A DNA stretch of 64,000 nucleotides, taken from contig NZ_JAUNRW010000002.1 of assembly GCF_030535495.1 (NCBI RefSeq), positions 3,654 to 67,653 on the forward strand, given 5' to 3'. Both the position numbers and the translations under genes were made by a program. Shown here piece by piece: positions 1 through 64,000 of the stretch; position 1 is the first letter of the stretch; each line of letters begins with the position of its first letter. The notes beneath the pieces were generated by a model. It did not search any database. It was not told the DNA's origin and saw only the letters and a list, made by a program, of their open reading frames with translations. The DNA is from Corynebacterium sp. (GTDB lineage: Bacteria > Actinomycetota > Actinomycetes > Mycobacteriales > Mycobacteriaceae).

Positions 1-1
1 G

Positions 2-148
2 CGCGTGCTGTCCAACGACGGTGAGTTCGTCATCAACGGCAACGAGGCCGGTGACATCACCATGGCCATGCGCGAGCGACTCACCCACATCCAGCGCGGT
101 GAGTATGAGGACACCCACGGCTGGGTGCACACGCTCGTCGACGCTTAG
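2..148 (+). CDS. ilvE: Branched-chain amino acid aminotransferase, 3' end (partial)
   Basis: Frame from nt 2 reads RVLSNDGEFVINGNEAGDITMAMRERLTHIQRGEYEDTHGWVHTLVDA*, matching the actinobacterial IlvE C-terminus; ilvE is the usual neighbour of cobT. Confidence 0.85.
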   Translation, partial: RVLSNDGEFVINGNEAGDITMAMRERLTHIQRGEYEDTHGWVHTLVDA

Positions 149-1125
149 TCGGCGAGCAGTGCAGCGGCCGCCTGCACCAGCGGGAGGGCCGCCAGCGCAC
201 CGGTGCCCTGGCCGGCGTTCATGTCCAGGGCGACCAGGGGGGTCAGATCCAGGGCCTGCAGCGCGATGAGATGCGCGGGCTCCGGGGTCAGCTGTCCGGC
301 CTGGCACCAGGCCCGCGTGCCGGGGGAGAAGCGCTCCGCCAGGTAGGCGGCGACGGCGACGGGGGCGCCGTCGAGAAGCATCGGGGTGCGGCGTGCCGCG
401 GCCTGGGCGATGAAAGCGGTGAGCGCGACCAGATCGGGGGAGCCGATCCGGCGCAGGACCTCCTCCGGCTCATCGCTGAGGCCGCGGGAGCGGAACATCG
501 CGTCCCGGATCGCCTCGACCTTGATCTTCCACAGTTCATCGGTGTAGCCGGCACCCGGACCGACCACCGCGACCGGCTCCGTGCCGGTGAAGGCGCCGAG
601 AACAGCCGCAGCAACGGTGGTGTTCCCCGCCCCGAGGTCACCGGGGATGAGCAGGTCAGCGCCGGAATCGATCTCCTGATCGGCCACCCGACGGCCGATC
701 TCCACGGCGCGGGCGAACTGCTCGGCGTCCATGGCATCCTCGGTGTCGATCACACCGGTGGAGCGTGAGACCCGCTCGTCGCCCCACGCCTCATGATCGA
801 GGGAGATGTCGACGATCCGGACCGAGGCCCCCGCCGCCCGGGCCAGCACGTTGACCGTGCCCGCGCCGGAGGAGATCTCCGCCGCGCGATCCACGGAATG
901 TCCCTCCGGCAGCAGGGAGACACCCCGGGAGGCGATACCGTGGTCGCCGGCGAACACCACCACCCGACAGCGCTCCAGCAACTGCGGGGGACAGGTGCCC
1001 TGACAGGCGGCGATCCAGGACCCCAGGTCGCGCAGGCGCCCCGTTCCCGCCTCCGCGGAGGCGGTCAGAGCGGCCTGCGCGGCGTCCTGGTCGGGGGCGG
1101 TGATCGGGGCGGCGTCGGCAAGCAT
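145..1125 (-). CDS. cobT: Nicotinate-nucleotide--dimethylbenzimidazole phosphoribosyltransferase family protein (CobT, atypical active site)
   Basis: VVVFAGDHGI, GDLGAGNTT and C-terminal GQGTGA motifs of the CobT fold; 326 aa. Confidence 0.85.
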   Translation of the reverse strand: MLADAAPITAPDQDAAQAALTASAEAGTGRLRDLGSWIAACQGTCPPQLLERCRVVVFAGDHGIASRGVSLLPEGHSVDRAAEISSGAGTVNVLARAAGASVRIVDISLDHEAWGDERVSRSTGVIDTEDAMDAEQFARAVEIGRRVADQEIDSGADLLIPGDLGAGNTTVAAAVLGAFTGTEPVAVVGPGAGYTDELWKIKVEAIRDAMFRSRGLSDEPEEVLRRIGSPDLVALTAFIAQAAARRTPMLLDGAPVAVAAYLAERFSPGTRAWCQAGQLTPEPAHLIALQALDLTPLVALDMNAGQGTGALAALPLVQAAAALLAD

Positions 1126-1127
1126 GC

Positions 1128-1832
1128 CTACACCTTATCGCCGACAGCGACGCGCGGCTTCGGCGAACGCCACTTCCGCGGCTGCGTCATGCGGGAGTAG
1201 GTGTAGAAGCCCAGGCCGAAGCCGGCGGCGGTGGTCTCGGGGAACTTCTCGCGCACGGCCTTGTTGGCGGCCATGCCGGCCCACACGCCCTCGATGAAGA
1301 AGATGACCATGAGGACCATGGCGATCAGCGACATGATGTTGGCGAACGTCGGCGCGAACGTGCCGATGAACATGATCACCAGCAGGCTCAGCGCGACCGG
1401 CAGCACCCAGTTGTTGATGAAGCGGCGCGAATCCACCCAGTCGCGGACGAATCGGCGCTCGACGCCCCGGTCACGGGGCAGCAGGTAGCGCTCGTCGCCC
1501 GAGTCCATCGCCGCCTGCACCTCGCGCTGGCTCTTGCGCTGCTGCTCGCGCTCCTTCTGCTTGTAGGCCTTCCACTCCTCCTTGGACATGGACTTCTTCA
1601 GTTCCTTGCGCTGCGCGCTGGCCTGGGCCTGGGAGCGGGGGGCGCTGGGATCGCGGACGATGCCGCGCTCGATCTCGACCTCCCGCCGCTTCGGGGTGGG
1701 GCGTCCCTTCGGCGGGGTGTAGCCCTTGGGGCGCGCAGGCTCCTGCTTCTCGACGCGAGCGGTGGTCTCCTCCGGGGTGGAGGCGGGCTCGACCGGGGAG
1801 GATTCATCAGATTTCTGCCAGGGGAGTTTCAC
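1128..1832 (-). CDS. DUF3043 family membrane protein
   Basis: KGYTPPKGRPTPKR and YLLPRDRG..RRFVRDWVDSR motifs, two TM helices; start moved to GTG 1832 (VKLPWQK), which has a -10-like TAGCCT 7 nt upstream. Confidence 0.85.
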   Translation of the reverse strand: MKLPWQKSDESSPVEPASTPEETTARVEKQEPARPKGYTPPKGRPTPKRREVEIERGIVRDPSAPRSQAQASAQRKELKKSMSKEEWKAYKQKEREQQRKSQREVQAAMDSGDERYLLPRDRGVERRFVRDWVDSRRFINNWVLPVALSLLVIMFIGTFAPTFANIMSLIAMVLMVIFFIEGVWAGMAANKAVREKFPETTAAGFGLGFYTYSRMTQPRKWRSPKPRVAVGDKV

Positions 1833-1975
1833 GTGTCCCAGGCTACAAGGCGGGTGGAAGGAAACGGGAATACGGGTCGGCAACGCCGGGTTGGGAATGG
1901 TGAAGCGCACACCGTCCCCGTCGACGAGTATGGTGGGCGCGTAACAAAGCTCTCACAGCTAAGGAGACCAACCCC

Positions 1976-2320
1976 ATGACCGCTCCCGCTTCCAGCACCG
2001 GCGTCATCCTCACCGACGCCGCTGCCACCAAGGCCAAGGCCCTCCTCGACCAGGAAGGCCGCGACGATCTGGCACTGCGTATCGCCGTCCAGCCCGGTGG
2101 CTGCGCCGGTCTGCGTTACCAGCTCTACTTCGATGACCGCGACCTCGACGGCGACAAGGTCGACGAGATCGGCGGCGTGCGCCTCGTGGTGGACAAGATG
2201 AGCGTCCCGTACCTCACCGGCGCGAAGATCGACTTCGCCGACACCATCGAGTCCCAGGGCTTCACCATCGACAACCCCAATGCCGGGGGAGCCTGCGCCT
2301 GCGGAGACTCCTTCAACTAG
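1976..2320 (+). CDS. HesB/IscA/ErpA family A-type Fe-S carrier protein
   Basis: GGCAGLRY and NPNAGGACACGDSF motifs with three conserved Cys; SD AAGGAG. Confidence 0.92.
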   Translation: MTAPASSTGVILTDAAATKAKALLDQEGRDDLALRIAVQPGGCAGLRYQLYFDDRDLDGDKVDEIGGVRLVVDKMSVPYLTGAKIDFADTIESQGFTIDNPNAGGACACGDSFN

Positions 2321-2339
2321 GGTTTCGTCACCCGCCGAA

Positions 2340-2379
2340 AAGGCGCCCGGCCTCCCCACTGGGGGAGACCGGGCGCCTT
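2340..2379. terminator. Bidirectional intrinsic terminator between the convergent HesB gene and ltsA
   Basis: AAGGCGCCCGG / CCGGGCGCCTT arms with inner CTCCCC / GGGGAG stem. Confidence 0.75.
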
Positions 2380-2396
2380 CGCGCGTTTCCGGGGTC

Positions 2397-4319
2397 CTAG
2401 ATGTCGACCGGGTAGTCCTTCTCCTCGATCCGCGGATCGATGCGCTCTTCCACGAAGATGCCGTGCCAGACCATGAATGCCAGGACGGTCCACAGGCGAC
2501 GGGAATGATCGGAGATGCCGTCGCGGTGCTCCTTGAGCATCTCCAGCACCGCCTTGCGGTCGAAGATGTCGTCGGTCTGGGACTGCGTGATGGTGTCCTG
2601 GGCCCAGCCGAAGAGTTCGTCGCCGGCCAGCCAGTGACGCATGGGCACCGGGAATCCCAGCTTCTTCCGGTGCAGGACATGCGGCGGGACAATCTGCTCC
2701 ATCGCCTTGCGCAGGGCGTACTTCGTGGTGCCCCCGGCGATCTTCAGATCATGCGGAATGGTCTGCGCGACCTTGAACACCTCCTTGTCCAGGAAGGGGA
2801 CGCGCAGTTCGAGGGAGTTGGCCATGTTGATCTTGTCGGCCTTGACCAGGATGTCACCGCGCATCCAGGTGAACAGATCCAGGTGCTGCATGCGGGCCAC
2901 GGGGTCCATGTGCCGTGATTCGGCGTAGATCGGGGCGGTGACCTCCTTGTGGTCCCACTCCTCCTTGGCCCACGGCAGCACCCGCTGCATCTGCTCGAAA
3001 TTGAAGGAGCGGGCGTTTCCGTAGTAGCGCTCCTCCATCGTCATGGATCCGCGGTCCAGGAGGGACTTGCCCTTCATCCCGTCGGGCAGGATGCGGGAGA
3101 GGCGGCCGAGCCCGCGGCGCAGGGGAGTGGGTACCTTCTCGAAGGCGGCGAGGGACAGCGGCTCCTTATAGATGGTGTACCCGCCGAAGAGCTCATCGGC
3201 ACCCTCGCCGGAGAGCACGACCTTGACGTGCTTGCGGGCTTCCTGGGCGACGAAGAACAGCGGCACGAGGGAGGGGTCGGCGACCGGGTCGTCGAGGTAC
3301 CACATGATCTTCGGGATCGCGTCGGCGTACTCCTCCGGGGAGACCACCTTGACGATGTGCTCCACCCCGATCGCGGCCGCCGACTCCGCGGCGACATCGA
3401 CCTCGGAGTACCCCTCCCGCTCAAAGCCGGTGGTGAAGGTCAACAGGTTCGGGTTGTGGCGCTTGGCCAGGGTGGCGATGGCGGTCGAGTCGATGCCGCC
3501 GGACAGGAAGGATCCGACGGTGACGTCGGCACGCATGTGCTTTTCGACGCTGTCCTCCAGCGCCCGGGCGATCCGGTCGAAGAGATCCTGCTCGGAGCCC
3601 TTCGGGACCGGGGTGACCTCGAAGCGCGGCCGGAAATAGCGCTTGGCCTCGACGGTGCCCCCGGGGCGCAGGGTGGCGGTGCATCCGGACTCCAGGCGGC
3701 GGATCTCGGTGTGCAGGGACTCCGGTTCCGGCACGTACTGCAGGTCGACGTAGTGCTCGATGGCGCGCCGGTCAAGGTCCAGGCCGAGACCGAGCTCGGG
3801 GGCCATCTCCAGGATGGACTTCTTCTCGGAGGAGAAGACCGTCCCGGCCGCGGTGGTGGCGTAGAACAGGGGCTTGATACCGAACTGGTCCCGGGCCACG
3901 AACAGCACCTTCTCCTGGGTGTCCCACACCGCGAAGGCGAACATGCCGCGCAGATGCTCGACGACGTCCTCGCCCCAGTGATGGAATCCGACCACGATGG
4001 TCTCGGAGTCGCCTTCCGTGTGGAACTGGTGGCCGGCGGCGCTCAGTTCCTCCCGCAGCTCAATGTAGTTGTAGATCTCGCCGTTGAAGATGAGGGCGTA
4101 GCGCTCGGGGTTGTCCTGCGGACCCCAGACCAGTGGCTGATGGGAGTGCTCGAGGTCGACGATGGACAGGCGGTTGAAACCGAAGACGACGTCGTCGTCG
4201 TGCCAGGTGCCGGCGTCGTCGGGTCCGCGATGGCGCATGCACGGCAGCGCCCGGGTGACGGAGTCGACGAAACCAGCGGCCTCACCGCGGGCGGTGAGCA
4301 GGCCTAGAAAACCGCACAT
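2397..4319 (-). CDS. ltsA: Glutamine-dependent amidotransferase, AsnB family (LtsA, envelope amidation)
   Basis: N-terminal MCG Ntn motif, HRGPD, FNGEIYNY, LSGGIDS, SGEGADELFGGY; 640 aa; usual position next to ctaC. Confidence 0.93.
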   Translation of the reverse strand: MCGFLGLLTARGEAAGFVDSVTRALPCMRHRGPDDAGTWHDDDVVFGFNRLSIVDLEHSHQPLVWGPQDNPERYALIFNGEIYNYIELREELSAAGHQFHTEGDSETIVVGFHHWGEDVVEHLRGMFAFAVWDTQEKVLFVARDQFGIKPLFYATTAAGTVFSSEKKSILEMAPELGLGLDLDRRAIEHYVDLQYVPEPESLHTEIRRLESGCTATLRPGGTVEAKRYFRPRFEVTPVPKGSEQDLFDRIARALEDSVEKHMRADVTVGSFLSGGIDSTAIATLAKRHNPNLLTFTTGFEREGYSEVDVAAESAAAIGVEHIVKVVSPEEYADAIPKIMWYLDDPVADPSLVPLFFVAQEARKHVKVVLSGEGADELFGGYTIYKEPLSLAAFEKVPTPLRRGLGRLSRILPDGMKGKSLLDRGSMTMEERYYGNARSFNFEQMQRVLPWAKEEWDHKEVTAPIYAESRHMDPVARMQHLDLFTWMRGDILVKADKINMANSLELRVPFLDKEVFKVAQTIPHDLKIAGGTTKYALRKAMEQIVPPHVLHRKKLGFPVPMRHWLAGDELFGWAQDTITQSQTDDIFDRKAVLEMLKEHRDGISDHSRRLWTVLAFMVWHGIFVEERIDPRIEEKDYPVDI

Positions 4320-4509
4320 GTGGAAATGTTCTCCTCTATATAACGGGGTTAGTCGGTCCTACGATACGGCCCGGGGGCGTGTGGAGGCGACACCGGCGCG
4401 ACCTAAGTGACGTGCCCAACTTCCGCCCCCGCGGAGGGTGGTGGGGGCAGGGGGTGAAAAGGGTCCGCATACGGGTGGATACTTTCGGATGATGCCGGGA
4501 CCTGGGCAT

Positions 4510-4525
4510 TGTGAAATGGGTTACA
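4510..4525. promoter_or_regulatory. Candidate GlxR (CRP-family) site upstream of ctaC
   Basis: TGTGA-AATGGG-TTACA, one mismatch to TGTGA-N6-TCACA. Confidence 0.55.
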
Positions 4526-4733
4526 CCGATTGTCAGGTGCTCGGGGCATCATTCGCGGGTAACCCCTAATGGGCTGTAACATCCGGGGTACTTCGAGGAG
4601 CACCGGCGGTATTCCGATGGCGTCACCGGGATGGAAACAGCACGGATAACCACCGTGAATGAACTATCCTGCAGTATCAGGAATGCTTAAACCAGTGTTC
4701 AAGGATTTAGTGTGGACAGGAAGGCAGACACAC

Positions 4734-5828
4734 GTGGAACAGCGTAAGAAGCGTGGCTTCGCCCGTAAGGCGGGTCTCGGCGGTGTGATGGCCCTCGGCG
4801 GCCTCGCCCTCGCCGGTTGTGACGTCGCTCCCCCGGAGAGCGTCGGCAGGATCATCGGCATGGGTTGGCCGACGGGTATCACCCCGGAAGCGACCGCCAT
4901 GTACAACTTCTGGGTCTGGGTCTGGGTCACTGCCTGGATCATCGGCATCATCATGTGGTCGCTCATGCTCATGGCCGTCTTCAGCTGGAACGCCAAGAAG
5001 GCCGAGAAGGCCGGCAAGGGCGAGTTCCCGAAGCAGCTGCAGTACAACGTGCCGCTCGAGCTCGTGCTCACCATCCTGCCGATCTTCATCGTCATGGGTC
5101 TGTTCTTCTTCACGGTCCAGACCCAGCAGAAGGTCACCGCACTGGACAAGAACCCGGAGGTCACCGTCGACGTGACCGCCTTCCAGTGGAACTGGAAGTT
5201 CGGCTACCAGAACGTCGGCGCCAACCTGAGCCCCACCGGCTCGGACTACGACGGCATCGACACCGAGCGCCAGGCGCTCGCCGACGAGACCCGCCACGAC
5301 GATCCGGACACGGTCAAGAACCCGAACCCGATCCACGGCCTGTCCAAGGGCGACCAGTCCTACCTGAACTTCAACGAGATCGAGACCGTCGGTTCCACCG
5401 AGGAGATCCCGGTCCTGGTTCTTCCGACCAACACCCCGATCGAGTTCCAGCTCGCCTCCGGCGACGTGGCCCACTCCTTCTGGATCCCGGAGTTCCTCTT
5501 CAAGCGTGACGCCTACGCTCACCCGGAGGCCAACCAGCAGCAGCGTGCCTTCCAGATCGAGGCCATCGAGGAGGAGGGTGCCTTCGTCGGACGCTGTGCC
5601 GAGATGTGCGGTACCTACCACGCGATGATGAACTTCGAGCTCCGTGCCGTCTCCCCGGAGGCGTTCACCGAGTACCTGCAGTTCCGTCTGGACAACCCGG
5701 GTGCCCCGAACTCCGAGGCGCTGGCTTTCATTGGTGAGGCTCCGTACGCCACCACCACCTTCCCGTTCAACTCGTCCCGTCAGACCTGGGACGGCGAGAA
5801 CTACGTCGACCCCAACGCCAACATCTAA
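4734..5828 (+). CDS. ctaC: Cytochrome aa3 oxidase subunit II (lipoprotein)
   Basis: Lipobox LAGC, CuA ligands HSFW...CAEMCGTYHAMM; GTG 4734 after SD AGGAAGG. Confidence 0.95.
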   Translation: MEQRKKRGFARKAGLGGVMALGGLALAGCDVAPPESVGRIIGMGWPTGITPEATAMYNFWVWVWVTAWIIGIIMWSLMLMAVFSWNAKKAEKAGKGEFPKQLQYNVPLELVLTILPIFIVMGLFFFTVQTQQKVTALDKNPEVTVDVTAFQWNWKFGYQNVGANLSPTGSDYDGIDTERQALADETRHDDPDTVKNPNPIHGLSKGDQSYLNFNEIETVGSTEEIPVLVLPTNTPIEFQLASGDVAHSFWIPEFLFKRDAYAHPEANQQQRAFQIEAIEEEGAFVGRCAEMCGTYHAMMNFELRAVSPEAFTEYLQFRLDNPGAPNSEALAFIGEAPYATTTFPFNSSRQTWDGENYVDPNANI

Positions 5829-5843
5829 CGGAGGACTTTCACC

Positions 5844-6275
5844 ATGAACTCTGGTTCTAAACTGATGTACGGCATCGCCGCGTTCCTCGCTCTGATGTCT
5901 GTCATCTACATCTTCGCCACGGGCTACGTTGGCGATGACGGTTACCTCGGCGGCACCGAGTGGGTTGGCGTTGTTGCCCTGGTCCTCTCCACCGCACTGG
6001 CCGTCATGCTCGGTGTCTACCTGCACTTCACCTCCAGCCGTTCCGACATCCTCCCCGAGGACTGGGAAGAGGCAGAGGTGGAGGACAAGGCCGGTATCCT
6101 CGGCTTCTTCTCCCCGAACTCCATCTACCCGGTGTGGATGGCCGGCGCTGTCGGTGTCACCGGTCTGGGTATCGCCTTCTGGCACTTCTGGCTCATCGCC
6201 ATGGGCGCTGTCCTGCTGATCTGGGCCTCCTACGGTCTGAGCATGCAGTACGGTCTGCCGAAGGAGAAGCACTAG
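5844..6275 (+). CDS. ctaF: Cytochrome aa3 oxidase subunit IV
   Basis: Hydrophobic 143 aa protein with [21 protein letters not shown] motif, directly after ctaC. Confidence 0.92.
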
Positions 6276-6311
6276 CCTTCCCGGTGGTCTGATCCACCAC
6301 ACGTATCTCGA

Positions 6312-6346
6312 ACAAGGCACTCACCCGTGACGGGTGGGTGCCTTGT
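6312..6346 (+). terminator. Intrinsic terminator after ctaF
   Basis: ACAAGGCACTCACCCG-TGA-CGGGTGGGTGCCTTGT hairpin. Confidence 0.75.
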
Positions 6347-6439
6347 CGTGATTCCGGGGACGTCTGCCGGCGACGGCGCGGACGTGGACGGGTGGGGATA
6401 ATCGCCCTGCAGGGGGAGGAAAGCCCAGCGTGGAGGGGG

Positions 6440-6454
6440 TCAACCGAAAGTTGG
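6440..6454. promoter_or_regulatory. Palindromic operator upstream of ctaE-qcrCAB, candidate HrrA-type site
   Basis: CAAC-CGAAA-GTTG palindrome; ctaE-qcrCAB is a known HrrA target in C. glutamicum; assignment to HrrA is inference. Confidence 0.4.
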
Positions 6455-6765
6455 TACGCCCCTGAACAGCCGGATGTACCGTGTGATTTACATCTCCCAG
6501 GGCTGTCGTGTCGAACTCCGGACGGGGCGTCGGGAATGGGGTAGTGTAGCGCCCAACGAGTGCCGAGGGGGATGATCGGCCACACGGGGGAAGATGACCT
6601 GCACAAACACTGCGTCGGATGGCGTCGGAAAAAGTTCCCGCGGGTGTAGAGAAAGTTTTCGGGGGCATCTCAACAAAGAAAACCGCAGGTGATATTCCCA
6701 AATGCGCCGTGCAGGCGGGGGGAGATGAGGTGACTTTGTGCGCGAGAGCGGTCATACTAGTCAGC

Positions 6766-7380
6766 GTGACGAGCGCAGTTTCAAACTCAGGTATGGCAGC
6801 ACCACAGCGTGTTCCCGCACTGAACCGACCCAACATGGTCAGTGTGGGCACGATTGTGTTCCTGTCTCAGGAATTGATGTTCTTCGCCGGACTCTTCGCG
6901 ATGTATTTCACCTCGCGTGCGAACGGCCTGGCAGGCGACTGGAATGAGCAGACAGCAAACCTCAACGTGCTGTACGGCTTCATCATCACGGCCATTCTGG
7001 TCGCCTCCTCGGTTACCTCGCAGTTCGGCGTCTTTGCAGCAGAAAGGGGTGACGTTTACGGACTCCGTCGTTGGTTCCTCATTACCGTCGGTCTGGCAGT
7101 GGCCTTCCTGGCTTTCCTGGCATACGAGTGGTACGAGCTGATCCTTCACGGTGTGACCGTTCAGTCGAGTGTCTTCGGCTCGGTCTTCTACATCATCACG
7201 GGCTTCCACGCCGCACACGTGACTGCAGGTGTTATCGCCTTCATTGTCATTCTGCGACGTATCTCCGTGTCCAAGTTCACGCCGGCACAGGCCACCGCCG
7301 CCATGGCAGTGTCCTACTACTGGCACTTCGTTGACGTCATTTGGGTCGGCGTCTTCATCACTCTCTACCTTGTCCAGTAG
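6766..7380 (+). CDS. ctaE: Cytochrome aa3 oxidase subunit III
   Basis: VTSAVSNSGMAAPQRV..LNRPNMVSVGTIVFLSQELMFF, TGFHAAHV, YYWHFVD; start moved to GTG 6766 (-10 CATACT 7 nt upstream). Confidence 0.95.
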   Translation: MTSAVSNSGMAAPQRVPALNRPNMVSVGTIVFLSQELMFFAGLFAMYFTSRANGLAGDWNEQTANLNVLYGFIITAILVASSVTSQFGVFAAERGDVYGLRRWFLITVGLAVAFLAFLAYEWYELILHGVTVQSSVFGSVFYIITGFHAAHVTAGVIAFIVILRRISVSKFTPAQATAAMAVSYYWHFVDVIWVGVFITLYLVQ

Positions 7381-7445
7381 GCCGTAGCCTGCCGAGCAAT
7401 CGGCCTGCAGCCATTCACTTTCCACACCGATATTTCTAAAGGAAA

Positions 7446-8339
7446 ATGATGGATACCAATCCGAACATTGCCGCCAACGGCGACGAGCAGTCGCCCGCGT
7501 CGGCCAAGAAGGCCCGCAGCCGCCGCAAGATGCGCCGGACTGCTGTCGGTGCCTTCGCGCTTACCCTGGGTCTGACCGGCGCCGGCGTTCTCGCCACCGC
7601 CCTGACCCCGGACGCGCAGGTCGCCACCGCACAGCGGGACGACCAGGCACTCATCCAGGAGGGCAAGGACCTCTACGACGTCGCCTGCATCACCTGCCAC
7701 GGTGCCAACCTGCAGGGTGTGCCGGACCGCGGTCCGTCCCTGATCGGTATCGGCGAAGGCGCCGTGTACTTCCAGGTCCACTCCGGCCGTATGCCGATGA
7801 TGTCCAATGACGCTCAGGCTGAGCGTAAGGCTCCGCGTTACACCGAGGCCCAGTCCCTCGCCATGGCCGCCTACGTGGCAGCCAACGGCGGTGGCCCGGA
7901 GCTCGTGTACAACGAGGACGGCACCCTTGCCATGGAGTCCCTCCGCGGCAAGAACTACAACGGCATCATTGACGCGCAGGACATCGCCCGTGGTGGCGAG
8001 CTCTTCCGCCTCAACTGCGCCTCCTGCCACAGCTTCACCGGCCGTGGCGGCGCACTGTCGTCCGGTAAGTACGCACCGCCGCTGGATCCTGCCAACGAGC
8101 AGGAGATCTACCAGGCCATGCTCACCGGCCCGCAGAACATGCCGAAGTTCTCCGATCGCCAGCTCTCCGCTGACGAGAAGAAGGACATCATCGCCTTCAT
8201 CAAGGCCACCAAGGAGACTCCGTCTCCGGGTGGTTGGGGTCTCGGCGGCCTCGGCCCGGTCTCTGAGGGCATGGCCATGTGGTTCATCGGCATCACCATC
8301 CTCGGTCTTGCCGCTATGTGGATTGGATCGCGTTCATGA
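7446..8339 (+). CDS. qcrC: Di-heme cytochrome c1 of the bc1 complex
   Basis: Two CxxCH motifs (CITCH, CASCH). Confidence 0.95.
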
Positions 8340-9556
8340 GCAACGAAGTGAAGAAGAACTACACCAAGCAGGAACTCAACGCGATGAGCAACGACGAGCT
8401 CGCGCGTCTGGGTACCGAGCTGGACGAGGTGACCGTCGCCTTCCGCAAGGAGCGCTTCCCGGTCGCCAACGATCCGGCAGAGAAGCGCGCCGCACGCGCT
8501 GTCATGATCTGGCTCATCGTCGGCATCATCGCCGCGATCGCCTTCCTCGGCGTCTACATCTTCTGGCCGTGGGAGTTCAAGAACCTGGGCGAGGAGGGCC
8601 ACCTGTGGCACACCTTCTACACCCCGGCTCTCGGCCTGACCTCCGGCATCTCGATCCTGGCCCTGGGTATCGCGGTGGTCCTCTACGTGAAGACCATCAT
8701 CCCCGAGGAGATCTCGGTCCAGCGTCGCCACGACGGCCCCTCCTCCGAGGTTGACCGTCGCACGCTGACCGCGCTGCTCAACGACTCCTGGGAGACCTCC
8801 ACCCTCGGTCGCCGCAAGGCGCTGCAGGGTCTGCTCGGCGGCGCCGGCATCCTCTTCGGTCTGGTCGTCGTCGCTCCGCTGGGTGGCATGATCAAGAACC
8901 CGTGGAAGAAGGGCGAGCTGGGCATCATGGGTGACGGCACCCTGTGGACCTCCGGCTGGACCCTCCACGAGAACGGCGTCAAGCTGTACCTGGCCCGCGA
9001 CACCGGCGCCATCGCCGAGGAGCACACCGGTGACACCGGTACCCACTGGACCACCACCGGCGTCTCCCGCCTGGTGCGCGTCCGTCCCGAGGACCTCGAT
9101 GCCGGCGGCATGGAGACCGTGTACCCGCTGCCGCAGGACTACGTCAACGACGGCGAGGACTACAACCCGGAGCGCGACGTCTACATCGAGCAGATGCACT
9201 CCGTGCACGGCCCGCGTAACCCCGTCATGCTGATCCGCCTGCGTTCCTCCGATGCCGAGAAGGCCATCGAGCGCGAGGGCCAGGAGGACTTCCACTACGG
9301 CGACTACTACGCGTACTCGAAGATCTGCACCCACATCGCCTGCCCGACCTCTCTGTACGAGGCTCAGACCAACCGCATTCTGTGCCCGTGCCACCAGTCG
9401 CAGTTCGACGCACTGCAGTACGGCAAGCCGGTCTTCGGCCCGGCCGCCCGTGCTCTGCCGCAGCTGCCGATCACGGTTGACGAAGAGGGTTACCTCATCG
9501 CCAAGGGCAACTTCATCGAGCCCGTTGGCCCTGCATTCTGGGAGCGTAAGTCCTAA
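8336..9556 (+). CDS. qcrA: Rieske iron-sulfur protein of the bc1 complex
   Basis: CTHIAC and CPCH Rieske boxes, three TM helices, RRKAL twin-Arg-like segment; ATGA overlap with qcrC. Confidence 0.95.
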
Positions 9557-11184
9557 TGAGCAACAAAGTGGCTCAAGCAGCCAACAACATTGATTCGCGC
9601 TACACCGCGTCCGGTCTGCTGCGTCCGCAGCTGAACAAGGTCTTCCCGACCCACTGGTCCTTCATGCTCGGTGAGATGGCTCTCTACAGCTTCATCATCC
9701 TGCTGCTGACCGGTGTCTACCTGGCGCTGTTCTTCGACCCGTCGATCACCAAGGTGATCTACGACGGCGGCTACCTGCCGCTCAACGGCGTCGAAATGTC
9801 CCGTGCCTACGCAACCGCACTGGACATCTCCTTCGAGGTCCGCGGCGGACTCTTCGTCCGCCAGATGCACCACTGGGCCGCCCTGATGTTCATGATGGCC
9901 ATGGTCGCGCACATGCTGCGTGTCTTCTTCACCGGTGCTTTCCGACGCCCGCGTGAGGCCAACTGGATCATCGGCTGCACCCTGATCATCCTGGGTATGG
10001 CCGAGGGCTTCATGGGCTACTCCCTGCCGGACGACCTGCTCTCCGGCGTCGGCCTCCGCATCATGTCCGCCATCATCCTGGGTCTGCCGATCATCGGTAC
10101 CTGGCTGCACTGGCTGATCTTCGGTGGAGACTTTCCGTCCGACCTCATGCTCGACCGTTTCTACATCGCGCACGTGCTCATCCTGCCGGGTATCATCCTC
10201 GGTCTGATCGCCGCCCACCTGGCGCTGGTCTGGTACCAGAAGCACACCCAGTTCCCGGGCGCCGGCCGCACCGAGAACAACGTCGTCGGCGTCCGCATCA
10301 TGCCGGTCTTCGCCACCAAGGCCATCGGCTACGGTCTCCTGACCGCCGGCGTCCTGGCCCTCATGTCCGGCCTGACGACCATCAACGCGATCTGGAACAT
10401 CGGCCCGTACAACCCGTCGCAGGTCTCCGCAGGTTCCCAGCCTGACGTCTACATGCTGTGGACTGACGGTGTCGCCCGTGTCATGCCGGCATGGGAGCTC
10501 TACCTCGGCAACTACACCATCCCGTCCGCCTTCTGGGTCGCCCTGGTCTGTGGTCTCATGGTCGTGCTGCTGTTCGCCTACCCGTGGATCGAGAAGAAGG
10601 CCACCGGCGACGACGCTCACCACAACCTGCTGCAGCGTCCGCGTGACGTTCCGGTCCGTACCGGCATCGGCGCCATGGGCATCACCTTCTTCCTGCTGGT
10701 GACCATCTCCGGTGGTAACGACCACATCGCCCACTTCTTCCAGATCTCCCTGAACGCGATGACCTGGGTCGGTCGTATCGGCGTCATCATCCTGCCGCCG
10801 CTCGCCTACTTCATCACCCACCGCATCTGTGTCGGCCTGCAGCGTTCCGACCGCGCAGTGCTGGAGCACGGCATCGAGACCGGTGTCATCAAGCAGATGC
10901 CGAACGGTGCCTTCGTGGAGATCCACCAGCCGCTGGGCCCGGTCGACGCACACGGCCACCCGGTCCCGCTGGAGTACGCCGGTGCTGCCGTGCCGAAGCG
11001 TATGAACCAGCTCGGCTTCGCTGACCGCATCTCCCGTGGCTCTCTCATCAAGGCTGACGACCAGCGTTTCACCGACGCTGCCGCTCACACCGCCCACGAG
11101 AACCACCGCGAAGAGGCCGCGATGCTCGACAACCTCAACGAGGTTAACCGCGCCAAGGATCGCGAGTCCGGTTACCTGGACTAA
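9556..11184 (+). CDS. qcrB: Cytochrome b subunit of the bc1 complex
   Basis: [22 protein letters not shown] motifs; 542 aa; TAATG overlap with qcrA. Confidence 0.95.
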
Positions 11185-11211
11185 GTTCCGACTGCAGTTT
11201 CCACTGCGCTC

Positions 11212-11263
11212 ACGAGTAGAGACCCTGTCTCCCCGATACCTGGGGGAGGCAGGGTCTCCTCGT
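11212..11263 (+). terminator. Intrinsic terminator after qcrB
   Basis: GAGACCCTGTCTCCCC / GGGGGAGGCAGGGTCTC stem with ACGAG / CTCGT extension. Confidence 0.75.
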
Positions 11264-11346
11264 TGTTCCGGGAGCTGCGTCGCCAAACGGTATCCACACT
11301 GTTATATGTGTGGTTCATGGGCTCCCTGTGACGGGAAACTCCAGCG

Positions 11347-11362
11347 TGTGAGGTAAATCACT
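11347..11362. promoter_or_regulatory. Candidate GlxR (CRP-family) site upstream of nlpC
   Basis: TGTGA-GGTAAA-TCACT, one mismatch to TGTGA-N6-TCACA. Confidence 0.65.
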
Positions 11363-11536
11363 TGCCAGGCGCGGCAGGGGTGGAGTCTCCGTGGCGGCGG
11401 GTTCGATCACTCACCTCGGGGGCATCCCCTAGGGGTTATCCGTGCAGGTCAGGGGGTGTCTGACGTCTGCCGTCTGCCGGCGGCCGCAGGGCGGGCCGGG
11501 GGACGGGCGGCAGCGTTCCGTCGCCACGTTCAAGCG

Positions 11537-11555
11537 GTAACGGGTTGATAACGGC
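11537..11555 (+). promoter_or_regulatory. Candidate MtrA site upstream of nlpC
   Basis: GTAACGGG-TTG-ATAACGGC, an 8-3-8 direct repeat with RTAAC cores as recalled for corynebacterial MtrA; nearby sigma-A-like TGGACA (11575) and TAACCT (11599). Confidence 0.5.
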
Positions 11556-11659
11556 GACACGCCGGGCCCTGCGTTGGACAATGTTCGTTGTAGTTTCGTA
11601 ACCTATTCGAGACATTGCGGGGCTTCCCGGTGAAGCCTCCGAATGACTGAACTGAACAT

Positions 11660-11810
11660 ACTGCCTAATCCCCGTAAGGGGAGCCGGGGAACCACTACAA
11701 CGTTTTCTGGGGTGCATCCTCCGCAAGAGCGTCCATCGAGGACGCGGAGTGGGGGAGGGAAGCTTCCGAAGATCCCAACCCGACAGCTAACCCGGTAGGC
11801 ACAAGGAAGA
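11660..11810 (+). ncRNA. c-di-AMP (ydaO/yuaA) riboswitch
   Basis: Family hallmarks AATCC..AAGGGGAGCCGGGGAACC, TGGGGTG, AACCCGACAGCTAACCCGGTAGGC; closing TGCCTA (11662) / TAGGCA (11796) pairing; precedes a cell-wall hydrolase. Confidence 0.92.
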
Positions 11811-11825
11811 TCTGGAGAAACATTC

Positions 11826-12443
11826 GTGGCTCAGCACCGTCGCGTGACCAAGACCGCTACCCGCCGCATCGCGGCCGCCTCTGCGGTCGTCATGGGCACC
11901 ACCGTCCTCGCACCGGGCGTCGCTCAGGCCGTCGAGGTCACCATCCCGAACACCGGCATCACCGTCAACGTTCCGGGTCTGGAGAACGTGCCGAACATCG
12001 AGCAGTTCGTCCCCGCCGCCCCGGCAGCCCAGGAGGCCGCCAACTCCTACGTGGCCAACATCGCCGCGCAGGCTCCGGCAGCCGCACCGGCCGCCTCCTC
12101 CCAGGGCCAGGCCATCGCGAACGCTGTGCGTTCCAAGATCGGTGCCCCCTACGCCTGGGGTGCCACCGGCCCCTCGGCCTTCGACTGCTCCGGCCTGACC
12201 TCCTGGGCCTACCAGCAGGTCGGCAAGTCCATCCCGCGCACCTCCCAGGCTCAGGCCTCCCAGGGCCAGCGCGTCTCCCTGGACCAGCTGCAGCCGGGTG
12301 ACATCATCGCCTACTACGGCGGTGCCTCCCATGTCGGTATCTACGTCGGCAACGGCATGATCGTCGACGCCCTCAACTCCGGTAGCCCGGTCGGAGAGCG
12401 TCCGCTGCACTTCCAGCCGATCCACTCCGCAGTGCGCTTCTAA
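11826..12443 (+). CDS. nlpC: Secreted NlpC/P60 peptidoglycan endopeptidase
   Basis: Signal peptide; YAWGATGPSAFDCSGL and HVGIY catalytic motifs. Confidence 0.9.
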   Translation: MAQHRRVTKTATRRIAAASAVVMGTTVLAPGVAQAVEVTIPNTGITVNVPGLENVPNIEQFVPAAPAAQEAANSYVANIAAQAPAAAPAASSQGQAIANAVRSKIGAPYAWGATGPSAFDCSGLTSWAYQQVGKSIPRTSQAQASQGQRVSLDQLQPGDIIAYYGGASHVGIYVGNGMIVDALNSGSPVGERPLHFQPIHSAVRF

Positions 12444-12458
12444 GCACTGTCACCACCT

Positions 12459-12490
12459 GCAGCCCATCCCCGTTGAAGGGGGTGGGCTGC
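12459..12490 (+). terminator. Intrinsic terminator after nlpC
   Basis: GCAGCCCATCCCC-GTTGAA-GGGGGTGGGCTGC hairpin. Confidence 0.75.
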
Positions 12491-12547
12491 TGGCGTTTTC
12501 CGGCTCGCCGACAACAGTAACCACACCCGTCACGACCTCGTGTCTGG

Positions 12548-12580
12548 GTGTTTACTCAGTTGTTATTAAGGGTCTATAGT
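12548..12580 (+). promoter_or_regulatory. Promoter of the second NlpC/P60 gene with an MtrA-like repeat
   Basis: -10 TATAGT at 12575-12580; minus strand ATAACAAC-TGA-GTAAACAC (12548-12566) lies over the -35 region. Confidence 0.45.
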
Positions 12581-12625
12581 TATCTCGGGCATTCGCCCTC
12601 CGAAGACCTTTCCGAAAGAGTGACC

Positions 12626-13645
12626 GTGCGCTTTTTACCTGGTGTGAACCACACGATCCGTCTCAGTGCTGCCGCTGTGCTCGGTACCGCCCTCATCGTG
12701 GGTGGCGGGACCGCGCCCCGGGCCACCGCCGATGACGTGGAGACCCTCATCGCCTCGATGGAGGAGGTCTCCCACGAGGCCACCGCGAAGAGCGAGGAGG
12801 TCAAGCAGCTCGAGCTCGAGATCGAGGAAGGCCAGGGTCGCATCGACGGCCTCAAGGAGCAGGCGGAGCAGGCCCGCCAGCGGGCACAGGACGCGCAGGC
12901 AGCCCAGCGGGACTTCCAGAATGACGTCAACGGGCTCGCCGGGGCCAAGTACCGCAGCCTCATGGTCGATCCCGTCACCAACGCCATCGCCGCGTCCAAC
13001 CCGCAGAATGCGATCGACCGGGCGGCCTACCTGGGCACCCTGACGCGGAACACCGAACGCGCCGTCGATAAGCTCGCGGCAGCCACGGCGGAAGCCGGGC
13101 GGGCTCACACCACCGCCTCCCGCACCGTGGCCGAGGCCAACTTCACGCAGTCGCAGCTGGAGAAGCAGCACCGCGTCCTCGCGCAGGAGCAGGAGGAGCT
13201 GCAGGAGCGCATCCGTGAGATCGAGGAGCAGGTCTCCGCCCTCGACGAGGCCGCCCGTGCCCTGTGGGAGAACAAGAACAACCCCCTGGTACCGCTGTCC
13301 CTGACCGGCGACGGCGTGGTCGGCGCGGCCCTGAGCAAGCTCGGCTCACCCTACGGATGGGGCGCCACCGGCCCCAACCAGTTCGACTGCTCCGGCCTCA
13401 TGGTGTGGGCCTACCAGCAGCAGGGCAAGTCCATTCCGCGTACCTCCCAGGCGCAGCTGGCGGGTGGCACCCCGGTCTCCCGCGCGGAGCTGCAGCCGGG
13501 CGACATCGTCGGCTACTACCCGGGTGTCACCCATGTGGGCATGTACATCGGCGACGGACAGCTCGTCCACGCCTCCGATTACGGCATCCCCGTGCAGGTG
13601 GTCTCGGTCGACTCCATGCCGTGGGCCGGCGCCGTGCGCTACTAG
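12626..13645 (+). CDS. Secreted coiled-coil NlpC/P60 peptidoglycan endopeptidase (RipC-like); start codon uncertain (12626 or 12644)
   Basis: Signal peptide, long coiled coil, YGWGATGPNQFDCSGL and HVGMY. Confidence 0.88.
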   Translation: MRFLPGVNHTIRLSAAAVLGTALIVGGGTAPRATADDVETLIASMEEVSHEATAKSEEVKQLELEIEEGQGRIDGLKEQAEQARQRAQDAQAAQRDFQNDVNGLAGAKYRSLMVDPVTNAIAASNPQNAIDRAAYLGTLTRNTERAVDKLAAATAEAGRAHTTASRTVAEANFTQSQLEKQHRVLAQEQEELQERIREIEEQVSALDEAARALWENKNNPLVPLSLTGDGVVGAALSKLGSPYGWGATGPNQFDCSGLMVWAYQQQGKSIPRTSQAQLAGGTPVSRAELQPGDIVGYYPGVTHVGMYIGDGQLVHASDYGIPVQVVSVDSMPWAGAVRY

Positions 13646-13657
13646 TACCATTCGGGC

Positions 13658-14746
13658 ATGCCGCGGACACTGCTGGTCACCAATGACTTCCCGCCCACGG
13701 TGGGAGGCATCCAGTCCTACCTCCGGGATTTCCTGGACACCCTCGACCCGTCCGAGGTCGTCGTCTTCGCCTCGACGCAGGACCCGGTAGCCGCCGCCGA
13801 GTATGACCGTTCCGTGCCCTACCGCGTGGTCCGCTGGCCCCGCCACGTCATGCTCCCCACGCCGACCACGGCCGAGGCGATGGGCCAGATCATCCGGGAA
13901 CTCGACATCGACACCGTGTGGTTCGGGGCCGCCGCGCCCCTGGCACTCATGGGACCGGCGGCCCGCCGGGCCGGGGCGGCGCGCATCATCGCCAGCACCC
14001 ACGGGCACGAGGTGGGCTGGTCCATGCTGCCCGGCGCCCGCCGGGTGCTGCGCCGCATCGGCGACAGCGCTGACGTGGTCACCTACATCTCCGACTACAC
14101 CCTGCGGCGCTTCCGCCGGGCCTTCGGCAGCCATCCGCAGTTCCGTCACCTTCCCTCCGGGGTGGACACGGACTGGTTCCGCCCCGCGCCCCGTGTGGAC
14201 GGGCCGCCGACCGTCATCTGTGTGTCGCGGCTGGTGCCGCGTAAGGGTCAGGACATGCTGCTTGCTGTCTGGCCGGACGTCCTGGCCCGATATCCCGACG
14301 CCCGCCTGCGTATCGTGGGGACCGGGCCGTACGAGGCCCGGCTGCGGACCCTGGCGCAACCCCTCGGTGAGGCCGTGGAGTTCACCGGCTCGCTCACCGC
14401 ACCCGAGCTACGCGACGCGCTCGCCGCCGCCGACGTCTTCGCCATGCCGGCCCGTACCCGCGGGAAGGGACTCGATGTCGAGGGGCTCGGCATCGTCTAC
14501 CTGGAGGCGCAGGCCAGCGGCGTGCCCGTCATCGCGGGCACTTCGGGCGGGGCCCCCGAGACGGTCACCCGCGATACCGGCATCGTCGTCGACGGCCGGA
14601 ATGCCACAGAACTGACCGACGCCCTGTGTGCGCTGCTGGGCGACCCGCAGCGGGCGGCCGCGATGGGGCAGGCGGGGCGTCGATACGCACACGCGGAATG
14701 GTCCTGGGAGATCATGGGCGCGCGACTGCGGGATATACTCGCCTAG
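13658..14746 (+). CDS. pimB: GT4 GDP-mannose-dependent phosphatidylinositol mannosyltransferase (PimB')
   Basis: TNDFPPTVGGIQSY, RLVPRKGQD and EGLGIVYLEA (EX7E) motifs; conserved position. Confidence 0.85.
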   Translation: MPRTLLVTNDFPPTVGGIQSYLRDFLDTLDPSEVVVFASTQDPVAAAEYDRSVPYRVVRWPRHVMLPTPTTAEAMGQIIRELDIDTVWFGAAAPLALMGPAARRAGAARIIASTHGHEVGWSMLPGARRVLRRIGDSADVVTYISDYTLRRFRRAFGSHPQFRHLPSGVDTDWFRPAPRVDGPPTVICVSRLVPRKGQDMLLAVWPDVLARYPDARLRIVGTGPYEARLRTLAQPLGEAVEFTGSLTAPELRDALAAADVFAMPARTRGKGLDVEGLGIVYLEAQASGVPVIAGTSGGAPETVTRDTGIVVDGRNATELTDALCALLGDPQRAAAMGQAGRRYAHAEWSWEIMGARLRDILA

Positions 14747-15646
14747 ATGAATACGGTGGGTTTTGATATCGGGGGGACGCAGTGCCGCGCCGCCGTGGTG
14801 ACAGCGGACGGAAAGATCCTCAAGCAGCGCACGGTGCCCACCCCGCGCACGGCCGCCGCGCTCGAGGACGCCGTCGCCGCGCTTGTCGACGAACTACGCC
14901 CGCTCGATCCGGGGGCCGTCGGACTGGCGGTGGCCGGCTTCCTCGACCCGCAACGGGAGATCGTCCGTTTCGCCCCGCACCTGCCGTGGCGTGACACTCC
15001 CGTGCGCGCCCGCCTGCAGGAACGTCTCGGCCTGCCGGTCGTCATGGAACATGACGCCAACTCCGCCGCCTGGGGCGAGTACCGCTTCGGCGCCGCCCGC
15101 GGGGTGGGAACGTGGGTGTTCTTCGCCGTCGGTACCGGCATCGGCGCCGCCCTCATGATCGACGGGGAGATCTTCCGGGGTGCCTACGGGACCGCGCCTG
15201 AGTTCGGGCACCTCACCGTGGTGCGCGGCGGCCGGGAATGCGCCTGCGGAAAGCGCGGATGCCTGGAACGCTACGCCTCCGGCACCGCCCTGGCGGACAC
15301 CGCCGAGGCCCATGGCATGGGCCCGGGACTCAGCGGGCACGCCATCATGACCGCCGCCCGCAGCGGTGATGAGCGCGCCCGCGCGGTGCTGGCGGACTTC
15401 GCCGGCTGGCTGGGACAGGGGCTGAGTATGGTGGCTGACGTGCTCGATCCGGAGGTCATCGTGCTGGGTGGGGGAGTCGCCGCCGACGCCGATCTCTTCC
15501 TCCCGGACGCGGTGGCCGACATGGGCCGGTCCATTGTCGGAGCCGGCCATCGCATCCTGCCGGTCGTGGGAACCGCGGAACTGGGGGCGCACGCGGGTAT
15601 GATCGGCGTGTCCGATCTTGCGCGCACCGAACTCACAGGGGAGTAG
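14747..15646 (+). CDS. glk: ROK-family glucokinase
   Basis: DIGGT, EHDANSAAWGE, GTGIG, EFGH, CACGKRGCLE zinc motif. Confidence 0.92.
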   Translation: MNTVGFDIGGTQCRAAVVTADGKILKQRTVPTPRTAAALEDAVAALVDELRPLDPGAVGLAVAGFLDPQREIVRFAPHLPWRDTPVRARLQERLGLPVVMEHDANSAAWGEYRFGAARGVGTWVFFAVGTGIGAALMIDGEIFRGAYGTAPEFGHLTVVRGGRECACGKRGCLERYASGTALADTAEAHGMGPGLSGHAIMTAARSGDERARAVLADFAGWLGQGLSMVADVLDPEVIVLGGGVAADADLFLPDAVADMGRSIVGAGHRILPVVGTAELGAHAGMIGVSDLARTELTGE

Positions 15647-15650
15647 TCCG

Positions 15651-16391
15651 ATGGAAAAGAAGTGGTACTGGCTGTACAAGAACGTCCTCATCGGCCCGTT
15701 CCTGCGCGTCTGGAACCGCCCCACCATCGAGGGCATCGAGAACATCCCGGACACCGGCGCCGCCATCATCGCCTCCACCCACCAGGCGGTCATGGACTCC
15801 TTCTTCTTCCCCGCGCTCAGCCCCCGGAACATCACGTTCCCGGCCAAGTCCGAGTACTTCACCAACCCGGGTCTCATCGGTCGTGTGCAGAGGTGGTTCT
15901 TCACCTCCATCGGCCAGATCCCGGTCGAGCGGGGAGCCGCCAACGCCGGTGACGCCACCCTCGCCGCCGCCCGCACCGTGCTCGACCGCGGCGATGTCCT
16001 GGGTATCTACCCGGAGGGCACCCGCTCCCCGGACGGGCGCATCTACAAGGGACGTACCGGCATGGCCCGCATCGCGCTGGCCACCGGCGCCCCGATCGTG
16101 CCGCTGGCCATGATCGGTTCCCGCGACGCCAACCCCATCGGCACGTGGATCCCGCGGCCCCGCAAGGTCCGCATGAAGGTCGGCGAGATCATCGACGGCC
16201 GCGCCTACGTCGAGTCCCTCGGAATCGACCCGGATTCCCGGGAGGCCGCCCGCCCCCTCACCGACCACGTCATGGCCGTGCTCACCGAGCTCTCGGGGCA
16301 GCCGTACGTGGACATGTACGCCTCCGAGGTCAAGGAATCTCTGGCCGCCGGCCGTGGTTGGCCGGAGGGTGCCGCGCCGGCTCTTGGCTAA
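15651..16391 (+). CDS. plsC: 1-acyl-sn-glycerol-3-phosphate acyltransferase
   Basis: HX4D (HQAVMD), IYPEGTRS motifs; SD GGGGAG. Confidence 0.9.
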   Translation: MEKKWYWLYKNVLIGPFLRVWNRPTIEGIENIPDTGAAIIASTHQAVMDSFFFPALSPRNITFPAKSEYFTNPGLIGRVQRWFFTSIGQIPVERGAANAGDATLAAARTVLDRGDVLGIYPEGTRSPDGRIYKGRTGMARIALATGAPIVPLAMIGSRDANPIGTWIPRPRKVRMKVGEIIDGRAYVESLGIDPDSREAARPLTDHVMAVLTELSGQPYVDMYASEVKESLAAGRGWPEGAAPALG

Positions 16392-17590
16392 ACGCCAGGT
16401 CAGCTCTATACTTGACGGCTGGACTGCGCCGGATTGCTTCCGGCCGGTAGAAGTTGGCTGCGCGTACGGGATGAGGTGAGGCACGTGTCAGCATCCCCCG
16501 TCACTCCTGTGTCCCCGGCGAAAACCCGCCTGCGCTGGCCCGATGTGGCCAAAGGTCTGTCCATCATCGGAGTGGTCCTGCTCCACGTGAGCCTCGCGGT
16601 GCCGGAGGGCATGGAGACCACGGCGGCCTATCTCAACCGCATCCTCGATCCCCTGCGGATGCCCCTGTTCTTCATGGTCAGTGGCTTCTTCTCGGCGAAG
16701 GTGTTCGGTTTCACATTCAAGGATCTCTTCCTGCGCCGCCTGTGGTTCTTCCTCGTGCCGTATGTCCTGTGGGTGCCCATCGAACTGTGGTTCAAGTTCC
16801 GCGAATGGCACATCTTCGACGGCAAAGAGATGCCGGGGATCTCCCACTACCTGGCCCACATCGTCGAGGGCCGGAACATGTACTGGTTCCTCTACGCCCT
16901 GGTGATCTTCAACGTCGTGCTGTGGCTGACCAGGAAGATGCCGTGGTGGGCGGGAGTGCTGGCCGGTTTCGCCCCGATCCTCATCCTGCCGCTGCACGCC
17001 GATCAGCACATGATCGGCAAGGCCGTCCTGTACCTGCCGGCCTTCCTCCTCGGTGCGCACCTGCGCCACCACATCAGCCACTTCGCGGAGACCGCGACCT
17101 CCCTGCGCCACCTCACGCGCGGCACCATCCTCTACGCCGCCGGTTTCACGGTGGCGGCCGTGTGGGCCTGGTGGAACACGGTCAGTGAGGTCTCCTTGGG
17201 ATGGCCGCTGCCTTTCGCGGAGACCGTCGGATTCGTCGACCTGCGACTGATTGTCAATTCCCTGGTGCAGCTGCTCATGCTGCCCATGGCGGTCATCGTG
17301 GCGGTCCTGCTCTCCCGGATCCCGGTCGTGGTCGACGTGCTGAGTTTCCTCGGCCGCCACACCCTGGTGATCTACCTGGGCCACCCCATCGCCCTGACGG
17401 TGCTCTACCACTACAACCTGCGGGACTGGGAGCTGCCGATCACCCGCGGCGCGGACAGCGTCCTCTACGAGACCGCCCTGTGGATTCTCATCGGCCTGGC
17501 CATCTCCGCCCTCGGCTCGTTTGGCCTGTGGTTGATCACCCGCATTCCCTACCTGCGGTGGTCGATCATGCCGCCGCTGCTGACTGCTGC

Positions 17591-20779
<3,189 letters not shown>

Positions 20780-20790
20780 TCGGTTGCTTA

Positions 20791-20827
20791 TCGACGCCGC
20801 GCTTCCCCCCGGGAGCGCGGCGTTCGA
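20791..20827. terminator. Bidirectional terminator between convergent aroG and pknL
   Basis: TCGACGCCGCGCTTCCC / GGGAGCGCGGCGTTCGA hairpin; the 5' arm overlaps a GCTTATCGACG copy. Confidence 0.65.
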
Positions 20828-20830
20828 CGT

Positions 20831-22948
20831 CTAGAGACTCAGGCGGACAGTGGAGTCGAGGCGGGCGTCGTCACCGGCGTCCGGGCGCTGCCGGGTGACC
20901 TGGGCGTTGCCGTCCCCGGAATAGCGGGCGGTCAGGCCGACGGATTCGAGGGTCTCGGTGGCCTGGGCGGCGGTCATACCGACCACGTTCGGGACGGTGA
21001 CACGGCCGGCGAAGGTGAGGGTGACGTCGGCATCCTCCGGGTCGATGACCTCCCCGGCCGAGGGGCTGGTGCGCACGACGGTGTCGGGACGCACGCCCAC
21101 GGCGCTGCGGTCACGGCGGGTGTCCTCCACCGTGAAACCGGCGGCGTTGAGGGCGGCGGTGGCCTCGGCCTCGGACATGCCCTCGACATCGGGGACGGTG
21201 AGGCCGCTGTTGACCACCAGGGTCACCTCGCTGCCGCGGGTGAGGGTGGTGCCGGGCTCGGGGGAGACGGACAGGACCTGATCGGTGGGCACGTCGGCGT
21301 CGTAACGCTTCTCGACGTGCGCGATACGCAGCTCCAGTTCCCCGAGCCGGGTTTCGGCCTCGGAGAGGGGCACACCGACGATGGCGGGTACCTGGATGGG
21401 TTCCGGGCCCCGCGACAGGTGCACGGTGACGGTGGAGCCGATGCGCACGGCCTCGCCCACGGCCGGATCGGTCTCGGCGACCCGACCCTCCTCGACATCC
21501 GCCGACCAGACCGGATCACCTGTGGTCACCTGCAGGGTGCGTTCGGCGGCGGCCGCCTGGTAGGAGATGACATCCATCCCCTGCGGATCGGGCACGGTGG
21601 GACGGCCCTGGGAGACCAGCACGGTGACCTCGTCGCCGCGCACCAGGCGTTCCCCGTCGGCCGGTTCGGTGCCGGCGATGAGATCGGCGGGCACGTCATC
21701 GTGGTAGACGATCTCGGTCACGGGACGAAACCCGGCCTCCTCCACGGTGGTGACCGCCGCCGTGCGGTCCATGCCGAGTACCTGCGGGATCTCCCCGTAG
21801 CGGCCGGAACCGAACCACCAGGCACCCACGGCGATGGCGGCGGTGAGCAGGGTGATCACCAGCAGCCACACGACCAGGCCCACCTTCGAGCGGTTGCTCA
21901 CCGGAGCCGGCTGTTCCGGCTCCTCCTCCGGCAGCTGCGCAGGCACTTCGGGAGGGGGCTGCGGGGTCAGGGACTCCTGGACGCGGGTCTCGTGCGGGTT
22001 GTCGGGGACGACCTCGGTCACCATGGTCGGCGGCCCCACGAGGTCGGTGATGTCCGTCGGCACCGCTGCCGCACGGGTGGCGGCCGAGTTCTCCGGCACC
22101 GGGACGGTGAAGGCGGGCAGCGCCAGCTCTCCGGCCACATCGTCGAGCGCCGCCAGGAACTCGGCGGCGTCCGCGAAGCGGTCACGAGGGTCGCGGGAGG
22201 TGGCGGTGGCCACGAGGGCGTCGATAAGCGGCGGAACGCCCGAGATGCGGGCACTCGGCGCGGGGACGTCGTCTTCGAGGCGTCGATAAGCATGGTCCAG
22301 CGGGGTGTCGCCCGAAAATGGCGTGGTGCCGGTGAGCAGCTCGAACAGGACGATGCCGGCGGAGTAGACGTCGGAGGCGGGCGTGATGTCGGTGCCGTCG
22401 ACCTGCTCGGGGGAGAGGTAGGCGGCGGTGCCGACGATCTGGGAACTGGTGGATGCGGCAGCCGCCGCCCGCACCAGCCCGAAATCGGCGAGTTTCACGC
22501 GGTGGTCGCCGTTGATGAGGACATTGTCCGGCTTGATGTCCCGGTGGACCAGGCCGCCGGAATGCGCCACGGACAGCCCCGTGAGCACCGCGCGCAGGAC
22601 CGTGACCGCGGCGTGCGGCGGCATGGGGCCGCGTTCTGCCAGCAACTCGCGCAGCGTGCCACCGGTGATCAGTTCCATGATGAGGAAGAGGTGGTCACCA
22701 TCCGAACCGAAGTCGTAGACATTGACCAGGTTCGGGTGGTTGAGCTGGGCCATCGCGCGGGCCTCGCGGCGGAAGCGCTGCCGGAACACCGGGTCCGCGA
22801 TGTACTTCTCGTCGAGGACCTTGGCGGCGACCGCACGCCCCAGACGCAGGTCCACACAGCGCCAGACCATGGACATGCCACCGCGCGCGATCGGGTGATC
22901 GATGCGGTAACGGTCCTCGAGGAGGTCTCCCACTGCCAGTTGAGCCAT
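20831..22948 (-). CDS. pknL: Ser/Thr protein kinase with TM helix and PASTA repeats
   Basis: IARGGMS, VAAK, HRDIKPDN, DFG, YLSPE; TM then several PASTA repeats; ATG 22948 (MAQLAVGD). Confidence 0.92.
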   Translation of the reverse strand: MAQLAVGDLLEDRYRIDHPIARGGMSMVWRCVDLRLGRAVAAKVLDEKYIADPVFRQRFRREARAMAQLNHPNLVNVYDFGSDGDHLFLIMELITGGTLRELLAERGPMPPHAAVTVLRAVLTGLSVAHSGGLVHRDIKPDNVLINGDHRVKLADFGLVRAAAAASTSSQIVGTAAYLSPEQVDGTDITPASDVYSAGIVLFELLTGTTPFSGDTPLDHAYRRLEDDVPAPSARISGVPPLIDALVATATSRDPRDRFADAAEFLAALDDVAGELALPAFTVPVPENSAATRAAAVPTDITDLVGPPTMVTEVVPDNPHETRVQESLTPQPPPEVPAQLPEEEPEQPAPVSNRSKVGLVVWLLVITLLTAAIAVGAWWFGSGRYGEIPQVLGMDRTAAVTTVEEAGFRPVTEIVYHDDVPADLIAGTEPADGERLVRGDEVTVLVSQGRPTVPDPQGMDVISYQAAAAERTLQVTTGDPVWSADVEEGRVAETDPAVGEAVRIGSTVTVHLSRGPEPIQVPAIVGVPLSEAETRLGELELRIAHVEKRYDADVPTDQVLSVSPEPGTTLTRGSEVTLVVNSGLTVPDVEGMSEAEATAALNAAGFTVEDTRRDRSAVGVRPDTVVRTSPSAGEVIDPEDADVTLTFAGRVTVPNVVGMTAAQATETLESVGLTARYSGDGNAQVTRQRPDAGDDARLDSTVRLSL

Positions 22949-23003
22949 GGATACCAGTATGGTGCACGCGCTGGTGCCCACGCCAACGGATACAGTGGAC
23001 GCC

Positions 23004-23375
23004 GTGAAACACAACGAGATCCCCCTGGAGACCCTGCTCGCCGATGAGCCCATGCTCACCCTGCCCGAGACCGCCGAGCGTCTCGGCGTGGTGATCACCC
23101 GCGTCCACGATCTGCTGGCGGGCAAGAAGCTCATCGCGCACATCATCGACGGCAAGCGCCACATCCCGGAGGCGCTGTTCCACGAGGGGTCGGACTCGAC
23201 CGGCAAGTTCGTTCCCGGCCTGATCACCCTCATGGTCGACGGCGGCTACTCGGATGAGGAGATTCTGCGCTACCTGTTCACTGAGGATGAGACGCTGCCG
23301 GGACGTCCGGTCGATGCGCTCCACGGTCAGCTGGCCCGTGAGGTGCTGCGCCGGGCGCAGGCGATGGCCCTGTGA
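23004..23375 (+). CDS. Rv2175c-family DNA-binding protein
   Basis: HTH (LTLPETAERLGV), VPGLITLMVDGGYSDEEILRYLFTEDETL..RPVDAL; adjacent to pknL; GTG 23004 with -10 TACAGT 7 nt upstream. Confidence 0.85.
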   Translation: MKHNEIPLETLLADEPMLTLPETAERLGVVITRVHDLLAGKKLIAHIIDGKRHIPEALFHEGSDSTGKFVPGLITLMVDGGYSDEEILRYLFTEDETLPGRPVDALHGQLAREVLRRAQAMAL

Positions 23376-24795
23376 CATCGTCCCGGAAGGCCCAGTTGGT
23401 GAGCAGCCACGCGGCGACGAAGACCCCGGCCATCCACCACGTGTTGTAGAGCTGGTGGTTGCCGCTGCCGGTGAATGCCAGGGTGACCACGATGGACGCG
23501 CCCACCGTGAGGCGCAGCACCCACTCCGGCGGGCGGACGGTGCCCACGAGGGAGATCACCGAGGCGTAGTACCAGGGCAGCGTGACCGAGTTGAACACGA
23601 ACGCCACCTGGTACGCCAGGGCGGTGCCGGCGACGGCGCGGCGGGTGTTCTGGCGGAACAGCCACCACACGAGCACCAGACCAGCGAGCATCAGCATCAT
23701 GGAGATCTGACGTAGCACGCCCAGGGCGCTGTTGTACTCGAAGCTGGTGTCGAACACCTGCACCACCCACGTGATCCCGCTGGCCAGCAGGGAGGGCAGG
23801 GCGAGCGGGTTGATGACCTTGGAGTTGCCCGAGATTTCCGAGAGCCAGCCCCACGAGGACCCCGACGCCCACGTCACGGCCGCGACCACCGCGAGGGTCT
23901 CGAGCAGTCCCACGAACCCGGTCACCACGAACGCCAGGAGGCGGTGCATGTGACGGGAATAGTGGTGGGTGGCCATCCAGACGACGAAGGGTAGCGCGAT
24001 CGCGGCGGTCGCCTTGAGGGAGACGGCCACCGCGATGAGGGCCACCCCCAGCAGGAAGCGCTTGTGCAGGCAGGCCAGCAGACCGACGGAGACGAGCCCC
24101 ACCATCACCGATTCGTTGTGCATGCCCCCGACCATGTGGAGGATCATCACCGGGTTGGCCACGCCCAGCCACAGGGCCAGTGCCGGATCCCCGCCCAGGG
24201 CGCGCGCGATGCGGGGCACCGCCCAGGCGATGGCCACGAATCCGAGCACCGAGATGAGCTTGTACACCAGCACCCCGGCCGTGACGTTGTCGCCGACCAG
24301 CCGGGTGACCCCCTCGCCGATCCACAGATGCAGCGGACCATAGGGGGTGGTGGTGTTGCGCCAGTCGTGGGAGACCTCCAGCAGGAACGGCCCCGGGTTC
24401 ACCGCCGCGCCCTGCGTGTACGGGTCGAAGCCGTCGCGCAGCATCGCACCCTGCATGAGGTAGGAGTAGACATCCCGGGAGAGCATCGGGGCCGCGGGGA
24501 TGAGAGGCAGAATCCACCACCACAGGGCCCGGTGGACATGGTCCTGCGACCCCGCCTCCCTGCGGAGCACGTGGCGACGACCCAGCACGATCCATCCGAC
24601 GAGCAGGAAAGCCACCCCGGCCCAGAACACCACATTGGAGATACCCGCGCCGCGCCCGTAGGCGAGGAAGTCCAGGCCGAGCGTCTCCAGGACCCCGCCC
24701 CGGTAGCGGATGGCGCCGCCGCCGAAGGAACCCACCAGCAGCAGCAGTGCGCCGACCAGGCCGATCGATCGGGCCGAAGGCAGACGGATGATCAT
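23278..24795 (-). CDS. mptA: Alpha(1-6)-mannopyranosyltransferase A (lipomannan backbone)
   Basis: PMLSRDVYSY, TPYGPL, NPVMILHMVGGMHNES, SLKATA GT-C motifs; coupled to idsA (TGATG). Confidence 0.88.
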   Translation of the reverse strand: MIIRLPSARSIGLVGALLLLVGSFGGGAIRYRGGVLETLGLDFLAYGRGAGISNVVFWAGVAFLLVGWIVLGRRHVLRREAGSQDHVHRALWWWILPLIPAAPMLSRDVYSYLMQGAMLRDGFDPYTQGAAVNPGPFLLEVSHDWRNTTTPYGPLHLWIGEGVTRLVGDNVTAGVLVYKLISVLGFVAIAWAVPRIARALGGDPALALWLGVANPVMILHMVGGMHNESVMVGLVSVGLLACLHKRFLLGVALIAVAVSLKATAAIALPFVVWMATHHYSRHMHRLLAFVVTGFVGLLETLAVVAAVTWASGSSWGWLSEISGNSKVINPLALPSLLASGITWVVQVFDTSFEYNSALGVLRQISMMLMLAGLVLVWWLFRQNTRRAVAGTALAYQVAFVFNSVTLPWYYASVISLVGTVRPPEWVLRLTVGASIVVTLAFTGSGNHQLYNTWWMAGVFVAAWLLTNWAFRDDVTGPSPAPGAAPHGPADRGAHRPDVPAASHPQ

Positions 24796-25892
24796 CAGCG
24801 GTGGCGGGCCGTGGCGCGGTGCGCGAGATCGGTCAGGGTCTGCGTGACCTCCGGGGAGGTCCCGGCGGCCTCCAGATACGCCAGGCCGGACGCCGTCAGC
24901 GCGGTGATGCGTTCCTCGATGGCCTCCACCGCGCCGGTGTCGGCGATGATCTGCGCCAGGCGGGCGATCTGCGCGGGGTCGGAGGTGGCGCCGATGCCGC
25001 GGCGCAGTTCGGCGGCGGCGGCCGGGTCGCGTTCGTCAGCACGCTGCAGGGCGGTGGCGAGCAGCACGGTGCGCTTGCCTTCCCGCAGGTCATCGCCGGC
25101 CGGCTTGCCGGTGACCGCCGGGTCACCGTACACGCCGAGTTGATCGTCGCGCAGCTGGAAGGCGATCCCGATGTCGCGGCCGTAGCCCCGGAAGGCGTCG
25201 ATGGTGGCCTGGTCCGCCCCGGCGATGGCGGCGCCGAGGTGGAGGGGGCGTTCGATGGTGTAGGCAGCGGTTTTGAAGCGGTTGACGGAATCCGCCAGCT
25301 CGACATTCTCGTCCGCGGTGGCCTCGAGGGAGATATCGAGGAGCTGCCCGCCGATGACCTCGGTGCGCATCGCCCGCCACGGCTCGCGGGCCCGCTGCAG
25401 CGCAGCGACCGTGAGGCCGGAATCCTGCAGCATGTCCTCCGCCCAGACCAGGGCCAGGTCGCCGACGAGGATGGCCACGGACTCACCGAAGTGGGCGGAG
25501 TCACCCGCCCAGGAATTCTCGCGGTGCTGCTTCTCGACGGCCCGGTGCACCGTCGGACTGCCGCGCCGGGTATCGGAGGCGTCGATGATGTCATCGTGGA
25601 TGAGGGCGCAGGCCTGGATGAATTCCAGTGAGGCCGCTGCCCGCAGCATGGCTGCCGGATCTTCCCCGGTCTCCAGCCCGCCACCGCCGACGAAACCGGC
25701 CCAGGCGTAGAGGGGACGGATCCGCTTGCCGCCGTCGAGAACGAAGGACTCGAGGTGGGACACCGCGGCGGTGACCGGAGCGCCGATGGCGGCGACCTGC
25801 GCGCGGCGGGCATTAATGAAGTGGGTCAGCTCCTCCCGGGCGGCGGCGGGAACCCGGTCGAGGGTCAAGGTCTGGGCATCCTGGTGGCTCAA
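24795..25892 (-). CDS. idsA: Polyprenyl (geranylgeranyl) diphosphate synthase
   Basis: GGKRIRP, HDDIIDASDTRRG (FARM), QLRDD (SARM), GDDLREGKRT; TTG 25892 after SD AAGGA. Confidence 0.9.
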   Translation of the reverse strand: MSHQDAQTLTLDRVPAAAREELTHFINARRAQVAAIGAPVTAAVSHLESFVLDGGKRIRPLYAWAGFVGGGGLETGEDPAAMLRAAASLEFIQACALIHDDIIDASDTRRGSPTVHRAVEKQHRENSWAGDSAHFGESVAILVGDLALVWAEDMLQDSGLTVAALQRAREPWRAMRTEVIGGQLLDISLEATADENVELADSVNRFKTAAYTIERPLHLGAAIAGADQATIDAFRGYGRDIGIAFQLRDDQLGVYGDPAVTGKPAGDDLREGKRTVLLATALQRADERDPAAAAELRRGIGATSDPAQIARLAQIIADTGAVEAIEERITALTASGLAYLEAAGTSPEVTQTLTDLAHRATARHR

Positions 25893-25950
25893 CGCGGGTG
25901 GTCCTTGCAGTCGGGCGGCGAGTGTACGTCTCCCCACGATACCCAGTCGT

Positions 25951-26547
25951 CTACCGGGGGTTGTCCACCACGGCAGGCTTCTCCACCATCCCGGGCAGTG
26001 GCAACGGAACGGAGAGGACCGCGAACGGGCGCCCGTCGCCGTCGAAGAGGAAGTCCCGCAGCTCATCGCGGAAACCCATGGAGCGGTAGAGGGAGAAGGC
26101 GTTGTTCGCTTCGTCATCGACTTCGGGGGTGGACAGCATGGCGTGGGCGGCAGGGGCCAGCCACAGCAACTGGGAGAGCAGCAGGCGTCCGATGCCCCGG
26201 CCCTGCTGCCGTGGGTCCACGTGGATCTCCGCCACCTCGAAGTAGTCGCGCATGAGCATGAGCTGGCGGGTGTCGGGCCCGCCGTTCTCGCGGAAGCCGC
26301 GTCGGACCTGGCGGTCCCACCACATGTCCCGGGCGCCGAGGTATCCGTAGGCGACGCCCAGGACCGCATCCTCCTCCACGGCGGCCAGGGCCGCGAAACC
26401 GGGCTGCATGATCTCCTGGCGCCAGACCGCGATGCGGCCGGCGCGGATACTCGGGTCGTAGCCCATCGCCTCGATGTAGAGGTCGACGAGCTGCGGGGCC
26501 AGCACGGCGAATTCGGGGCCGGACAACCGGCGGATCTCCAGGGTCAC
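25951..26547 (-). CDS. GNAT family N-acetyltransferase (Rv2170-like)
   Basis: EIHVDPRQQGRGIGRLLL acetyl-CoA motif, LSTPE, LYRSMGF; GTG 26547. Confidence 0.85.
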   Translation of the reverse strand: MTLEIRRLSGPEFAVLAPQLVDLYIEAMGYDPSIRAGRIAVWRQEIMQPGFAALAAVEEDAVLGVAYGYLGARDMWWDRQVRRGFRENGGPDTRQLMLMRDYFEVAEIHVDPRQQGRGIGRLLLSQLLWLAPAAHAMLSTPEVDDEANNAFSLYRSMGFRDELRDFLFDGDGRPFAVLSVPLPLPGMVEKPAVVDNPR

Positions 26548-26646
26548 ACCACCACTGAACCAGAATTCCGGTGCCGGGTGGGAGAGGGGGGCGGATGTGT
26601 CTCGAACGCATACTGGCATTAGAGAAAGGAAAAGGCAGTTCAGCTG

Positions 26647-26675
26647 TTGACCGTCTCGAAAGGCTGTTCTATAGT
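26647..26675 (+). promoter_or_regulatory. Sigma-A promoter with an overlapping candidate LexA (SOS) box
   Basis: -35 TTGACC (26647), 17-nt spacer, -10 TATAGT (26670); TCGAAAGGCTGTTCTA (26656-26671) has two mismatches to TCGAAMANNTGTTCGA. Confidence 0.7.
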
Positions 26676-26757
26676 AGGGGTGTGGTGTTCGGGTCCGGTT
26701 CTAAGGTGACGGCATCACCGAAACACGGAGAAGAAATAAGGAAAGGAGTTGGTTCCG

Positions 26758-27183
26758 GTGGCTCAGATCATTTCAGCAACGACGAGGTTTGCCGGGGCAG
26801 GTAGCCGCCGGGCCGACTTCATTCTCAAGGCTCGGGCCCTCCTGGTGCAGGCGGTGCAGCACCGGGAGGCGGGCGAGTGGGACCTGGCGTTGGAGATGGC
26901 CTTCCAGGCGGCGCTGCGGACGGCGGGTGCGCGCATCTCGGCCTCGGCGGTGGCCCGGCGTCGGCGTCTGCCGACGAGCGCGTGGGAGCAGTTGCAGCTG
27001 GTGGATGCGGACGGGCAGCGATGGGCGAGCGAATTCTCGCAGTACTCCCGCCTGCGCTCCCGCGTGGTGGCCGGTCTGGAGCTGTCCGTCGATCACGCGG
27101 TGGTGAATCGGATCATGGATCTGGCCGCCGAATTTTTGGCCGAGGTGGAGGGCGAGGCGGGCTGGCTCCCGGCGGCGGCGTAG
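26758..27183 (+). CDS. SAV_6107-family HEPN domain protein
   Basis: AFQAALRTAGA..RRRLPTSAWEQL..W family pattern; conserved position upstream of DUF3040-mraZ; GTG 26758 after SD AAAGGAG. Confidence 0.8.
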   Translation: MAQIISATTRFAGAGSRRADFILKARALLVQAVQHREAGEWDLALEMAFQAALRTAGARISASAVARRRRLPTSAWEQLQLVDADGQRWASEFSQYSRLRSRVVAGLELSVDHAVVNRIMDLAAEFLAEVEGEAGWLPAAA

Positions 27184-27282
27184 CCCGAGGTGTGGCGAGG
27201 TTGGCATTGGCGGGAACAATCCCGATAGTCTGGGCGTTACTTCAGTAGACAGAGAAAACCCCAGCGATATCCGGGAGGAATA

Positions 27283-27678
27283 GTGTCGCTTTCAGAGCAG
27301 GAGCAGAAGATGCTCCGGGAGATTGAACAGTCTCTCCTTGCTGACGACCCCAAGTTCGGGTCGTCCGTGGCCAGCGACCATGGCTTCGGCGGTGCCGGCG
27401 CGCCCGGCTTCACGCTGCGGGGCATCGCTCTCGTGGTGGTCGGTCTGCTTCTGCTGGTGGGAGGTGTCGCGCTGGCGCAGCAGAGCCTGTGGTTCATCGC
27501 GCTCAGTGTCGTCGGCTTCCTGGTGATGTTCGGCGCCGGCGTGTGGATGCTGCGTGGCGGTGGCGCCTCGGGTCAGCCGCGTGAACCGCGCAAGCCGCGC
27601 ACCAACCGTCCCGGAGACACCAACTCGATGGGCGGCCGGATGGAGGAGAACTTCCGCCGCCGCTTCGAGGAGCGCTAA
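27283..27678 (+). CDS. DUF3040 family membrane protein
   Basis: MSLSEQEQKMLREIEQSLLADDPKF, two TM helices, MEENFRRRFE C-terminus. Confidence 0.88.
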   Translation: MSLSEQEQKMLREIEQSLLADDPKFGSSVASDHGFGGAGAPGFTLRGIALVVVGLLLLVGGVALAQQSLWFIALSVVGFLVMFGAGVWMLRGGGASGQPREPRKPRTNRPGDTNSMGGRMEENFRRRFEER

Positions 27679-27692
27679 CCGCCCCTACCGTG

Positions 27693-27723
27693 AGCCCGTC
27701 GCCCTTGCAGGGTGGCGGGCTTT
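27693..27723 (+). terminator. Intrinsic terminator after DUF3040
   Basis: AGCCCGTCGCCCT-TGC-AGGGTGGCGGGCT followed by TT. Confidence 0.7.
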
Positions 27724-27911
27724 AGTGATTCTCCACTTTCCCCCACCCGACGGCGCGTCCCGGGTGGGGAAGGTCGTTGTCGGGCCGGTTGCGGTGTGTG
27801 GGAGGGCGGACATGACGCGCCCGTACGGGAGCGTCCCCCACCTGATTTTTTGGTGTTGACCTGGGGGAAATCTAAAAGAATCCGGAAAAGCAGGGGTTTG
27901 GGGGGTTGTTG

Positions 27912-27948
27912 GTGGGGCAAAGTGGGGTATTGTGGGGCGCAGCGGTGG
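27912..27948 (+). promoter_or_regulatory. MraZ-binding direct repeats
   Basis: GTGGGG at 27912, 27922 and 27932 (10-bp period) plus a degenerate fourth unit; matches the GTGG-N6 array known for MraZ autoregulation. Confidence 0.8.
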
Positions 27949-28020
27949 ATCACTCCATCGTGAGAATTGAATCAGGTCTGACAAGATCCGTGGCGTCGAG
28001 ACAAGGAAGGTGGCCCCGGG

Positions 28021-28455
28021 ATGTTTCTCGGTACCTACACTCCGAAGCTCGACGACAAGGGTCGGCTGACACTGCCGGCCAAGTTCCGTGACGAACTGGC
28101 CGGTGGGTTGATGGTCACGAAGGGGCAGGACCACAGTCTTGCGGTCTATCCCCGGGAGGAGTTCGCCGAACGCGTCCGCAAGGCCGCGGCGGTGTCCCGT
28201 ACCAACCCTCAGGCACGTGCCTTCATCCGAAACCTGGCTGCCAGTGCGGATGAACAGCGTCCCGACGGGAGCGGTCGCATCACCCTCTCGGCCGGTCACC
28301 GCGACTACGCGGGGCTGACCAAGGAGTGTGTGGTCATCGGATCCGTGGATTTTCTCGAGATCTGGGATGCCGAATCCTGGGCCGCTTACCAGCAGGAGAC
28401 AGAGGCCGCATTCTCCGCGGCCGATGCAGAAGACGTCCTCGGCGGACTGCTCTGA
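28021..28455 (+). CDS. mraZ: Division/cell-wall cluster transcriptional regulator MraZ
   Basis: [19 protein letters not shown], two DxxGR motifs. Confidence 0.96.
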
Positions 28456-28480
28456 CCTTGAGCGACATCAAGGGTGGGGC

Positions 28481-28572
28481 GGGGTACGTGTACGGACTCT
28501 GCCCGAGGTGATGCTCTGGTGTACTTCCCCGACATCAGATGAACACATCGGGCAGGGCCCTGTACGTGCCCC
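28481..28572 (+). ncRNA. mraW RNA motif (actinobacterial cis-regulatory hairpin)
   Basis: Long hairpin (GGGGTACGT/ACGTGCCCC, TGCCCGA/TCGGGCA, TCTGGTGT/ACATCAGA) capped by a CTTCCCC loop, in the rsmH (mraW) 5' region. Confidence 0.75.
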
Positions 28573-28619
28573 GCAGCCTGGACTGACAGTGACGAAATGA
28601 CCAGGAAGGGGGCGCGGCC

Positions 28620-29639
28620 ATGAGTGACATGAGCTTCGACATCACCGACAACCACGGCCACGTGCCCGTGCTCCGGGACCGCATGGCTGACCTGCTGGCT
28701 CCCGGGGTCGAGGCGCTGGGGGCTGCTGCGGTCATCGTCGACGGCACCCTCGGTGCCGGCGGACACACCGAACATTTCCTGCGCACCTTCCCCGCCGCCC
28801 ACGTCATCGGCGTCGACCGGGACCCGGCCTCCTTGGCCGAGGCCCGCGCCCGGCTGGCTCCCTTCGGGGAGCGTTTCGTCGGGGTCCAGACCCGTTTCGA
28901 CGGAATCGGCGAGGCCATCGCGGCCGGGGAGGGCCCGGTCTTCGAGTTGGCACGCACCCACGGTATCGCCGGAGCCCTCTTCGACCTCGGCGTCTCCTCC
29001 ATGCAACTCGACCAGGTGGAGCGCGGTTTCGCCTACCGCACCGACGCCCCGCTGGACATGCGGATGGACCCCACCACGGGCAGGACCGCGGCCGAGGTGC
29101 TCAACACCTACAGCCACGGTGAGCTGGCGCGCATCCTCAAGACCTACGGTGATGAGCGCTTCGCCGGCAAGATCGCCTCTGCGGTCCTGCGGGAAAGGGA
29201 GAAGGAACCCTTCACCACCTCCGCCCGCCTGGTGGAACTGCTCTACGCCACGATCCCGGCCGCCACCCGCCGCACCGGCGGGCACCCCGCCAAGCGGACC
29301 TTCCAGGCGCTGCGCGTCGAGGTCAACGCCGAGCTGGAGGCGTTGGAGAACGTCCTGCCGATCATCGCCGACCTGCTCGCCGTGGGTGGGCGCGCGGTGT
29401 TCATGAGTTACCAGTCCCTGGAGGACCGGATCGTCAAGGCGGCCTTCGCCGAGATGACGGCCTCCACGACCCCGCCCGGCCTGCCCATGGACTTGCCGGG
29501 CACAGCCCCCCGATTCACCGCGATTACCCGCGGTGCGGAAAAAGCCACCGCAGCAGAGATTGACGACAACCCGCGCGCGGCCCCGGTGAGGGTCCGCGGC
29601 GTCGAGAAGCTTCCCGACCCGTCTGGAGATCGACCGTGA
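28620..29639 (+). CDS. rsmH: 16S rRNA m4C1402 methyltransferase
   Basis: [40 protein letters not shown]. Confidence 0.95.
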
Positions 29640-30382
29640 CTTCGCCGAACACCAAGGACCGCCGTATGGGTGCCAGCCGCGACTACACCTCCACCGCACT
29701 GCTCGACCGCGAACAGCGGACGCGCACCTACGCGCCGCCGGCGCAGACGCCGCTGCCGCAGCGCCGCCGACCGGCCGCCACCCGCCTGGGATCCCGCCAG
29801 GTGGTCTCCGTCCGCGGTCGCCGCGTGGCGGAGCTGAAGAAGACCTCGCTGCTGGCGAAGCTCTTCAGCATCTCCATCGTCCTGGCCATCGCCGGAGTGG
29901 CGGTGGCGATGTGGCTGGCCGGACTGGCCACCCAGCAGACCTTCCAGATGCAGTTGCTGCAGGCCCAGGACAAGCAGCTGTCCAACCAGCTCGAGACCCT
30001 CAACCGTGACCTGGAGAATGTGCGCTCCTCCGCGGAGATCACGCGTCGGGCGGGTGAGCTGGGGATGGTCTCCCCGGTGCAGCCCGGTATCCTCGCGGTG
30101 CAGGAAAACGGCGACATCCACGAGGTGCGCCCGGCAGATCCGGCGACGCGCCTTATCATTGACGTCAACGGGGCCCCGGTTCGTCCGGGGCAGGCATCCA
30201 GTGATCCGGACGCCATCGATGAGCTGGGTGACAACCTGGAGGCGGTCCCGCAGGGCCACCAGCTCCAGTCCCCGGACGATGTGCTCCCGGATCCGGTGGT
30301 CCCGGCCGCTGAGCCGGGCGTGCTGCCCTACGCCCCGAACGTCCCGGAAGCGGACACCGCACAGGAATTCACAGACGACTAG
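29636..30382 (+). CDS. ftsL: Cell division protein FtsL (actinobacterial long form)
   Basis: Single TM followed by a coiled coil and AGELGMV motif; position between rsmH and ftsI. Confidence 0.75.
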
Positions 30383-30398
30383 CAAATGAGGACGGCCA

Positions 30399-32390
30399 GT
30401 GACACGACCCGGAGGCGTGCGACGTAGAGCGGGACGAGGCGACTCGTCCCGCCGCTCGTCATCGCGTGCCTATTCCGAAGCCCGGGTGTCCGCCCCGCCC
30501 CGTCCCCCGCAGAAGGACCAGAAGTCCCTCATGGTGGGCCGCATGCGCATTGTGCTGGGTATCTTCCTCATCCTCGCCGTCGTCCTCGTCGGACGACTGG
30601 CCTGGGTGCAGGTGGTGTGGGGGCCCGATCTGGCCGCGAAGGCCCAGGAGCAGCGCGCCCGCGTCTACGTCGACCCGGCCCGCCGCGGGGAGATCACCGA
30701 CAAGCGGGGAAACCAGCTGGCCTACACCATGCAGGCCCGCAGCCTCACCGTCTCCCCGCAGCTGCTGCGGCGGGAACTGGCCCAGCAGCAGGATCTGGCG
30801 ATGCGTATCGACGGCATGTCCCGGTCCGAGATCGACGCCCAGCTCGACGACCGCGTCGAGGACGTCCTGGTGACCATGTCGGAGGAGATCCCCGCCATGA
30901 TCGAGGATTCCGGCGCGATCACCGGCGAGGTCAAGTCCCAGGACATCCTGGACAAGCTCCAGGCCGAGACCACCTATGAGGTGCTCGTGCGCAACGTCGA
31001 CCCGGATGTGGCCACCGAGATCGCCTCGACCTTCCACGGGGTGGCGGCCGACCACCAGGACATCCGCCAGTACCCGAACGGTGCGATCGCCGAGAACATC
31101 ATCGGCAAGGTGTCCATGGACGGACAGGGGCAGTTCGGTTTCGAGGCCTCCGGCGATGCGACGCTGTCGGGCATCAACGGTCGCTCGACGGAGGACGTGT
31201 CCACCGACGGGCAGGTCATCCCCGGCACGCTGCGTGACGTGGTCCCACCCGTCGACGGTTCCTCCGTGGAACTGACCCTCGACCTGGACCTGCAGACCTA
31301 CGTCCAGCAGCTCCTCGAGCAGGCCAAGGCCAACTCCCAGGCCAAGTCCGCCGAGGCGGTCGTCCTCGACGTCGCCACCGGCAAGGTCCTGGCGATGGCG
31401 AACACCGACACCATCGACCCCAACGGCAACATCGAACGCCAGCTCGCAGAGGGCAAGGACTTCGAGAACCAGACCATCTCGCACCCCTTCGAACCCGGCT
31501 CCGTCGCCAAGGTGATCACCGCCGCCGCCAGCATCGAGGAGGACCTGACGACCCCGGACGAGGTTCACCAGGTGCCGGGATCGATCCACATGGCGGGCGT
31601 GACCGTCGCCGATGCCTGGGAGCACGGCGTGGTGCCGTACACCACGACCGGCATCTTCGGTAAGTCCTCCAACGTCGGCACCCTCATGCTCGCCGAGCGC
31701 CTCGGGGAGGACCGCTACGCCGACTACCTCGACCGTTTCGGCATCGGGCGCCCCACCGGCATCGAGCTGCCCAACGAGTCCTCCGGACTGCTGCCGGCCC
31801 GCGAGCAGTGGTCGGGCGGTACCTTCGCCAACCTGCCCATCGGACAGGGCATGTCGTTCACCACCCTGCAGATGGCCAGCGTCTACCAGGCCCTGGCCAA
31901 CGACGGCCTGCGCATTGAACCCCGCATCATCGAGACCATCACCAGCCCGGACGGCAAGGAACAGTCCACGGCGGAACCCGCGCGCACCCAGGTGGTCAGC
32001 CCGGAGACCGCGGACACGGTGGTGGACATGTTCCGCTCCGTCATGCAGAACGACCCGGGTGGTCTGCAGTCGGGTACCGGCACCAACGGTGCCGTCCCCG
32101 GCTACCAGACCTCCGGCAAGACAGGTACCGCCCAGAAGGTCGACCCCAACACCGGTGCCTACTCGAACTCCGACTACTGGATCACCTTCGCGGGTGTCGC
32201 CCCGGCAGATGATCCCCGTTTCGTGGTCGCCGTCATGGTCGACCAGCCGCGCGCCGGCGTCGAGCCCGGCGGCGGGGGCGGCCAGTCGTCCGCCCCGCTG
32301 TTCCGCGACATCGCCTCATGGCTGCTCAACCGCGACAACATCCCGACCTCGCCGCCCATGGAGGATCTGCTCATCCTCCACGCCCAGTAA
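30399..32390 (+). CDS. ftsI: Class B penicillin-binding protein (septal transpeptidase)
   Basis: PARRGEITD, EPGSVAK (SxxK), SSN (SxN), KTG motifs. Confidence 0.93.
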   Translation: MTRPGGVRRRAGRGDSSRRSSSRAYSEARVSAPPRPPQKDQKSLMVGRMRIVLGIFLILAVVLVGRLAWVQVVWGPDLAAKAQEQRARVYVDPARRGEITDKRGNQLAYTMQARSLTVSPQLLRRELAQQQDLAMRIDGMSRSEIDAQLDDRVEDVLVTMSEEIPAMIEDSGAITGEVKSQDILDKLQAETTYEVLVRNVDPDVATEIASTFHGVAADHQDIRQYPNGAIAENIIGKVSMDGQGQFGFEASGDATLSGINGRSTEDVSTDGQVIPGTLRDVVPPVDGSSVELTLDLDLQTYVQQLLEQAKANSQAKSAEAVVLDVATGKVLAMANTDTIDPNGNIERQLAEGKDFENQTISHPFEPGSVAKVITAAASIEEDLTTPDEVHQVPGSIHMAGVTVADAWEHGVVPYTTTGIFGKSSNVGTLMLAERLGEDRYADYLDRFGIGRPTGIELPNESSGLLPAREQWSGGTFANLPIGQGMSFTTLQMASVYQALANDGLRIEPRIIETITSPDGKEQSTAEPARTQVVSPETADTVVDMFRSVMQNDPGGLQSGTGTNGAVPGYQTSGKTGTAQKVDPNTGAYSNSDYWITFAGVAPADDPRFVVAVMVDQPRAGVEPGGGGGQSSAPLFRDIASWLLNRDNIPTSPPMEDLLILHAQ

Positions 32391-32414
32391 CGTTCCCCCA
32401 GGAGGAGACCCACC

Positions 32415-33899
32415 ATGAACACACTCTCGCACCTCAGCCAGATCGCCGGGGGAGAACTGGTCGGTGCCTTCGGGACCGATCCCGCCATCACCTCCATCGA
32501 GCTGGACTCCTCGCGGGTCCCGGCCACCGGCGGCCTCTTCGCCGCCCTGCCCGGCACCCGCCGCCACGGGGCGGAGTTCGCCGCCGACACCCCGGCCGAG
32601 GCGATTCTCACCGACCGAGCCGGGCATGCCCTGCTGACGGAGAGGCAGGAGACCCGACCCGTCATCGTCGTCGACGATGTCCGCGCCGTCCTCGGTCTGC
32701 TGGCCGCCGAGGTCCACGGCCACCCCTCGCAGCACCTCACGCTGCTCGGCGTCACCGGCACCTCCGGCAAGACCACCACCAGCTACCTCCTCGAACGAGG
32801 ACTCATGGCCGCCGGCCACACGGTGGGGCTCATCGGCACGACGGGCACGCGTATCGACGGCCGCCCCGTCCCCACCTCCCTGACCACCCCGGAGGCCACC
32901 ACCCTCCAGGCGTTGTTCGCCGAGATGCTCGCCGAGGGGGTCACCCACGTCGTCATGGAGGTCTCCTCCCACGCCCTGGAACTGGGGCGGATCACCGGCA
33001 CGAACTTCGATGTCGCCGGCTTCACCAACCTCTCCCAGGATCACCTCGACTTCCATCCGACGATGGAGGAGTACTTCGAGGCCAAGGCCCGCTTCTTCGA
33101 TCCCGCCTCCCCGCTGGCCGCCGACCGCGCCGTCATCTGCATTGACGACGACTGGGGCCGACAGATGGCCGCCCGCGCCGAATCCCCGCTCACCGTGGCG
33201 ACCCGGGGTGCCGAGGCCGATGTCAGTGCCGCCCAGGCGGAGCTCACCCCGAGTGGCGCGCAGCTGCTGGTCATCACCCTCCCCGACACGTTGCTGGAGG
33301 CAGAACTCCCGCTGCCGGGTGACTTCAACATCGCCAACGCGGCGCTGGCCACCGCCATGGCATATGCCGTGGGGGTGGATCCGCGTCAGTTCGTCACGGG
33401 GTTCGGGTCCGTCGCCGTCCCGGGCCGCATGGAGCGTATCGACGAAGGCCAGGACTTCCTCGCCGTGGTCGACTACGCCCACAAGCCGGCGGCCGTCGCC
33501 GCCGTGCTCGACACCCTGCGCGGGCAGGTCAAGGCACGGCTCGGTGTCGTCGTCGGCGCCGGTGGTGACCGCGACGCCACCAAGCGCCCCATCATGGGGG
33601 CCGAGGCCGCCCGCCGCGCCGACCTGGTCATCATCACCGACGACAACCCCCGCAGCGAGGTCCCGGAGACCATCCGCGCCGCCGTGCTGCAGGGCGCCGT
33701 CGACGCCGACACCGGCGCGGAGATCCGCGAGATCGGCGACCGCGCCGCCGCCATTGACGCCCTCATCGCGTGGGCGCAGCCCGGCGACGCCGTCGTCGTC
33801 GCCGGCAAGGGCCATGAGGTGGGCCAACTCGTCAACGGGGTCAACCACCACTTCGACGACCGGGAAGAAGTCCGCCGCGCCCTGAAGGAGCAGTCATGA
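32415..33899 (+). CDS. murE: UDP-MurNAc-dipeptide--meso-DAP ligase
   Basis: GTSGKTT, LTTPE, MEVSSH, NLSQDHLDFH, DYAH, DNPR. Confidence 0.95.
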   Translation: MNTLSHLSQIAGGELVGAFGTDPAITSIELDSSRVPATGGLFAALPGTRRHGAEFAADTPAEAILTDRAGHALLTERQETRPVIVVDDVRAVLGLLAAEVHGHPSQHLTLLGVTGTSGKTTTSYLLERGLMAAGHTVGLIGTTGTRIDGRPVPTSLTTPEATTLQALFAEMLAEGVTHVVMEVSSHALELGRITGTNFDVAGFTNLSQDHLDFHPTMEEYFEAKARFFDPASPLAADRAVICIDDDWGRQMAARAESPLTVATRGAEADVSAAQAELTPSGAQLLVITLPDTLLEAELPLPGDFNIANAALATAMAYAVGVDPRQFVTGFGSVAVPGRMERIDEGQDFLAVVDYAHKPAAVAAVLDTLRGQVKARLGVVVGAGGDRDATKRPIMGAEAARRADLVIITDDNPRSEVPETIRAAVLQGAVDADTGAEIREIGDRAAAIDALIAWAQPGDAVVVAGKGHEVGQLVNGVNHHFDDREEVRRALKEQS

Positions 33900-35383
33900 T
33901 TCCTCTCACCCTCGCCGACATTGCGCGGATCACCGGTGGGGAACTGGTGGACGTCGATAAGCCGGACACCCGCGTCACCGGATTCGTCGAGTTCGACTCC
34001 CGCAAGATCACCCCCGGCGGGCTGTTTCTGGCCCTGCCGGGCGCGCGCGTGGACGGCCACGACTTTGCCACCACCGCCACCGAGGCCGGGGCGGTCGCGG
34101 TGCTCGCGGCCCGCCCGGTCGGCGTCCCGGCGATCGTCGTGCGACCGACCGGCCGAGCCGACTCCAACGCCGACATCTACGCCCACGACACCGACGGCTC
34201 CGCCCGCGCCGTCGTCGAGGCACTGGCCGCACTCGCCCACGGCGTGGTCACCCGGCTACCGGAACTGACCGTCGTCGGCATCACCGGTTCCGCCGGCAAG
34301 ACCTCCACCAAGGACCTCGTGGCCTCCGTCCTGCGGCAGGCCGGGGAGACCGTCGCCCCGCCCGGATCCTTCAACAACGAGATCGGCCACCCCTACACCG
34401 CACTGCGCTGTGACACCGACACCCGTTTCCTCGTCGCCGAGATGTCCGCCCGCGGCATCGGCCACATCGCGCACCTGGCGGAATCCGTGCCGCCGCACAT
34501 CGGCGTGGTGCTCAACGTCGGTTCCGCCCACCTGGGGGAGTTCGGCTCCCGCGAGAACATCGCCCGTGCCAAGGGCGAGCTCGTCGAGGCGCTGCCGGAG
34601 GACGGCGTGGCCGTCCTCAACGCCGACGATCCCTTCGTCGCCGCCATGGCCCCGCGCACCCGCGCCCGCGTGGTCACCTACTCGGCCCAGCAGCGGGCCG
34701 ATGTCTGGGCCGGGGACATCCGCCTCGACGATGTCGCACGCGCCAGCTTCACGCTGCACGCCGGGGAGGCCTCCGCCGCCGTGTCGCTGCAGGTGTTCGG
34801 CGAGCATCAGGTGTCCAACGCCCTGGCCGCCGCCGCGGTCGGCATCGAGGCGGGGCTGAGCGTGGAGCAGGTGGCCCGCGGGCTGGGCGCCCACACCAAC
34901 GCCTCCGCGCACCGCATGGACGTGCAGACCCGCGCGGACGGCGTCACCGTCATCAACGACGCCTACAACGCCAACCCGGACTCCATGCGGGCCGGTATCG
35001 CCGCCCTGGCGTACACCGCCGCCGCCCGCCCCCACGCCCGCGCCATCGCCGTGCTCGGCGAGATGGGCGAGCTCGGCGACGATGCCGAGGAGTCCCACCG
35101 CCTCCTCGGTGAGCAGCTGGACCGCTACCGCGTCGGCCACCTCATCGCGGTGGGGGACAGCCCCCACAGCCGCGCCATGGCCACGGAGGCCAGGAATCGG
35201 GGTATAACTACTGAGATCGCTCACGACGTCGACGAGGCCACCCAGCTTGTCGACGCCGTGCTGCGCACCCGCCCCATCGAACACACCGGTTCCGGAAACC
35301 CCGGCGATGTCGTTCTGGTCAAGGCGTCCAACGCGCTGGGCCTGTGGCGGGTGGCTGAGAAACTCATCGAGAAGGGTCAATAG
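33896..35383 (+). CDS. murF: UDP-MurNAc-tripeptide--D-Ala-D-Ala ligase
   Basis: DSR, GSAGKTSTK, FNNEIG, NDAYNANPDSM, VKASN. Confidence 0.95.
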   Translation: MIPLTLADIARITGGELVDVDKPDTRVTGFVEFDSRKITPGGLFLALPGARVDGHDFATTATEAGAVAVLAARPVGVPAIVVRPTGRADSNADIYAHDTDGSARAVVEALAALAHGVVTRLPELTVVGITGSAGKTSTKDLVASVLRQAGETVAPPGSFNNEIGHPYTALRCDTDTRFLVAEMSARGIGHIAHLAESVPPHIGVVLNVGSAHLGEFGSRENIARAKGELVEALPEDGVAVLNADDPFVAAMAPRTRARVVTYSAQQRADVWAGDIRLDDVARASFTLHAGEASAAVSLQVFGEHQVSNALAAAAVGIEAGLSVEQVARGLGAHTNASAHRMDVQTRADGVTVINDAYNANPDSMRAGIAALAYTAAARPHARAIAVLGEMGELGDDAEESHRLLGEQLDRYRVGHLIAVGDSPHSRAMATEARNRGITTEIAHDVDEATQLVDAVLRTRPIEHTGSGNPGDVVLVKASNALGLWRVAEKLIEKGQ

Positions 35384-35395
35384 GGGCGCAACGAC

Positions 35396-36505
35396 GTGAC
35401 ACAGATCATCATCGCAGGAACCGTCAGCTTCCTCGTCGCCATCTTCACCACCCCGGTGCTCATCCGGCGCTTCTCCGCCGAGGGCCTGGGGCAGGAGATC
35501 CGCGAGGAGGGCCCGAAGTCCCACCTGCGCAAGCGCGGCACCCCGACGATGGGCGGCATCGCCATCATCGCCGGCATCGTCGTCGGCTACCTCGCCGTGG
35601 GCATCTACGGAATGGTCAGCGGCTCCGGCGGCTTCACCGTCTCGGGTCTGCTGGTGCTGGGCCTCACCCTGGGACTCGGTGCCCTCGGTTTCGCCGATGA
35701 CTTCATCAAACTCTTCCGGGCCCGCAACCTCGGCCTCAACAAGACGGCGAAACTGGTCGGTCAGCTCGTGCTGGCCGTCGGCTTCGGTCTGCTCATCCTG
35801 TGGTTCCCCGATGAACAGGGGCTGACCCCGGGCTCGACGCACCTGTCGTTTGTCCGTGACATCGACACCTTCGACATCGCCTTCGGCGGTTCGATCATCG
35901 GCATCGTGGTGTTCCTGCTGTTCATGTACATCCTCATCGCCGCCTGGTCGAACGCCGTCAACCTCACCGACGGTCTCGACGGCCTCGCCGCCGGCACCAC
36001 CGCCTTCGTCATGGGCGGCTATGCCCTCATCACCTTCTGGCAGTTCCGCAACTCGTGCACCCAGTCCGTGGAACCGGGCTGCTACTCCGTGCGTGACCCG
36101 CTGGACCTGGCCGTGCTGGCGGCCGCGGGCCTGGGTGCCTGCCTCGGTTTCCTGTGGTGGAACGCCGCCCCGGCCAAGATCTTCATGGGTGACACCGGTT
36201 CCCTGGCCCTCGGTGGCCTCGTCGCCGGTCTGTCCGTGGCCTCCCGGACCGAGCTGCTCATGATCATCATCGGCGCCCTCTTCGTCATCGAAGCCGCCTC
36301 CGTCGTCATCCAGGTGATCGTCTTCCGCACCTCGGGCAAGCGCTTCTTCCGCATGGCCCCCTTCCACCACCATTTCGAGAACGGCGGGTGGCCCGAGACC
36401 ACCGTCGTCATCCGCTTCTGGCTCATCGCCGCCATGGCCGTGATGCTGGGAGTGTCCATCTTCTACGCCGAATGGCTGACAGCCACAGGAGTGAGCCTGC
36501 AATGA
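35396..36505 (+). CDS. mraY: Phospho-MurNAc-pentapeptide transferase
   Basis: [42 protein letters not shown]. Confidence 0.96.
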
Positions 36506-37833
36506 TCACCGGAACCGCCCTGATCGCCGGCGCCGGAGTCTCCGGTCGCGGAATCGCCCGCCTGCTCGACGATCTCGGTGTGTCCGTGGTCGTCGCCGAC
36601 GACTCCGGCGCGGGCATCACCACCGCGGAGGCCCGCGGCCGCCTCGCCGAGTTCGAGGTCGTCATCACCTCCCCGGGCTGGCGCCCCGACAACCCCCTGC
36701 TTATCGACGCCGCCGCCGCCGGCCTCGAGGTCATCGGCGACGTCGAGCTCGCCTACCGCCTCGACCGGGCGGGCACCTTCGGTGCCCCGCGCACGTGGCT
36801 GGTGGTCACCGGTACCAACGGCAAGACCACCACCACCGCCATGCTGGCCGCCATGATGCAGCAGCTGGAACCCCGCGCCGCGGCCGTCGGCAACATCGGG
36901 GTGTCGGTGGCGGACGCGCTCGTCGACAGCCATCGCGTCGACGTCCTCGTCGCGGAACTGTCCTCCTTCCAGCTGCACTGGTCCTCCGAGCTCACCCCGG
37001 ACGCCGGGGTGCTGCTCAACCTGGCCGAGGACCACATCGACTGGCACGGGTCCTTCACCGCCTACGCCGACGACAAGACCCGGGCCCTGCGGGGACCGGT
37101 GGCCGTCGCCGGTGTCGACGACCCCGAGGTGCGCGCCGCACTGGAACGCGCCGGAGTCGACGACTACATCGGTTTCACCCTCGGGGAGCCCGGGCTGGGA
37201 CAGTTCGGCGTCATCGGCGGCCAGCTGGTGGACAACACCGGCGACACCCCCGTCGTGCTGGCCCCGGTCGCCGGTATCCAGCCCGCCGGTCCCGCCGGAG
37301 TGCTTGATGCGCTGGCGGCCGCCGCCGTCGCCCGCAGTCAGGGCGCGCAGCCGGAGCACATCGCCGCCGCACTGGCCACCTTCCAGGTCGACGGACACCG
37401 CGGCCAGACGGTGGCGCAGGCCGGGGGAGTGGACTACATCGACAACTCCAAGGCCACCAACCCGCACGCCGCCGACGCCGCGCTCGCGGGTCTGCAGGAT
37501 GTCATCTGGATCGCCGGAGGCCAGCTCAAGGGAGCCGACATCGGCCCCCTCGTCCGCACCCACGCACACCGCCTGCGGGCCGTCGGGCTGCTGGGCACCG
37601 ACGCCCCGCTCATCGCCGCGGCCCTCGCTGAGCACGCGCCGGACGTCCCCGTGCACACCACCACCGTCACCGACCCGGAGGCGGCCATGAGCGAACTGGT
37701 CACGTGGGCCGCTGACATTGCCGCGCCCGGAGACACGGTGCTGCTGGCCCCGGCGGCGGCCTCCCTCGACATGTTCACCGGCATGGCCCAACGCGGCGAC
37801 CTGTTCGCCGCGGCGGCAGAAAGGCTGACATGA
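36502..37833 (+). CDS. murD: UDP-MurNAc-L-Ala--D-Glu ligase
   Basis: [38 protein letters not shown]; ATGA overlap with mraY. Confidence 0.95.
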
Positions 37834-39188
37834 GCACATCCACCTCCTCGAACTCCGGAACCTTCACCCGCTGGCGCGCCGAATGGCACCGCATGCTCGA
37901 CTCCCGCGCCGGATTCGACTACTTCATGATCCGCTCCGTCGTCTTCCTCCTGGTGGGCATCGGCGCGGTCATGGTCATGTCCTCGACGATGACCTGGTCC
38001 GTCCTCGAGGGGGCGACCGTGTGGAACCAGGCCGTGCGCCAGTTCATGATGATCGTCGCCGGACTCGTCGCCTTCTGGTTCGCCCTCCGCCTGCGCCCCG
38101 ACACCGTCCGCAGACTGACCCCCTGGCTGCTGGTCATCGCGATCGTGCTGCTCATCGCGGTGCTCATCCCGGGCATCGGCACCGGCCGCCTCGAGGTGGG
38201 TTCGCAGTCGTGGATCGTCCTCGGCCCCGTCCGCTTCCAGCCCTCCGAGATTGCCAAGGTCGCCATCGCCGTGTGGGGTGCCGCCTACCTGGCGGACAAG
38301 CGCCACACCGGATCCAGCATGCGCAGCCCCTTTGTCATCTACACCGCGGTGGCCACCCTCATGGCGGGGCTCATCGCGGTGCAGGGCGACTTCGGCATGG
38401 CCGTCAACTTCGGCGTCGTGGTCCTGTTCACCCTGTTCTTCGCGGGCGTGGACATCCGCCTCATCCTCGCCGCCTTCCTCGCGGCCGGGGCCTTCGCCGC
38501 CTGGATGCTGTTCAGCGGCGGTTTCCGCTCGAACCGCTTCCACGTCTACTTCGACGCCCTCTTCGGCCGCTTCGACGACACCCAGGGCGTGGCCTTCCAG
38601 TCCTACCAGGGCTTTTTGTCCCTGGCCGACGGCTCAGTGGCCGGCGTCGGCGTGGGACAGTCCCGCGCCAAGTGGTTCTACCTCCCGGAGGCCAAGAACG
38701 ACTTCATCTTCGCCATCATCGGCGAGGAACTCGGCCTGTGGGGCGGAGCCCTGGTCATCGGCCTGTTCGCGGCGCTGGGGTACTTCGGCATCCGCACGGC
38801 CTTCCGGGCGCAGAACCAGTTCCAGGCGCTGCTGGCCGGAGCACTGACCGCCGGTGTCGTCTCCCAGGCGTTCATCAACATCGGCTACGTCGTCGGCCTG
38901 CTGCCGGTGACCGGTATCCAGCTTCCGATGATCTCCGCGGGTGGTACCTCCACGATCATCACCCTCGGGTCCATGGGTCTGCTCGCCTCCGTCGCACGCC
39001 ATGAGCCCGAGGCGATCTCCGCGATGCAGTCCTACGGTCGCCCGCTCTTCGACCGGGTGTTCATGCTGCCCGAGCCGGCCGTGCGCCGCGCCTCCGTGCG
39101 CCGCCCGACCTCGCGGGAGCGCTTCGGCGCGCCGGTCACTGGTAGCGTCACAAAGAGAAGACAGCCCCACCCCGACAGGAGACGGTGA
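37830..39188 (+). CDS. ftsW: SEDS peptidoglycan polymerase FtsW
   Basis: QPSEIAK, LPEAKNDFIFAIIGEE, LPVTGIQLPMISAGG. Confidence 0.93.
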   Translation: MSTSTSSNSGTFTRWRAEWHRMLDSRAGFDYFMIRSVVFLLVGIGAVMVMSSTMTWSVLEGATVWNQAVRQFMMIVAGLVAFWFALRLRPDTVRRLTPWLLVIAIVLLIAVLIPGIGTGRLEVGSQSWIVLGPVRFQPSEIAKVAIAVWGAAYLADKRHTGSSMRSPFVIYTAVATLMAGLIAVQGDFGMAVNFGVVVLFTLFFAGVDIRLILAAFLAAGAFAAWMLFSGGFRSNRFHVYFDALFGRFDDTQGVAFQSYQGFLSLADGSVAGVGVGQSRAKWFYLPEAKNDFIFAIIGEELGLWGGALVIGLFAALGYFGIRTAFRAQNQFQALLAGALTAGVVSQAFINIGYVVGLLPVTGIQLPMISAGGTSTIITLGSMGLLASVARHEPEAISAMQSYGRPLFDRVFMLPEPAVRRASVRRPTSRERFGAPVTGSVTKRRQPHPDRRR

Positions 39189-39191
39189 TTC

Positions 39192-40259
39192 ATGACCGCA
39201 TCGAACAAGCCACTGCGCGTCGTCGTCGCCGGTGGTGGTACCGCCGGTCACATCGAACCCGCTCTGGCCGTCGCTGAGGCGCTCGTCGAGCGCCACGGCG
39301 CACAGGTCACGGCGCTGGGTACCCCGCGGGGACTCGAGCGTGACCTGGTGCCGGCCCGGGGATTCGATCTCCGGCTCATCGACCCGGTGCCGGTGCCGCG
39401 CCGCCCCAGCGTCGACCTGCTCAAGCTGCCGTTCCGGATCATCACCGCCGTGCGCCAGGCCCGCGCGGTGCTGCGGGAGGCCGACGTACTCATCGGTTTC
39501 GGCGGCTACGTGTCCGCCCCCGCCTACCTGGCCGCCCGCTCCCTGCGCATGCCCTTCCTCGTCCACGAGGCCAACGCCCGCGCGGGGATGGCCAACAAGC
39601 TCGGCCAGCGCCTGGGTGGCACCAGCTTCAACGCCGTCGCCGACTCCGGCATGCCGGGTGAGGTCGTCGGGGTCCCCGTCCGCGCGGATCTGCGGGACGC
39701 CGACCGTGCCGCAGCCGCCGCCCGCGCGCGGGAGACCTGGGGCCTGGGGCACCGGAAGACCCTGCTGATCACCGGCGGCTCGCAGGGCGCGGTGAACCTG
39801 AACACGGCGGTGGCCGGGGGCGTCGATAAGCTCACCGAGGACTTCCAGGTGATCCACGCCTACGGCAAGCGCAACACCGCCCCCGCCGAGCACGAGCACT
39901 ATGTCGCGCTGCCCTACATCGACGACATGGCCGCCGCCTACGCCGTCGCGGACCTCATCGTCTGCCGCTCGGGCGCGATGACGGTCGCCGAGGTCACCGC
40001 CTCCGGCATCCCGGCCGTCTACGTCCCGCTGCCGCACGGCAACGGTGAGCAGGCGCTCAACGCCAGCAGCGTCGTCGCGGCCGGGGCCGCCCGCCTCATC
40101 GATGACGCCGAGCTGGATTCCGGGCGCCTCGTCGCTGAGGTGCAGGCGATTCTCGGCGACGACGAGCTGCTGGCCACCATGCGTGCCGCCGCCCGTGACC
40201 ACGCCGCCGGCGACACCGCCGCACTGCTCGCCGACGCGGTGGTGGCGGCGCTACAGTAA
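39192..40259 (+). CDS. murG: Lipid II N-acetylglucosaminyltransferase
   Basis: GGGTAGHIEP, GGYVS, HEAN, GGSQGA, RSGA, EQ. Confidence 0.95.
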   Translation: MTASNKPLRVVVAGGGTAGHIEPALAVAEALVERHGAQVTALGTPRGLERDLVPARGFDLRLIDPVPVPRRPSVDLLKLPFRIITAVRQARAVLREADVLIGFGGYVSAPAYLAARSLRMPFLVHEANARAGMANKLGQRLGGTSFNAVADSGMPGEVVGVPVRADLRDADRAAAAARARETWGLGHRKTLLITGGSQGAVNLNTAVAGGVDKLTEDFQVIHAYGKRNTAPAEHEHYVALPYIDDMAAAYAVADLIVCRSGAMTVAEVTASGIPAVYVPLPHGNGEQALNASSVVAAGAARLIDDAELDSGRLVAEVQAILGDDELLATMRAAARDHAAGDTAALLADAVVAALQ

Positions 40260-40298
40260 GACCTCTGTCCACCTGTTCCCGTCTCTTCAGGAGTATCC

Positions 40299-41717
40299 GT
40301 GACCGTCGACCTCTCCCGCGTCCACCTCATCGGCATCGGCGGCTCCGGCATGTCCGGCGTGGCACGGATCCTGCTGGACCGGGGCTTCGTGGTCACCGGC
40401 TCGGACGTGAAGGATTCGCGTCCGGTCCGCGCCCTGCGCTCGAACGGCGCCCACGTGGCGGTCGGGCACGCGGCGGAGAACCTCATGCTCTCCGGCAAGC
40501 TGCCCACCGTGGTCGTCGTGTCGTTCGCGGCGATCCCGCAGGACAACCCGGAGCTGCAGCGCGCCCAGGATGAGGGCATCCCGGTCATCCGCCGCTCCGA
40601 CCTGCTCGGCGAGCTCATGGAGGGCCACCGCCAGGTGCTGTTCGCGGGCACCCACGGCAAGACCTCCACCACCTCCATGGCGGTGGCGGCGATGCAGACC
40701 GCGGGCCTGGACCCCAGCTTCTCCATCGGCGGCCAGCTCAACCGCTCCGGCACCAACGCCCACCACGGCACGGGGGACGCCTTCGTCGCCGAGGCCGACG
40801 AATCGGACGCCTCGCTGCTGCGCTACTCGCCCGACATCGCCGTGGTGACCAACATCGAGCCCGATCATCTCGACTACTTCGGCACCGCGCAGGCCTACCA
40901 CCAGGTCTTCGATGACTTCGCCGACCGCATCACCTCCGACGGCCACCTGGTGGTGTGCCTCGACGACATTCACGCGGCCGCCCTCGGTGAGCGCAGCCTG
41001 AGGCGCGGGGTCAGCGTGCTCGGCTACGGCACGACCGACGCCGCGGCCCTGCACCCGGAGATCCCCCTGGGGGCGGAGGTGCTGTCCACCGAGGTCACCG
41101 AGGTCGGTTCCACCGCTGTCCTGCGTATCGACGACCGCGACCTCACCGTCACCCTCCAGATCCCCGGCCAGCACATGGTGCTCAACGGCGCCGCCGCGCT
41201 CTTGGCCGCCCATCTGGCCGGCGGCGATCTGGAGCGCCTGGCCGAGGGCCTCAGCGACTTCAACGGCGTGCGCCGTCGCTTCGAGTACCGGGGCACCGCC
41301 GGCGGGGTCCGGGTCTTCGACGACTACGCGCACCATCCGACCGAGGTGACCGCCGTCCTGCAGGCCGCCCGCCAGAAGGTGGAGGCCGAGGGGGAGGGGG
41401 CCCGCGTCGTCGTGGCCTTCCAGCCGCACCTGTACTCGCGCACCATCGAGTTCGCGGAGGAGTTCGCCGCGGCGCTGTCGCTGGCGGACGCGGCCGTCGT
41501 GCTCGACATCTACGGTGCCCGGGAGAAGCCGGTGGAGGGGGTCAGCTCCCGCATCATCACCGACGCCGTGACCACCGAGGTGGTCTACGAGCCCGACTTC
41601 TCCCACGCCCCGCAGACCATCCGCGAGCTGGTGCGCCCGGGGGACCTCGTGCTCACCATGGGTGCCGGCGACATCACGCTGCTCGCCGGAGAGATCCTCG
41701 CGGCGCTGGACGAGTAG
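40299..41717 (+). CDS. murC: UDP-MurNAc--L-Ala ligase
   Basis: [34 protein letters not shown]. Confidence 0.95.
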
Positions 41718-42377
41718 ATGTCACGACGAAAAGTCTTCACCGTCATCGGGGCGGTCCTGGCGACGTTGCTCATCGCCGCCGGCGTGCTGTGGGCGTTCCC
41801 CGTCCTGCGGGTGAGCTCCTTCGAGATCTCCGGCAACCTCAACTCGCCGGACGAGTACGTGGTCGAGGCCACGGGTGTGCGGGAAGGGGACAACCTCGTG
41901 CGTGTCGACGCCGGGCAGGCGGCCCGCGGGGTCGTGGATCTCCCGTGGGTCCGCAGCGCCACGGTCTCGCGGCAGTGGCCGTCGACGTTGGCGGTGGAGG
42001 TCACCGAAAGGGAGGTCCTCATGTTCAGCAGCGAGGACGACGGGGAGCATCTCATCGACACGGAGGGTCGTCCCTTCGTCATCGACGTGCCCCCGGAAGG
42101 TGCGGTCGAGGTGACGGGTGCGCAGCGTCAGGATGCACAGACCCTGGCCGGGGTGGCGGATGCCCTCACGGCGTTGTCCGATCCGGTGCGCGCTCTGGTG
42201 GCGTCGGTGGATGTGCCGGGGGAGTACGAGCTGGAGCTGCGCCTCCATGACGGGCGCACCATCTTCTGGGGTGCCTCGGAGGAGAATCATGACAAGGCGT
42301 TGGCCGTGCAGACCGCGGTCCAGCGTGAGGGTGGGCACTGGAATGTGTCGAATCCGTCCATGGTGACCGTACGTTAA
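41718..42377 (+). CDS. ftsQ: Cell division protein FtsQ
   Basis: N-terminal TM, POTRA domain (LPWVRSATVSRQWP), WNVSNP C-terminus. Confidence 0.9.
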   Translation: MSRRKVFTVIGAVLATLLIAAGVLWAFPVLRVSSFEISGNLNSPDEYVVEATGVREGDNLVRVDAGQAARGVVDLPWVRSATVSRQWPSTLAVEVTEREVLMFSSEDDGEHLIDTEGRPFVIDVPPEGAVEVTGAQRQDAQTLAGVADALTALSDPVRALVASVDVPGEYELELRLHDGRTIFWGASEENHDKALAVQTAVQREGGHWNVSNPSMVTVR

Positions 42378-42393
42378 ACCTGAGGTTGAGGGT
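42371..42393. promoter_or_regulatory. Imperfect palindrome upstream of ftsZ, candidate FtsR operator
   Basis: ACGTTAAACCT-G-AGGTTGAGGGT; the right arm resembles the FtsR site recalled from the C. glutamicum ftsZ promoter. Confidence 0.5.
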
Positions 42394-42497
42394 ATCGACA
42401 CGCCCCGAAATGTGCGCGAAAAGTTCTCCTCCGTCGCCCATGATGGAGACAACCTCGTTACAGATCACACACTTCCCGAAAGGCGCGGCCAGAACCT

Positions 42498-43649
42498 ATG
42501 ACCTCACCGAACAACTACCTCGCCGTCATCAAGGTCGTCGGCGTCGGCGGCGGCGGAGTCAACGCCGTCAACCGCATGATCGAAGAGGGCCTCAAGGGTG
42601 TCGAGTTCGTCGCCATCAACACCGACTCCCAGGCCCTGCTCTTCTCTGACGCCGACACCAAGCTCGACATCGGCCGCGAGGCCACCCGCGGCCTCGGCGC
42701 CGGAGCCAACCCGGACGTGGGCCGCACCTCCGCCGAGGACCACAAGTCCGAGATCGAGGAGACCCTCAAGGGGGCCGACATGGTCTTCGTCACCGCCGGT
42801 GAGGGCGGTGGCACCGGCACCGGTGCCGCCCCGGTCGTCGCGGGTATCGCGAAGAAGCTGGGTGCCCTGACCGTCGGTGTCGTCACCAAGCCCTTCAAGT
42901 TCGAGGGCCCGCGCCGTACCCGCCAGGCCGAGTCCGGCATCGAGGAGCTGCGCCAGGTCTGTGACACCCTCATCGTCATCCCGAATGACCGCCTGCTCCA
43001 GCTCGGCGACGCCTCCCTGTCCATGATGGAGGCCTTCCGCGCCGCCGATGAGGTCCTGCACAACGGTGTCCAGGGCATCACCAACCTCATCGTCACCCCG
43101 GGTGTCATCAACGTCGACTTCGCCGACGTCCGCTCCGTCATGTCCGACGCCGGCTCCGCCCTCATGGGCGTCGGTTCCTCGCGTGGCGACGACCGCGTCA
43201 TGACCGCCACCCTGCAGGCCATCAACTCCCCGCTGCTCGAATCCACCATGGAAGGCGCGAAGGGCCTGCTGCTCTCCGTGGCCGGTGCCTCCGACCTCGG
43301 CCTCATGGAGGTCAACGAGGCGGCCACCATCGTCCAGGAGAAGGCCGACGAGGACGCCAACATCATCTTCGGCACGATCATCGACGACAACCTCGGCGAC
43401 GAGGTCCGCGTGACCATCATCGCCACCGGTTTCGATGCCGCGAAGAACAACGCTCCGGCCGCCGTCACCCCGACGCCTGCCCCGTCGCCGATGGAGGAGC
43501 CCGCCCAGCGCGGCAGCCTCTTCGAGGAGCGCGAGGAGGAGGCCGGACGCCACCACCACCGCGAGGAGCGCTCCGGTCTGTTCACCTCCTCCCGTGAGCA
43601 GCGCCCGACCCGCGATGACGATCTCGATGTGCCTGACTTCCTGCGCTAA
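42498..43649 (+). CDS. ftsZ: Cell division protein FtsZ
   Basis: GGGTGTG tubulin signature, NVDFADV, C-terminal DLDVPDFLR. Confidence 0.98.
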
Positions 43650-43659
43650 CCTCTAGGGC

Positions 43660-44385
43660 ATGTCCCTACGCAGCGCCAACGAGGCCCCCCGCCCCGTCCG
43701 CATGGTGTTCACCACCCGTGCGGGCGGGGTGTCGTCGTCTCCCTATGACTCCTTCAATCTCGGTGATCATGTCGGGGATGATCCCGCCGCTGTCGCCGCC
43801 AACCGTGAGCGTCTGGCCCGCGTCCTCGAGCTCGAGCACGTGGTGTGGATGGAACAGATCCACTCCCACAACGTCACCGTCGTCGAGGGCCCGCAGGATG
43901 ATCCGGTCGAGGCCACCGACGCCCTCGTGACCACGCAGCGCAGGCTGGCGCTGGCCGTCCTGGTCGCCGACTGCGTGCCGGTACTGCTGGCGGATCATGT
44001 CCACGGCGTCGTGGCGGCCGCCCACGCCGGGCGCATGGGGGCGCGCAACGGAATCGTGCGGCGCACCGTCGAGACGATGCTCGAACTCGGTGCCAGGCCG
44101 GAGAGCATTCAGGTGGTGCTGGGTCCGGCGGCCTCCGGGCGGCACTATGAGGTGCCCGCGGAGATGGCGGCGGACGTCGATAAGCATCTTCCCGGATCGA
44201 CGACCCGCACGGAGAAGGGCACCCCGGGTATCGACGTCCGCGCCGGCCTGGTCCGCCAGCTCATGAGCCTGGGTGTGACCACCATCGAGGCCGATCCGCG
44301 GTGCACCATCGAGGACGAGGACTTCTTCTCCTACCGCCGCGAGGGCACCACCGGTCGCCAGGCGGGGTTGGTGTGGCTGCCGTGA
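43660..44385 (+). CDS. pgeF: Peptidoglycan editing factor / purine nucleoside phosphorylase PgeF (YfiH)
   Basis: FNLGDHVGD, QIHS, ADCVP, HAG, FFSYRR. Confidence 0.92.
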   Translation: MSLRSANEAPRPVRMVFTTRAGGVSSSPYDSFNLGDHVGDDPAAVAANRERLARVLELEHVVWMEQIHSHNVTVVEGPQDDPVEATDALVTTQRRLALAVLVADCVPVLLADHVHGVVAAAHAGRMGARNGIVRRTVETMLELGARPESIQVVLGPAASGRHYEVPAEMAADVDKHLPGSTTRTEKGTPGIDVRAGLVRQLMSLGVTTIEADPRCTIEDEDFFSYRREGTTGRQAGLVWLP

Positions 44386-45044
44386 GTCGCCTCGAGGAAC
44401 TGCGGACCAATCTCGCCGCCACCCGGGCGCGTATCGACGCCGCCGCGGGCACCCGCCCCGTCCGCCTGCTGCCCGTGACCAAGTTCCACCCCGCCTCCGA
44501 CCTGGAGCTGCTGCTGGAGCTCGGCGTCACCGATGTCGCGGAGAACCGCGAGCAGGAGGCGCGGGCCAAGGCGGAGGCGGTGCCGGGGATGCGCGTCCAC
44601 ATGATCGGCCAGATCCAGACGAAGAAGGCGAACTCCGTGGCACGGTGGGCCGCGAGTGTCCACTCCCTGGATTCCGTGCGCCTGGCGCAGGCCCTTGACC
44701 GCGGGGTCGCGCTGGCCCTGGAACGCGGCGACCGCACCACCTCCCTGCCCGTCTATCTGCAGCTGTCCGCCGACGGCGACACCGCCCGCGGGGGAGTGAC
44801 GGAGGAGGAGCTTCCCGAGCTCATCGACGTCGTGCAGGCCGCCGAGCACCTCGAACTGCGAGGCCTCATGGTGGTGCCGCCGCTGGGCGTGGATCCGGCC
44901 GGGGTGTTCGCCCGCGCGCGTGAACTCAGCGCCGGAATGGAGCTGTCGGCCGGCATGTCCGCCGACCTGGAAATCGCCATCGCGCAGGGCACCGACATCG
45001 TGCGTGTCGGTACCGATGTGATGGGTCAGCGCCCACTAGCGTAA
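44382..45044 (+). CDS. yggS: PLP homeostasis protein YggS
   Basis: VTKF, AENREQE, HMIGQIQ, LSAGMSAD, VRVGT; GTGA overlap with pgeF. Confidence 0.92.
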   Translation: MSRLEELRTNLAATRARIDAAAGTRPVRLLPVTKFHPASDLELLLELGVTDVAENREQEARAKAEAVPGMRVHMIGQIQTKKANSVARWAASVHSLDSVRLAQALDRGVALALERGDRTTSLPVYLQLSADGDTARGGVTEEELPELIDVVQAAEHLELRGLMVVPPLGVDPAGVFARARELSAGMELSAGMSADLEIAIAQGTDIVRVGTDVMGQRPLA

Positions 45045-45101
45045 AAGCACAGTTACCGACAATAACCCCCGCGCCAGCTGCAACAACGGGAGAGGAACCA
45101 T

Positions 45102-45569
45102 ATGTCTATCATCCGGAACGCCAAGGAGTTCTTCGGTCTGACTCCGATCGACATGGAGCACGAGGACGCCTACTACGACTACGACCGCGAGGAGCCGCGC
45201 TACCGCTCCAGCGGTTCCGCCGCCTACGCACCTTCCCGTGAGTACAGCTACGACTACGACCGCGAGGAGCGCCCCCGCTACGAGCCCGCCGCGAAGCTCG
45301 TCGCCGTCGAGGTCTCCTCCTACAGCGAGGCCGCCCGGATCGGTGAGCCCTTCCGTGACGGAGATGCCGTGGTCTTCGACATGACCCGCATGGAGCCGGG
45401 TGAGAACAAGCGCATCGTCGATTTCGCTGCCGGCCTCTGCTACGCCCTGCGCGGCCGCATGGTCAACGTGTCCAAGAACGTGGACACCGATCGTCAGGTC
45501 TTCGCCATCGTCCCCGAGGGCGCCGACTTCTCCCAGGCGGAGTTCGAGCGTTCCGCGAAGCTGCGCTGA
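45102..45569 (+). CDS. sepF: Cell division protein SepF
   Basis: N-terminal amphipathic helix, FRDGDAVV, KRIVDFAAGL. Confidence 0.93.
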   Translation: MSIIRNAKEFFGLTPIDMEHEDAYYDYDREEPRYRSSGSAAYAPSREYSYDYDREERPRYEPAAKLVAVEVSSYSEAARIGEPFRDGDAVVFDMTRMEPGENKRIVDFAAGLCYALRGRMVNVSKNVDTDRQVFAIVPEGADFSQAEFERSAKLR

Positions 45570-45590
45570 TTCGGAACGCAGCTGGACTCA

Positions 45591-45627
45591 GGTAGGCACC
45601 CCGCTCCGGCGGGTGTCTACCTTTTTT
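45591..45627 (+). terminator. Intrinsic terminator after sepF
   Basis: GGTAGGCACCCCGC / GCGGGTGTCTACC stem followed by TTTTTT. Confidence 0.8.
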
Positions 45628-45655
45628 GTCTGCCCAGGCACTAGGCTCGGTGGGC

Positions 45656-45946
45656 GTGAGTCTTCTCGGAACTGTCCTGTACGTCATCCTGCGGGTGTTC
45701 ACACTCGTCCTCATCGCGCGCATCGTCATTGAGATGATCCAGTCCTTCTCGCGCAATTTCCAGCCGCCGCGCTGGTTCATCTATGTCGCCGAGCCTCTGT
45801 TCGTGGTCACGGATCCGCCGGTCAAGGCGCTGCGGAAGGTCATCCCGCCCCTGCGTATGGGTGGGGTCGCGCTGGACATGTCCGTCATCGTCCTGTTCAT
45901 CATCCTCTCCGTTCTGCAGGTCGTCGTCCTGTCCGTTTTCCGGTGA
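45656..45946 (+). CDS. YggT family membrane protein
   Basis: LIARIVIEMI, TDPPVKALRKVIPPLRMGGVALD; GTG 45656. Confidence 0.88.
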   Translation: MSLLGTVLYVILRVFTLVLIARIVIEMIQSFSRNFQPPRWFIYVAEPLFVVTDPPVKALRKVIPPLRMGGVALDMSVIVLFIILSVLQVVVLSVFR

Positions 45947-46118
45947 CGGGTGGCCGGAAGGTTGAAGCTCCGGTAAAGAATTAGTGTGTCCGTGGTCTCC
46001 GCCGCCCCACCCGGGGTTACACTTGACCAAGCACTCAACGTACGATTAAACGAAATGCATACACGCGGGTCGCACCGCGCAGGCCTACCGGGCCACCACA
46101 CACTCGAAGGGAACGCCA

Positions 46119-47093
46119 ATGCCGCTGACACCAGCTGATGTGCACAACGTCGCTTTCAGTAAGCCGCCGATCGGCAAGCGGGGTTACAACGAGGATGAGG
46201 TCGACCAGTTCCTCGACCTCGTCGAAGACACTCTCGCCCAGCTGCAGGACGACAACGACGATCTTCGCTCCCGCCTCGAGGAGGGCGGTGCGGCAGCCCC
46301 GGCCGCCGCGCGCGATGACGTCGACGAGGCGGCCCTCCGCAAGGAGATCGAGGAGAAGGTCCGTAAGGAGTACGAGGCCAAGCTGAGCGAGTCCCGCAAG
46401 GCCACCGAGAAGGCCGAGGCCGAGGCGAAGACCGCCAAGGCTGATCTGCAGAAGGCCAAGACCGACCTGGAGGCCGCCAAGAAGCAGGCCGCCGCCCAGC
46501 CGGCGCAGCAGCCCCAGAAGGCAGCCGCCGTGGCCGTGCCGAAGGATGCCGCCCCCGCCACCGCGGATACCCACATGCAGGCCGCCAAGGTCCTGGGCCT
46601 GGCCCAGGAGATGGCTGATCGCCTCACCTCCGAGGCCCAGGCCGAGTCCAAGTCCATGCTGGACGAGGCACGCGCTGCCGCCGAGGCCCAGATCTCCGAG
46701 GCCGACCAGAAGTCCCAGTCCCAGCTCGCCGACGCCCAGAAGCGCGCCGAGCAGCAGGTCACTGAGGCCGACACCCGCGCCAAGTCCCTCGTCGCCGATG
46801 CCGAGAAGCGCGCCGAGGAGACCACCAACCAGGCGAACTCCCGCGCTGAGGCGCAGATCCGCCAGGCAGAGGAGAAGGCCAACGCCCTCCAGGCCGACGC
46901 CGAGCGCAAGCACACCGAGATCATGGCGACCGTCAAGCAGCAGCAGACTGCCCTGGAGACCCGTATCGCGGAGCTGCGCACCTACGAGCGTGAGTACCGC
47001 ACCCGCCTGAAGACGCTGCTGGAGTCCCAGCTGCAGGAGCTCGAGTCCCGTGGTTCCGCGGCGCCGAGTGCCGACGCAGGTAAGCAGAACTAA
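46119..47093 (+). CDS. divIVA: Polar growth scaffold DivIVA (Wag31)
   Basis: [33 protein letters not shown], two coiled coils, FEREY-like [10 protein letters not shown]. Confidence 0.97.
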
Positions 47094-47109
47094 CGACAGT
47101 GTTCTCCAC

Positions 47110-47150
47110 CCGGTGGGGGTAGCGCATCCGCGTTACCCCCACCGGTTTTT
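47110..47150 (+). terminator. Intrinsic terminator after divIVA
   Basis: CCGGTGGGGGTAGCGC / GCGTTACCCCCACCGG stem followed by TTTTT. Confidence 0.85.
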
Positions 47151-47214
47151 CTGCTTCTCCGGGTAGGGCGCGGTAAGTTTTGTACAACCAACTACCCGCC
47201 TGGAAGGCTCACAA

Positions 47215-49995
47215 GTGCAACGTCTGGAATACGTCACCGAGTTCGGGGATATTGCCGACAGCAGCCAGGCGGAGAAGCGGCTGAAAGTCGTCCTGGTCCG
47301 CGCCAATGCCGGACATGGCAAGACATTCCTGCTGGCCGCCTGCCGGGACTCCTTCACCGGACTGTCACTGACGCTGGATGTCGATGCGCTCGACGCCGAC
47401 ATCCCCGGTTACGCTGCGGATAAGCTGGCGGAACTGCTGGGCGTGGCATGGACGGATGCCGGTTCCGAGCCCGCGATGGCACGCGATCTGGCCACCGCGC
47501 TGAGTTCCCGTGGTCCCCAGGTGCTGCTTATCGACGACGCCCACTGGATCGACGAGCTCTCCTCCCGGATCCTGTGGCGTACGCTGCGCCAACTGGTGGA
47601 CTATCCGGTGACCGTCGTGGTGGCCTTCCGTCCGTGCGACAATTTTCTGGTCCAGCGACTCACCCGCCAGCTCTCCGATCACACGCTCGGCGCGATCATT
47701 GATCTGCAGCCCTTCACCCGCGAGGACATCCGCCAGCTGCTCGATCGGCGCTTCCGTCTCGACGCCTCCGACCGCGTGGTCAGCCGCATCCTCGAACTCA
47801 CCGACGGGATCCCCCTGCATGTCGGCCTCATCGCAGAGCGGATGGTCCGGGGAGACGGCACTCTGTTGGGCGACGTCACCTCCGCAGGAGGAGGTCTGTT
47901 GGAGGGCATCGCCGACTGGTGGGAGGACACCAGTGCGGCGACGCGCAGGGCCGTGGAGGTCGTCTGTGTGGCCGAGGTCGGTCTCCACAGCCATGAGCTG
48001 CAGCAGGTCCTCGACCTGTGGGGTCAGACCGTGCCGGCCATGAGGGAGCTGCGGGCCAACTGCCCCGCCCTGAGCATCACGTCGGGTGGAGTGATCCGTC
48101 CCCGCAATGCACTGGTGGCCGCCGCTTTGCGTGAGACGCTGCCGAGCGACTACACCCGTGATATCCACCGCGTGCTGGGGGAGGTGCTCTCGGGTGAGGA
48201 GGCGTTGTATCACCGGATTCGCGCCGCAGACGACAACATCGCGCCCCTGGCGCAGGAACTGCGCGCCGCAGGGGAGGCCGAACTGGCGGCGGGGCGGTAC
48301 CGCCAGGCCGTCGGCCTGGCCCGCCGACTCCTCGACACGGTTCGGGACGTCGACTCCCTGCGCCTGACGTACCTGGCGGCGGTCCGGGGCGGGATGGTGT
48401 CCGAACTGACCTACCTGCAACCTCACCTCGGACGGGTTCCCTTCCCCCTGCTGCGGGGTGCGTGCCAGACCCTCATTGCCGCCGCTCTCGATGACGCCAC
48501 TGCGGTGGCCGAGCACTTCGGCGAGATCGCCTCCCTCGACCACGCCGACGAAGCGATCACCGACCGCCTCTTGCGCGGTTATGCCGCCACCGAGTTCGTC
48601 CGCGTCATGTCCGCGTACTTCCGTTTCGATCTCATCATCCCCATGACGGCGGGGGTCCTGGCGGATCTCGATTCCCTCGCCGACACAGGAAGCGATGAGG
48701 TGGCCAGGGAAGCGGCGATCCTGGCGGCGTTGATCCGGAAGTTCGTCGAGACCTCACACACCTCCCCGGAGCACACGCTCGCGTCGATGAGCACACTCCA
48801 GGAGATCGTCGACGGACTCGCGACCTTCCCTGATACGCGGGACGCACAGCTGTCCCTGCTGTCGGCGCGCGGATCGATCGCCTGCAACGTGGGGCTGTTC
48901 GAAGAAGGACGGAAGGATCTGGAGGCCGCGGCACTGGCGCCGAAAGGTCACGTCAACTGGCAGATGCAGTCCCGGATCGCGCTCTCCCACATCTACTTCG
49001 AGAACGGGCAGTGGGACGACGTCGTCCAACTCCTGCGCTCCGGCCTGGGAGACGCCCTCGACATCCTCTCCGACCCCGCGCCGCTGGCCGCCTATGCCAC
49101 TCTGGGGGCCGTGCACTCCGGGCGGGGCGACGTGACGGAGGCGCAGGCACACCGCCGGATCATCGACTCAGTGGAGGACCAGCAGCTGGCCGCCTATGCC
49201 GCGGCGGAATCGCTCTGGGCTCTGGTGTGGACCTGGCAGTTGACCGGTGATGAAGACACCATCGCGCCGACGGTGGTGGCGGCCTACCCCGGTTTCCAGT
49301 TCAATTCACTGCTGTGGACTTTCGCCGGTCCGGCCGCTGTGGCAGGGATGGTGCGGGCGCTCATCGCGGCCGATCGGATGGACGACGCCGCGGCCCTGGT
49401 CGCCTCTGGATTGTCAGCCTTGTGGGTGGAACCCGAGGTCAGCGCTTACGTGGACGCACACTCCCGGGCGCTGCTCGATCTGGCGCAGGGCAGGGCGGAC
49501 CGGGCCTTCCAGGACCTCATGGCCCTCCACGGCCGCTTTGCCGCCCACGCCGAGTCCGTGCGGGCGGGCCGACTCATCGTGGCGATGGTGGCTCTCGATG
49601 CCGCCCGTGCCTGGCTGGCCGGTAGCCGTGAGCCCGAGGTGACGGGGCTGCGGGCCGCCCTCGACGCGGCCCGGTTGCTGGCCCTGCGGGTCGGTGCGCT
49701 GCCCCTGCTCGGGATGATCCATGATCTGGACGAGGCGTTGGCCACCGAAGCCCCGGAGGCGAGCCCGGTCGCTTCTCCGGCGTCGCCGCTTTTCGATTTC
49801 ACCCAGCTCACTGCCCGCGAAAGAGAGATCTCCTACCTGGTGGGTCAGGGGCTGAGCAACCAGGAGATGGCGGAGCAGCTGTTCCTGTCCGTGCGCACCG
49901 TGGAGTATCACGTCTACAACGCGACCCACAAGCTCAATCTCTCGTCCCGCGTTGAGCTGCGCCGCCTCGTCCGGGACGGCTTGTCGCTGAACTAG
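47215..49995 (+). CDS. Large ATP-binding LuxR-family (LAL/MalT-type STAND) transcriptional regulator
   Basis: P-loop ANAGHGKT, Walker B VLLIDDAHWID, long helical middle region, C-terminal LuxR HTH LTAREREISYLVGQGLSNQEMAEQLFLSVRTVEYH; SD GGAAGG; 926 aa. Confidence 0.88.
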   Translation: MQRLEYVTEFGDIADSSQAEKRLKVVLVRANAGHGKTFLLAACRDSFTGLSLTLDVDALDADIPGYAADKLAELLGVAWTDAGSEPAMARDLATALSSRGPQVLLIDDAHWIDELSSRILWRTLRQLVDYPVTVVVAFRPCDNFLVQRLTRQLSDHTLGAIIDLQPFTREDIRQLLDRRFRLDASDRVVSRILELTDGIPLHVGLIAERMVRGDGTLLGDVTSAGGGLLEGIADWWEDTSAATRRAVEVVCVAEVGLHSHELQQVLDLWGQTVPAMRELRANCPALSITSGGVIRPRNALVAAALRETLPSDYTRDIHRVLGEVLSGEEALYHRIRAADDNIAPLAQELRAAGEAELAAGRYRQAVGLARRLLDTVRDVDSLRLTYLAAVRGGMVSELTYLQPHLGRVPFPLLRGACQTLIAAALDDATAVAEHFGEIASLDHADEAITDRLLRGYAATEFVRVMSAYFRFDLIIPMTAGVLADLDSLADTGSDEVAREAAILAALIRKFVETSHTSPEHTLASMSTLQEIVDGLATFPDTRDAQLSLLSARGSIACNVGLFEEGRKDLEAAALAPKGHVNWQMQSRIALSHIYFENGQWDDVVQLLRSGLGDALDILSDPAPLAAYATLGAVHSGRGDVTEAQAHRRIIDSVEDQQLAAYAAAESLWALVWTWQLTGDEDTIAPTVVAAYPGFQFNSLLWTFAGPAAVAGMVRALIAADRMDDAAALVASGLSALWVEPEVSAYVDAHSRALLDLAQGRADRAFQDLMALHGRFAAHAESVRAGRLIVAMVALDAARAWLAGSREPEVTGLRAALDAARLLALRVGALPLLGMIHDLDEALATEAPEASPVASPASPLFDFTQLTAREREISYLVGQGLSNQEMAEQLFLSVRTVEYHVYNATHKLNLSSRVELRRLVRDGLSLN

Positions 49996-50609
49996 TCGGC
50001 GGCCACCCACAGTTCCAGCGCCCGACTGCCGTGGACGACGCTGCCGTAGTCGTTGGTGCCGGTCACCCTGGTGATGACGGTGAGCACCCACCCGGCGGTG
50101 TCGTCCGCAGCGCGCGGCAGCTGCAGGGCGTCGATGAACGAGGACGGTTCCGTGACGGAGTAGCCGCTGAGATCCTGGCTGCCGTCGGAAAGCACGCTCA
50201 TATCGCCTGTCGGCTCGAGAGCGTTGTTGACGGGCTGGGCGTAGACCGTCAGGGTGGTCAGCGTGACTCGGTCAGTCGAGCGCGGCACCAGCGACACCCG
50301 GATCATGGCGATGGGGGAGTCGAGGTTCGGGACGTCCGTCCAGGTGCTCACCCGCAGCTCATGTCCTGAGACGTCGGTGATGACCTCGGTGGGCGGTGGG
50401 GGCAGAACCGGCTCCGGAAACGTCGGCAAGCTGAAGGTGGGGCGCTCCCGGGGGATGGCCGCTACCTGGGTGTCGACGCCGTCCACCGGGGTGGACAGGG
50501 CCGGGACGGGGAAGGCACTGCGCATCAGCGACGAGATCTCCGGGGTGGAGCACGCCGACAACGGCATGCACACCGCGAGCGCGAGGCAGGCGAATCGTAG
50601 GCGGTTCAT
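49992..50609 (-). CDS. Lipoprotein of unknown function
   Basis: ATG 50609 after SD GGAGA; basic N-terminus, hydrophobic stretch, lipobox LSAC; Pro-rich linker then a beta-rich domain; 205 aa. Confidence 0.75.
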   Translation of the reverse strand: MNRLRFACLALAVCMPLSACSTPEISSLMRSAFPVPALSTPVDGVDTQVAAIPRERPTFSLPTFPEPVLPPPPTEVITDVSGHELRVSTWTDVPNLDSPIAMIRVSLVPRSTDRVTLTTLTVYAQPVNNALEPTGDMSVLSDGSQDLSGYSVTEPSSFIDALQLPRAADDTAGWVLTVITRVTGTNDYGSVVHGSRALELWVAAD

Positions 50610-50641
50610 GGGTCTCCCATCAGGGCAACGGTTGGTTCTTA

Positions 50642-50753
50642 GGGGTAGTACAGCCACTGGTCATGCGCGGCGCAAGGGAAACCCGGGGAAACCGGTAGCG
50701 GTCCCGGTAGTGGGGAAGACTCCCGTAGTTTTCCCCGTACTAGTTTCCTCCCC
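50642..50753. repeat. Cluster of short SSGTAG and GGGGAA/TTCCCC repeats in the lipoprotein-GT2 divergent promoter
   Basis: GGGGTAG 50642, CCGGTAG 50692 and 50704, CCCGTAG 50722, CCCGTAC 50734; TAGTTTTCCCC and TAGTTTCCTCCCC. Confidence 0.55.
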
Positions 50754-50783
50754 GAAATGTGTTCTGCGGCATATCTTTCTGGC

Positions 50784-52244
50784 ATGACCACTCCCGACAC
50801 CACCGCTCCCTCGACCGACGTGAGCACCATCGACCCGGACAATCACTTCCTCACCTATGCCCCCCAACGCGCAGCCGAGGTGGAGGTGTACCGTGCGCCC
50901 TCGATCGTGGCCTGCATCATTCCCGCCTACAACGAGGAATCCACCATCGCGGCGGTCCTGGAATCCGTCCTGGCGCAGTCGCGGCTTCCCGACGTCGTCC
51001 ACGTCGTGGTGAACAACACCACGGACGACACCTACTGGATCGCCCGTGAGTACTGCGGACGTCACGACATCGACTACCGCGGCGTACAGCAGTCGACCGA
51101 GATCTTCATCCACGACGTCGGCCGCATGGCCGACCGCAAGGTCGGTGCCCTGAACTACGGATTCGATCTGCTCGGGGAGGACGTCGACTACGTCATCGGC
51201 GTCGACGGTGACACCACCCCGCATCCCAAGGCCTTCGAACGTCTGCTGGCGGAGGCGGAGTCGGACTCACGCATCGGTGGTGTCAGCGCCATCTACAGTA
51301 TCGACACCCACGGGCACCGAGGGCCGATCGCCAACTTCCTCGTCGTCGGTCAGCGTGCGCAGTTCGCCTCCTTCACACTGCTCAACCTGTGCCGCGGCCG
51401 CAACATGGCGGTGCTCGGAGGGCAGTGTTCCATCTTCTCCGCGCGCGCCCTGCGCCATGTCAAGCAGTCCTACAACCAGAAGACACCCTGGGTCAACGAT
51501 TCGGAGGTGGAGGATTCGCTGCTCAGCCTGCAGATCCGGTCGGCCGGCTATCTGACGAAGATCTCCAGCACCGCGCGCGCCGACGTCGGCGGAATGACCA
51601 CTCTTCGGGCCCTGGACGCCCAGCAGGTCAAGTGGAACTACGGGGCGATCGACCTCATGTGGCCCGGGGAGCGTGGAAACCTCCGCGGCCAACCGTTCCA
51701 TCCCAACCTGCGGCTGCGCTGGTACGAAAACATCGAGATGCTCCTCAACTTCGTCGTCCGTGTCGGCTTCGTCCTGCTGCTCTTGGCCTCGCTGTCCATC
51801 GGTGCCTTCAGCTTCCAGTGGTGGTGGCTCATTCCGCCGGTGCTGGCGACCCTGCTCAACCTGCGCGTGGCACTGACCATGGAGAATCGGACCACCAAGG
51901 ACATCCTCTTCGCCCTGTTGTTCTTCCCGGCGGAAATCTACATGTGGATCAAGATAGGCCACTTCCTCCGTGCCTGGACGCGATTCCTCTCCCGGGTGAA
52001 CACGGACAACTGGGGTGATCAGGCGAAGGCGGAACAGGGCAAGGGTGGCTGGAAGTATCTCGGGCCCCTGCTGGCACTGGTCATCGTGGTCATCATCGCC
52101 GTCGGTATGTGGCTGAGCATGCCCACCAACGCCCAGGTCATCGCGCTGTGGATCGGCTGGCCGATCCAGGCGGCGGTGACGCTCATCCTGTGTCTCATCA
52201 TGGTCCGCCGCCTGACGCGGCGACAGTACGGCTACCGTGTATAA
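50784..52244 (+). CDS. GT2 processive-type membrane glycan synthase (D,D,D,QxxRW-like)
   Basis: IIPAYNEE, KVGALN, DGD, EVED, QQVKW, then about 4-5 C-terminal TM helices; ATG 50784 with -10 TATCTT 6 nt upstream. Confidence 0.85.
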   Translation: MTTPDTTAPSTDVSTIDPDNHFLTYAPQRAAEVEVYRAPSIVACIIPAYNEESTIAAVLESVLAQSRLPDVVHVVVNNTTDDTYWIAREYCGRHDIDYRGVQQSTEIFIHDVGRMADRKVGALNYGFDLLGEDVDYVIGVDGDTTPHPKAFERLLAEAESDSRIGGVSAIYSIDTHGHRGPIANFLVVGQRAQFASFTLLNLCRGRNMAVLGGQCSIFSARALRHVKQSYNQKTPWVNDSEVEDSLLSLQIRSAGYLTKISSTARADVGGMTTLRALDAQQVKWNYGAIDLMWPGERGNLRGQPFHPNLRLRWYENIEMLLNFVVRVGFVLLLLASLSIGAFSFQWWWLIPPVLATLLNLRVALTMENRTTKDILFALLFFPAEIYMWIKIGHFLRAWTRFLSRVNTDNWGDQAKAEQGKGGWKYLGPLLALVIVVIIAVGMWLSMPTNAQVIALWIGWPIQAAVTLILCLIMVRRLTRRQYGYRV

Positions 52245-52245
52245 T
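52237..52245 (+). promoter_or_regulatory. ileS promoter -10 element overlapping the GT2 stop codon
   Basis: GTG-TATAAT (hexamer 52240-52245) about 40 nt upstream of the T-box. Confidence 0.65.
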
Positions 52246-52282
52246 CGCCGATGTCTGTCCCGTCTTTCCGGCGGGCAACACG

Positions 52283-52417
52283 CCATGATCCGGCCATCAC
52301 CGGGGAGCGTCTCCGGAAGAACAGCCCGTGGGGCCCAGTAGAACCGGATCACCATGAACGAAGTGGGGTGCCGTGGCACCCAAGCAGGGTGGTACCGCGC
52401 AGCACATGCGTCCCTGC
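52283..52417 (+). ncRNA. Ile T-box riboswitch (actinobacterial translational type)
   Basis: Short stem I GATCCGGCC-ATC-ACCGGGGAGC with Ile specifier ATC at 52296, AGTA/GAA S-turn elements, T-box AAGCAGGGTGGTACCGCG, GCAGGG / CCCTGC pairing. Confidence 0.92.
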
Positions 52418-52449
52418 ACCGCCTGTCCCGTTCGTGAGTGAAGGAAGAT

Positions 52450-55400
52450 ATGTCCGAGCAGAAGAAGACCGCCGTCGGCGGCGTCTACCCGAAGGTCGAC
52501 ATGACCGGGGGCTCCTCCCGTTTCCCTGACATGGAGGAGATCGTCCTCGACTACTGGAAGAAGGACGGTACCTTCCAGGCTTCCCTGGACCAGCGCGAGG
52601 GAGCCAAGGAGTACGTCTTCTACGACGGCCCGCCCTTCGCCAACGGCCTGCCGCACTACGGCCACCTGCTCACCGGCTACGTCAAGGACATCATCCCGCG
52701 TTTCCGCACCATGACCGGGCACCATGTGCCCCGCGTCTTCGGCTGGGACACCCATGGCCTGCCGGCGGAGCTGGAGGCGGAGAAGCAGCTCGGCATCACC
52801 GACAAGGGCCAGATCGAGGACATGGGTCTGGCGAAGTTCAACGAGTACTGCGCCGAGAGCGTGCTCCGCTACACCGAGGAGTGGAAGGAGTACGTCACCC
52901 GTCAGGCACGCTGGGTCGACTTCGACAACGGCTACAAGACGATGGACCCGGGGTACATGGAGTCCGTCATCTGGGCCTTCAAGCAGCTCTACGACAAGGG
53001 CCTGATCTACCAGGGCTTCCGCGTCCTGCCGTACTCCTGGGCCGAGCACACGCCCCTGTCGAACCAGGAGACGCGTCTCGACGACTCCTACAAGATGCGC
53101 CAGGATCCCACGCTGACCGTCACCTTCCCGGTGACCGGCGCCGTCGCCGGTTCCGCCGCGGAAAAGTCGCTCGCCGCCCAGCCCCTGCTTGCCGACGCCG
53201 CCGCGCTGGCCTGGACCACCACCCCCTGGACCCTGCCGTCGAACCTGGCGCTCGCCGTCCACCCGGAGGTCGATTACGCGCTGGTGAAGTCCGAGCACGG
53301 CGTGTACCTCATGGCCGCCCCGCTGGTGGGCACCCTGGCCAAGGAGTTCGGGGAGCACGAGGTCGTCGATACGCTCGCCGGCGCTCAGCTCGAGGGCCTG
53401 CAGTACCAGCCCATCTTCGACTACTTCGCCGACGAGCCCAACGCCTTCCAGATCATCCTCGCCGACTACGTCACCGTCGAGGACGGCACCGGTGTCGTCC
53501 ACCAGGCCCCGGCCTTCGGTGAGGACGACATGGAGTCCTGTAAGCAGTACGGCATCGGTGTGGTCATCCCCGTCGACATGGACGGCAAGTTCACCTCCCA
53601 GGTCCCGGAGTACGAGGGCCAGCTGGTCTTCGACGCCAACAAGGACATCATCCGCGACCTCAAGGAGCGCGGCCGGGTGGTGCGCCACCAGACCATCGAG
53701 CACTCCTACCCGCACTCCTGGCGTTCCGGCGAGCCGCTCATCTACATGGCGCTGCCGTCCTGGTTCGTCCGCGTCACCGAGATCCGCGACCGCATGGTCG
53801 AACTCAACCACGAGGAGATCACCTGGCTGCCGGAGCACGTCCGCGACGGACAGTTCGGCAAGTGGCTGGAGAACGCCCGCGACTGGAACATCTCCCGCTC
53901 CCGTTACTGGGGTTCGCCGATCCCGGTGTGGGTCTCCGACAACGACGAGTACCCGCGTATCGACGTCTACGGCTCCCTCGACGAGCTCGAGGCCGACTTC
54001 GGCGTGCGCCCGACGTCCCTGCACCGCCCCTACATCGACGAGCTGACCCGCCCGAACCCGGATGATCCGAGCGGCCGGTCCACCATGCGCCGTGTCCCGG
54101 ATGTGCTGGACGTGTGGTTCGACTCCGGGTCCATGCCCTTCGCGCAGTTCCACTACCCCTTCGAGAACAAGGAGTTCTTCGAGGAGCACAACCCGGCCGA
54201 CTTCATCGTGGAGTACATCGGCCAGACCCGCGGCTGGTTCTACCTGCTGCATGTGCTCTCGGTGGGCCTGTTCGACCGCCCGGCGTTCAAGAAGGTCGTC
54301 GCCCACGGCATCGTGCTGGGTGATGACGGCCAGAAGATGTCCAAGTCCAAGGGCAACTACCCCAACGTCAACGAGGTCTTCGACCGCGACGGCTCCGACG
54401 CCATGCGCTGGTTCCTCATGTCCTCGCCGATCCTGCGCGGCGGCAACCTCATCGTCACCGAGCAGGGCATCCGCGACGGCGTGCGCCAGGCGCTGCTGCC
54501 GATCTGGAACGCCTACTCCTTCCTGCAGCTGTACTCCTCGCAGCCGGCGCAGTGGTCCGTGGATTCCGAGGACGTCCTCGACCGCTACATCCTGGCCAAG
54601 CTGCATGACCTGGTCGGCACCGTCCGCGTTTCCCTGGACAACACCGACATCGCCGACGCCACCGATGCCGTGCGCCAGTTCGCCGATGCGCTGACCAACT
54701 GGTACGTGCGTCGTTCCCGCGGCCGATTCTGGCTCGGCGACGAGGAGCACCCGGAGGCCTTCAACACCCTCTACACGGTGCTCGAGGTGCTCACCCGCGT
54801 CACCGCCCCGCTGCTGCCGATGACCTCCGAGGTCATCTGGCGCGGCCTGACCGGTGAGCGCTCCGTCCACCTGGCCAACTTCCCGGAGGCCGCGGACATC
54901 CCCGCGGATGCCGACCTGGTCACCGCGATGGACGCCACCCGCGGTGTCTGCTCCGCAGCCTCCTCGGTGCGCAAGGCGCACAAGCTGCGCAACCGCCTGC
55001 CGCTGCCGTCCCTGACCGTGGCGCTGCCGGACTCCGGCCAGCTCGAGCCCTTCGCCGCCATCATCCGCGACGAGGTCAACGTCAAGAACATCGAGCTGAC
55101 CTCGGATGTCGACGCCGTGGGTACCTTCGAGGTCGTCGTCAACGCCCGTGCCGCCGGCCCGCGCCTGGGCAAGGACGTCCAGCGCGTGATCAAGGCCGTC
55201 AAGGCGGGCAACTACGAGCGCGTCGGTGACACGGTCGTCGCCGACGGCATCGAGCTCAACGCCGACGAGTACACCGAGCGCCTCGTCGCCGCGAACCCGG
55301 AGTCGACCGCGCGTATCGACGGCCTCGACGGCCTCGTCGTCCTCGACATGGAGGTCACCGAGGAGCTGGAGGCCGAGGGCTGGGCCGCGGATGTCATCCG

Positions 55401-55617
55401 CGGTCTGCAGGATGCCCGCAAGGCCAGCGGCCTGGAGGTCTCCGACCGCATCAGCGTCGTCCTTTCCGTTCCGGAGGACAAGCTGGAGTGGGCGCAGCGC
55501 CACCGCGATCTCATCGCCGGTGAAGTCCTGGCCCTCGAGCTGGACGTGACCACCGAGGATCTGGGCGAGGCGCATGACGTGGTCTCCGGAGTGAAGGCGA
55601 CCGTCGTCAAGCGATGA
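52450..55617 (+). CDS. ileS: Isoleucine--tRNA ligase (type 2)
   Basis: [48 protein letters not shown]; ATG 52450 after SD AAGGAAG. Confidence 0.97.
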
Positions 55618-56423
55618 ACCTCCGCGCTCCGGCGGTGATGATCGCGTCGGGTGTCAGCCTGTACGCGGGAGCCGCCGTGGCGGTCGGGCTTTTCGACGTC
55701 CTGCCGCCCGCCATCGTCGCCTGGTTCCGCATCTCCGCCGCCGCCGTCATCCTGCTGGCGCTGGTGCGCCCGCGCCTGGCGGATTTCCGCAGTGTCCCGG
55801 CCCTCATCTACGGCCTGGCGACCATGGGCATGAACATGGCCTTCTACGAGTCCATCGCCCGCCTGCCCCTGGGCACCGCCGTGGCGGTGGAGTTCCTCGG
55901 TCCGGTGCTGGTCGCCGCGGTGGGCTCCCGCTCGATCCGTGACTGGCTCGCGTTGGCCCTGGCCACGAGTGGAGTGGTGGTCATTTCCGGGGCCGTGTGG
56001 TCGACGGCCGCCGTGGGGCTCGGCTTCGCCCTGCTGGCCGGCGGACTGTGGGCGGTCTACATTCTCGTCGGTTCGCGCATCGCCGTGAGCAGCCCGCGCA
56101 AGTCCATGACCACCGGTTTCACCATGGCGGCCGTGCTCGCCCTGCCACTGGTGGTGTGGGGGTGGCCGGAGCATGTCGAGACCCCCGCGACCATGCTCCT
56201 CGGCCTGGCACTCGGGTTGGGCGTGCTGTCGGCGGTCATTCCCTACTCCCTTGACCAGGTGGTCATGCGGATGGCCGGGTCCTCCTACTTCGCGCTCCTG
56301 CAGGCGCTGCTGCCGGTGGTCGCCGCCGTCCTCGGCGCGGTGGCCCTGGGCCAGTGGCTGTCGCTCCCGGAAGTGGTGGGCATCGTGCTGGTCGTTGCCG
56401 CCGTTGCTTTACGACGCCCGTAA
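55614..56423 (+). CDS. EamA/RhtA-type drug/metabolite transporter
   Basis: [25 protein letters not shown] and [10 protein letters not shown] motifs; about 10 TM helices; ATGA overlap with ileS. Confidence 0.85.
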
Positions 56424-56432
56424 CCTGTACCT

Positions 56433-57803
56433 ATGCAACGCTGGGTTCTCCACATCGACATGGACGCGTTCTACGCCTCCGTCGAGCAGCTGACCCGGCC
56501 GACCCTCCGCGGCCGCCCCGTGCTGGTGGCGGGGGTGTCCGGCAGGGGAGTGGTGGCCGGTGCCAGCTACGAGGCCCGCAGATTCGGCGCCCGTTCCGCC
56601 ATGCCCACGCACCAGGCCGCGCGCCTGGTCGGATTCTCCGCGGTGCTGGTCGCGCCGCGGAAGGCGGTGTACGCGGTGGCGTCGAGACGCGTCTTCGAGC
56701 TCATCTCCTCCCACGTCGGGCTGGTGGAGCAACTGTCCATCGACGAGGCCTTCATGGAACCCGAGGCCCTGGTCGGCGCCACCCCCGCCGAGGTCAGACA
56801 GTGGGCGGATGAGCTCCGCGCACTCATTCGGGAGGAGACGGGATTGCCGTCCTCCATCGGTGCCGGCACCGGCAAGCAGTACGCCAAGATCGGCTCCGGA
56901 CGGGCGAAACCCGACGGTACCTTCGTCATTCCCGGCGACACGCAACTGGAGATCCTCCATCCCATGCCCGTCTCCGAGCTGTGGGGCGTCGGCCCGGTCA
57001 CCCGCACCAAACTCTCCCAGATCGGAGTGGAGACGATCGGGGATCTGGCCGCCCTGACCCCGAAGGAGGTCGAGATCTCCCTCGGCGGCACCGTCGGCCC
57101 TGGTCTGTGGGCTTTGGCCAACGGTATCGACGAGCGCCCCGTCGAACCGCGCGCCGAGGCCAAGTCCATCTCCGCCGAGTACACCTACCCGCGCGATCTG
57201 ACGACGCGCCCGGAGGTCGACGCCGCCATCACCCGCGCCGCCGAGGCCGCCCACCGGCGCCTGCTTATCGACGGCCGCGGCTCCCGCACCGTCACCGTCA
57301 AACTCAAGATGTCCGACTTCCGGATCGAGTCCCGCTCCGCCACCCTTCCCTATGCCACCGACAACTACGACACTTTGCTGGCCACCGCTTTCCGGCTGGT
57401 GCGCTACCCCGGCGAGGTGGGGGCGATCCGGTTGGTGGGTGTCGGTTTCACCGGACTGGAGACCGCGCAGCAGGATGTGCTCTTCCCGGAACTCGACCAG
57501 CAGGTGGTGGTGGCCAGCCCGGATGATGATTTCGAGACCGGGGTCAGCGATCACATCGTCGAACCTGTCGTGGAGGTGGAGGAGGAGGACACCGGCTGGC
57601 GGGCCACCCAGGATGTGTTCCACCCGGACCACGGGCACGGCTGGGTACAGGGCACCGGACACGGGATCGTGTCGGTACGTTTCGAGACGCGCGCTACCGG
57701 GCCGGGCAGGACCCGCACCTTCGCTGTGGACGATCCCGACCTCCGTCCGGCCGACCCCGTGGCCAGTCTGGCCTGGGACGAGTGGCTGGAAAAGCAGGAC
57801 TAG
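56433..57803 (+). CDS. dinB: DNA polymerase IV (actinobacterial DinB1/DinX with C-terminal extension)
   Basis: HIDMDAFYASVE, ASYEAR, SIDEAF, AKIGS..KPDG; C-terminal DVFHPDHGHGWVQG..VRFET. Confidence 0.95.
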   Translation: MQRWVLHIDMDAFYASVEQLTRPTLRGRPVLVAGVSGRGVVAGASYEARRFGARSAMPTHQAARLVGFSAVLVAPRKAVYAVASRRVFELISSHVGLVEQLSIDEAFMEPEALVGATPAEVRQWADELRALIREETGLPSSIGAGTGKQYAKIGSGRAKPDGTFVIPGDTQLEILHPMPVSELWGVGPVTRTKLSQIGVETIGDLAALTPKEVEISLGGTVGPGLWALANGIDERPVEPRAEAKSISAEYTYPRDLTTRPEVDAAITRAAEAAHRRLLIDGRGSRTVTVKLKMSDFRIESRSATLPYATDNYDTLLATAFRLVRYPGEVGAIRLVGVGFTGLETAQQDVLFPELDQQVVVASPDDDFETGVSDHIVEPVVEVEEEDTGWRATQDVFHPDHGHGWVQGTGHGIVSVRFETRATGPGRTRTFAVDDPDLRPADPVASLAWDEWLEKQD

Positions 57804-59200
57804 AAGGGAGGAGGGTCCTCGTCCGGCGGTGCCCGGTGGTGTACGAGCACCGGATCATAGGGTGTCGGTGCGCCCCGAGGCTGGTTGGCCGCCTGGTAAC
57901 GCTCGAACTCCTCGGCGGCGGCCTTGGCGGCGGCTCGCTTCCGGGCGGTGGCGGTGCGCTGCGCAAAGGTGCTCACCCACCGTCGCTGCCGCGGGGCCAG
58001 GGGGCCGGTGGCCAGGTCGACGGCGTAGGTACCGTCGGCGAAGTGCCAGTAGACGTCCCCGGTGACCGGATCCAGCAGATAGGTCACCTGCTGGTCCGTC
58101 TTTCGGTTGTGGTGGTGCCGACACAACATGACCATGTTGTCGGCCCGGGTGGGGCCGCCGTCCTCGTGGTTGATGCGGTGGTCAGCGTCGAGGTGGGTGG
58201 CCTGCGCGTTGCAGCCGGGCCAGCGGCAGATCCAGTCCCTACCGATGATGAAGGCGCGCTGGGGGAACGTCATGTCGTGAGGGCCCGTCTCCATGTCCTG
58301 GGCGGCATCCATGTCGAGGGTGCGGGTGACCATGTCCGCGAGCGTCGCCGCAGCCTCCTCGCTGAGGATGCCGGTGGTCGGGTGGTAGACGGGAGAGTCA
58401 TCGACGTCGGAGGCGGTGTAGAGGAGAGTGTTGACGTTGATCGACGCCGGTTCCAGCACCTGCTGGACCAGTGCTGTCGCCTTGTCGACGCCCTTGGTGC
58501 TGGCGGCCTGGAAGATGGCGTCGGTCATCAGCACTCCCGTCGCCTCGTCGACCGTGAGGGAGAAGTTCATGCGGCCATCGTCGAGGGACTCGATGAACAG
58601 ACTGGAGATCTTGGCTGCGTCATCCACCGGGGGCAGACTGCGCATGGTGGCTGCCGGGTCCTCACAGGGGACGGGGCCGTCCTCGGTCTCGGGAGCCGGG
58701 GCACCCCACGGAGAGGGGACCTGTGGGGCAGCCTTCGCGGTCACGCTGGCGATGGTGTCGGCGACGGTGTTGTTGATCGTGCGGGTCCCCGGCAGTAGTT
58801 GCTGGGGCCGCTTCGGGGTGAACAGCGCGATGAGATCCTCATCGAGGCACCGCCAGGTGAAATCATCCTGCTGCACCTCGACCGGTGCCTTGGTGATGGC
58901 CTTGTCGATGACCGACAGGTGGTAGAGATCGAGGAGGTAGGTCTCCCTGATGAGAGCCCGGAGGCGGGGCAGCTTGTCCAGGGTCTCCAGCGCGTGGAAG
59001 TTGCGGGAGATGATGGACTTCGCCATCCCGGTGTCCCGGTAGAGCATGGTGCACACGGTCGTCCAGTCCTCCTCCGAGGCGAGCTCGGTGACGGGCCGGA
59101 GGATGCGCCAATACTCGTATTCGGCGGCAATGCGCGCACGGCGGGCTTGTGAGTAGAGGCTGCCGGAATTGAGGACGGACCAGGATGCGGGCTGGGACAT
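57800..59200 (-). CDS. HNH endonuclease, DUF222 / 13E12-repeat-like family (start 59200 or 59209)
   Basis: RDWICRWPGC..DADHRINHEDGGPTRADNMVMLCRHHHNRKT C-terminal HNH domain; Pro-rich EDPPPF tail. Confidence 0.85.
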   Translation of the reverse strand: MSQPASWSVLNSGSLYSQARRARIAAEYEYWRILRPVTELASEEDWTTVCTMLYRDTGMAKSIISRNFHALETLDKLPRLRALIRETYLLDLYHLSVIDKAITKAPVEVQQDDFTWRCLDEDLIALFTPKRPQQLLPGTRTINNTVADTIASVTAKAAPQVPSPWGAPAPETEDGPVPCEDPAATMRSLPPVDDAAKISSLFIESLDDGRMNFSLTVDEATGVLMTDAIFQAASTKGVDKATALVQQVLEPASINVNTLLYTASDVDDSPVYHPTTGILSEEAAATLADMVTRTLDMDAAQDMETGPHDMTFPQRAFIIGRDWICRWPGCNAQATHLDADHRINHEDGGPTRADNMVMLCRHHHNRKTDQQVTYLLDPVTGDVYWHFADGTYAVDLATGPLAPRQRRWVSTFAQRTATARKRAAAKAAAEEFERYQAANQPRGAPTPYDPVLVHHRAPPDEDPPPF

Positions 59201-59296
59201 GGGGATCACCCCCCTTCGATCGTGTGTCGTTCATGCGTTCGAATGTCACGATAGACGGCACCCCGGACATGGGGGTGATCCTCGGGGGTAGGGCGC

Positions 59297-60214
59297 TTAA
59301 AGGAGCAGGTCAGACACGTGTCTACCGGACGCCAGGGCGACCACCATGGCCATGCGAGCCTGTCCGGCGCGGAGGTGTCCCGCACTGAGTGCGCCCGCCG
59401 AACCGAGCGTCGCACCACCCCCTGAGCCGCCGTAGGACAGGGAGACTTCACCTGCGGGGACCCGGGAGGTGATCACCACCGGGATGCCCGACTCCAGGGC
59501 GGCGGCCACGCCCGCGCCCATCTCCGGGCCGATGTTGCCGGACCCCAGGGCCTCGATGACGATGCCCTGGGCGCCGGCGGTGACGGCGGCGTCGATAAGC
59601 ACGCGATCGGAGCCGGGCCAAGCGGCCAGGACCGGAACCTGAACGCCGTCCAACGGTGTGACCGGCAGTCCTGCGGGTCGGCGGGCCTCGCGGGGCACGG
59701 TGGAGATGAAGGCGTCGAGATCCGTGGTGTGTCGCTTGACCGCGCCGCGCGCCGGGATGGTCCACCCGCCGAAGGCGATGAGCACGCCCTGGCGGCGGGC
59801 GAGGGGATCGGCGGCCAGACGGAGGGCGTCGATGAGGTTGCCGGGGCCGTCGGACTCGCGGTGGTCGAAGGCACGCTGGGCTCCGGTGAGGACCACGGGG
59901 CGCTCATCGGTGTGGAAACAGTCCAGCGCGAAAGCGGTGTCCTCCATGGAATCCGTGCCGTGGGTGACCACGACGGCGTCGATATCCGGGTCCTCCAGCG
60001 CCCCGTGCACGGCCGCGATGAGGCCGTCGAGGTCCTTCAGCGTGATCGCGGAGGAGTCGAGGCGGGTCAACTCGGTGACGGTGACGTCGGCGGTGACGTG
60101 CTCGGCGACGGCGTCGAGCAGCTCCTGTCCGGTCACGGTGGGGCGCAGGGCTCCAGCGGAGTCGGTGGTGCAGGCGATGGTGCCGCCCGTGGTGAGCAAC
60201 GCAATGCGGGTCAT
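59297..60214 (-). CDS. ansA: L-asparaginase
   Basis: TTGGTIA, THGTDSMED, TGAQR, DGPGNL; ATG 60214. Confidence 0.92.
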   Translation of the reverse strand: MTRIALLTTGGTIACTTDSAGALRPTVTGQELLDAVAEHVTADVTVTELTRLDSSAITLKDLDGLIAAVHGALEDPDIDAVVVTHGTDSMEDTAFALDCFHTDERPVVLTGAQRAFDHRESDGPGNLIDALRLAADPLARRQGVLIAFGGWTIPARGAVKRHTTDLDAFISTVPREARRPAGLPVTPLDGVQVPVLAAWPGSDRVLIDAAVTAGAQGIVIEALGSGNIGPEMGAGVAAALESGIPVVITSRVPAGEVSLSYGGSGGGATLGSAGALSAGHLRAGQARMAMVVALASGRHVSDLLL

Positions 60215-60303
60215 GCCCCCAGCCTGCCACAAGGAGTGTTGTCACATCTTCAACACGTGTACCATCAACGCAGACGCGCCCCAATCTACAGGAGAATTTT
60301 CCC

Positions 60304-60882
60304 GTGAAGCTGAGCAAGATGACCGCGATCACCGCCGCCCTCGGCACGGCTCTGACCCTCGCCGCCTGCGGCGACGACAACGGCAACGGTGACACCACGA
60401 CCACCACGGAGACCACGGCCACGGAAACCACCGAGACCGCCGCCGCTCCGGCTCTGCCGACCGCCGACGAGCTCAACGCGATTCTCTCCCAGGCCACCGA
60501 CCCCAACGTTCCGCTGGAGGAGAAGGTCAACACCGTGCAGGGCGGCGAGCAGGCGCCGGAGCTCTTCGACGTCATGGCCGCCTCCCAGGCCGAGTCCGGG
60601 GCTCAGTTCCAGGTGGTCAACCCGGTGCTGCCGGGCTACACCCCGGACTCGGTCCTGGCCTCCGTCAACTTCATCCTCCCGGACTCCGAGGCCCAGCCGG
60701 CCGAGAACGTCGAGTTCATCTACGAGGACGAGACCTGGAAGCTGTCCCAGTCGTGGGCCTGCACCCTCATCACCAACACCGTCGCCCCGGAGCAGGTGCC
60801 GCAGATGTGCCTGGACTACAACCCGGCCCCGGAGGAGGCTCCCGCTGAGGAGGCTCCGGTCGAAGAGGCCCCCGCGCAGTAA
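60304..60882 (+). CDS. Lipoprotein with an MTB12/CFP2-like domain
   Basis: Lipobox LAAC, Thr-rich linker, LPTADELNAIL..DPNVPLEEK..VQGG and WKLS motifs, EEAP-repeat tail; domain call from recalled similarity. Confidence 0.7.
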   Translation: MKLSKMTAITAALGTALTLAACGDDNGNGDTTTTTETTATETTETAAAPALPTADELNAILSQATDPNVPLEEKVNTVQGGEQAPELFDVMAASQAESGAQFQVVNPVLPGYTPDSVLASVNFILPDSEAQPAENVEFIYEDETWKLSQSWACTLITNTVAPEQVPQMCLDYNPAPEEAPAEEAPVEEAPAQ

Positions 60883-62544
60883 TCAGTCATCCCGACGGCC
60901 GGGCAGGGACAGCACCCTGCCGCGGCCGTCGGTGCGTACCGCCCACCTGCGGCGGATCCACCGGTCATGCGTGGCCATGAGCACCGTGCCCGGGAACGAC
61001 GCCAGCGCCACCTCCAGCTCCTCCGCGAGGGCGAGGGAGAGGTGGTTGGTGGGCTCGTCGAGAAGCAGGATGTCCGGCGGTGACGCCAGAATGATGCCCA
61101 GCGAGACACGACGGCGCTGACCGAGGGACAGCTCGCCGAGGGGGCGGGCGGCCGTCTCCTCGTTCATCAGTCCCATGTCGACCAGGGTGGGGGAGCCCGC
61201 GGGCACATGCGAGGCGAAGATCTGCTCGGCAGTGCGCTCCAGATCGATCCACTCGTCGTCCTGGCTGAGGCGGCCGATGACCACCTCCTCCGGGATCCGC
61301 ATCTCACCCTCGGTGATCTGCCACTTGCCTTCCACCACCTTGAGGAAGGTCGACTTGCCCGCGCCGTTGGGCCCCTCGATGAGCCAGTGCTCGCCGGGGT
61401 TGATCTTGATGGTCAGCGGGCCGAGGCGATCGTTGACCCAGATGTCATTGGTCCACACCGCCGGCTCACCGAGCGATGCCGAGGTGTGCTCGGGGATGCC
61501 GTGGAACTTCAGGCGCGCGGGCGGTGCCGGCAGTTCATCGCGTTCCAGCGCCTCGAGGCGGTTGCGGGCCGAGCGCAGGCGGTTGCCCACCGTCTTGGCG
61601 GCGCGGTCGGCGTGGAATTTCTTCGCGATCCCCACCTCGGACTTCGATTCCTGACTGTGGAAGACATCCTCCGCCGTCTGCTCCGCCGCCTTCTCCAGCC
61701 GCACACGCTCGTGCTCCTGGGAGGTGTAGAGCTCCTCCCACCGGCGGCGGATGTCCTCGCGGGACTCGAGATAGTCGGTGAAGGAACCGGTGAACTGCGT
61801 GCCCTGGCGGGTGCCCTCACCGCCGCCACCTTCATGGCCCAGTCCGGGGTCGAGGTCGACGAGTGAATCAGCCGTCTGGTCCAGGAAGTAGCGGTCATGG
61901 CTGGCCACCAGCACCGGGCCCGAGAAGGTCGCGAGTTCCCGGATGAGGAAGTCCACGCCGTCGTCGTCGAGGTGGTTGGTGGGCTCGTCGAGCACCATGG
62001 CGTCGACCGGGCGCAGCAGGAGAGCGGCCAGCGCGAAGCGGCGACGCTGGCCACCGGACATGTCACCCAGCGTCGTCTCCAGGGGGACGTTGGCCAGGCC
62101 CAGACCGGCGAGCACCGTGGCGATGCGGGCATCGAGCTCCCACACACCCGCCTGCTCCGCGGTCGCCAGCGCCGCATCGAAGGCCTCGGCCCAGCGATCC
62201 GGGTCCTGCGCCATCTGCCCGGAGATCACCTCGATCTGCTTCTCGACGTCGCGCAGCTCCGTCACCGCAGCGTCGATCAGCGCCGACGCCGGGGAGGAGA
62301 AGGGCAGTTGCGTCTCCTGCTCGATGAAACCGGTCGTCGGGGGCCTGGTGATGTGCCCGACATCGGGCTCGAGATCGCCCGCGATGAGCTGCAGCAGGGT
62401 GGACTTTCCCGAGCCGTTCTCCCCGATGAGGCCCGTGACATGGTCGGAGGGCACGGCGAAGGTGATGTCGGTGAGGACCTGCCGGACGGAACCCGGGTAC
62501 GTGAAGCTGACACCGTCGAGCTTGATGTGATGGGGAGAGGCCAT
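60883..62544 (-). CDS. ABC-F family ATPase (two NBDs, no TM domain)
   Basis: GENGSGKS and GPNGAGKS Walker A, MSGGQ and LSLGQ signatures, LDEPTNHL twice, ASHDR and ATHDR. Confidence 0.92.
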   Translation of the reverse strand: MASPHHIKLDGVSFTYPGSVRQVLTDITFAVPSDHVTGLIGENGSGKSTLLQLIAGDLEPDVGHITRPPTTGFIEQETQLPFSSPASALIDAAVTELRDVEKQIEVISGQMAQDPDRWAEAFDAALATAEQAGVWELDARIATVLAGLGLANVPLETTLGDMSGGQRRRFALAALLLRPVDAMVLDEPTNHLDDDGVDFLIRELATFSGPVLVASHDRYFLDQTADSLVDLDPGLGHEGGGGEGTRQGTQFTGSFTDYLESREDIRRRWEELYTSQEHERVRLEKAAEQTAEDVFHSQESKSEVGIAKKFHADRAAKTVGNRLRSARNRLEALERDELPAPPARLKFHGIPEHTSASLGEPAVWTNDIWVNDRLGPLTIKINPGEHWLIEGPNGAGKSTFLKVVEGKWQITEGEMRIPEEVVIGRLSQDDEWIDLERTAEQIFASHVPAGSPTLVDMGLMNEETAARPLGELSLGQRRRVSLGIILASPPDILLLDEPTNHLSLALAEELEVALASFPGTVLMATHDRWIRRRWAVRTDGRGRVLSLPGRRDD

Positions 62545-62552
62545 GGTGGGTC

Positions 62553-63485
62553 CTAACTGAAGGCCAGCGAAGTCGTGGAATCCTGGACCACGCGGACGTC
62601 GGAGTCAGCGCCGCCGTAGACGACGCGGGTGGTGTACGAGACGCGCCCGTCGACAGGCAGGGGCTGGCCCAGGTCGACGGTGAGGGAGCCCTCGCTGGTG
62701 GTGTTGGAGTTGAGCACGTTGAGCGACTGGCCGTCCTCCATGGTCAGGGCGCCGAGGGAGGGACGCTGCTGGACGTCGACGTCGAGGGCGATGCGGTCAC
62801 CGTCGATGGCGGTGATGGTGTACGTGGCGGTCTGCAGCAGCGTCGCGTCCCCGGTGACGCGGGTGTCCACCGACCAGGTGGCGCCCTCGCCGACGGCTTC
62901 CTCCGGGAAGATGACCGGCAGGCTGAGCACCGTCATGAGGGCCTGCTCGACCACGGCGCGGCCCTCGTCGGTGGCTGCGGTCGGGGCGGCCAGACGCACG
63001 GTGGACACCTGCCCGTCATCCTCCGCCCGCCACCCGAGGATGAAACCTTCGGCGGAACGGACGTCGTCGACCAGCTCCAGGTCATCGGGGGAGGGCTGGC
63101 CGACGGCGAACTCCACATCTCGGGTGGCGTCGCGCTCACCCTCGGCGGGATCCTCGGCGGCCGCCGTGCGGCCCTCCATCGGCAGGGTGAGGCGGGTGAC
63201 GTCCCCACCCGCCGGAGCCTGAACGTCCACTGCGTCGGCCTGCATGAGCACCTGGTTGAAACCGTCTGCGACCTCGACTGACACGGACTGCTCACCGTCG
63301 GTGGAGTACTCCAGGACGCGATCGGCGGTGCCCACGGACTCGACGGTGATGCGCGCGGCATCGACCGGCAGACCGACGGCGGCTTCGGTCTGCGGACCGG
63401 TCTCCTCGCTGGTGCAGGCGGTGAGGGTCAGCGCCGTGGCGGTGGCCACGGCGGCGAGTGCGCGGGGGAAATGTCGGAACAACAC
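62553..63485 (-). CDS. Lipoprotein of unknown function
   Basis: Signal peptide with lipobox LTAC; PVIFPEEAVGEGATW motif; 310 aa. Confidence 0.78.
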   Translation of the reverse strand: MLFRHFPRALAAVATATALTLTACTSEETGPQTEAAVGLPVDAARITVESVGTADRVLEYSTDGEQSVSVEVADGFNQVLMQADAVDVQAPAGGDVTRLTLPMEGRTAAAEDPAEGERDATRDVEFAVGQPSPDDLELVDDVRSAEGFILGWRAEDDGQVSTVRLAAPTAATDEGRAVVEQALMTVLSLPVIFPEEAVGEGATWSVDTRVTGDATLLQTATYTITAIDGDRIALDVDVQQRPSLGALTMEDGQSLNVLNSNTTSEGSLTVDLGQPLPVDGRVSYTTRVVYGGADSDVRVVQDSTTSLAFS

Positions 63486-63554
63486 CCCGTCAACGCTACC
63501 GCAGGCAGGTCACCGGGTGGACCGACAAGGCCGTGGTGGGGAATGATGGACCGC

Positions 63555-64000
63555 GTGAGTACGCGAGCAACAGCACCCGTCCAAAGACACGTCAGGGTCA
63601 TGGCGGTGATCATCCTCGCGGTGGCGGCCGTGGATCAGGCCACGAAGGCCATCATGCTGGCGTGGCTCGAACCCGGTGTCCCGGTGCCGGTCATCGGCGA
63701 CTGGTTCCGGTTCTTCCTGCTGTTCAACCCGGGTGCGGCGTTTTCCATGGGGGCCAATTCGACCTGGTTGTTCACCACCATTCAGCTGGCGTTCGTCGTC
63801 GGTATCGCCATCGCCGCGCCGCGGATCACAGAGCGGGGGCAGGCGGTGGGTCTGGCGCTCATCGCCGGTGGCGCGCTGGGCAATCTCATCGACCGTCTGT
63901 TCCGTGAGCCGGGCTTCTGGTTCGGACACGTCGTCGACTTCATCTCCGTCGGCGGTTTCGCGGTGTTCAACATCGCGGACTCGGCGATCACCATCGGTGT
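63555..64000 (+). CDS. lspA: Lipoprotein signal peptidase II, 5' part (runs off the window)
   Basis: Translated by hand: DQATK, NPGAAFS, GGALGNLIDR, GHVVDFI, FNIAD. Confidence 0.93.
   Translation, partial: MSTRATAPVQRHVRVMAVIILAVAAVDQATKAIMLAWLEPGVPVPVIGDWFRFFLLFNPGAAFSMGANSTWLFTTIQLAFVVGIAIAAPRITERGQAVGLALIAGGALGNLIDRLFREPGFWFGHVVDFISVGGFAVFNIADSAITIG

Follow-up and report, generated by a model that had tools for sequence, protein, structure and literature searches.

Introduction

Hyper-abundant DNA words are rare, and DUS, USS and now HIP1 each report their lineage's self-DNA recognition in gene exchange. The nearest known systems to the word described here are DUS of the Neisseriaceae (10-12 bp, with dialects) and USS of the Pasteurellaceae (core of 9 bp, with Hin and Apl types). 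Both leave their mark on codon choice and sometimes on the amino acids (PMC2817400), and their lineage-specific variants retain a conserved core (PMC1626085; PMC7371117).

HIP1 (GCGATCGC) of cyanobacteria is found 15 to 300 times more often than expected. It stands both inside ORFs and between them and is kept at orthologous positions above background. Its function was long unknown, and an explanation linked to methylation and repair was long held (PMC4390886). Xu et al. attributed the conservation to selection rather than to a renewal of the sites by biased repair, and argued for a role in the nucleoid or in genome architecture. HIP1 is now linked to transformation, and part of its action may resemble that of Chi; the well-studied hyper-abundant words, HIP1 included, are all now linked to incoming DNA.

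Here we describe a hyper-abundant word in a stretch of 64,000 nucleotides (the window) from an uncultured Corynebacterium near C. pollutisoli. In the literature we found no prior description of the word, by sequence or by topic, no description of an uptake-tag-like word in this bacterial group and no report of natural transformation or competence in Corynebacterium.

Form and abundance of the word

The word is short and non-palindromic and has in the window the consensus (T)GC[T/G]TATCGACG(CC). Its two forms, GCTTATCGACG and GCGTATCGACG, occur 13 and 9 times (Table 1), versus 0.01 and 0.03 copies expected from dinucleotide-preserving shuffles of the window; the expectation under an order-3 Markov model is 0.02. 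All counts, coordinates and strands given in an earlier note on this DNA were reproduced, as was the extension to GCTTATCGACGCC in 8 of the 13 GCTTATCGACG copies. That note had regarded GCGTATCGACG as a variant; every one of its copies was found again, but it is rather a second accepted form, which is dominant in some relatives. A T precedes the word (position -1) in 9 of the 13 GCTTATCGACG copies, 13 of the 14 GCTTAT hexamers in the window fall within the motif, and in a substitution test 10 of the 11 motif positions allowed no substitution.

GCTTATCGACG is not its own reverse complement (CGTCGATAAGC), palindromy being limited to the inner TCGA; because the two are unlike, a palindromic octamer of the HIP1 type was rejected. 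When the flanks of the copies were compared, no extended repeat was found around them, similarity stopping at the T at -1 and the CC at +1/+2. A MITE, a REP element or another interspersed repeat was ruled out, since the flanks are unrelated and 21 of the 22 copies are intragenic (one copy in about 7 kb of non-coding versus 1 per 2.7 kb of coding DNA). A strong hairpin (-34.4 kcal/mol, z -4.96) has the 3' half of the copy at 20786 as its left arm; its opposite arm is not a motif copy, and no T tract is present; inverted motif pairs forming terminators were not found in the window.

The density of the word is 1 per 2.9 to 4.9 kb, which, extrapolated from the window to roughly 3 Mb, would amount to about 600 to 1000 copies per genome. 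Copy spacing showed no significant regularity (window P = 0.37), and five L002 copies that looked evenly spaced at about 4.07 kb gave no significant result either (P = 0.09). The first 13 kb of the window are free of the motif and offer one protein-permitted site only; foreign origin of this part was ruled out, as the core genes cobT, asnB, ctaC/F and qcrCAB are encoded there.

Table 1. Copies of the two forms of the word in the window, with the peptide read across each copy and the occurrence of the site in relatives.
Word	Position	Strand	Gene	Reading	Relatives
GCTTATCGACG	13063..13073	-	NlpC/P60 gene	antisense, A-V-D-K-L (GTC GAT AAG)	kept in C. pollutisoli-type, C. nasicanis
GCGTATCGACG	14678..14688	-	GT4 glycosyltransferase gene	antisense, R-R-Y-A	common to C. 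nasicanis
GCTTATCGACG	17589..17599	+	acyltransferase gene	sense, A-Y-R-R, rare codons GCT TAT CGA	
GCTTATCGACG	18658..18668	-	GT87 gene	sense, L-L-I-D-A	C. nasicanis same; C. pollutisoli-type one mismatch
GCTTATCGACG	20786..20796	+	sole intergenic copy, between convergent DAHP synthase and PknL-like kinase genes		common to C. nasicanis
GCTTATCGACG	22219..22229	-	PASTA Ser/Thr kinase gene	sense, P-L-I-D-A	C. nasicanis same; C. pollutisoli-type GAC for GAT
GCTTATCGACG	22281..22291	-	PASTA Ser/Thr kinase gene	sense, H-A-Y-R-R, rare CAT GCT TAT CGA	common to C. pollutisoli-type
GCGTATCGACG	30803..30813	+	ftsI/PBP gene	sense, M-R-I-D-G	common to L082, L084, L349, L350
GCGTATCGACG	32849..32859	+	murE	sense, T-R-I-D-G	kept in L082, L083, L084; L085 CGC ATT
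GCGTATCGACG	33434..33444	+	murE	sense, E-R-I-D-E	kept in L082 to L086
GCTTATCGACG	33952..33962	-	murF	antisense, D-V-D-K-P	common to L083 only
GCTTATCGACG	36699..36709	+	murD	sense, L-L-I-D-A	kept in L082, L083, L084, L086; L085 GCTTCTCGACG
GCTTATCGACG	39821..39831	-	murG	antisense, G-V-D-K-L	window lineage only; L084 CGTCGAGAAGC (V-E-K)
GCGTATCGACG	41123..41133	+	murC	sense, L-R-I-D-D	common to L082, L083
GCTTATCGACG	44175..44185	-	Cu-oxidase_4 (YfiH-like) gene	antisense, D-V-D-K-H	
GCGTATCGACG	44429..44439	+	YggS-like gene	sense, A-R-I-D-A	kept in L082, L083, L084, L003
GCTTATCGACG	47526..47536	+	LuxR/AAA regulator gene	sense, L-L-I-D-D	within 5 kb insertion absent from relatives
GCGTATCGACG	53364..53374	-	ileS	antisense, V-V-D-T-L	
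GCGTATCGACG	53955..53965	+	ileS	sense, P-R-I-D-V	
GCGTATCGACG	55311..55321	+	ileS	sense, A-R-I-D-G	context ACCGCGCGTATCGACGGCCTCG also in L082, L083, L084
GCTTATCGACG	57263..57273	+	dinB	sense, H-R-R-L-L-I-D-G-R-G	
GCTTATCGACG	59590..59600	-	asparaginase gene	sense, V-L-I-D-A	

Strand distribution

Most genes in the window share one direction, but the copies do not: 12 lie on the plus and 10 on the minus strand, and protein-permitted sites are occupied in both orientations (14 of 21 sense, 6 of 11 antisense), as the proposed orientation independence predicted. Since copies stand on both strands, there is no polarity of the Chi or KOPS kind in the window, a property named beforehand as favouring such a role.

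This bears on whether the word could be a Chi-like signal for AdnAB/RecBCD or a word for an FtsK/TraB translocase (clt/TRS-like, conjugal), marking self DNA in repair or transfer, which we consider quite improbable. The density of the word, about 1 per 5 kb, is near that of E. coli Chi, the recognition sequences of TraB are plasmid-specific short words that resemble dialects, and a partly Chi-like action is possible for HIP1. However, Chi, KOPS and SRS are polarised, and the 12:10 distribution was found in 64 kb that lie probably within one replichore. Moreover, the known Chi, KOPS and TRS words have 5 to 8 bp and are few-fold over-represented, whereas the Corynebacterium word has 11 to 14 bp.

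Codons and proteins

The coding copies were compared with a protein-conditioned null, in which the protein sequences are held fixed and the codons are drawn from local usage. GCTTATCGACG was found 12 times versus 0.39 expected and GCGTATCGACG 8 times versus 0.46, an enrichment of about 30-fold; in 535 kb of non-Corynebacterium control coding DNA the same null gave 52.6 expected versus 47 observed. About two thirds of the protein-permitted sites are filled (20 of 32; 12 of 16 for GCTTATCGACG, 8 of 16 for GCGTATCGACG), and the synonym made of preferred codons, GCGCATCGACG, is absent (1.5 expected). A synonymous shuffle gave a mean of 1.45 and a maximum of 4 versus the 13 copies observed, an expectation that is inflated because the shuffle reuses the motif's own rare codons. 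The view that selection acts on the DNA rather than on the protein was borne out, and the codon- and protein-aware null, which might have refuted it, fits the controls and leaves the count unexplained.

The rare codons seen in the earlier note were confirmed throughout. CTT makes up 2.9% of the Leu codons, yet stands in 6 of 11 L-I-D; CGT makes up 15% of the Arg codons, yet stands in 6 of 9 R-I-D; GTC-GAT-AAG encodes 4 of 6 V-D-K, and GCT-TAT-CGA is used at both motif-bearing A-Y-R sites. GCTTATCGACG is read as sense L-I-D (six copies), antisense V-D-K in the same codon phase (four) and sense A-Y-R (two), with one copy intergenic; GCGTATCGACG is read as R-I-D (seven), V-D-T (one) and R-R-Y (one). 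Several frames and an intergenic occurrence had been claimed and were found, but a gene end CGT-CGA-TAA was not.

That there is no DNA-level signal, and that the count arises from common LID, RID and VDK peptides combined with local codon or codon-pair preference, is hardly credible. One shared codon phase does hold 10 of the 13 GCTTATCGACG and 8 of the 9 GCGTATCGACG copies, and a hydrophobic residue often precedes the sense L-I-D sites; but the protein-conditioned expectations of 0.39 and 0.46, from a null accurate in controls, stand against 12 and 8 copies, and copies occur also in a second frame with three rare codons, in antisense and between genes. Moreover, C. tuscaniense, with 57% GC and a different codon usage, has the word too, and related high-GC corynebacteria lack it and have another word instead. 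A by-product of codons or peptides was ruled out by the synonymous shuffle together with the analytic protein-conditioned null. The word is free-standing, non-palindromic and maintained at the DNA level by some force, and it imposes on genes rare codons and, now and then, a conservative replacement of an amino acid.

Relatives and dialects

Relatives were sampled in a single part of the chromosome, which runs from qcr through pknL and dcw to ileS, with about 20 to 60 kb from each genome. The same word was found in C. pollutisoli-type DNA, in C. nasicanis (7 in 22 kb versus 0.02 expected) and in the distant C. tuscaniense (4 versus 0.01 expected). A query of the genome collection with FtsZ, which proved too conserved, returned mostly distant Actinomycetota among the matches listed, which served as negative controls, and a metagenome scan with MurG returned few close relatives. 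Among the matches listed there was no exact copy in 77 non-Corynebacterium loci, and the word was not found in 1.5 Mb of other Actinomycetota. The assignment of the signal to a Corynebacterium lineage was thereby upheld, and its enrichment in other Corynebacterium DNA answers the objection that the density might be confined to the window. In IMG/VR, scans with 14-mers of both dialects gave single, chance-level matches only, which are uninformative on phages of these hosts, and none of 234 viral loci (2.0 Mb) had two or more copies; carriage by phages or prophages was set aside on account of these single, chance-level matches.

Different Corynebacterium lineages use different words: GCKTATCGACG, GCGTGTCGACG (present in L082 and L084), GCTTCTCGACG (L085 and L092 together, 9 versus 1.09 expected) and GCTTTCCGACG (Corynebacterium sp. 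NPDC060344, 6 versus 0.04 expected). The sister words keep GC-T--CGACG, differing at one to two inner positions, and the preferred word differs even where the DNA identity between lineages is about 80 to 84%. At the orthologous dinB site C. tuscaniense has the same word and NPDC060344 has GCTTTCCGACG (L-L-S-D), a change of Ile to Ser. Across relatives near-matches and exact matches face each other at orthologous positions; thus at 44175 L082, L083 and L084 have CGTCGAGAAGC (V-E-K) and the others have further non-motif forms, this copy being a gain in the window lineage via a change of E to D. The phylogenetic pattern matches that of uptake-sequence dialects.

Relatives of the same dialect retained 7 of 8, 6 of 10 and 6 of 10 sites versus backgrounds of 0.24, 0.19 and 0.29, while the different-dialect lineage L085 retained 1 of 10 (background 0.16); retention above background is restricted to same-dialect relatives. 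The copy at 17589 is kept in all three species (window, C. pollutisoli-type and C. nasicanis) though its flanks diverge. Conservation of motif positions at synonymous sites in close relatives, proposed as a check, was observed.

Two resemblances were also considered, that of TTATCGACG to the DnaA box, TTATCCACA (7/9), and that of GCTT to the mycobacterial topoisomerase I site. Both were set aside as unsupported, as the dialect of L002 fits worse and neither explains the hyper-abundance.

Forces that may maintain the word

A drive linked to repair or methylation, with no role in exchange, is unlikely, although several observations agree with it. A Vsr-like endonuclease, or an orphan methyltransferase with a repair partner, would correct near-cognates to the word, which would be a by-product, and the dialects would track the specificity of the enzyme. 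At orthologous positions near-matches have turned into exact ones, the preferred words switch quickly between close lineages, like restriction-modification specificities, TCGA, a common methylation target, lies inside the word, intergenic DNA is not enriched, and the same hypothesis is long-standing for HIP1. Yet known methyltransferase and Vsr sites have 4 to 6 bp or are bipartite, unlike this word, which is an uninterrupted, non-palindromic stretch of 11 to 14 bp with 10 fixed positions, and over-representation by Vsr-type repair in E. coli is merely modest. Same-dialect relatives also keep sites above background, which for HIP1 was read as selection by Xu et al.

The same conservation, which includes one intergenic site and sites with rare codons, is what an array of binding sites selected for architecture would show, the word being bound by a chromosome-organising protein (nucleoid-associated, condensin loader or similar). 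The sharp 11-bp specificity is expected of protein recognition, and a nucleoid role was argued for HIP1 by Xu et al. We nevertheless regard this as improbable, since the spacing is irregular (window P = 0.37) and near-saturation, the many gains in single lineages and the fast turnover of dialects are hard to fit to a position-specific role. Known architectural arrays (parS, matS, Noc and SlmA sites) comprise tens of sites in a genome, most of them palindromes.

We tentatively favour the reading that the word serves as a tag by which self DNA is recognised, in the same class as DUS, USS and HIP1, although it falls short of being probable, and with somewhat greater reserve we suggest that some Corynebacterium lineages have sequence-specific DNA uptake or exchange with an 11- to 14-bp tag and fast-evolving dialects. 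A lineage-specific DNA-binding component of an uptake or exchange pathway would prefer DNA bearing the word; tagged DNA of the same species would be imported and recombined preferentially, which would convert near-matches to exact matches genome-wide, a process of molecular drive possibly helped by selection; and shifts in receptor specificity would generate dialects. The lack of intergenic enrichment, the low density and the fast dialect turnover count against an uptake tag, and drive through uptake and drive through repair are not separable from sequence data. Of the DUS- or HIP-like signal that the earlier note had suggested, the behaviour like DUS, USS and HIP1 and unlike Chi and KOPS has stood, with the lineage dialects as new support; the function itself we infer.

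If the tag reading is true, Actinomycetota, and the mycolata among them, would gain their first uptake-sequence system, implying unrecognised natural transformation or another tag-dependent route of gene exchange in a genus that spans animal commensals, pathogens and industrial strains. The word would be the sign of a DNA-recognition system so far unsought in Corynebacterium. Existing type strains (C. pollutisoli, C. nasicanis and C. tuscaniense) bear the word, and the question is directly testable. Possible uses are a better transformation of recalcitrant corynebacteria, a lineage marker for metagenome binning and, through absence of the word, the flagging of recently acquired DNA.

Comparison with known systems

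With Chi, KOPS and architecture-imprinted skewed oligomers, which are recognised by DNA-processing motors, the word shares that it is short and dispersed over the chromosome. It is longer and far more enriched than Chi and KOPS and, at 12:10, lacks their polarity and co-orientation. With HIP1 it shares hyper-abundance, above-background conservation at orthologous positions and lineage variants; HIP1, however, is an 8-bp palindrome with sites of two orphan methyltransferases and is quasi-periodic, whereas the Corynebacterium word, 11 to 14 bp long, is asymmetric and shows no detectable periodicity at the 64-kb scale.

From DUS and USS it differs in its host, a mycolic-acid genus of Actinomycetota without reported competence or uptake specificity, and in having neither the intergenic enrichment nor the inverted-pair terminators of Neisseria and Haemophilus. 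DUS, USS and HIP1 occur about once per kb, and the Corynebacterium word is 3 to 5 times sparser; its dialects turn over faster than those known for DUS, shifting between quite close lineages; and in DUS and USS a specific receptor (ComP-like) lets the word raise DNA uptake or transformation in a naturally competent host.

In common with DUS and USS it is a short non-palindromic word, hugely over-represented on both strands, most copies of which are intragenic, in frames encoding common peptides. Like them it reshapes the proteome, as in the V-D-K from V-E-K at 44175. As in DUS and USS, which number hundreds to thousands of copies in a genome, the copies (13 + 9 in 64 kb) are far above the expectation from composition and lie in both orientations without strand polarity within the window, and related taxa carry the word itself or dialects with a conserved core.

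The Word and Its Form

The exact 11-mer GCTTATCGACG occurs 13 times in the window (5 plus, 8 minus) and its G variant GCGTATCGACG (T to G at position 3; together GCKTATCGACG) nine times (7 plus, 2 minus), and on recount all copies fell exactly at the positions reported in the earlier note. Dinucleotide-preserving shuffles gave 0.01 and 0.03 expected copies, respectively, and an order-3 Markov model 0.02. In the window CGACG comes next after 13 of 14 GCTTAT hexamers, so the word acts as a single unit. The recount also bore out that eight of the 13 GCTTATCGACG copies extend into CC. Nine have a T at −1, which is found in all three non-L-I-D contexts at the price of the rare codons GCT and CAT; since this T is kept even there, the full consensus, with the CC extension, is T-GCTTATCGACG-CC. 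The flanks beyond T and CC are unrelated among copies, which rules out the core of a longer repeat. The specificity of the word is sharp: among the single-substitution variants, enrichment is limited to the T-to-G change at position 3 and, to a weak degree, GCTTCTCGACG (A to C at position 5; 7 observed versus 1.42 expected in the window).

Codon Usage Does Not Account for the Copies

Gene calling by third-position GC yielded 47 genes, which cover about 89% of the window. GCTTATCGACG is read sense as L-I-D (CTT ATC GAC) six times, antisense in identical codon phase as V-D-K (GTC GAT AAG) four times and sense as A-Y-R (GCT TAT CGA) twice, one copy being intergenic; GCGTATCGACG is read as R-I-D seven times and as V-D-T and R-R-Y once each. 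The claim that rare codons are used for the word was upheld: in the window CTT makes up 2.9% of Leu codons, yet is found in 6 of 11 L-I-D, and CGT makes up 15% of Arg codons, yet is found in 6 of 9 R-I-D. V-D-K is encoded GTC-GAT-AAG in four of six cases.

That the copies are an artefact of coding is hardly credible. Synonymous shuffling within genes, a null that is inflated because the rare codons of the motif are recycled, gave 1.45 copies on average and never more than 4, versus 13 observed. We also used an analytic null, in which all protein sequences are fixed and codons are sampled from window-wide usage. With 16 permitted sites for each word, 12 coding copies of GCTTATCGACG were observed versus 0.39 expected, 8 of GCGTATCGACG versus 0.46, and none of GCGCATCGACG, the preferred-codon synonym of the G variant, versus 1.5. 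In 30 non-Corynebacterium high-GC control loci (535 kb coding) all 64 variants of the common frame GCNTNNCGACG amounted to 47 copies versus 52.6 expected, none of the variants being significant; the agreement indicates that the protein-fixed null is calibrated. The earlier note had allowed that a codon-aware null might explain the count; the copy numbers are not accounted for by codon usage.

Placement in the Window

The word is orientation-independent, as first supposed: the strand split is 12:10, and permitted sites are occupied alike in sense (14 of 21) and antisense (6 of 11). A Chi-like or translocase recognition word, a class in which Chi and KOPS are strand-polarised, is quite improbable. 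Copy spacing bears on an array of architectural binding sites, which we consider improbable: in the window the spacing is irregular; in the locus of Corynebacterium sp. NPDC060344 (L002, 3510-19808) five of six copies of its word GCTTTCCGACG lie 3.9 to 4.25 kb apart, the six-copy spacing test being not significant (P = 0.09).

Intergenic enrichment is absent, the roughly 7 kb of non-coding DNA in the window having a single copy. The first 13 kb, which harbor core respiratory genes, are motif-free; this is in no need of special explanation because they contain just one protein-permitted site. Features with coordinates are compiled in the table.

Features of the window and history of individual copies
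Position	Strand	Feature	Observation
9937-9947	+	GCTTTCCGACG copy	qcrB, G-A-F-R-R-P
13063, 17589, 32849, 33434, 36699, 44429		Word sites	Conserved clade-wide; 17589, made of rare codons, kept despite diverging flanks
20786		Sole intergenic copy	Common to window and C. nasicanis; overlaps left arm of hairpin, opposite arm not motif
20791-20826		GC-rich, strong hairpin (−34.4 kcal/mol, z −4.96)	DAHP synthase and PknL-like kinase genes converge on it; no T tract 3′; probably a bidirectional terminator of actinobacterial type; GCGT-TCGACG (G variant minus one base) immediately 3′
26749-27183	+	Small protein, SAV_6107-like HEPN domain	Adjoins DUF3040 gene and mraZ, upstream of dcw cluster; arrangement kept in C. 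pollutisoli-type and C. nasicanis loci
33952		Word site in murF	Shared, with ~20-bp context, with more distant L083; missing in closer L082 and L084
39821		Word site	Lineage-specific gain
44175		Word site	CGTCGATAAGC (V-D-K) versus CGTCGAGAAGC (V-E-K) in closest relatives
47167-52300		~5 kb insertion between divIVA/wag31 and ileS	Missing from 5 of 5 close relatives; 926-aa LuxR-family regulator with AAA ATPase domain, unknown 221-aa protein on opposite strand, GT2 glycosyltransferase
47526		Exact copy	The one inside the insertion
50183-50193	−	GCTTTCCGACG copy	Unknown gene within the insertion
55311		Word site	Identical sequence context in L082, L083 and L084

Occurrence and Dialects in Corynebacterium

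By its MurG and PknL homologues the window belongs to Corynebacterium, with C. pollutisoli as nearest named species (PknL identity 86%) and C. nasicanis next; sequencing runs with related sequence are from manure, bovine and wastewater metagenomes. The relatives were compared at their syntenic loci; all sampled DNA is from a single chromosomal neighbourhood, qcr to ileS. The density is not confined to the window, a possibility that the earlier note had raised: GCKTATCGACG occurs seven times in 22 kb of the pknL region of C. nasicanis (L350; 0.02 expected), the C. pollutisoli-type locus (L349) has five copies and the dcw regions of relatives L082, L083 and L084 seven to nine each, and the exact word occurs four times in 21 kb of C. 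tuscaniense (57% GC, other clade; 0.01 expected). None of the 77 loci from other Actinomycetota (about 1.5 Mb in all) had an exact copy, and viral contigs scanned with both 14-mers gave single chance matches only.

Other corynebacteria prefer other words. In NPDC060344, which branches at the base of the genus tree, the word is (T)GCTTTCCGACG, the TC dialect (six in 21 kb versus 0.04 expected; mostly L-S-D, one on the opposite strand), the sister lineage L085 plus L092 has GCTTCTCGACG (9 versus 1.09 expected; 9 of 12 permitted sites filled), the preferred words of L082 and L084 are GCGTATCGACG and GCGTGTCGACG, and C. frankenforstense (L114) has two copies of GCTTTCCGACG. Constant across all dialect words are G1 C2 T4 C7 G8 A9 C10 G11. 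At the orthologous dinB position HRRLLIDGRG is encoded with GCTTATCGACG in the window and C. tuscaniense, and HGRLLSDGRG with GCTTTCCGACG in NPDC060344. The two GCTTTCCGACG copies in the window (0.01 expected with the protein-aware null) may have been left over as relics, have come in from a TC-dialect lineage or reflect relaxed specificity. GCTTNNCGACG is enriched about 5-fold overall in the window.

Taken together, the variants of the GCNTNNCGACG frame exceed the protein-aware null 4- to 7-fold even in corynebacteria without a clear peak word (6 versus 0.9 in L003; 11 versus 1.6 in the C. striatum-type L111), and they are at expectation in the 30 controls, a hint that the whole genus has the system or remnants of it.

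History of the Sites

When the dcw and pknL regions were aligned, lineage-specific gains that arise from near-matches came to light, in some cases with an altered amino acid; besides those in the table there are gains at 37155 (L083) and 48330 (L084). The sharing of 33952 with L083 reflects either a parallel gain or a short inter-lineage recombination tract. Window sites are retained well over background, the rate for arbitrary 11-mers in the same relative, in the same-dialect C. nasicanis (7/8; background 0.24), L083 (6/10; 0.19) and L082 (6/10; 0.29), but not in the different-dialect L085 (1/10; 0.16). The findings demonstrate that a force acts at the level of the DNA: it is specific to the word and to the lineage, is blind to orientation, nearly saturates the permitted sites and alters proteins.

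Interpretation and Comparison with Known Words

We tentatively rank first that the word may be a self-recognition tag of the DUS/USS/HIP1 class, because biased uptake and recombination is the only established mechanism giving the whole combination, dialects and proteome co-evolution included, as known from the DUS of Neisseriaceae and the USS of Pasteurellaceae (PMC2817400, PMC1626085, PMC7371117). Self DNA that bears the tag would be preferentially taken up and recombined, and the word would accumulate. Selection conserves HIP1, the remaining classic among hyper-abundant words; it was recently reported to boost natural transformation in a way that depends on methylation and to co-vary with a DNA-uptake apparatus. 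A drive linked to repair or methylation as such appears unlikely. Against the tag reading count that the literature searched contained no report of competence in Corynebacterium and that the density is lower than that of known uptake sequences; the lack of intergenic enrichment, the quick dialect turnover and the sampling from one neighbourhood also weigh against it.

Full-text searches by sequence and topic found neither the word nor an uptake-sequence-like signal described in Corynebacterium or Actinomycetota. The word belongs to the hyper-abundant genomic signature words, in a phylum new for the class. From the known signature words it is set apart as an asymmetric 11- to 14-mer with saturated coding sites and quick-shifting dialects.

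Follow-up and report, generated by a model that had tools for sequence, protein, structure and literature searches.

A predicted LAL-lipoprotein-GT2 cassette for regulated polysaccharide synthesis, inserted between divIVA and ileS in Corynebacterium sp.

Membrane-embedded GT2 enzymes that work with extracytoplasmic partners are represented in actinobacteria by the Streptomyces CslA-GlxA-CslZ proteins, which, together with LpmP, form an apical glycan system in which CslZ is a GH6 lipoprotein (PMC9040799). The locus described here, found in a 64,000-nucleotide stretch of Corynebacterium sp. DNA (the window), resembles that system in its actinobacterial origin, in the combination of a cellulose-synthase-like membrane GT2 with a membrane-tethered extracytoplasmic partner, and in the predicted deposition of a beta-glycan at the cell surface. 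A further parallel to CslZ is the presence of GH6 genes next to the same lipoprotein-GT2 pair in 57 related loci. In contrast to CslA-GlxA-CslZ, the cassette has no GlxA copper oxidase, LPMO, or GH6 enzyme and comes with a dedicated regulator built in, and its lipoprotein has no recognizable catalytic domain or Pfam family. The GT2 is also separated from CslA as a distinct clade (QQVKW motif, ∼480 aa), whose listed relatives come from Micrococcales and Propionibacteriales and not from Streptomyces.

The PNAG synthases PgaCD and IcaAD similarly pair a processive GT2 with a noncatalytic partner, which in their case is a small and obligate membrane one. Here, instead of a small transmembrane peptide, a lipoprotein whose beta domain is extracytoplasmic takes this role, a deacetylase of the PgaB/IcaB type is lacking from the cassette, and the GT2 scores only 33.9 bits against the PgaC_IcaA model, whose cut-off is 422. 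“PgaC” is a frequent database label for relatives of this GT2. Class I hyaluronan synthases, chitin synthases, and NodC share with it the GT2 motif set (D, DxD, ED, and QxxRW-like) and include its best structural matches (8smm and 7sp7, with E values of 3e-13, TM scores of ∼0.5, and ∼500 aligned columns), but they are only 12 to 16% identical to it in sequence and need no dedicated lipoprotein. In BcsA-BcsB, a processive GT2 is likewise combined with a membrane-anchored extracytoplasmic partner, BcsB, that contacts the emerging chain, and relatives of the lipoprotein-GT2 pair adjoin GGDEF proteins; unlike BcsA, the GT2 lacks a PilZ domain, and the cassette has no BcsB homologue or outer-membrane component. 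Another parallel, limited to the sister loci with a two-component system and GGDEF genes, is to NfrB-NfrA-DgcJ of E. coli, a locally c-di-GMP-controlled exopolysaccharide synthase (PMC8669469): in those loci a diguanylate-cyclase-like membrane protein adjoins the GT2 synthase, whereas the window cassette has no GGDEF gene and its GT2 has neither an MshEN nor a PilZ domain. The regulator is similar to the LAL proteins MalT, PikD, and AveR in its size (∼900 to 1,000 aa), the N-terminal Walker A/B NTPase, the C-terminal LuxR HTH, and the location of its gene beside the targets; LAL proteins of this kind are pathway-specific activators. In contrast to a catabolic regulon or an antibiotic gene cluster, what the regulator is predicted to control is a glycan synthase pair. 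The LAL-lipoprotein-GT2 system has not been described before.

The cassette occupies the space between divIVA and ileS (Table 1). In Corynebacterium nasicanis, the closest relative found, these genes are direct neighbors separated by only 252 bp, so that the segment at 47093-52279 of the window represents an insertion. In a blastn comparison of the window with the C. nasicanis locus (L165), the flanks at 44003-47092 and 52280-57802 matched contiguous DNA with 87.5% identity, and nothing from 47093 to 52279 could be aligned. The T-box leader of ileS is also kept in C. nasicanis; in the window, it lacks most of Stem I and for that reason does not reach the Rfam gathering score of 93. The hairpin that follows divIVA lies inside the inserted segment and, as judged by sequence comparison, is unlike the C. 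nasicanis divIVA terminator. Among other host proteins, SepF clusters with C. nasicanis, and MraY groups at the 90% identity level with C. pollutisoli, C. humireducens, and others. A search for transposase and integrase domains and for flanking direct or inverted repeats found none at the cassette. Relative to C. nasicanis, the cassette is a clean insertion and has been acquired horizontally, a point missing from the initial annotation of this DNA. That annotation had otherwise described the gene layout correctly in every feature; its statements that mobile-element genes and flanking repeats were absent and that divIVA and ileS are normally close neighbors were borne out, the latter in C. nasicanis, and the GC comparison that it proposed gave host-like values (GC3 of 0.83 to 0.90) for the three ORFs, all of which are open.

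Table 1. Features of the cassette and its flanks (window coordinates)
Feature	Position	Strand	Description
divIVA	46119-47093	+	Pfam DivIVA, E 1.4e-14; syntenic with C. nasicanis; host DNA, left junction
Inserted segment	47093-52279	.	5.19 kb (5187 bp); 65 bp at the same place in C. nasicanis
Terminator-like hairpin after divIVA	47110-47145	+	16-bp stem with 12 GC pairs, then T-run
Inverted pair of box-like sites upstream of regulator gene	47158-47198	.	CGGGTAG at 47160-47166 (+), CTACCCG at 47192-47198
LAL-type regulator, 926 aa	47215-49995	+	N-terminal P-loop NTPase, helical middle of ∼650 aa, C-terminal LuxR HTH
Lipoprotein, 205 aa	49992-50609	-	Signal peptide with lipobox LSAC, Pro-rich linker of ∼50 aa, all-beta domain
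Four direct CCSGTAS repeats	50692-50740	+	Starts at 50692, 50704, 50722, 50734; lipoprotein-GT2 intergenic region
Membrane-embedded GT2, 486 aa	50784-52244	+	Divergent from lipoprotein gene; alternative ATG at 50757 gives 495 aa
ileS T-box leader	52276-52418	+	Rfam RF00230, 48.3 bits, E 1e-9; host DNA, right junction
ileS	52438-55617

The order LAL(+)/lipoprotein(-)/GT2(+) recurs in three distant actinobacterial lineages, namely, Georgenia sp. Z1344 and two genomes of Propionibacteriaceae (loci L032 and L060), which answers the question of gene co-occurrence raised by the initial annotation. Each copy of the triad is bounded by different, unrelated housekeeping genes: tig on one side and clpP1-clpP2-clpX on the other in Georgenia, ABC-F and cobT in L032, and ABC-F and fba in L060. 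The stop codons of the convergent regulator and lipoprotein genes overlap in CTAG (49992-49995) in the window and, similarly, in CTAA in L032. In a neighbor-joining tree of 79 loci, all four triad GT2s fall into a single clade. The three genes have been inherited and have moved as one unit. A metagenome scan for additional LAL-form loci found none beyond these four lineages.

Relatives of the GT2 are far more widespread, being encoded in 483 species. Among the 79 loci, a gene of the lipoprotein family is located within 0.9 kb of the GT2 gene in 53 and within 5.1 kb in 74. In most of these loci, the place of the LAL is taken by a PAS histidine kinase, an OmpR-type response regulator, a membrane GGDEF protein, and a GH6 hydrolase, an arrangement that the initial annotation did not mention. 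One locus (L167) has genes for a BY-kinase, an LMW-PTP, and a GT4 adjoining the pair. The nearby GH6 genes suggest that the product of the family could be a beta-1,4-linked glycan. For the LAL-type loci, including the one in the window, where no GH6 gene was found within 10 kb, this suggestion is borrowed from the sister clades.

The GT2 matches the Pfam families Glycos_transf_2, Glyco_tranf_2_3, and Glyco_trans_2_3. Its start at 50784 is more likely than the upstream alternative, given the database gene call P0001 and the conserved CATGAC context. The motifs PAYNE, KVGALN, DGD, SEVEDS, and QQVKW are invariant in 17 sequences, with the arginine of QxxRW replaced by lysine across the whole family. 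The AF2 model (pLDDT 70, moderate) shows a GT-A domain and, C-terminal to it, helices at residues 307 to 481 that are predicted to span the membrane. A search of the PDB by sequence only returned nothing at an E value of ≤0.01. A Foldseek search with the model retrieved hyaluronan, chitin, and cellulose (BcsA) synthases as the best PDB folds, matched over the full length (E values of 3e-13 to 4e-9, TM scores of ∼0.5). From the motifs and the predicted fold, we infer that this protein is a processive membrane synthase of the hyaluronan/chitin/cellulose synthase type.

The lipoprotein starts with a signal peptide, MNRLRFACLALAVCMPLSAC, that carries the L-S-A-C lipobox, and its ORF has a GC3 of 0.90, typical of real genes in the window. 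It aligns collinearly with the family of GT2-associated lipoproteins, with only 17 to 24% identity and without the C-G-T-P-P-W-E start of that family. In a search with the family HMM, it was the top match among the 555 six-frame ORFs of the window (17.8 to 18.7 bits, E value of 3.7e-5), a score reached by 1 of 2,000 shuffles. On the basis of this 18-bit match and the gene context, the protein is assigned, as a prediction, to the family as a remote member. A single-sequence model of it has 8 strands with a pLDDT of only 56, and this low-confidence model gave no significant fold matches. No Pfam or NCBIfam model exists for the family, which is large and conserved, another point missing from the initial annotation. 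The family is found almost entirely in Micrococcales and Propionibacteriales, lineages that have no mycomembrane, so its role must be more general than the carriage of polymer across the mycolate envelope that had been proposed for it. The assumption of such an envelope was in itself reasonable for a Corynebacterium; the gene content of the cassette includes no component that would explain polymer passage through the corynebacterial mycomembrane.

The regulator contains a GerE/LuxR HTH (Pfam E value of 7e-15) and a P-loop of the AAA_22 (E value of 1.2e-6) or AAA_16 type, with the Walker A (GHGKT) and Walker B (LLIDDAHW) motifs kept in the three orthologues. It is collinear over its full length with the regulators of L060 and L032 (27% identity over ∼911 to 986 aligned positions, E values of 8e-37 and 1e-31, respectively); its closest database relatives outside the triad clade are only ∼26% identical over half the length. 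An array of direct repeats lies in the intergenic region between the divergent lipoprotein and GT2 genes, where 4 of the 37 CCSGTAS matches in the window are packed into 49 bp. An exact 10-mer within the array, TCCCGGTAGT at 50702, is unique in the window and is found twice in the equivalent intergenic region of L032 and once in that of L060, but nowhere else in those loci, so that three of the four triads have it in their repeat arrays. This family of sequences was the top one in the k-mer enrichment, and of 200,000 random segment triples, 145 shared any 10-mer. The four-copy array of the window is the best preserved among the four triad loci. These boxes are a candidate LAL operator, and the shared repeated cis-motif supports a link, predicted from sequence, between this type of regulator and the divergent promoter region. 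The inverted pair of similar sites upstream of the regulator gene has a counterpart upstream of the L060 regulator and none seen in L032 or Georgenia; weak evidence that the regulator may control its own expression.

Taken as a whole, the segment at 47093-52279 can be read, with a probability of about 0.6, as a self-contained set of three genes, acquired horizontally, that directs the regulated synthesis of a polysaccharide at the cell surface or outside the cell. The regulated glycan module proposed in the initial annotation gains support from the recurrence of the triad, the single GT2 clade, the clean insertion, the shared cis-motif, and the motifs and fold of processive synthases. It is unlikely that the GT2 is instead a nonpolymer membrane glycosyltransferase of the GtrB, DPMS, ArnC, or carotenoid/hopanoid type whose product is a glycolipid or a polyprenyl-phosphate sugar, with the lipoprotein as its downstream acceptor or user, for example, being glycosylated or transferring the sugar outside the membrane. 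Such an activity would fit the NCBIfam output, which besides the 34-bit PgaC_IcaA match consists of weak N-terminal matches to HpnB and CruG, the departure of QQVKW from the canonical QxxRW, and the lack of glycan-modifying or export genes in the cassette. PcManGT, GpgS, and ArnC are also among the Foldseek matches (E values of ∼1e-8), but the best folds are all processive, and the alignments to processive synthases cover ∼420 to 670 columns versus ∼255 to 400 for nonprocessive enzymes. All four motifs of processive synthases are invariant, among them ED and a Q-x-x-[K]-W that precedes a multihelix transmembrane bundle, and the sister loci encode GH6, a polysaccharide hydrolase.

Independence of the pair from the LAL is improbable as well. 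The LAL would then be a passenger, the lipoprotein and GT2 genes would be expressed from constitutive or otherwise controlled promoters, and the repeats would have nothing to do with it, being a promoter or some other element. LuxR-type HTH dimers usually bind inverted repeats and the boxes here are direct, the motif is degenerate in Georgenia (TCCCGGTGGC and CCCGTAC), and other regulators serve most relatives of the pair. However, MalT, the prototype of the LAL class, binds arrays of asymmetric 10-bp boxes, and the recognition helix is common to all four LALs. Moreover, the LAL is confined to the motif-bearing GT2 clade, with constant position and orientation and an overlap or near contact of the 3' ends, whereas upstream of the GT2 gene, loci with two-component systems never have more than one strict site. 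Least plausible is the reading that the cassette is a remnant of horizontal transfer, inert or in decay, with no current function in this Corynebacterium. The cassette is found in this species only, its GT2 and LAL are each a singleton 90% cluster, the lipoprotein and the regulator have diverged extremely far from related proteins, and no envelope-crossing component suited to the mycolate cell wall is present. Yet the three ORFs are intact with coding-type GC3, all invariant GT2 catalytic positions, both Walker motifs, and the lipobox are retained, the box array has four copies, and an essentially identical copy is present in the independent read set SRR24915789 (205/205 aa on record; 99.5% by tblastn).

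In the proposed polysaccharide synthesis system, the GT2 would polymerize a UDP-sugar at the cytoplasmic face of the membrane and feed the chain through a transmembrane channel of its own. The strict gene linkage across many genera points to the lipoprotein as the extracytoplasmic partner of the synthase, probably fixed to the outer leaflet through its lipid anchor and flexible Pro-rich linker, with a predicted beta-sandwich-like domain. That domain may take up the growing chain, guide it, or keep it in place, or it may control the synthase; in either role, the lipoprotein would be a functional analogue of BcsB, IcaD, or PgaD with no homology to them. The LAL, a STAND-type ATPase, is expected from phylogenetic footprinting to oligomerize on a signal, bind the three or four direct TCCCGGTAGT-like boxes, much as MalT does on its own arrays, and activate both divergent promoters. 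Most other lineages have this lipoprotein-GT2 core coupled instead to the PAS histidine kinase, the OmpR-type response regulator, and the membrane GGDEF protein named above.

The region between divIVA and ileS in this Corynebacterium contig carries a cassette of three genes that code for a large ATP-binding LuxR (LAL) regulator, a lipoprotein (on the opposite strand), and a membrane glycosyltransferase-2 (GT2) synthase. All elements that the initial annotation had listed from divIVA to ileS were found at the locus, so that its description of the layout fully holds. For the GT2 gene, the downstream start is preferred because of the database gene call (P0001) and a conserved CATGAC context.

Features of the cassette region and exact copies of the candidate regulatory 10-mer in the window and in two Propionibacteriaceae loci (L032, strain AM104-82; L060, a metagenome-assembled genome)
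Feature	Sequence	Position	Strand	Basis or location
divIVA	window	46119-47093	+	Pfam DivIVA
Strong hairpin, then T-run, 3' of divIVA	window	47110-47145		hairpin prediction
LAL regulator ORF, 926 aa	window	47215-49995	+	Pfam AAA_22, AAA_16, GerE
CTAG, overlapping stops of regulator and lipoprotein genes	window	49992-49995
Lipoprotein ORF, 205 aa	window	49992-50609	-	signal peptide and lipobox, GC3 0.90
GT2 gene, divergent from lipoprotein gene	window	50757 (more likely 50784) to 52244	+	Pfam
T-box	window	52276-52418		Rfam RF00230, 48.3 bits, E 1e-9
ileS	window	52438-55617		Pfam
10-mer TCCCGGTAGT	window (64 kb)	50702		lipoprotein-GT2 intergenic region
10-mer TCCCGGTAGT	L032	9846, 9877		lipoprotein-GT2 intergenic region
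10-mer TCCCGGTAGT	L060	9840		lipoprotein-GT2 intergenic region

Exact-sequence clusters assign the source to Corynebacterium: its MraY shares a 90%-identity cluster with C. pollutisoli, C. humireducens, C. hylobatis, and C. lemuris, and its SepF is clustered with that of C. nasicanis. Comparison with Corynebacterium nasicanis (locus L165) showed that the cassette is an insertion at this position. In that genome, the gene order is sepF-yggT-divIVA-ileS-EamA-dinB, with a gap of only 252 bp between divIVA and ileS. Positions 44003-47092 and 52280-57802 of the window match contiguous C. nasicanis DNA at 87.5% identity (blastn), and the 5187 bp between them (47093-52279) stand in place of 65 bp, in which the divIVA terminator of C. 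nasicanis lies. Given that the flanks are contiguous in C. nasicanis and the middle is absent, the three genes represent an insertion into a conserved housekeeping junction. The presence of the segment is thus polymorphic with respect to a close relative, and it is also missing from a second genome (L166). The hairpin downstream of divIVA differs in sequence from its C. nasicanis counterpart (L165 12000-12030), and the original terminator was replaced by one brought in on the inserted DNA.

Domain and repeat searches confirmed the earlier statement that the locus has no transposase, integrase, or flanking direct repeats: neither mobility genes nor a tRNA target were found at the cassette, no direct or inverted repeats or target duplication were found around it, and no plasmid-borne family members were found in PLSDB. 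The GC comparison with flanking genes that had been proposed as a check did not distinguish the cassette from host genes (GC3 of 0.83-0.87 versus 0.87 ± 0.05). This measure carries no information here, since the groups that probably donated the cassette are just as GC-rich, and the transfer can be neither dated nor traced to a source by composition.

At the right junction, the 3' end of the GT2 gene (TAC CGT GTA TAA T; window 52233-52262) and the C. nasicanis sequence immediately upstream of the ileS T-box (L165 12028-12050) have CGTGTATA(A/G)T...GATGTC in common. This region could include the -10 element (TATAAT/TATAGT) of the ileS leader promoter, overlapping the GT2 stop codon; the similarity could also represent microhomology used at the insertion of the cassette. 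In the T-box itself, only 6 nt stand where the model has ∼76 positions of Stem I, and because Stem I is reduced and largely absent, the 48.3-bit score falls short of the RF00230 gathering score of 93 that sets membership. The same reduced T-box is retained in C. nasicanis, and it fits the reduced actinobacterial ileS type. Elsewhere in the window, two RNA elements scored over their Rfam gathering thresholds, a c-di-AMP (ydaO-type) riboswitch (11652-11816, 72 bits) and an mraW RNA motif (28477-28580, 62 bits) that heads the dcw cluster.

Direct searches with the lipoprotein, both word-indexed (5.8 billion proteins) and exhaustive (phmmer, 1.84 billion representatives), recovered nothing beyond an identical copy in one read set; a match to P0176, a eukaryotic low-complexity protein, was spurious. 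Taken alone, these searches would have suggested that the gene was an orphan and that no conserved triad existed. That interpretation was overturned by the neighborhoods of the GT2 homologues. Georgenia sp. Z1344 reproduces the layout of the window exactly, with genes for a 936-aa AAA_16/GerE protein (+), an unannotated protein of 250 aa (-), and a GT2 (+); Curtobacterium encodes an unannotated protein of 216 aa divergently from the GT2. Both small proteins are lipoproteins that start with L-x-G-C-G-T-P-P-W-E. Next to the GT2 homologues P0003, P0007, and P0009, which are close to that of the window, a small adjacent protein is present and the LAL is absent.

A scan of 185,579 species genomes with the GT2 alignment detected a relative in 483 species, and 80 of the loci were retrieved. 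Within this set, a regulator related to that of the window over its full length is encoded at only three other places: Georgenia (L002, L005, and L006), Propionibacteriaceae bacterium AM104-82 (L032), and a Propionibacteriaceae metagenome-assembled genome (MAG; L060). Gene order and orientation of the triad are identical in all four lineages, and in L032 the convergent stop codons overlap as well (CTAA, compared with CTAG in the window). The flanks are unrelated housekeeping genes, tig and clpP1-clpP2-clpX in Georgenia, ABC-F and cobT in L032, ABC-F and fba in L060, and divIVA and ileS in the window (left and right, respectively). The conserved part comprises exactly three genes. A neighbor-joining tree of 79 GT2s groups those of the four triads in a single clade apart from all others. 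The initial annotation had made its proposal depend on co-occurrence of the three genes in other genomes; with three further lineages found, the triad is a real, coherent, and relocatable, though rare, unit. A metagenome scan with the alignment of the four LALs returned generic LAL/LuxR proteins only, none adjoining a GT2, and yielded no additional triads.

Two database records deserve comment. In Georgenia sp. Z1344, the triad and its flanks are present twice at 100% identity (L005 and L006, on contigs 9 and 10 of 194,673 and 193,873 bp), which reflects either an assembly duplication or a large recent duplication. The GT2 of “Corynebacterium-like bacterium B27” (L048) groups with Herbiconiux and lies in the kinase-GGDEF-lipoprotein-GT2 arrangement typical of Microbacteriaceae; the name of this record is probably misleading, and it was therefore not counted as evidence for the module in corynebacteria.

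The arrangements that lack the LAL were characterized by clustering the ORFs around the 79 GT2s and scanning representatives against Pfam. A common arrangement, found in relatives that are mostly Microbacteriaceae, combines a PAS-HisKA kinase, a membrane GGDEF protein, the lipoprotein (-), the GT2 (+), an OmpR-type response regulator (-), and a membrane-anchored GH6 hydrolase (-). By tblastn, 57 loci have the GH6 gene, 62 the kinase gene, and 68 the response regulator gene. None of the kinase, GGDEF, response regulator, and GH6 genes lies within 10 kb in any locus with the triad, and a tblastn search for GH6 had no match in the window or the other triad loci. In a third group (Microlunatus, Micropruina, and some MAGs), the lipoprotein gene mostly precedes the GT2 gene in the same direction. 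On metagenomic contig L167 (1566-5849), the pair adjoins genes for a BY-kinase-like protein (574 aa), a low-molecular-weight phosphotyrosine phosphatase (LMW-PTP), and a GT4 glycosyltransferase, all of which are typical of exopolysaccharide loci. The lipoprotein-GT2 pair is thus widely conserved, and because the genes around it vary, it represents the constant core, with an exchangeable regulatory input. The accessory genes of the relatives point to extracellular polysaccharide biology. The pair is also linked to ileS in a second, independent case, a MAG of an uncultured actinomycetote (MFD01916.bin.2.34; L026, ∼5700-11400), where ileS (1090 aa) is immediately followed by the co-directional lipoprotein and GT2 genes, an arrangement unlike that of the window.

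The lipoprotein ORF of the window starts with MNRLRFACLALAVCMPLSAC followed by S, a signal peptide that ends in a lipobox matching the pattern [LVI][ASTVI][GAS]C, and lipidation is predicted; its GC3 is typical of real genes in this genome. After the predicted lipidated Cys come ∼50 residues with a high content of Pro, Ala, Thr, and Ser, and then a domain modeled as all-beta with 8 strands. As the single-sequence model is of low confidence (pLDDT 56) and its fold matches (MD-1, arrestin, and ApaG) are nonsignificant, these matches were taken only as indicating an all-beta fold.

Searches (tblastn) with the Georgenia and Curtobacterium lipoproteins found a match in 74 of the loci searched, and with a family HMM, 74 of 79 loci had a member no more than 5.1 kb from the GT2; in 53 of the 79, the distance was at most 0.9 kb (upstream and divergent in 40, upstream and co-directional in 8, and downstream in 5). 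No Pfam or NCBIfam model covers this family. The window lipoprotein scores 17.8 to 18.7 bits against the HMM, the top value among the 555 six-frame ORFs of the window (E 3.7e-5) and one reached by 1 of 2000 shuffles. It aligns collinearly with the family at 17 to 24% identity, and its gene is divergent from the GT2 gene, as in 40 of the 79 loci. Instead of the family start C-G-[TAP]-[PA]-P-W it has C-S-T-P-E, and the YWS-L-x-DEW-T block is replaced by V-S-T-W-T-D-V-P with a 6-residue deletion. Judged by this alignment, the protein is a remote, divergent member of the family. The best-supported inference, drawn from strict linkage alone, is that it is an extracytoplasmic partner of the synthase. 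The suggestion that it might serve to move the polymer across the mycolate envelope is unlikely, because nearly all family members are found in bacteria without mycolic acids. In several Microbacterium loci (L051, L054, L055, L058, L063, L064, L074, and L076), the gene immediately upstream of the GT2 codes for another lipoprotein, a paralogue of ∼270 aa that contains a ...LDVWAVEPKRTREWTP... block (for example, L074 7826-8632); there, the canonical family member is encoded several kilobases away, past the kinase and GGDEF genes.

The GT2 has >1200 homologues, with 56 to 63% identity among the 120 best listed; the named organisms among the matches listed are mostly Micrococcales, and also Nocardioides. 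The motifs PAYNE, D-K-K-V-G-A-L-N, DGD, SEVEDS, and QQVKW are invariant in the family alignment (A1) and correspond to the motif set of processive synthases. The GT-A domain contains the D, DxD, (T)ED, and Q(Q/R)xRW set, but the arginine of QxxRW is a lysine family-wide. In the AF2 model (pLDDT 70, moderate), this domain is followed by long helices (residues 307-481). The best PDB folds are those of the hyaluronan synthases (HAS) 8smm and 7sp7 (E 3e-13, TM ∼0.5, ∼500 aligned columns), and the top 33 Foldseek matches in PDB are to HAS and chitin synthases, then BcsA (E 3e-13 to 4e-9), with nonprocessive GT2s giving weaker matches over fewer aligned columns. A sequence search of PDB with the GT2 returned nothing at E ≤ 0.01. 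Motifs and modeled fold alike are of the synthase type.

The closest known machinery is that of the CslA-GlxA-CslZ, PgaCD/IcaAD, and BcsAB systems and the class I hyaluronan synthases, and, for the regulator, the MalT/LAL proteins; membership in each of these named families fails on at least one defining feature. A poly-N-acetylglucosamine (PNAG) synthase of the PgaC/IcaA type (NCBIfam TIGR03937) is rejected by a score of 33.9 bits against a cutoff of 422.3, and the cassette encodes no deacetylase. Cellulose synthase BcsA appears among the fold matches, but the GT2 has no PilZ match in Pfam, and its partner, which would need to be a BcsB, has no Pfam or NCBIfam match. GH6 enzymes, such as those of the sister loci, act on beta-1,4-glycans. 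The CslA-GlxA-CslZ system of Streptomyces also uses a GH6 lipoprotein (PMC9040799). In that system, however, glxA (a copper radical oxidase gene) and the GH6 gene cslZ are adjacent, and the window cassette has neither. The GT2 is accordingly best described as predicted to resemble a membrane polymer synthase outside all named families. It probably makes a polymer, whose linkage may be beta-1,4 if the sister loci with GH6 are a guide.

The window regulator combines an N-terminal P-loop NTPase (Pfam AAA_22, 1.2e-6; AAA_16, 1.1e-3) with a C-terminal LuxR/GerE HTH domain (GerE, E 7e-15, residues 864-917). The ∼650 aa between them, where LAL proteins have a long helical (TPR/MalT-like) sensor region, have no Pfam match; distant LAL matches carry TPR or PF17874 domains. 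Walker A (GHGKT) and Walker B (LLIDDAHW) are retained in all four orthologues, and the HTH recognition helix is likewise conserved. Identity to the L060 and L032 proteins is 27% over ∼911 to 986 aligned positions (E 8e-37 and 1e-31, respectively), and outside the triads no database relative is closer than ∼26% identity over half the length.

A candidate operator for this regulator lies in the 174-bp lipoprotein-GT2 intergenic region, which contains four direct CCSGTAS repeats starting at 50692, 50704, 50722, and 50734 (spacings of 12, 18, and 12 bp). Four sites in 49 bp represent a marked local excess, given 37 sites on both strands of the whole window. Because the boxes shift register, a multiple alignment of the four triad intergenic regions was uninformative, and k-mers were enumerated instead. 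The top 6-mers in this unbiased count were TCCCGG, CCCGGT, CCGGTA, CGGTAG, and GGTAGT, the last with 5 occurrences versus 0.08 expected. The exact 10-mer shared by the window, L032, and L060 does not occur in these three sequences outside the lipoprotein-GT2 intergenic regions; random triples of same-sized segments from these loci shared any 10-mer in 145 of 200,000 cases. Each array consists of 3 to 4 same-strand copies spaced by approximately one or two helical turns, and the Georgenia boxes are degenerate (TCCCGGTGGC and CCCGTAC). Upstream of the GT2, loci with a two-component system have at most one strict site. A cis-motif is thus conserved in the putative divergent promoter region.

In the simplest reading, the LAL would bind the candidate boxes and activate the divergent lipoprotein and GT2 promoters, in the way that MalT activates transcription at arrays of asymmetric MalT boxes. 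Box-like inverted pairs also precede the regulator genes of the window (47160-47166 and 47192-47198) and of L060; they give a faint hint of LAL autoregulation, faint because such pairs are absent in L032 and Georgenia. Upstream of the LAL genes, L032 (6225-6245) and L060 (6258-6278) have AATGTTAACGCTAGCACTC in common, which is absent from the window and Georgenia and may serve regulation in that lineage only.

Much work has been done on the synthase-dependent exopolysaccharide systems of Gram-negative bacteria and of a few Firmicutes and Streptomyces, and, to our knowledge, very little is known about those of Micrococcales, Propionibacteriales, and Corynebacterium. Full-text literature searches found no paper describing the three-gene module. 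The synthase-dependent glycan system is the known part of the picture, and the new part is the undescribed family of conserved partner lipoproteins. The initial annotation had proposed a self-contained, signal-activated glycan system. A further-reaching reading, to which we assign a probability of roughly 0.4, is that the lipoprotein-GT2 pair constitutes a widespread and so far undescribed system for synthase-dependent glycan production in actinobacteria (relatives of the GT2 occur in at least 483 species), in which a new lipid-anchored beta-domain family would provide an obligate extracytoplasmic subunit of the synthase. This core would be modular in its input, which could be either the LAL with its TCCCGGTAGT operator or the PAS kinase, OmpR-type regulator, and GGDEF protein. 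In its LAL form, it would then be a minimal unit of three genes whose movement between orders has also brought it into the mycolate-walled Corynebacterium.

With a single regulator, candidate operator, synthase, and partner, the cassette is a compact unit that lends itself to experiments; the partner belongs to an unannotated conserved lipoprotein family that is tightly linked to a synthase in many genera. The cassette also provides a natural example of one biosynthetic core served by two different signaling inputs, and of clean cassette acquisition without the hallmarks of mobile elements in the otherwise rigid dcw-divIVA-ileS region of Corynebacterium. Should the polymer prove real, surface properties, aggregation, or biofilm formation of corynebacteria could be affected, and one would have to ask how a glycan of this kind behaves beneath the mycomembrane.

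Follow-up and report, generated by a model that had tools for sequence, protein, structure and literature searches.

A three-gene island between divIVA and ileS

The window—i.e., the whole 64-kb stretch of Corynebacterium DNA analyzed in this study—carries an island of ~5.2 kb (positions 47,094–52,275) located between the stop codon of divIVA and the T-box leader of ileS. Three genes make up this island: a forward-strand gene for a regulator of 926 amino acids, assigned by Pfam as STAND/AAA plus LuxR (GerE) (47,215–49,995); a reverse-strand gene for a 205-aa lipoprotein (49,992–50,609), with its ATG at position 50,609 and a reading frame that stays open up to a GTG at 50,657; and, divergently oriented to the lipoprotein gene, an intact forward-strand ORF of 495 aa encoding a synthase-like membrane glycosyltransferase, hereafter GT2 (50,757–52,244). 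An alternative ATG at position 50,784 gives a GT2 of 486 aa, which equals the length of an identical database entry, and no Shine-Dalgarno sequence was evident before either start codon. The divergent promoter region contains four copies of the motif CCSGTAS on the forward strand (50,692–50,740), with spacings of 12, 18 and 12 nt. Behind divIVA, the left island edge carries a terminator-like hairpin (47,110–47,145, forward strand) consisting of a 16-bp stem and a TTTTTC stretch. A sigma-70 promoter scan of the island and an Rfam search at gathering score within it returned nothing.

The island was absent from 18 sampled genomes of the same genus and from the nearest named species. The same-genus genomes matched the window at 45.6–47.09 kb and 52.27–53.4 kb alone, and had about 80–255 bp between divIVA and ileS. 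Two species whose IleS is 95% and 94% identical to that of the window, C. pollutisoli and C. nasicanis, respectively, have divIVA, a 255-bp gap and ileS in a row, in otherwise identical synteny; the similarity stops past the divIVA stop codon and restarts at ~52,270–52,283, and the terminator present at this place in both species differs in sequence from the left-edge hairpin. The island edges were devoid of flanking direct repeats, integrase, transposase or other mobility genes, and all three ORFs are intact and display a host-like GC3 of 0.83–0.86. The best explanation of these sequence comparisons is joint horizontal acquisition of the three genes by this Corynebacterium, which is close to C. 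pollutisoli.

Conserved motifs of the GT2 protein

Pfam assigned GT2 to Glycos_transf_2 (PF00535, 3.9e-18), with additional matches to PF13641 and PF13632. Residues 1–46 are disordered and unconserved, and the GT-A domain spans residues 48–300. The motifs listed in the first-pass annotation of this locus are all present: IIPAYNEE at residues 54–61, VVNNTTDD at 84–91, KVGALN at 128–133, DGD at 150–152, EVED at 250–253 and QQVKW at 289–293. In an alignment of 36 family sequences (56–63% identity), residues P56–E60, N86, N87, D90, K128–N133, G148–T153, D248–S257 and Q289–W293 were found to be invariant, such that NNxxD, DGD, EVED and QQVKW are fixed across the family. The first aspartate motif reads N86-N87-T-T-D90—the trailing Asp is kept and the leading Asp is replaced by Asn—and some relatives at 27–35% identity have D-N-x-T-D at this position. 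The DxD motif for metal and diphosphate (G148-V-D150-G-D152-T) and the TED/GDD catalytic-base motif (S249-E-V-E252-D253) are both present and family-invariant, the latter being profile-aligned to the TED of the cellulose synthase BcsA.

The Lys-for-Arg variant of the acceptor motif, already pointed out in the first-pass annotation, proved to be a fixed trait of the family: all members and also distant relatives have it, with Q and W kept, and Q[QR]xKW is still found in relatives at 27–38% identity. K292 aligns with R382 of BcsA, which makes QQVKW a noncanonical motif with a conservative replacement. Further downstream, a gating-type loop (W419-G-D-Q422-A-K424-A-E426) aligns to F-A-V-T-A-K-D-E of BcsA; Lys and Glu are kept, Phe is replaced by Trp and Thr by Gln, and W, Q, A and E of the loop are family-invariant. 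The GT2 of the window keeps 170 of the 182 columns with ≥97% conservation. Its 12 differences are mostly conservative, with none in the catalytic motifs, and other GT2 proteins of the same (LuxR) clade show 8–15 changes in these highly conserved columns.

No NCBIfam family reached its cut-off against GT2; the models for PgaC, HpnB, CruG, NodC and the XrtG-/XrtP-associated glycosyltransferases all scored far below. The best match, TIGR03937 (PgaC_IcaA), reached 33.9 bits where its cut-off demands 422.3—which speaks against the membership in the PNAG (IcaA/PgaC) group considered at the outset—and the NodC model gave 19.4 bits against a cut-off of 550.

Predicted structure and relationship to known synthases

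The AlphaFold2 model of GT2 had a pLDDT of 81.3 and a pTM of 0.79. Combined with hydropathy, it indicates four TM helices (residues 324–347, 355–374, 432–454 and 457–487) and an amphipathic helix at 380–412, with no TM helix before residue 320, which narrows the earlier estimate of about four to five C-terminal helices and agrees with the absence of an N-terminal one. By topology, both termini are cytosolic, the tail RRQYGYRV extending 8 residues past the last TM helix. QQVKW sits on the helix formed by residues 283–301.

A comparison of the model with solved structures, as the first-pass annotation had suggested, gave full-length matches to known synthases: the best PDB matches of Foldseek over ~500 columns were Chlorella virus hyaluronan synthase (HAS; E 2.6e-14, TM-score 0.53–0.55), chitin synthases, Xenopus HAS1 and BcsA, with E-values of 1e-14 to 1e-11, TM-scores of ~0.5 and identities of 12–16% for the HAS and chitin synthase group. 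A profile of the C-terminal half of GT2 found BcsA as its sole PDB match (5ej1, 2.4e-6; E. coli BcsA, 2.5e-4). This match was reached only with a broader profile, the narrow-family profile having none in the PDB, and the sequence similarity to BcsA is marginal (30 bits). A single-sequence PDB search with GT2 gave just a marginal N-terminal match to GpgS. The profile alignment placed sEvED on TED, QrvKW on QRGRW, PaEiY on SEVYE and W..QaKAE on RFAVTAKDE. PcManGT of Pyrobaculum calidifontis (6YV7), a mannosyltransferase with a "minimal cellulose-synthase-like fold" acting in N-glycan assembly with no polymer export, was also a significant Foldseek match and had the highest target-normalised TM-score (0.58–0.61); its profile match (1.5e-12) is confined to the N-terminal Rossmann, nucleotide-binding half. 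Both proteins consist of a GT-A domain followed by C-terminal membrane helices alone, although PcManGT is archaeal and has 345 aa.

Sequence and model together support the view that GT2 is a membrane-embedded enzyme of the processive-synthase type. In the predicted structure, the protein is equivalent to the TM5–8 core of BcsA—four TM helices, without N-terminal TM helices and without PilZ. The TED motif, QxxRW, the third interface helix IF3 (SEVYE in BcsA, PAEIY in GT2) and the gating loop (FAVTAKDE and WGDQAKAE) of the enzymes of Rhodobacter sphaeroides (4HG6, 4P00, 5EJ1) and E. coli are in register with GT2, and a TM5-like helix with a conserved Arg is aligned as well. The two differ in the Lys in place of Arg382, the Trp and Gln in place of the gating Phe and Thr, and the Asn in place of the first Asp; moreover, TM1–4, the C-terminal PilZ domain, BcsB, BcsC and BcsZ (GH8) are missing from the GT2 system. 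HAS (Chlorella virus, vertebrate class I) and chitin synthases, which came closest in structure along the entire protein and which, in the case of HAS, are single-subunit polymerase-exporters, differ by their N-terminal TM helices, a WGTR-type gating motif and GlcNAc-containing substrates, and gave no sequence-profile match to the C-terminal half of GT2. The single-gene synthases of Gram-positive bacteria, such as HasA, Cps3S and Tts or the Gtf of P. freudenreichii, illustrate that a GT2 enzyme can manage both polymerisation and export with no export genes devoted to the task; unlike the present enzyme, they possess TM helices at the N-terminus and the canonical QxxRW, and they are not known to require a lipoprotein partner. 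No solved synthase has as few as the four TM helices of GT2, and this counts against the synthase reading, together with TM-scores of ~0.5, the Asn in the first Asp motif and the Lys in the place of the motif Arg.

A conserved lipoprotein partner

The divergent lipoprotein gene encodes a lipobox (LSAC), a Pro-rich tether and an all-β domain of ~130 aa. Of 85 GT2 loci, 80 encode a homolog of this protein at most 6 kb from GT2, usually as the adjoining upstream gene in divergent orientation. Because this partner is conserved almost everywhere GT2 occurs, the glycosyltransferase does not stand alone—contrary to the first-pass annotation, which had seen no partners and which is further contradicted by the dedicated STAND-LuxR regulator. 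A profile seeded from the homolog of Georgenia matched the lipoprotein of the window at E = 2.1e-14; jackhmmer seeded with the window protein retrieved itself alone, and Pfam and NCBIfam gave no match. The lipobox is present in the large majority of the homologs and is usually followed by G-T/A-P-P-W. The AlphaFold2 model (pLDDT 73.6) contains eight strands at residues 74–203, and Foldseek matched it with generic β-sandwiches alone (ApaG, arrestin and one CBM at E 0.013). By analogy with cellulose synthesis, we infer a BcsB-like role in which the lipoprotein may receive or guide the polymer.

No small 2-TM protein resembling IcaD or PgaD, as already noted for the window, occurs among the conserved neighbors of GT2, nor does a flippase or GT-C partner, a GlxA-type oxidase or LPMO, or a BcsB-like protein. 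PilZ and CE4 deacetylase (PF01522) domains, likewise reported missing at first reading, were not found in the whole 90.7%-complete assembly, with control genomes positive for both, and searches for GH6, whose positive control was valid, found none in the genome of the window or in three further genomes of the LuxR clade.

Regulator and divergent promoter region

Pfam places GerE at residues 864–917 of the regulator (7e-15) and AAA_22/AAA_16 at its N-terminus. A 936-aa regulator at the matching position in Georgenia shares 28% full-length identity with it, and its best local matches, at 139 and 131 bits, are the GT2-adjoining regulators of two Propionibacteriaceae loci. This regulator travels with GT2 and the lipoprotein in the clade of the window and is likely to control both divergent genes. 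With just 37 CCSGTAS matches on both strands of the 64 kb, the cluster of four on one strand within 49 nt is far above background. The other LuxR-clade loci L001, L032 and L061 also have the motif upstream of GT2, once or twice in exact form and additionally as near-variants, and CCCGGTAGTGGGG is common to the window and L032 in this region. From the sequence, the CCSGTAS repeats are a candidate operator of the STAND-LuxR regulator.

Distribution of the family

A collection with one genome per species contained at least 580 stretches matching the GT2 family, mainly from plant- and soil-associated Microbacteriaceae, with further members in Nocardioides, Propionibacteriaceae, Georgenia and Sanguibacter. 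The family is compact and actinobacterial, has generic annotation alone (some homologs being annotated as "PgaC" at source) and, with just 289 clusters at 50% and E ≤ 1e-10, lies well apart from the common synthase families. The literature searched contained no description of the family and no biochemical or genetic datum on any member; an operon survey (PMC7112194) does not cover it.

The GT2 tree co-varies with the type of regulator. The LuxR clade has a support of 100/99, and the window GT2 forms the longest branch of the whole family tree (0.88). The same three-gene set constitutes a complete module in Georgenia and in two Propionibacteriaceae. In most loci of Microbacteriaceae and Nocardioides, the module also comprises a two-component system, a membrane protein with a degenerate GGDEF domain and an anchored GH6 hydrolase. 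The six most widely shared neighbor clusters correspond to GT2 itself, the lipoprotein, the two-component system (response regulator and histidine kinase, one cluster each), GH6 and the degenerate GGDEF protein. The GGDEF neighbors of the sister clade were dismissed as active cyclases, as GG[DE]EF occurred in 0 of 48. In this sister clade, a membrane-anchored GH6 lies two genes from GT2 in 49 of 83 loci, and the GT2-linked enzyme is the sole GH6 of the genome in the two genomes tested.

The arrangement mirrors the CslA-CslZ pairing of Streptomyces, in which CslA is accompanied by CslZ, a small membrane-tethered GH6 lipoprotein without CBM (PMC9040799). The CslA-GlxA-CslZ(-LpmP) system likewise includes an actinobacterial, cellulose-synthase-like GT2 enzyme without PilZ. 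The partner of the present GT2 differs from it in being a β-sandwich lipoprotein of an unnamed family, and the linked GH6 occurs in the sister clade and is missing in the clade of the window.

Beyond chromosomes, plasmids yielded a single distant match, from Lacticaseibacillus. Homologs in phages of Microbacterium, Arthrobacter and Brevibacterium keep all motifs and the W..Q.KAE loop; these phage relatives (358 aa) end before the last two TM helices.

Discussion

The reading that we favor, with moderate confidence, is a synthase-dependent surface-glycan system of horizontal origin, comprising GT2, its lipoprotein and its regulator, and with a probable β-1,4-glycan as its product. Of the original proposal of a minimal, stand-alone β-glycan synthase, the assignment to the processive-synthase type and the Lys-for-Arg motif hold, and the stand-alone status does not. 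In the mechanism envisaged, the cytosolic GT-A domain would use an NDP-sugar, with the nucleotide bound by NNxxD and KVGALN, metal and diphosphate bound by D150xD152, and D253 in EVED serving as catalytic base. W293 would provide the surface on which the acceptor end stacks, with K292 replacing the diphosphate-binding Arg of BcsA; the chain would grow by one sugar at a time and be pushed through a passage of the four TM and the interface helices. Gating of the active site would fall to the W419-x-x-Q-A-K424 loop, the counterpart of FxVTxK in BcsA. The lipid-anchored β-sandwich lipoprotein would act as the obligatory outside partner of GT2, and the STAND-LuxR regulator would switch on the divergent pair, probably via the CCSGTAS repeats. 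Processivity and export are attributed to GT2 on inferential grounds. The product is probably a β-1,4-linked glycan and, by analogy, our best guess is a cellulose-like glucan; since the clade and the genome of the window are without GH6, the linkage is borrowed from relatives at 56–62% identity. Further points against this picture are that peptidoglycan may be the substrate of the GH6 partners, a proposal also made for CslZ, that the window GT2 sits on a long branch, and that a route for export through the corynebacterial mycomembrane is not visible.

The most serious competitor, to which we assign an appreciable though minor probability, is a glycosyltransferase that exports nothing. Such an enzyme would work at the membrane face in the manner of PcManGT, transferring a single sugar or a small number of them to a glycan on polyprenyl phosphate, a glycolipid, a lipoglycan or a wall polymer; alternatively, it would make short oligosaccharides set free inside the cell, like NodC. 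The lipoprotein would then act downstream as an acceptor or handler instead of as a channel partner. The leading TM-score and the profile match of PcManGT, the mere four TM helices with none at the N-terminus, and the presence of the lipid-directed HpnB and CruG among the weak NCBIfam matches all fit this alternative, as do the phage homologs that retain the motifs and lack the last two TM helices; membrane glycosyltransferases of phages usually modify existing surface glycans. However, the sequence match to PcManGT is restricted to the Rossmann part, the QxxKW helix, IF3 and gating loop conserve their register with BcsA, and neither a flippase nor a GT-C partner belongs to the conserved neighborhood. 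Moreover, the extracytoplasmic partners—the lipoprotein and, in the sister clade, the anchored GH6—argue for a product outside the membrane.

A synthase of a GlcNAc-containing polymer (PNAG-, chitin- or hyaluronan-like) instead of a glucan seems improbable to us. The "PgaC" annotation of homologs, PgaC_IcaA as the best NCBIfam match, and HAS and chitin synthases as top structural matches would be in line with it, and β-1,4 glycans of the chitin or chitosan type are possible substrates of GH6 enzymes (PMC9040799). Against it stand the PgaC_IcaA and NodC scores far below cut-off, the lack of a CE4 deacetylase in the assembly and of an IcaD/PgaD-like partner, and a C-terminal-half profile that finds BcsA alone, neither HAS nor chitin synthases. 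We see hardly any chance that the island is an acquired remnant, non-functional in Corynebacterium: the long branch, the missing helpers of most relatives (GH6 and the two-component system) and the inconspicuous translation start of GT2 could be taken as signs of decay, but the three ORFs are intact with host-like GC3, the highly conserved columns are retained to a similar degree as in other LuxR-clade members, and the identical gene set is complete in Georgenia and two Propionibacteriaceae.

Building on the favored surface-glycan system, a bolder and rather unlikely proposal is that the family represents an unrecognised architectural class. Its four-helix core, free of PilZ and N-terminal TM helices and marked by the Q[QR]xKW and W..Q.KAE signatures, would need the lipid-anchored β-sandwich lipoprotein, and probably oligomerisation too, to complete the translocation path. 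Phages of actinobacteria and of Lactobacillus would have picked up truncated two-TM versions, perhaps for remodeling of the host surface during infection, and the core pair would be a self-contained cassette moving between actinobacterial orders under either STAND-LuxR or two-component/degenerate-GGDEF control.

To our knowledge, only a handful of Gram-positive systems, namely Ica/PNAG, Pel, HasA and the CslA of Streptomyces, represent synthase-dependent secretion of polysaccharides. As the smallest BcsA-like core seen so far, GT2 would be a tractable enzyme for asking which parts are minimally required for polymerisation and translocation, and the pair would be useful for asking what the lipoprotein contributes in place of BcsB. 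The window further indicates that regulator, lipoprotein and synthase suffice as a transferable unit, even into a mycolate-bearing Corynebacterium. If the product is indeed a cellulose-like glucan, Actinomycetota would have a second route, unrelated to the first, to surface polymers of the cellulose type.

Conservation of the GT2 family

The glycosyltransferase (GT2) gene is a single intact ORF at 50757-52244 (+), encoding 495 aa. Translation from a further in-frame ATG at 50784, the start adopted by the first-pass annotation (50784-52244), yields a 486-aa product of the same length as the protein-collection entry, and all six motifs named in that annotation were found in the translation. Pfam searches returned Glycos_transf_2 (3.9e-18), Glyco_tranf_2_3 and Glyco_trans_2_3, while every NCBIfam model scored far under its cut-off (top model PgaC_IcaA, 33.9 bits vs. 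422.3). The GT2 has over 1,200 database matches, most of them in Microbacteriaceae and others in Georgenia, Nocardioides and Propionibacteriaceae; even the best are just 56-63% identical and bear generic names. An exhaustive search over 1.8 billion cluster representatives yielded no more than 81 clusters with E<=1e-30, rising to 289 with E<=1e-10, indicating that the family is compact and well apart from the large synthase families; our literature search found no paper on it. Across 36 aligned family sequences, PAYNE, N86-N87-x-x-D90, KVGALN, GVDGDT, DSEVEDSLLS and QQVKW are invariant, the Lys of QQVKW included, and Q[QR]xKW persists in relatives of 27-38% identity. The window GT2 keeps 170 of the 182 columns that are >=97% conserved among the other 82 sequences; its 12 departures are mostly conservative, and none lies within the catalytic motifs. 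Separately, four full-length relatives of 33-45% identity (rows P0127, P0135, P0149 and P0153 of alignment A4) have lost the catalytic signatures, with replacements such as ASEH for AYNE and HEVRR, REVTR or QPRIN for QQVKW; from their sequences, they look like inactive paralogues.

Structural prediction and register with BcsA

An AlphaFold2 model built on the family alignment reached a pLDDT of 81.3 and a pTM of 0.79. Hydropathy and the model agreed on the predicted topology: a cytosolic GT domain N-terminal to the first TM helix, TM helices at 324-347 and 355-374, a cytosolic amphipathic helix (380-412) followed by a loop (413-431), TM helices at 432-454 and 457-487, and a cytosolic tail (RRQYGYRV). 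As first described, there is no N-terminal TM helix and no PilZ domain in the GT2; PilZ is likewise missing from the whole assembly (control genomes positive). Comparison with known synthases placed hyaluronan synthases (HAS), chitin synthases and BcsA at the top of the Foldseek PDB ranking, led by Chlorella virus hyaluronan synthase (E 2.6e-14) and including the yeast, Phytophthora and Candida chitin synthases, Xenopus HAS1 and BcsA, with ~500 aligned columns each and TM-scores of 0.45-0.55.

When a profile of the C-terminal half, running from the TED motif onward and made from diverse relatives, was searched against the PDB, the sole match was BcsA (Rhodobacter, 2.4e-6; E. coli, 2.5e-4). In this register, sEvED corresponds to T-E-D, QrvKW to Q-R-G-R-W (K292 = R382), and the first TM helix, which carries a conserved Arg, to the BcsA helix after QRGRW (here named TM5). 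PaEiY falls on S-E-V-Y-E of IF3, and the invariant W419..Q422-A-K424-A-E426 on the gating loop R-F-A-V-T-A-K-D-E. Register and topology together indicate that the GT2 equates to the TM5-8 core of BcsA, whose N-terminal TM helices and PilZ domain it lacks, and the predicted working of the enzyme is most like that of the BcsA catalytic core. Judged by the partners and domains that define them, the GT2 does not belong to the BcsA, PgaC/IcaA or CslA-GlxA families.

A lipoprotein partner and two types of locus

In the first four GT2 loci, the neighbouring gene encoded a 216-250-aa protein without a Pfam domain. Eighty more loci were fetched and their six-frame ORFs searched with a profile seeded from the Georgenia lipoprotein, which matches the window gene at 49995-50657 (-) with E=2.1e-14. 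In 80/85 loci, a homologue lies no more than 6 kb from the GT2, most often divergent and directly upstream, so the earlier view that the enzyme has no partners does not hold. A large majority of these homologues carry a canonical lipobox (LSAC in the window), and G-(T/A)-P-P-W commonly comes next. The window lipoprotein was modelled as a Pro-rich tether and an eight-stranded beta domain (pLDDT 73.6); its structural matches are generic beta-sandwiches, uninformative on function.

A maximum-likelihood tree placed the window GT2, on a long branch (0.88), in a five-row clade with Georgenia and two Propionibacteriaceae (support 100/99). All loci of this LuxR clade encode a STAND-LuxR regulator of ~900-940 aa (47215-49995 (+) in the window) and the lipoprotein, and none has the kinase, response regulator or GH6 genes of the sister clade; the universal core of the module is thus lipoprotein plus GT2. 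Upstream of the GT2, four CCSGTAS copies share one strand over 49 nt (50692-50740), compared with a background of 37 matches when both strands of 64 kb are counted. In the other LuxR-clade loci, the equivalent spacer contains one or two exact copies along with near-variants; we infer that the cluster is a candidate operator. In Georgenia sp. Z1344, the regulator-lipoprotein-GT2 locus occurs on two contigs of one assembly (L005 on contig 10, L006 on contig 9) with exactly matching locus coordinates and hit scores, reflecting either a true duplication or assembly redundancy.

Neighbour clustering of 83 loci defined the module of the sister clade (Microbacteriaceae, Nocardioides, Sanguibacter): a HisKA kinase (60 loci), a polytopic degenerate-GGDEF protein (48 loci; GG[DE]EF in 0/48), the lipoprotein and GT2, a response regulator of OmpR type and unusual length (62 loci) and a GH6 hydrolase of ~340 aa (49 loci; Pfam 1e-56 to 1e-59). 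The GH6 bears an N-terminal membrane anchor, or a lipobox in a few loci, and is the sole GH6 in both genomes tested. This arrangement resembles Streptomyces CslA-GlxA-CslZ, in which a GT2 synthase likewise adjoins a small tethered GH6 (PMC9040799). The degenerate-GGDEF membrane protein (~390 aa, e.g., L007 4019-5170, L013 3894-5069 and L010 2841-4013), with its conserved place between kinase and lipoprotein, may act as a PelD-like receptor for c-di-GMP or serve as a scaffold without enzymatic activity. In the OmpR-type regulators (330-390 aa; L002 9579-10565, L004 10369-11535), a non-conserved linker of 70-130 residues joins the receiver and winged-helix domains.

An island between divIVA and ileS

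By IleS, the host is a Corynebacterium near C. pollutisoli (95%), C. nasicanis (94%) and C. humireducens (93%). None of 18 same-genus and 12 same-order genomes contained the GT2, and in the same-genus genomes, as well as in C. pollutisoli and C. nasicanis, ileS directly follows divIVA with otherwise identical synteny. Alignment showed the insertion to run from the divIVA stop (47093) to about 52270-52283, the start of the ileS T-box leader; a search of the edges for repeats and mobility genes found none. CE4 deacetylases are missing from the whole assembly, and its one GGDEF protein lies elsewhere.

The T-box leader (52276-52418 (+)) has a shortened Stem I and a canonical AGGGUGGUACCGCG box, and scores 48.3 bits (E 5.7e-10) against RF00230, under its gathering score of 93. 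As it starts 32 nt past the GT2 stop, the island abuts the ileS regulatory region directly. The final GT2 codons and stop (52234-52244) read CGTGTATAAT. Some 30 nt before the T-box, this stretch matches the TATAAT hexamer perfectly, and it closely resembles CGTGTATAGT at the equivalent pre-ileS site of C. pollutisoli and C. nasicanis. The stretch may represent an ileS promoter, whether retained or a replacement, or else a junction formed at microhomology. An HNH/DUF222-like gene (57800-59209 (-)), between dinB and the asparaginase gene, has a counterpart at this position in both C. pollutisoli and C. nasicanis and is thus resident, outside the island.

Phage relatives and the candidate product

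Homologues of 27-33% identity occur in Lactobacillus phages Lb338-1, T25, LpeD and Lbab1, in Kineococcus, and in Microbacterium, Arthrobacter and Brevibacterium phages; distant phage homologues (hits H2-H16) carry Q[QR]xKW. Microbacterium phage TinyMiny gp65 (L093 2558-3634; 358 aa), adjoined by DNA-replication genes, retains PAHNE, DAD, TED, QRMKW, IF3, the W..Q.KAE loop and the first two TM helices, and ends ahead of the last two. This short form, together with a significant Foldseek match of the GT2 to the archaeal mannosyltransferase PcManGT, keeps a rival reading in play, in which superfamily members would glycosylate an acceptor close to the membrane instead of exporting a polymer.

The observation behind the first-pass annotation is real, with only its claim of missing partners failing. 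Within the surface-glycan explanation given below, the candidate product most favoured, albeit unproven and proposed tentatively, is a cellulose-like beta-1,4-glucan. The hint from GH6 towards a beta-1,4 glycan is borrowed by analogy from the sister clade, as GH6 was found genome-wide neither in the window's genome nor in three other LuxR-clade genomes. The best explanation, which we hold to be probable, is a synthase-dependent surface beta-glycan system of a new minimal architecture. It would combine a GT2 resembling the BcsA core with an obligatory lipoprotein and a regulator of its own, and in this Corynebacterium would represent a three-gene cassette acquired horizontally.
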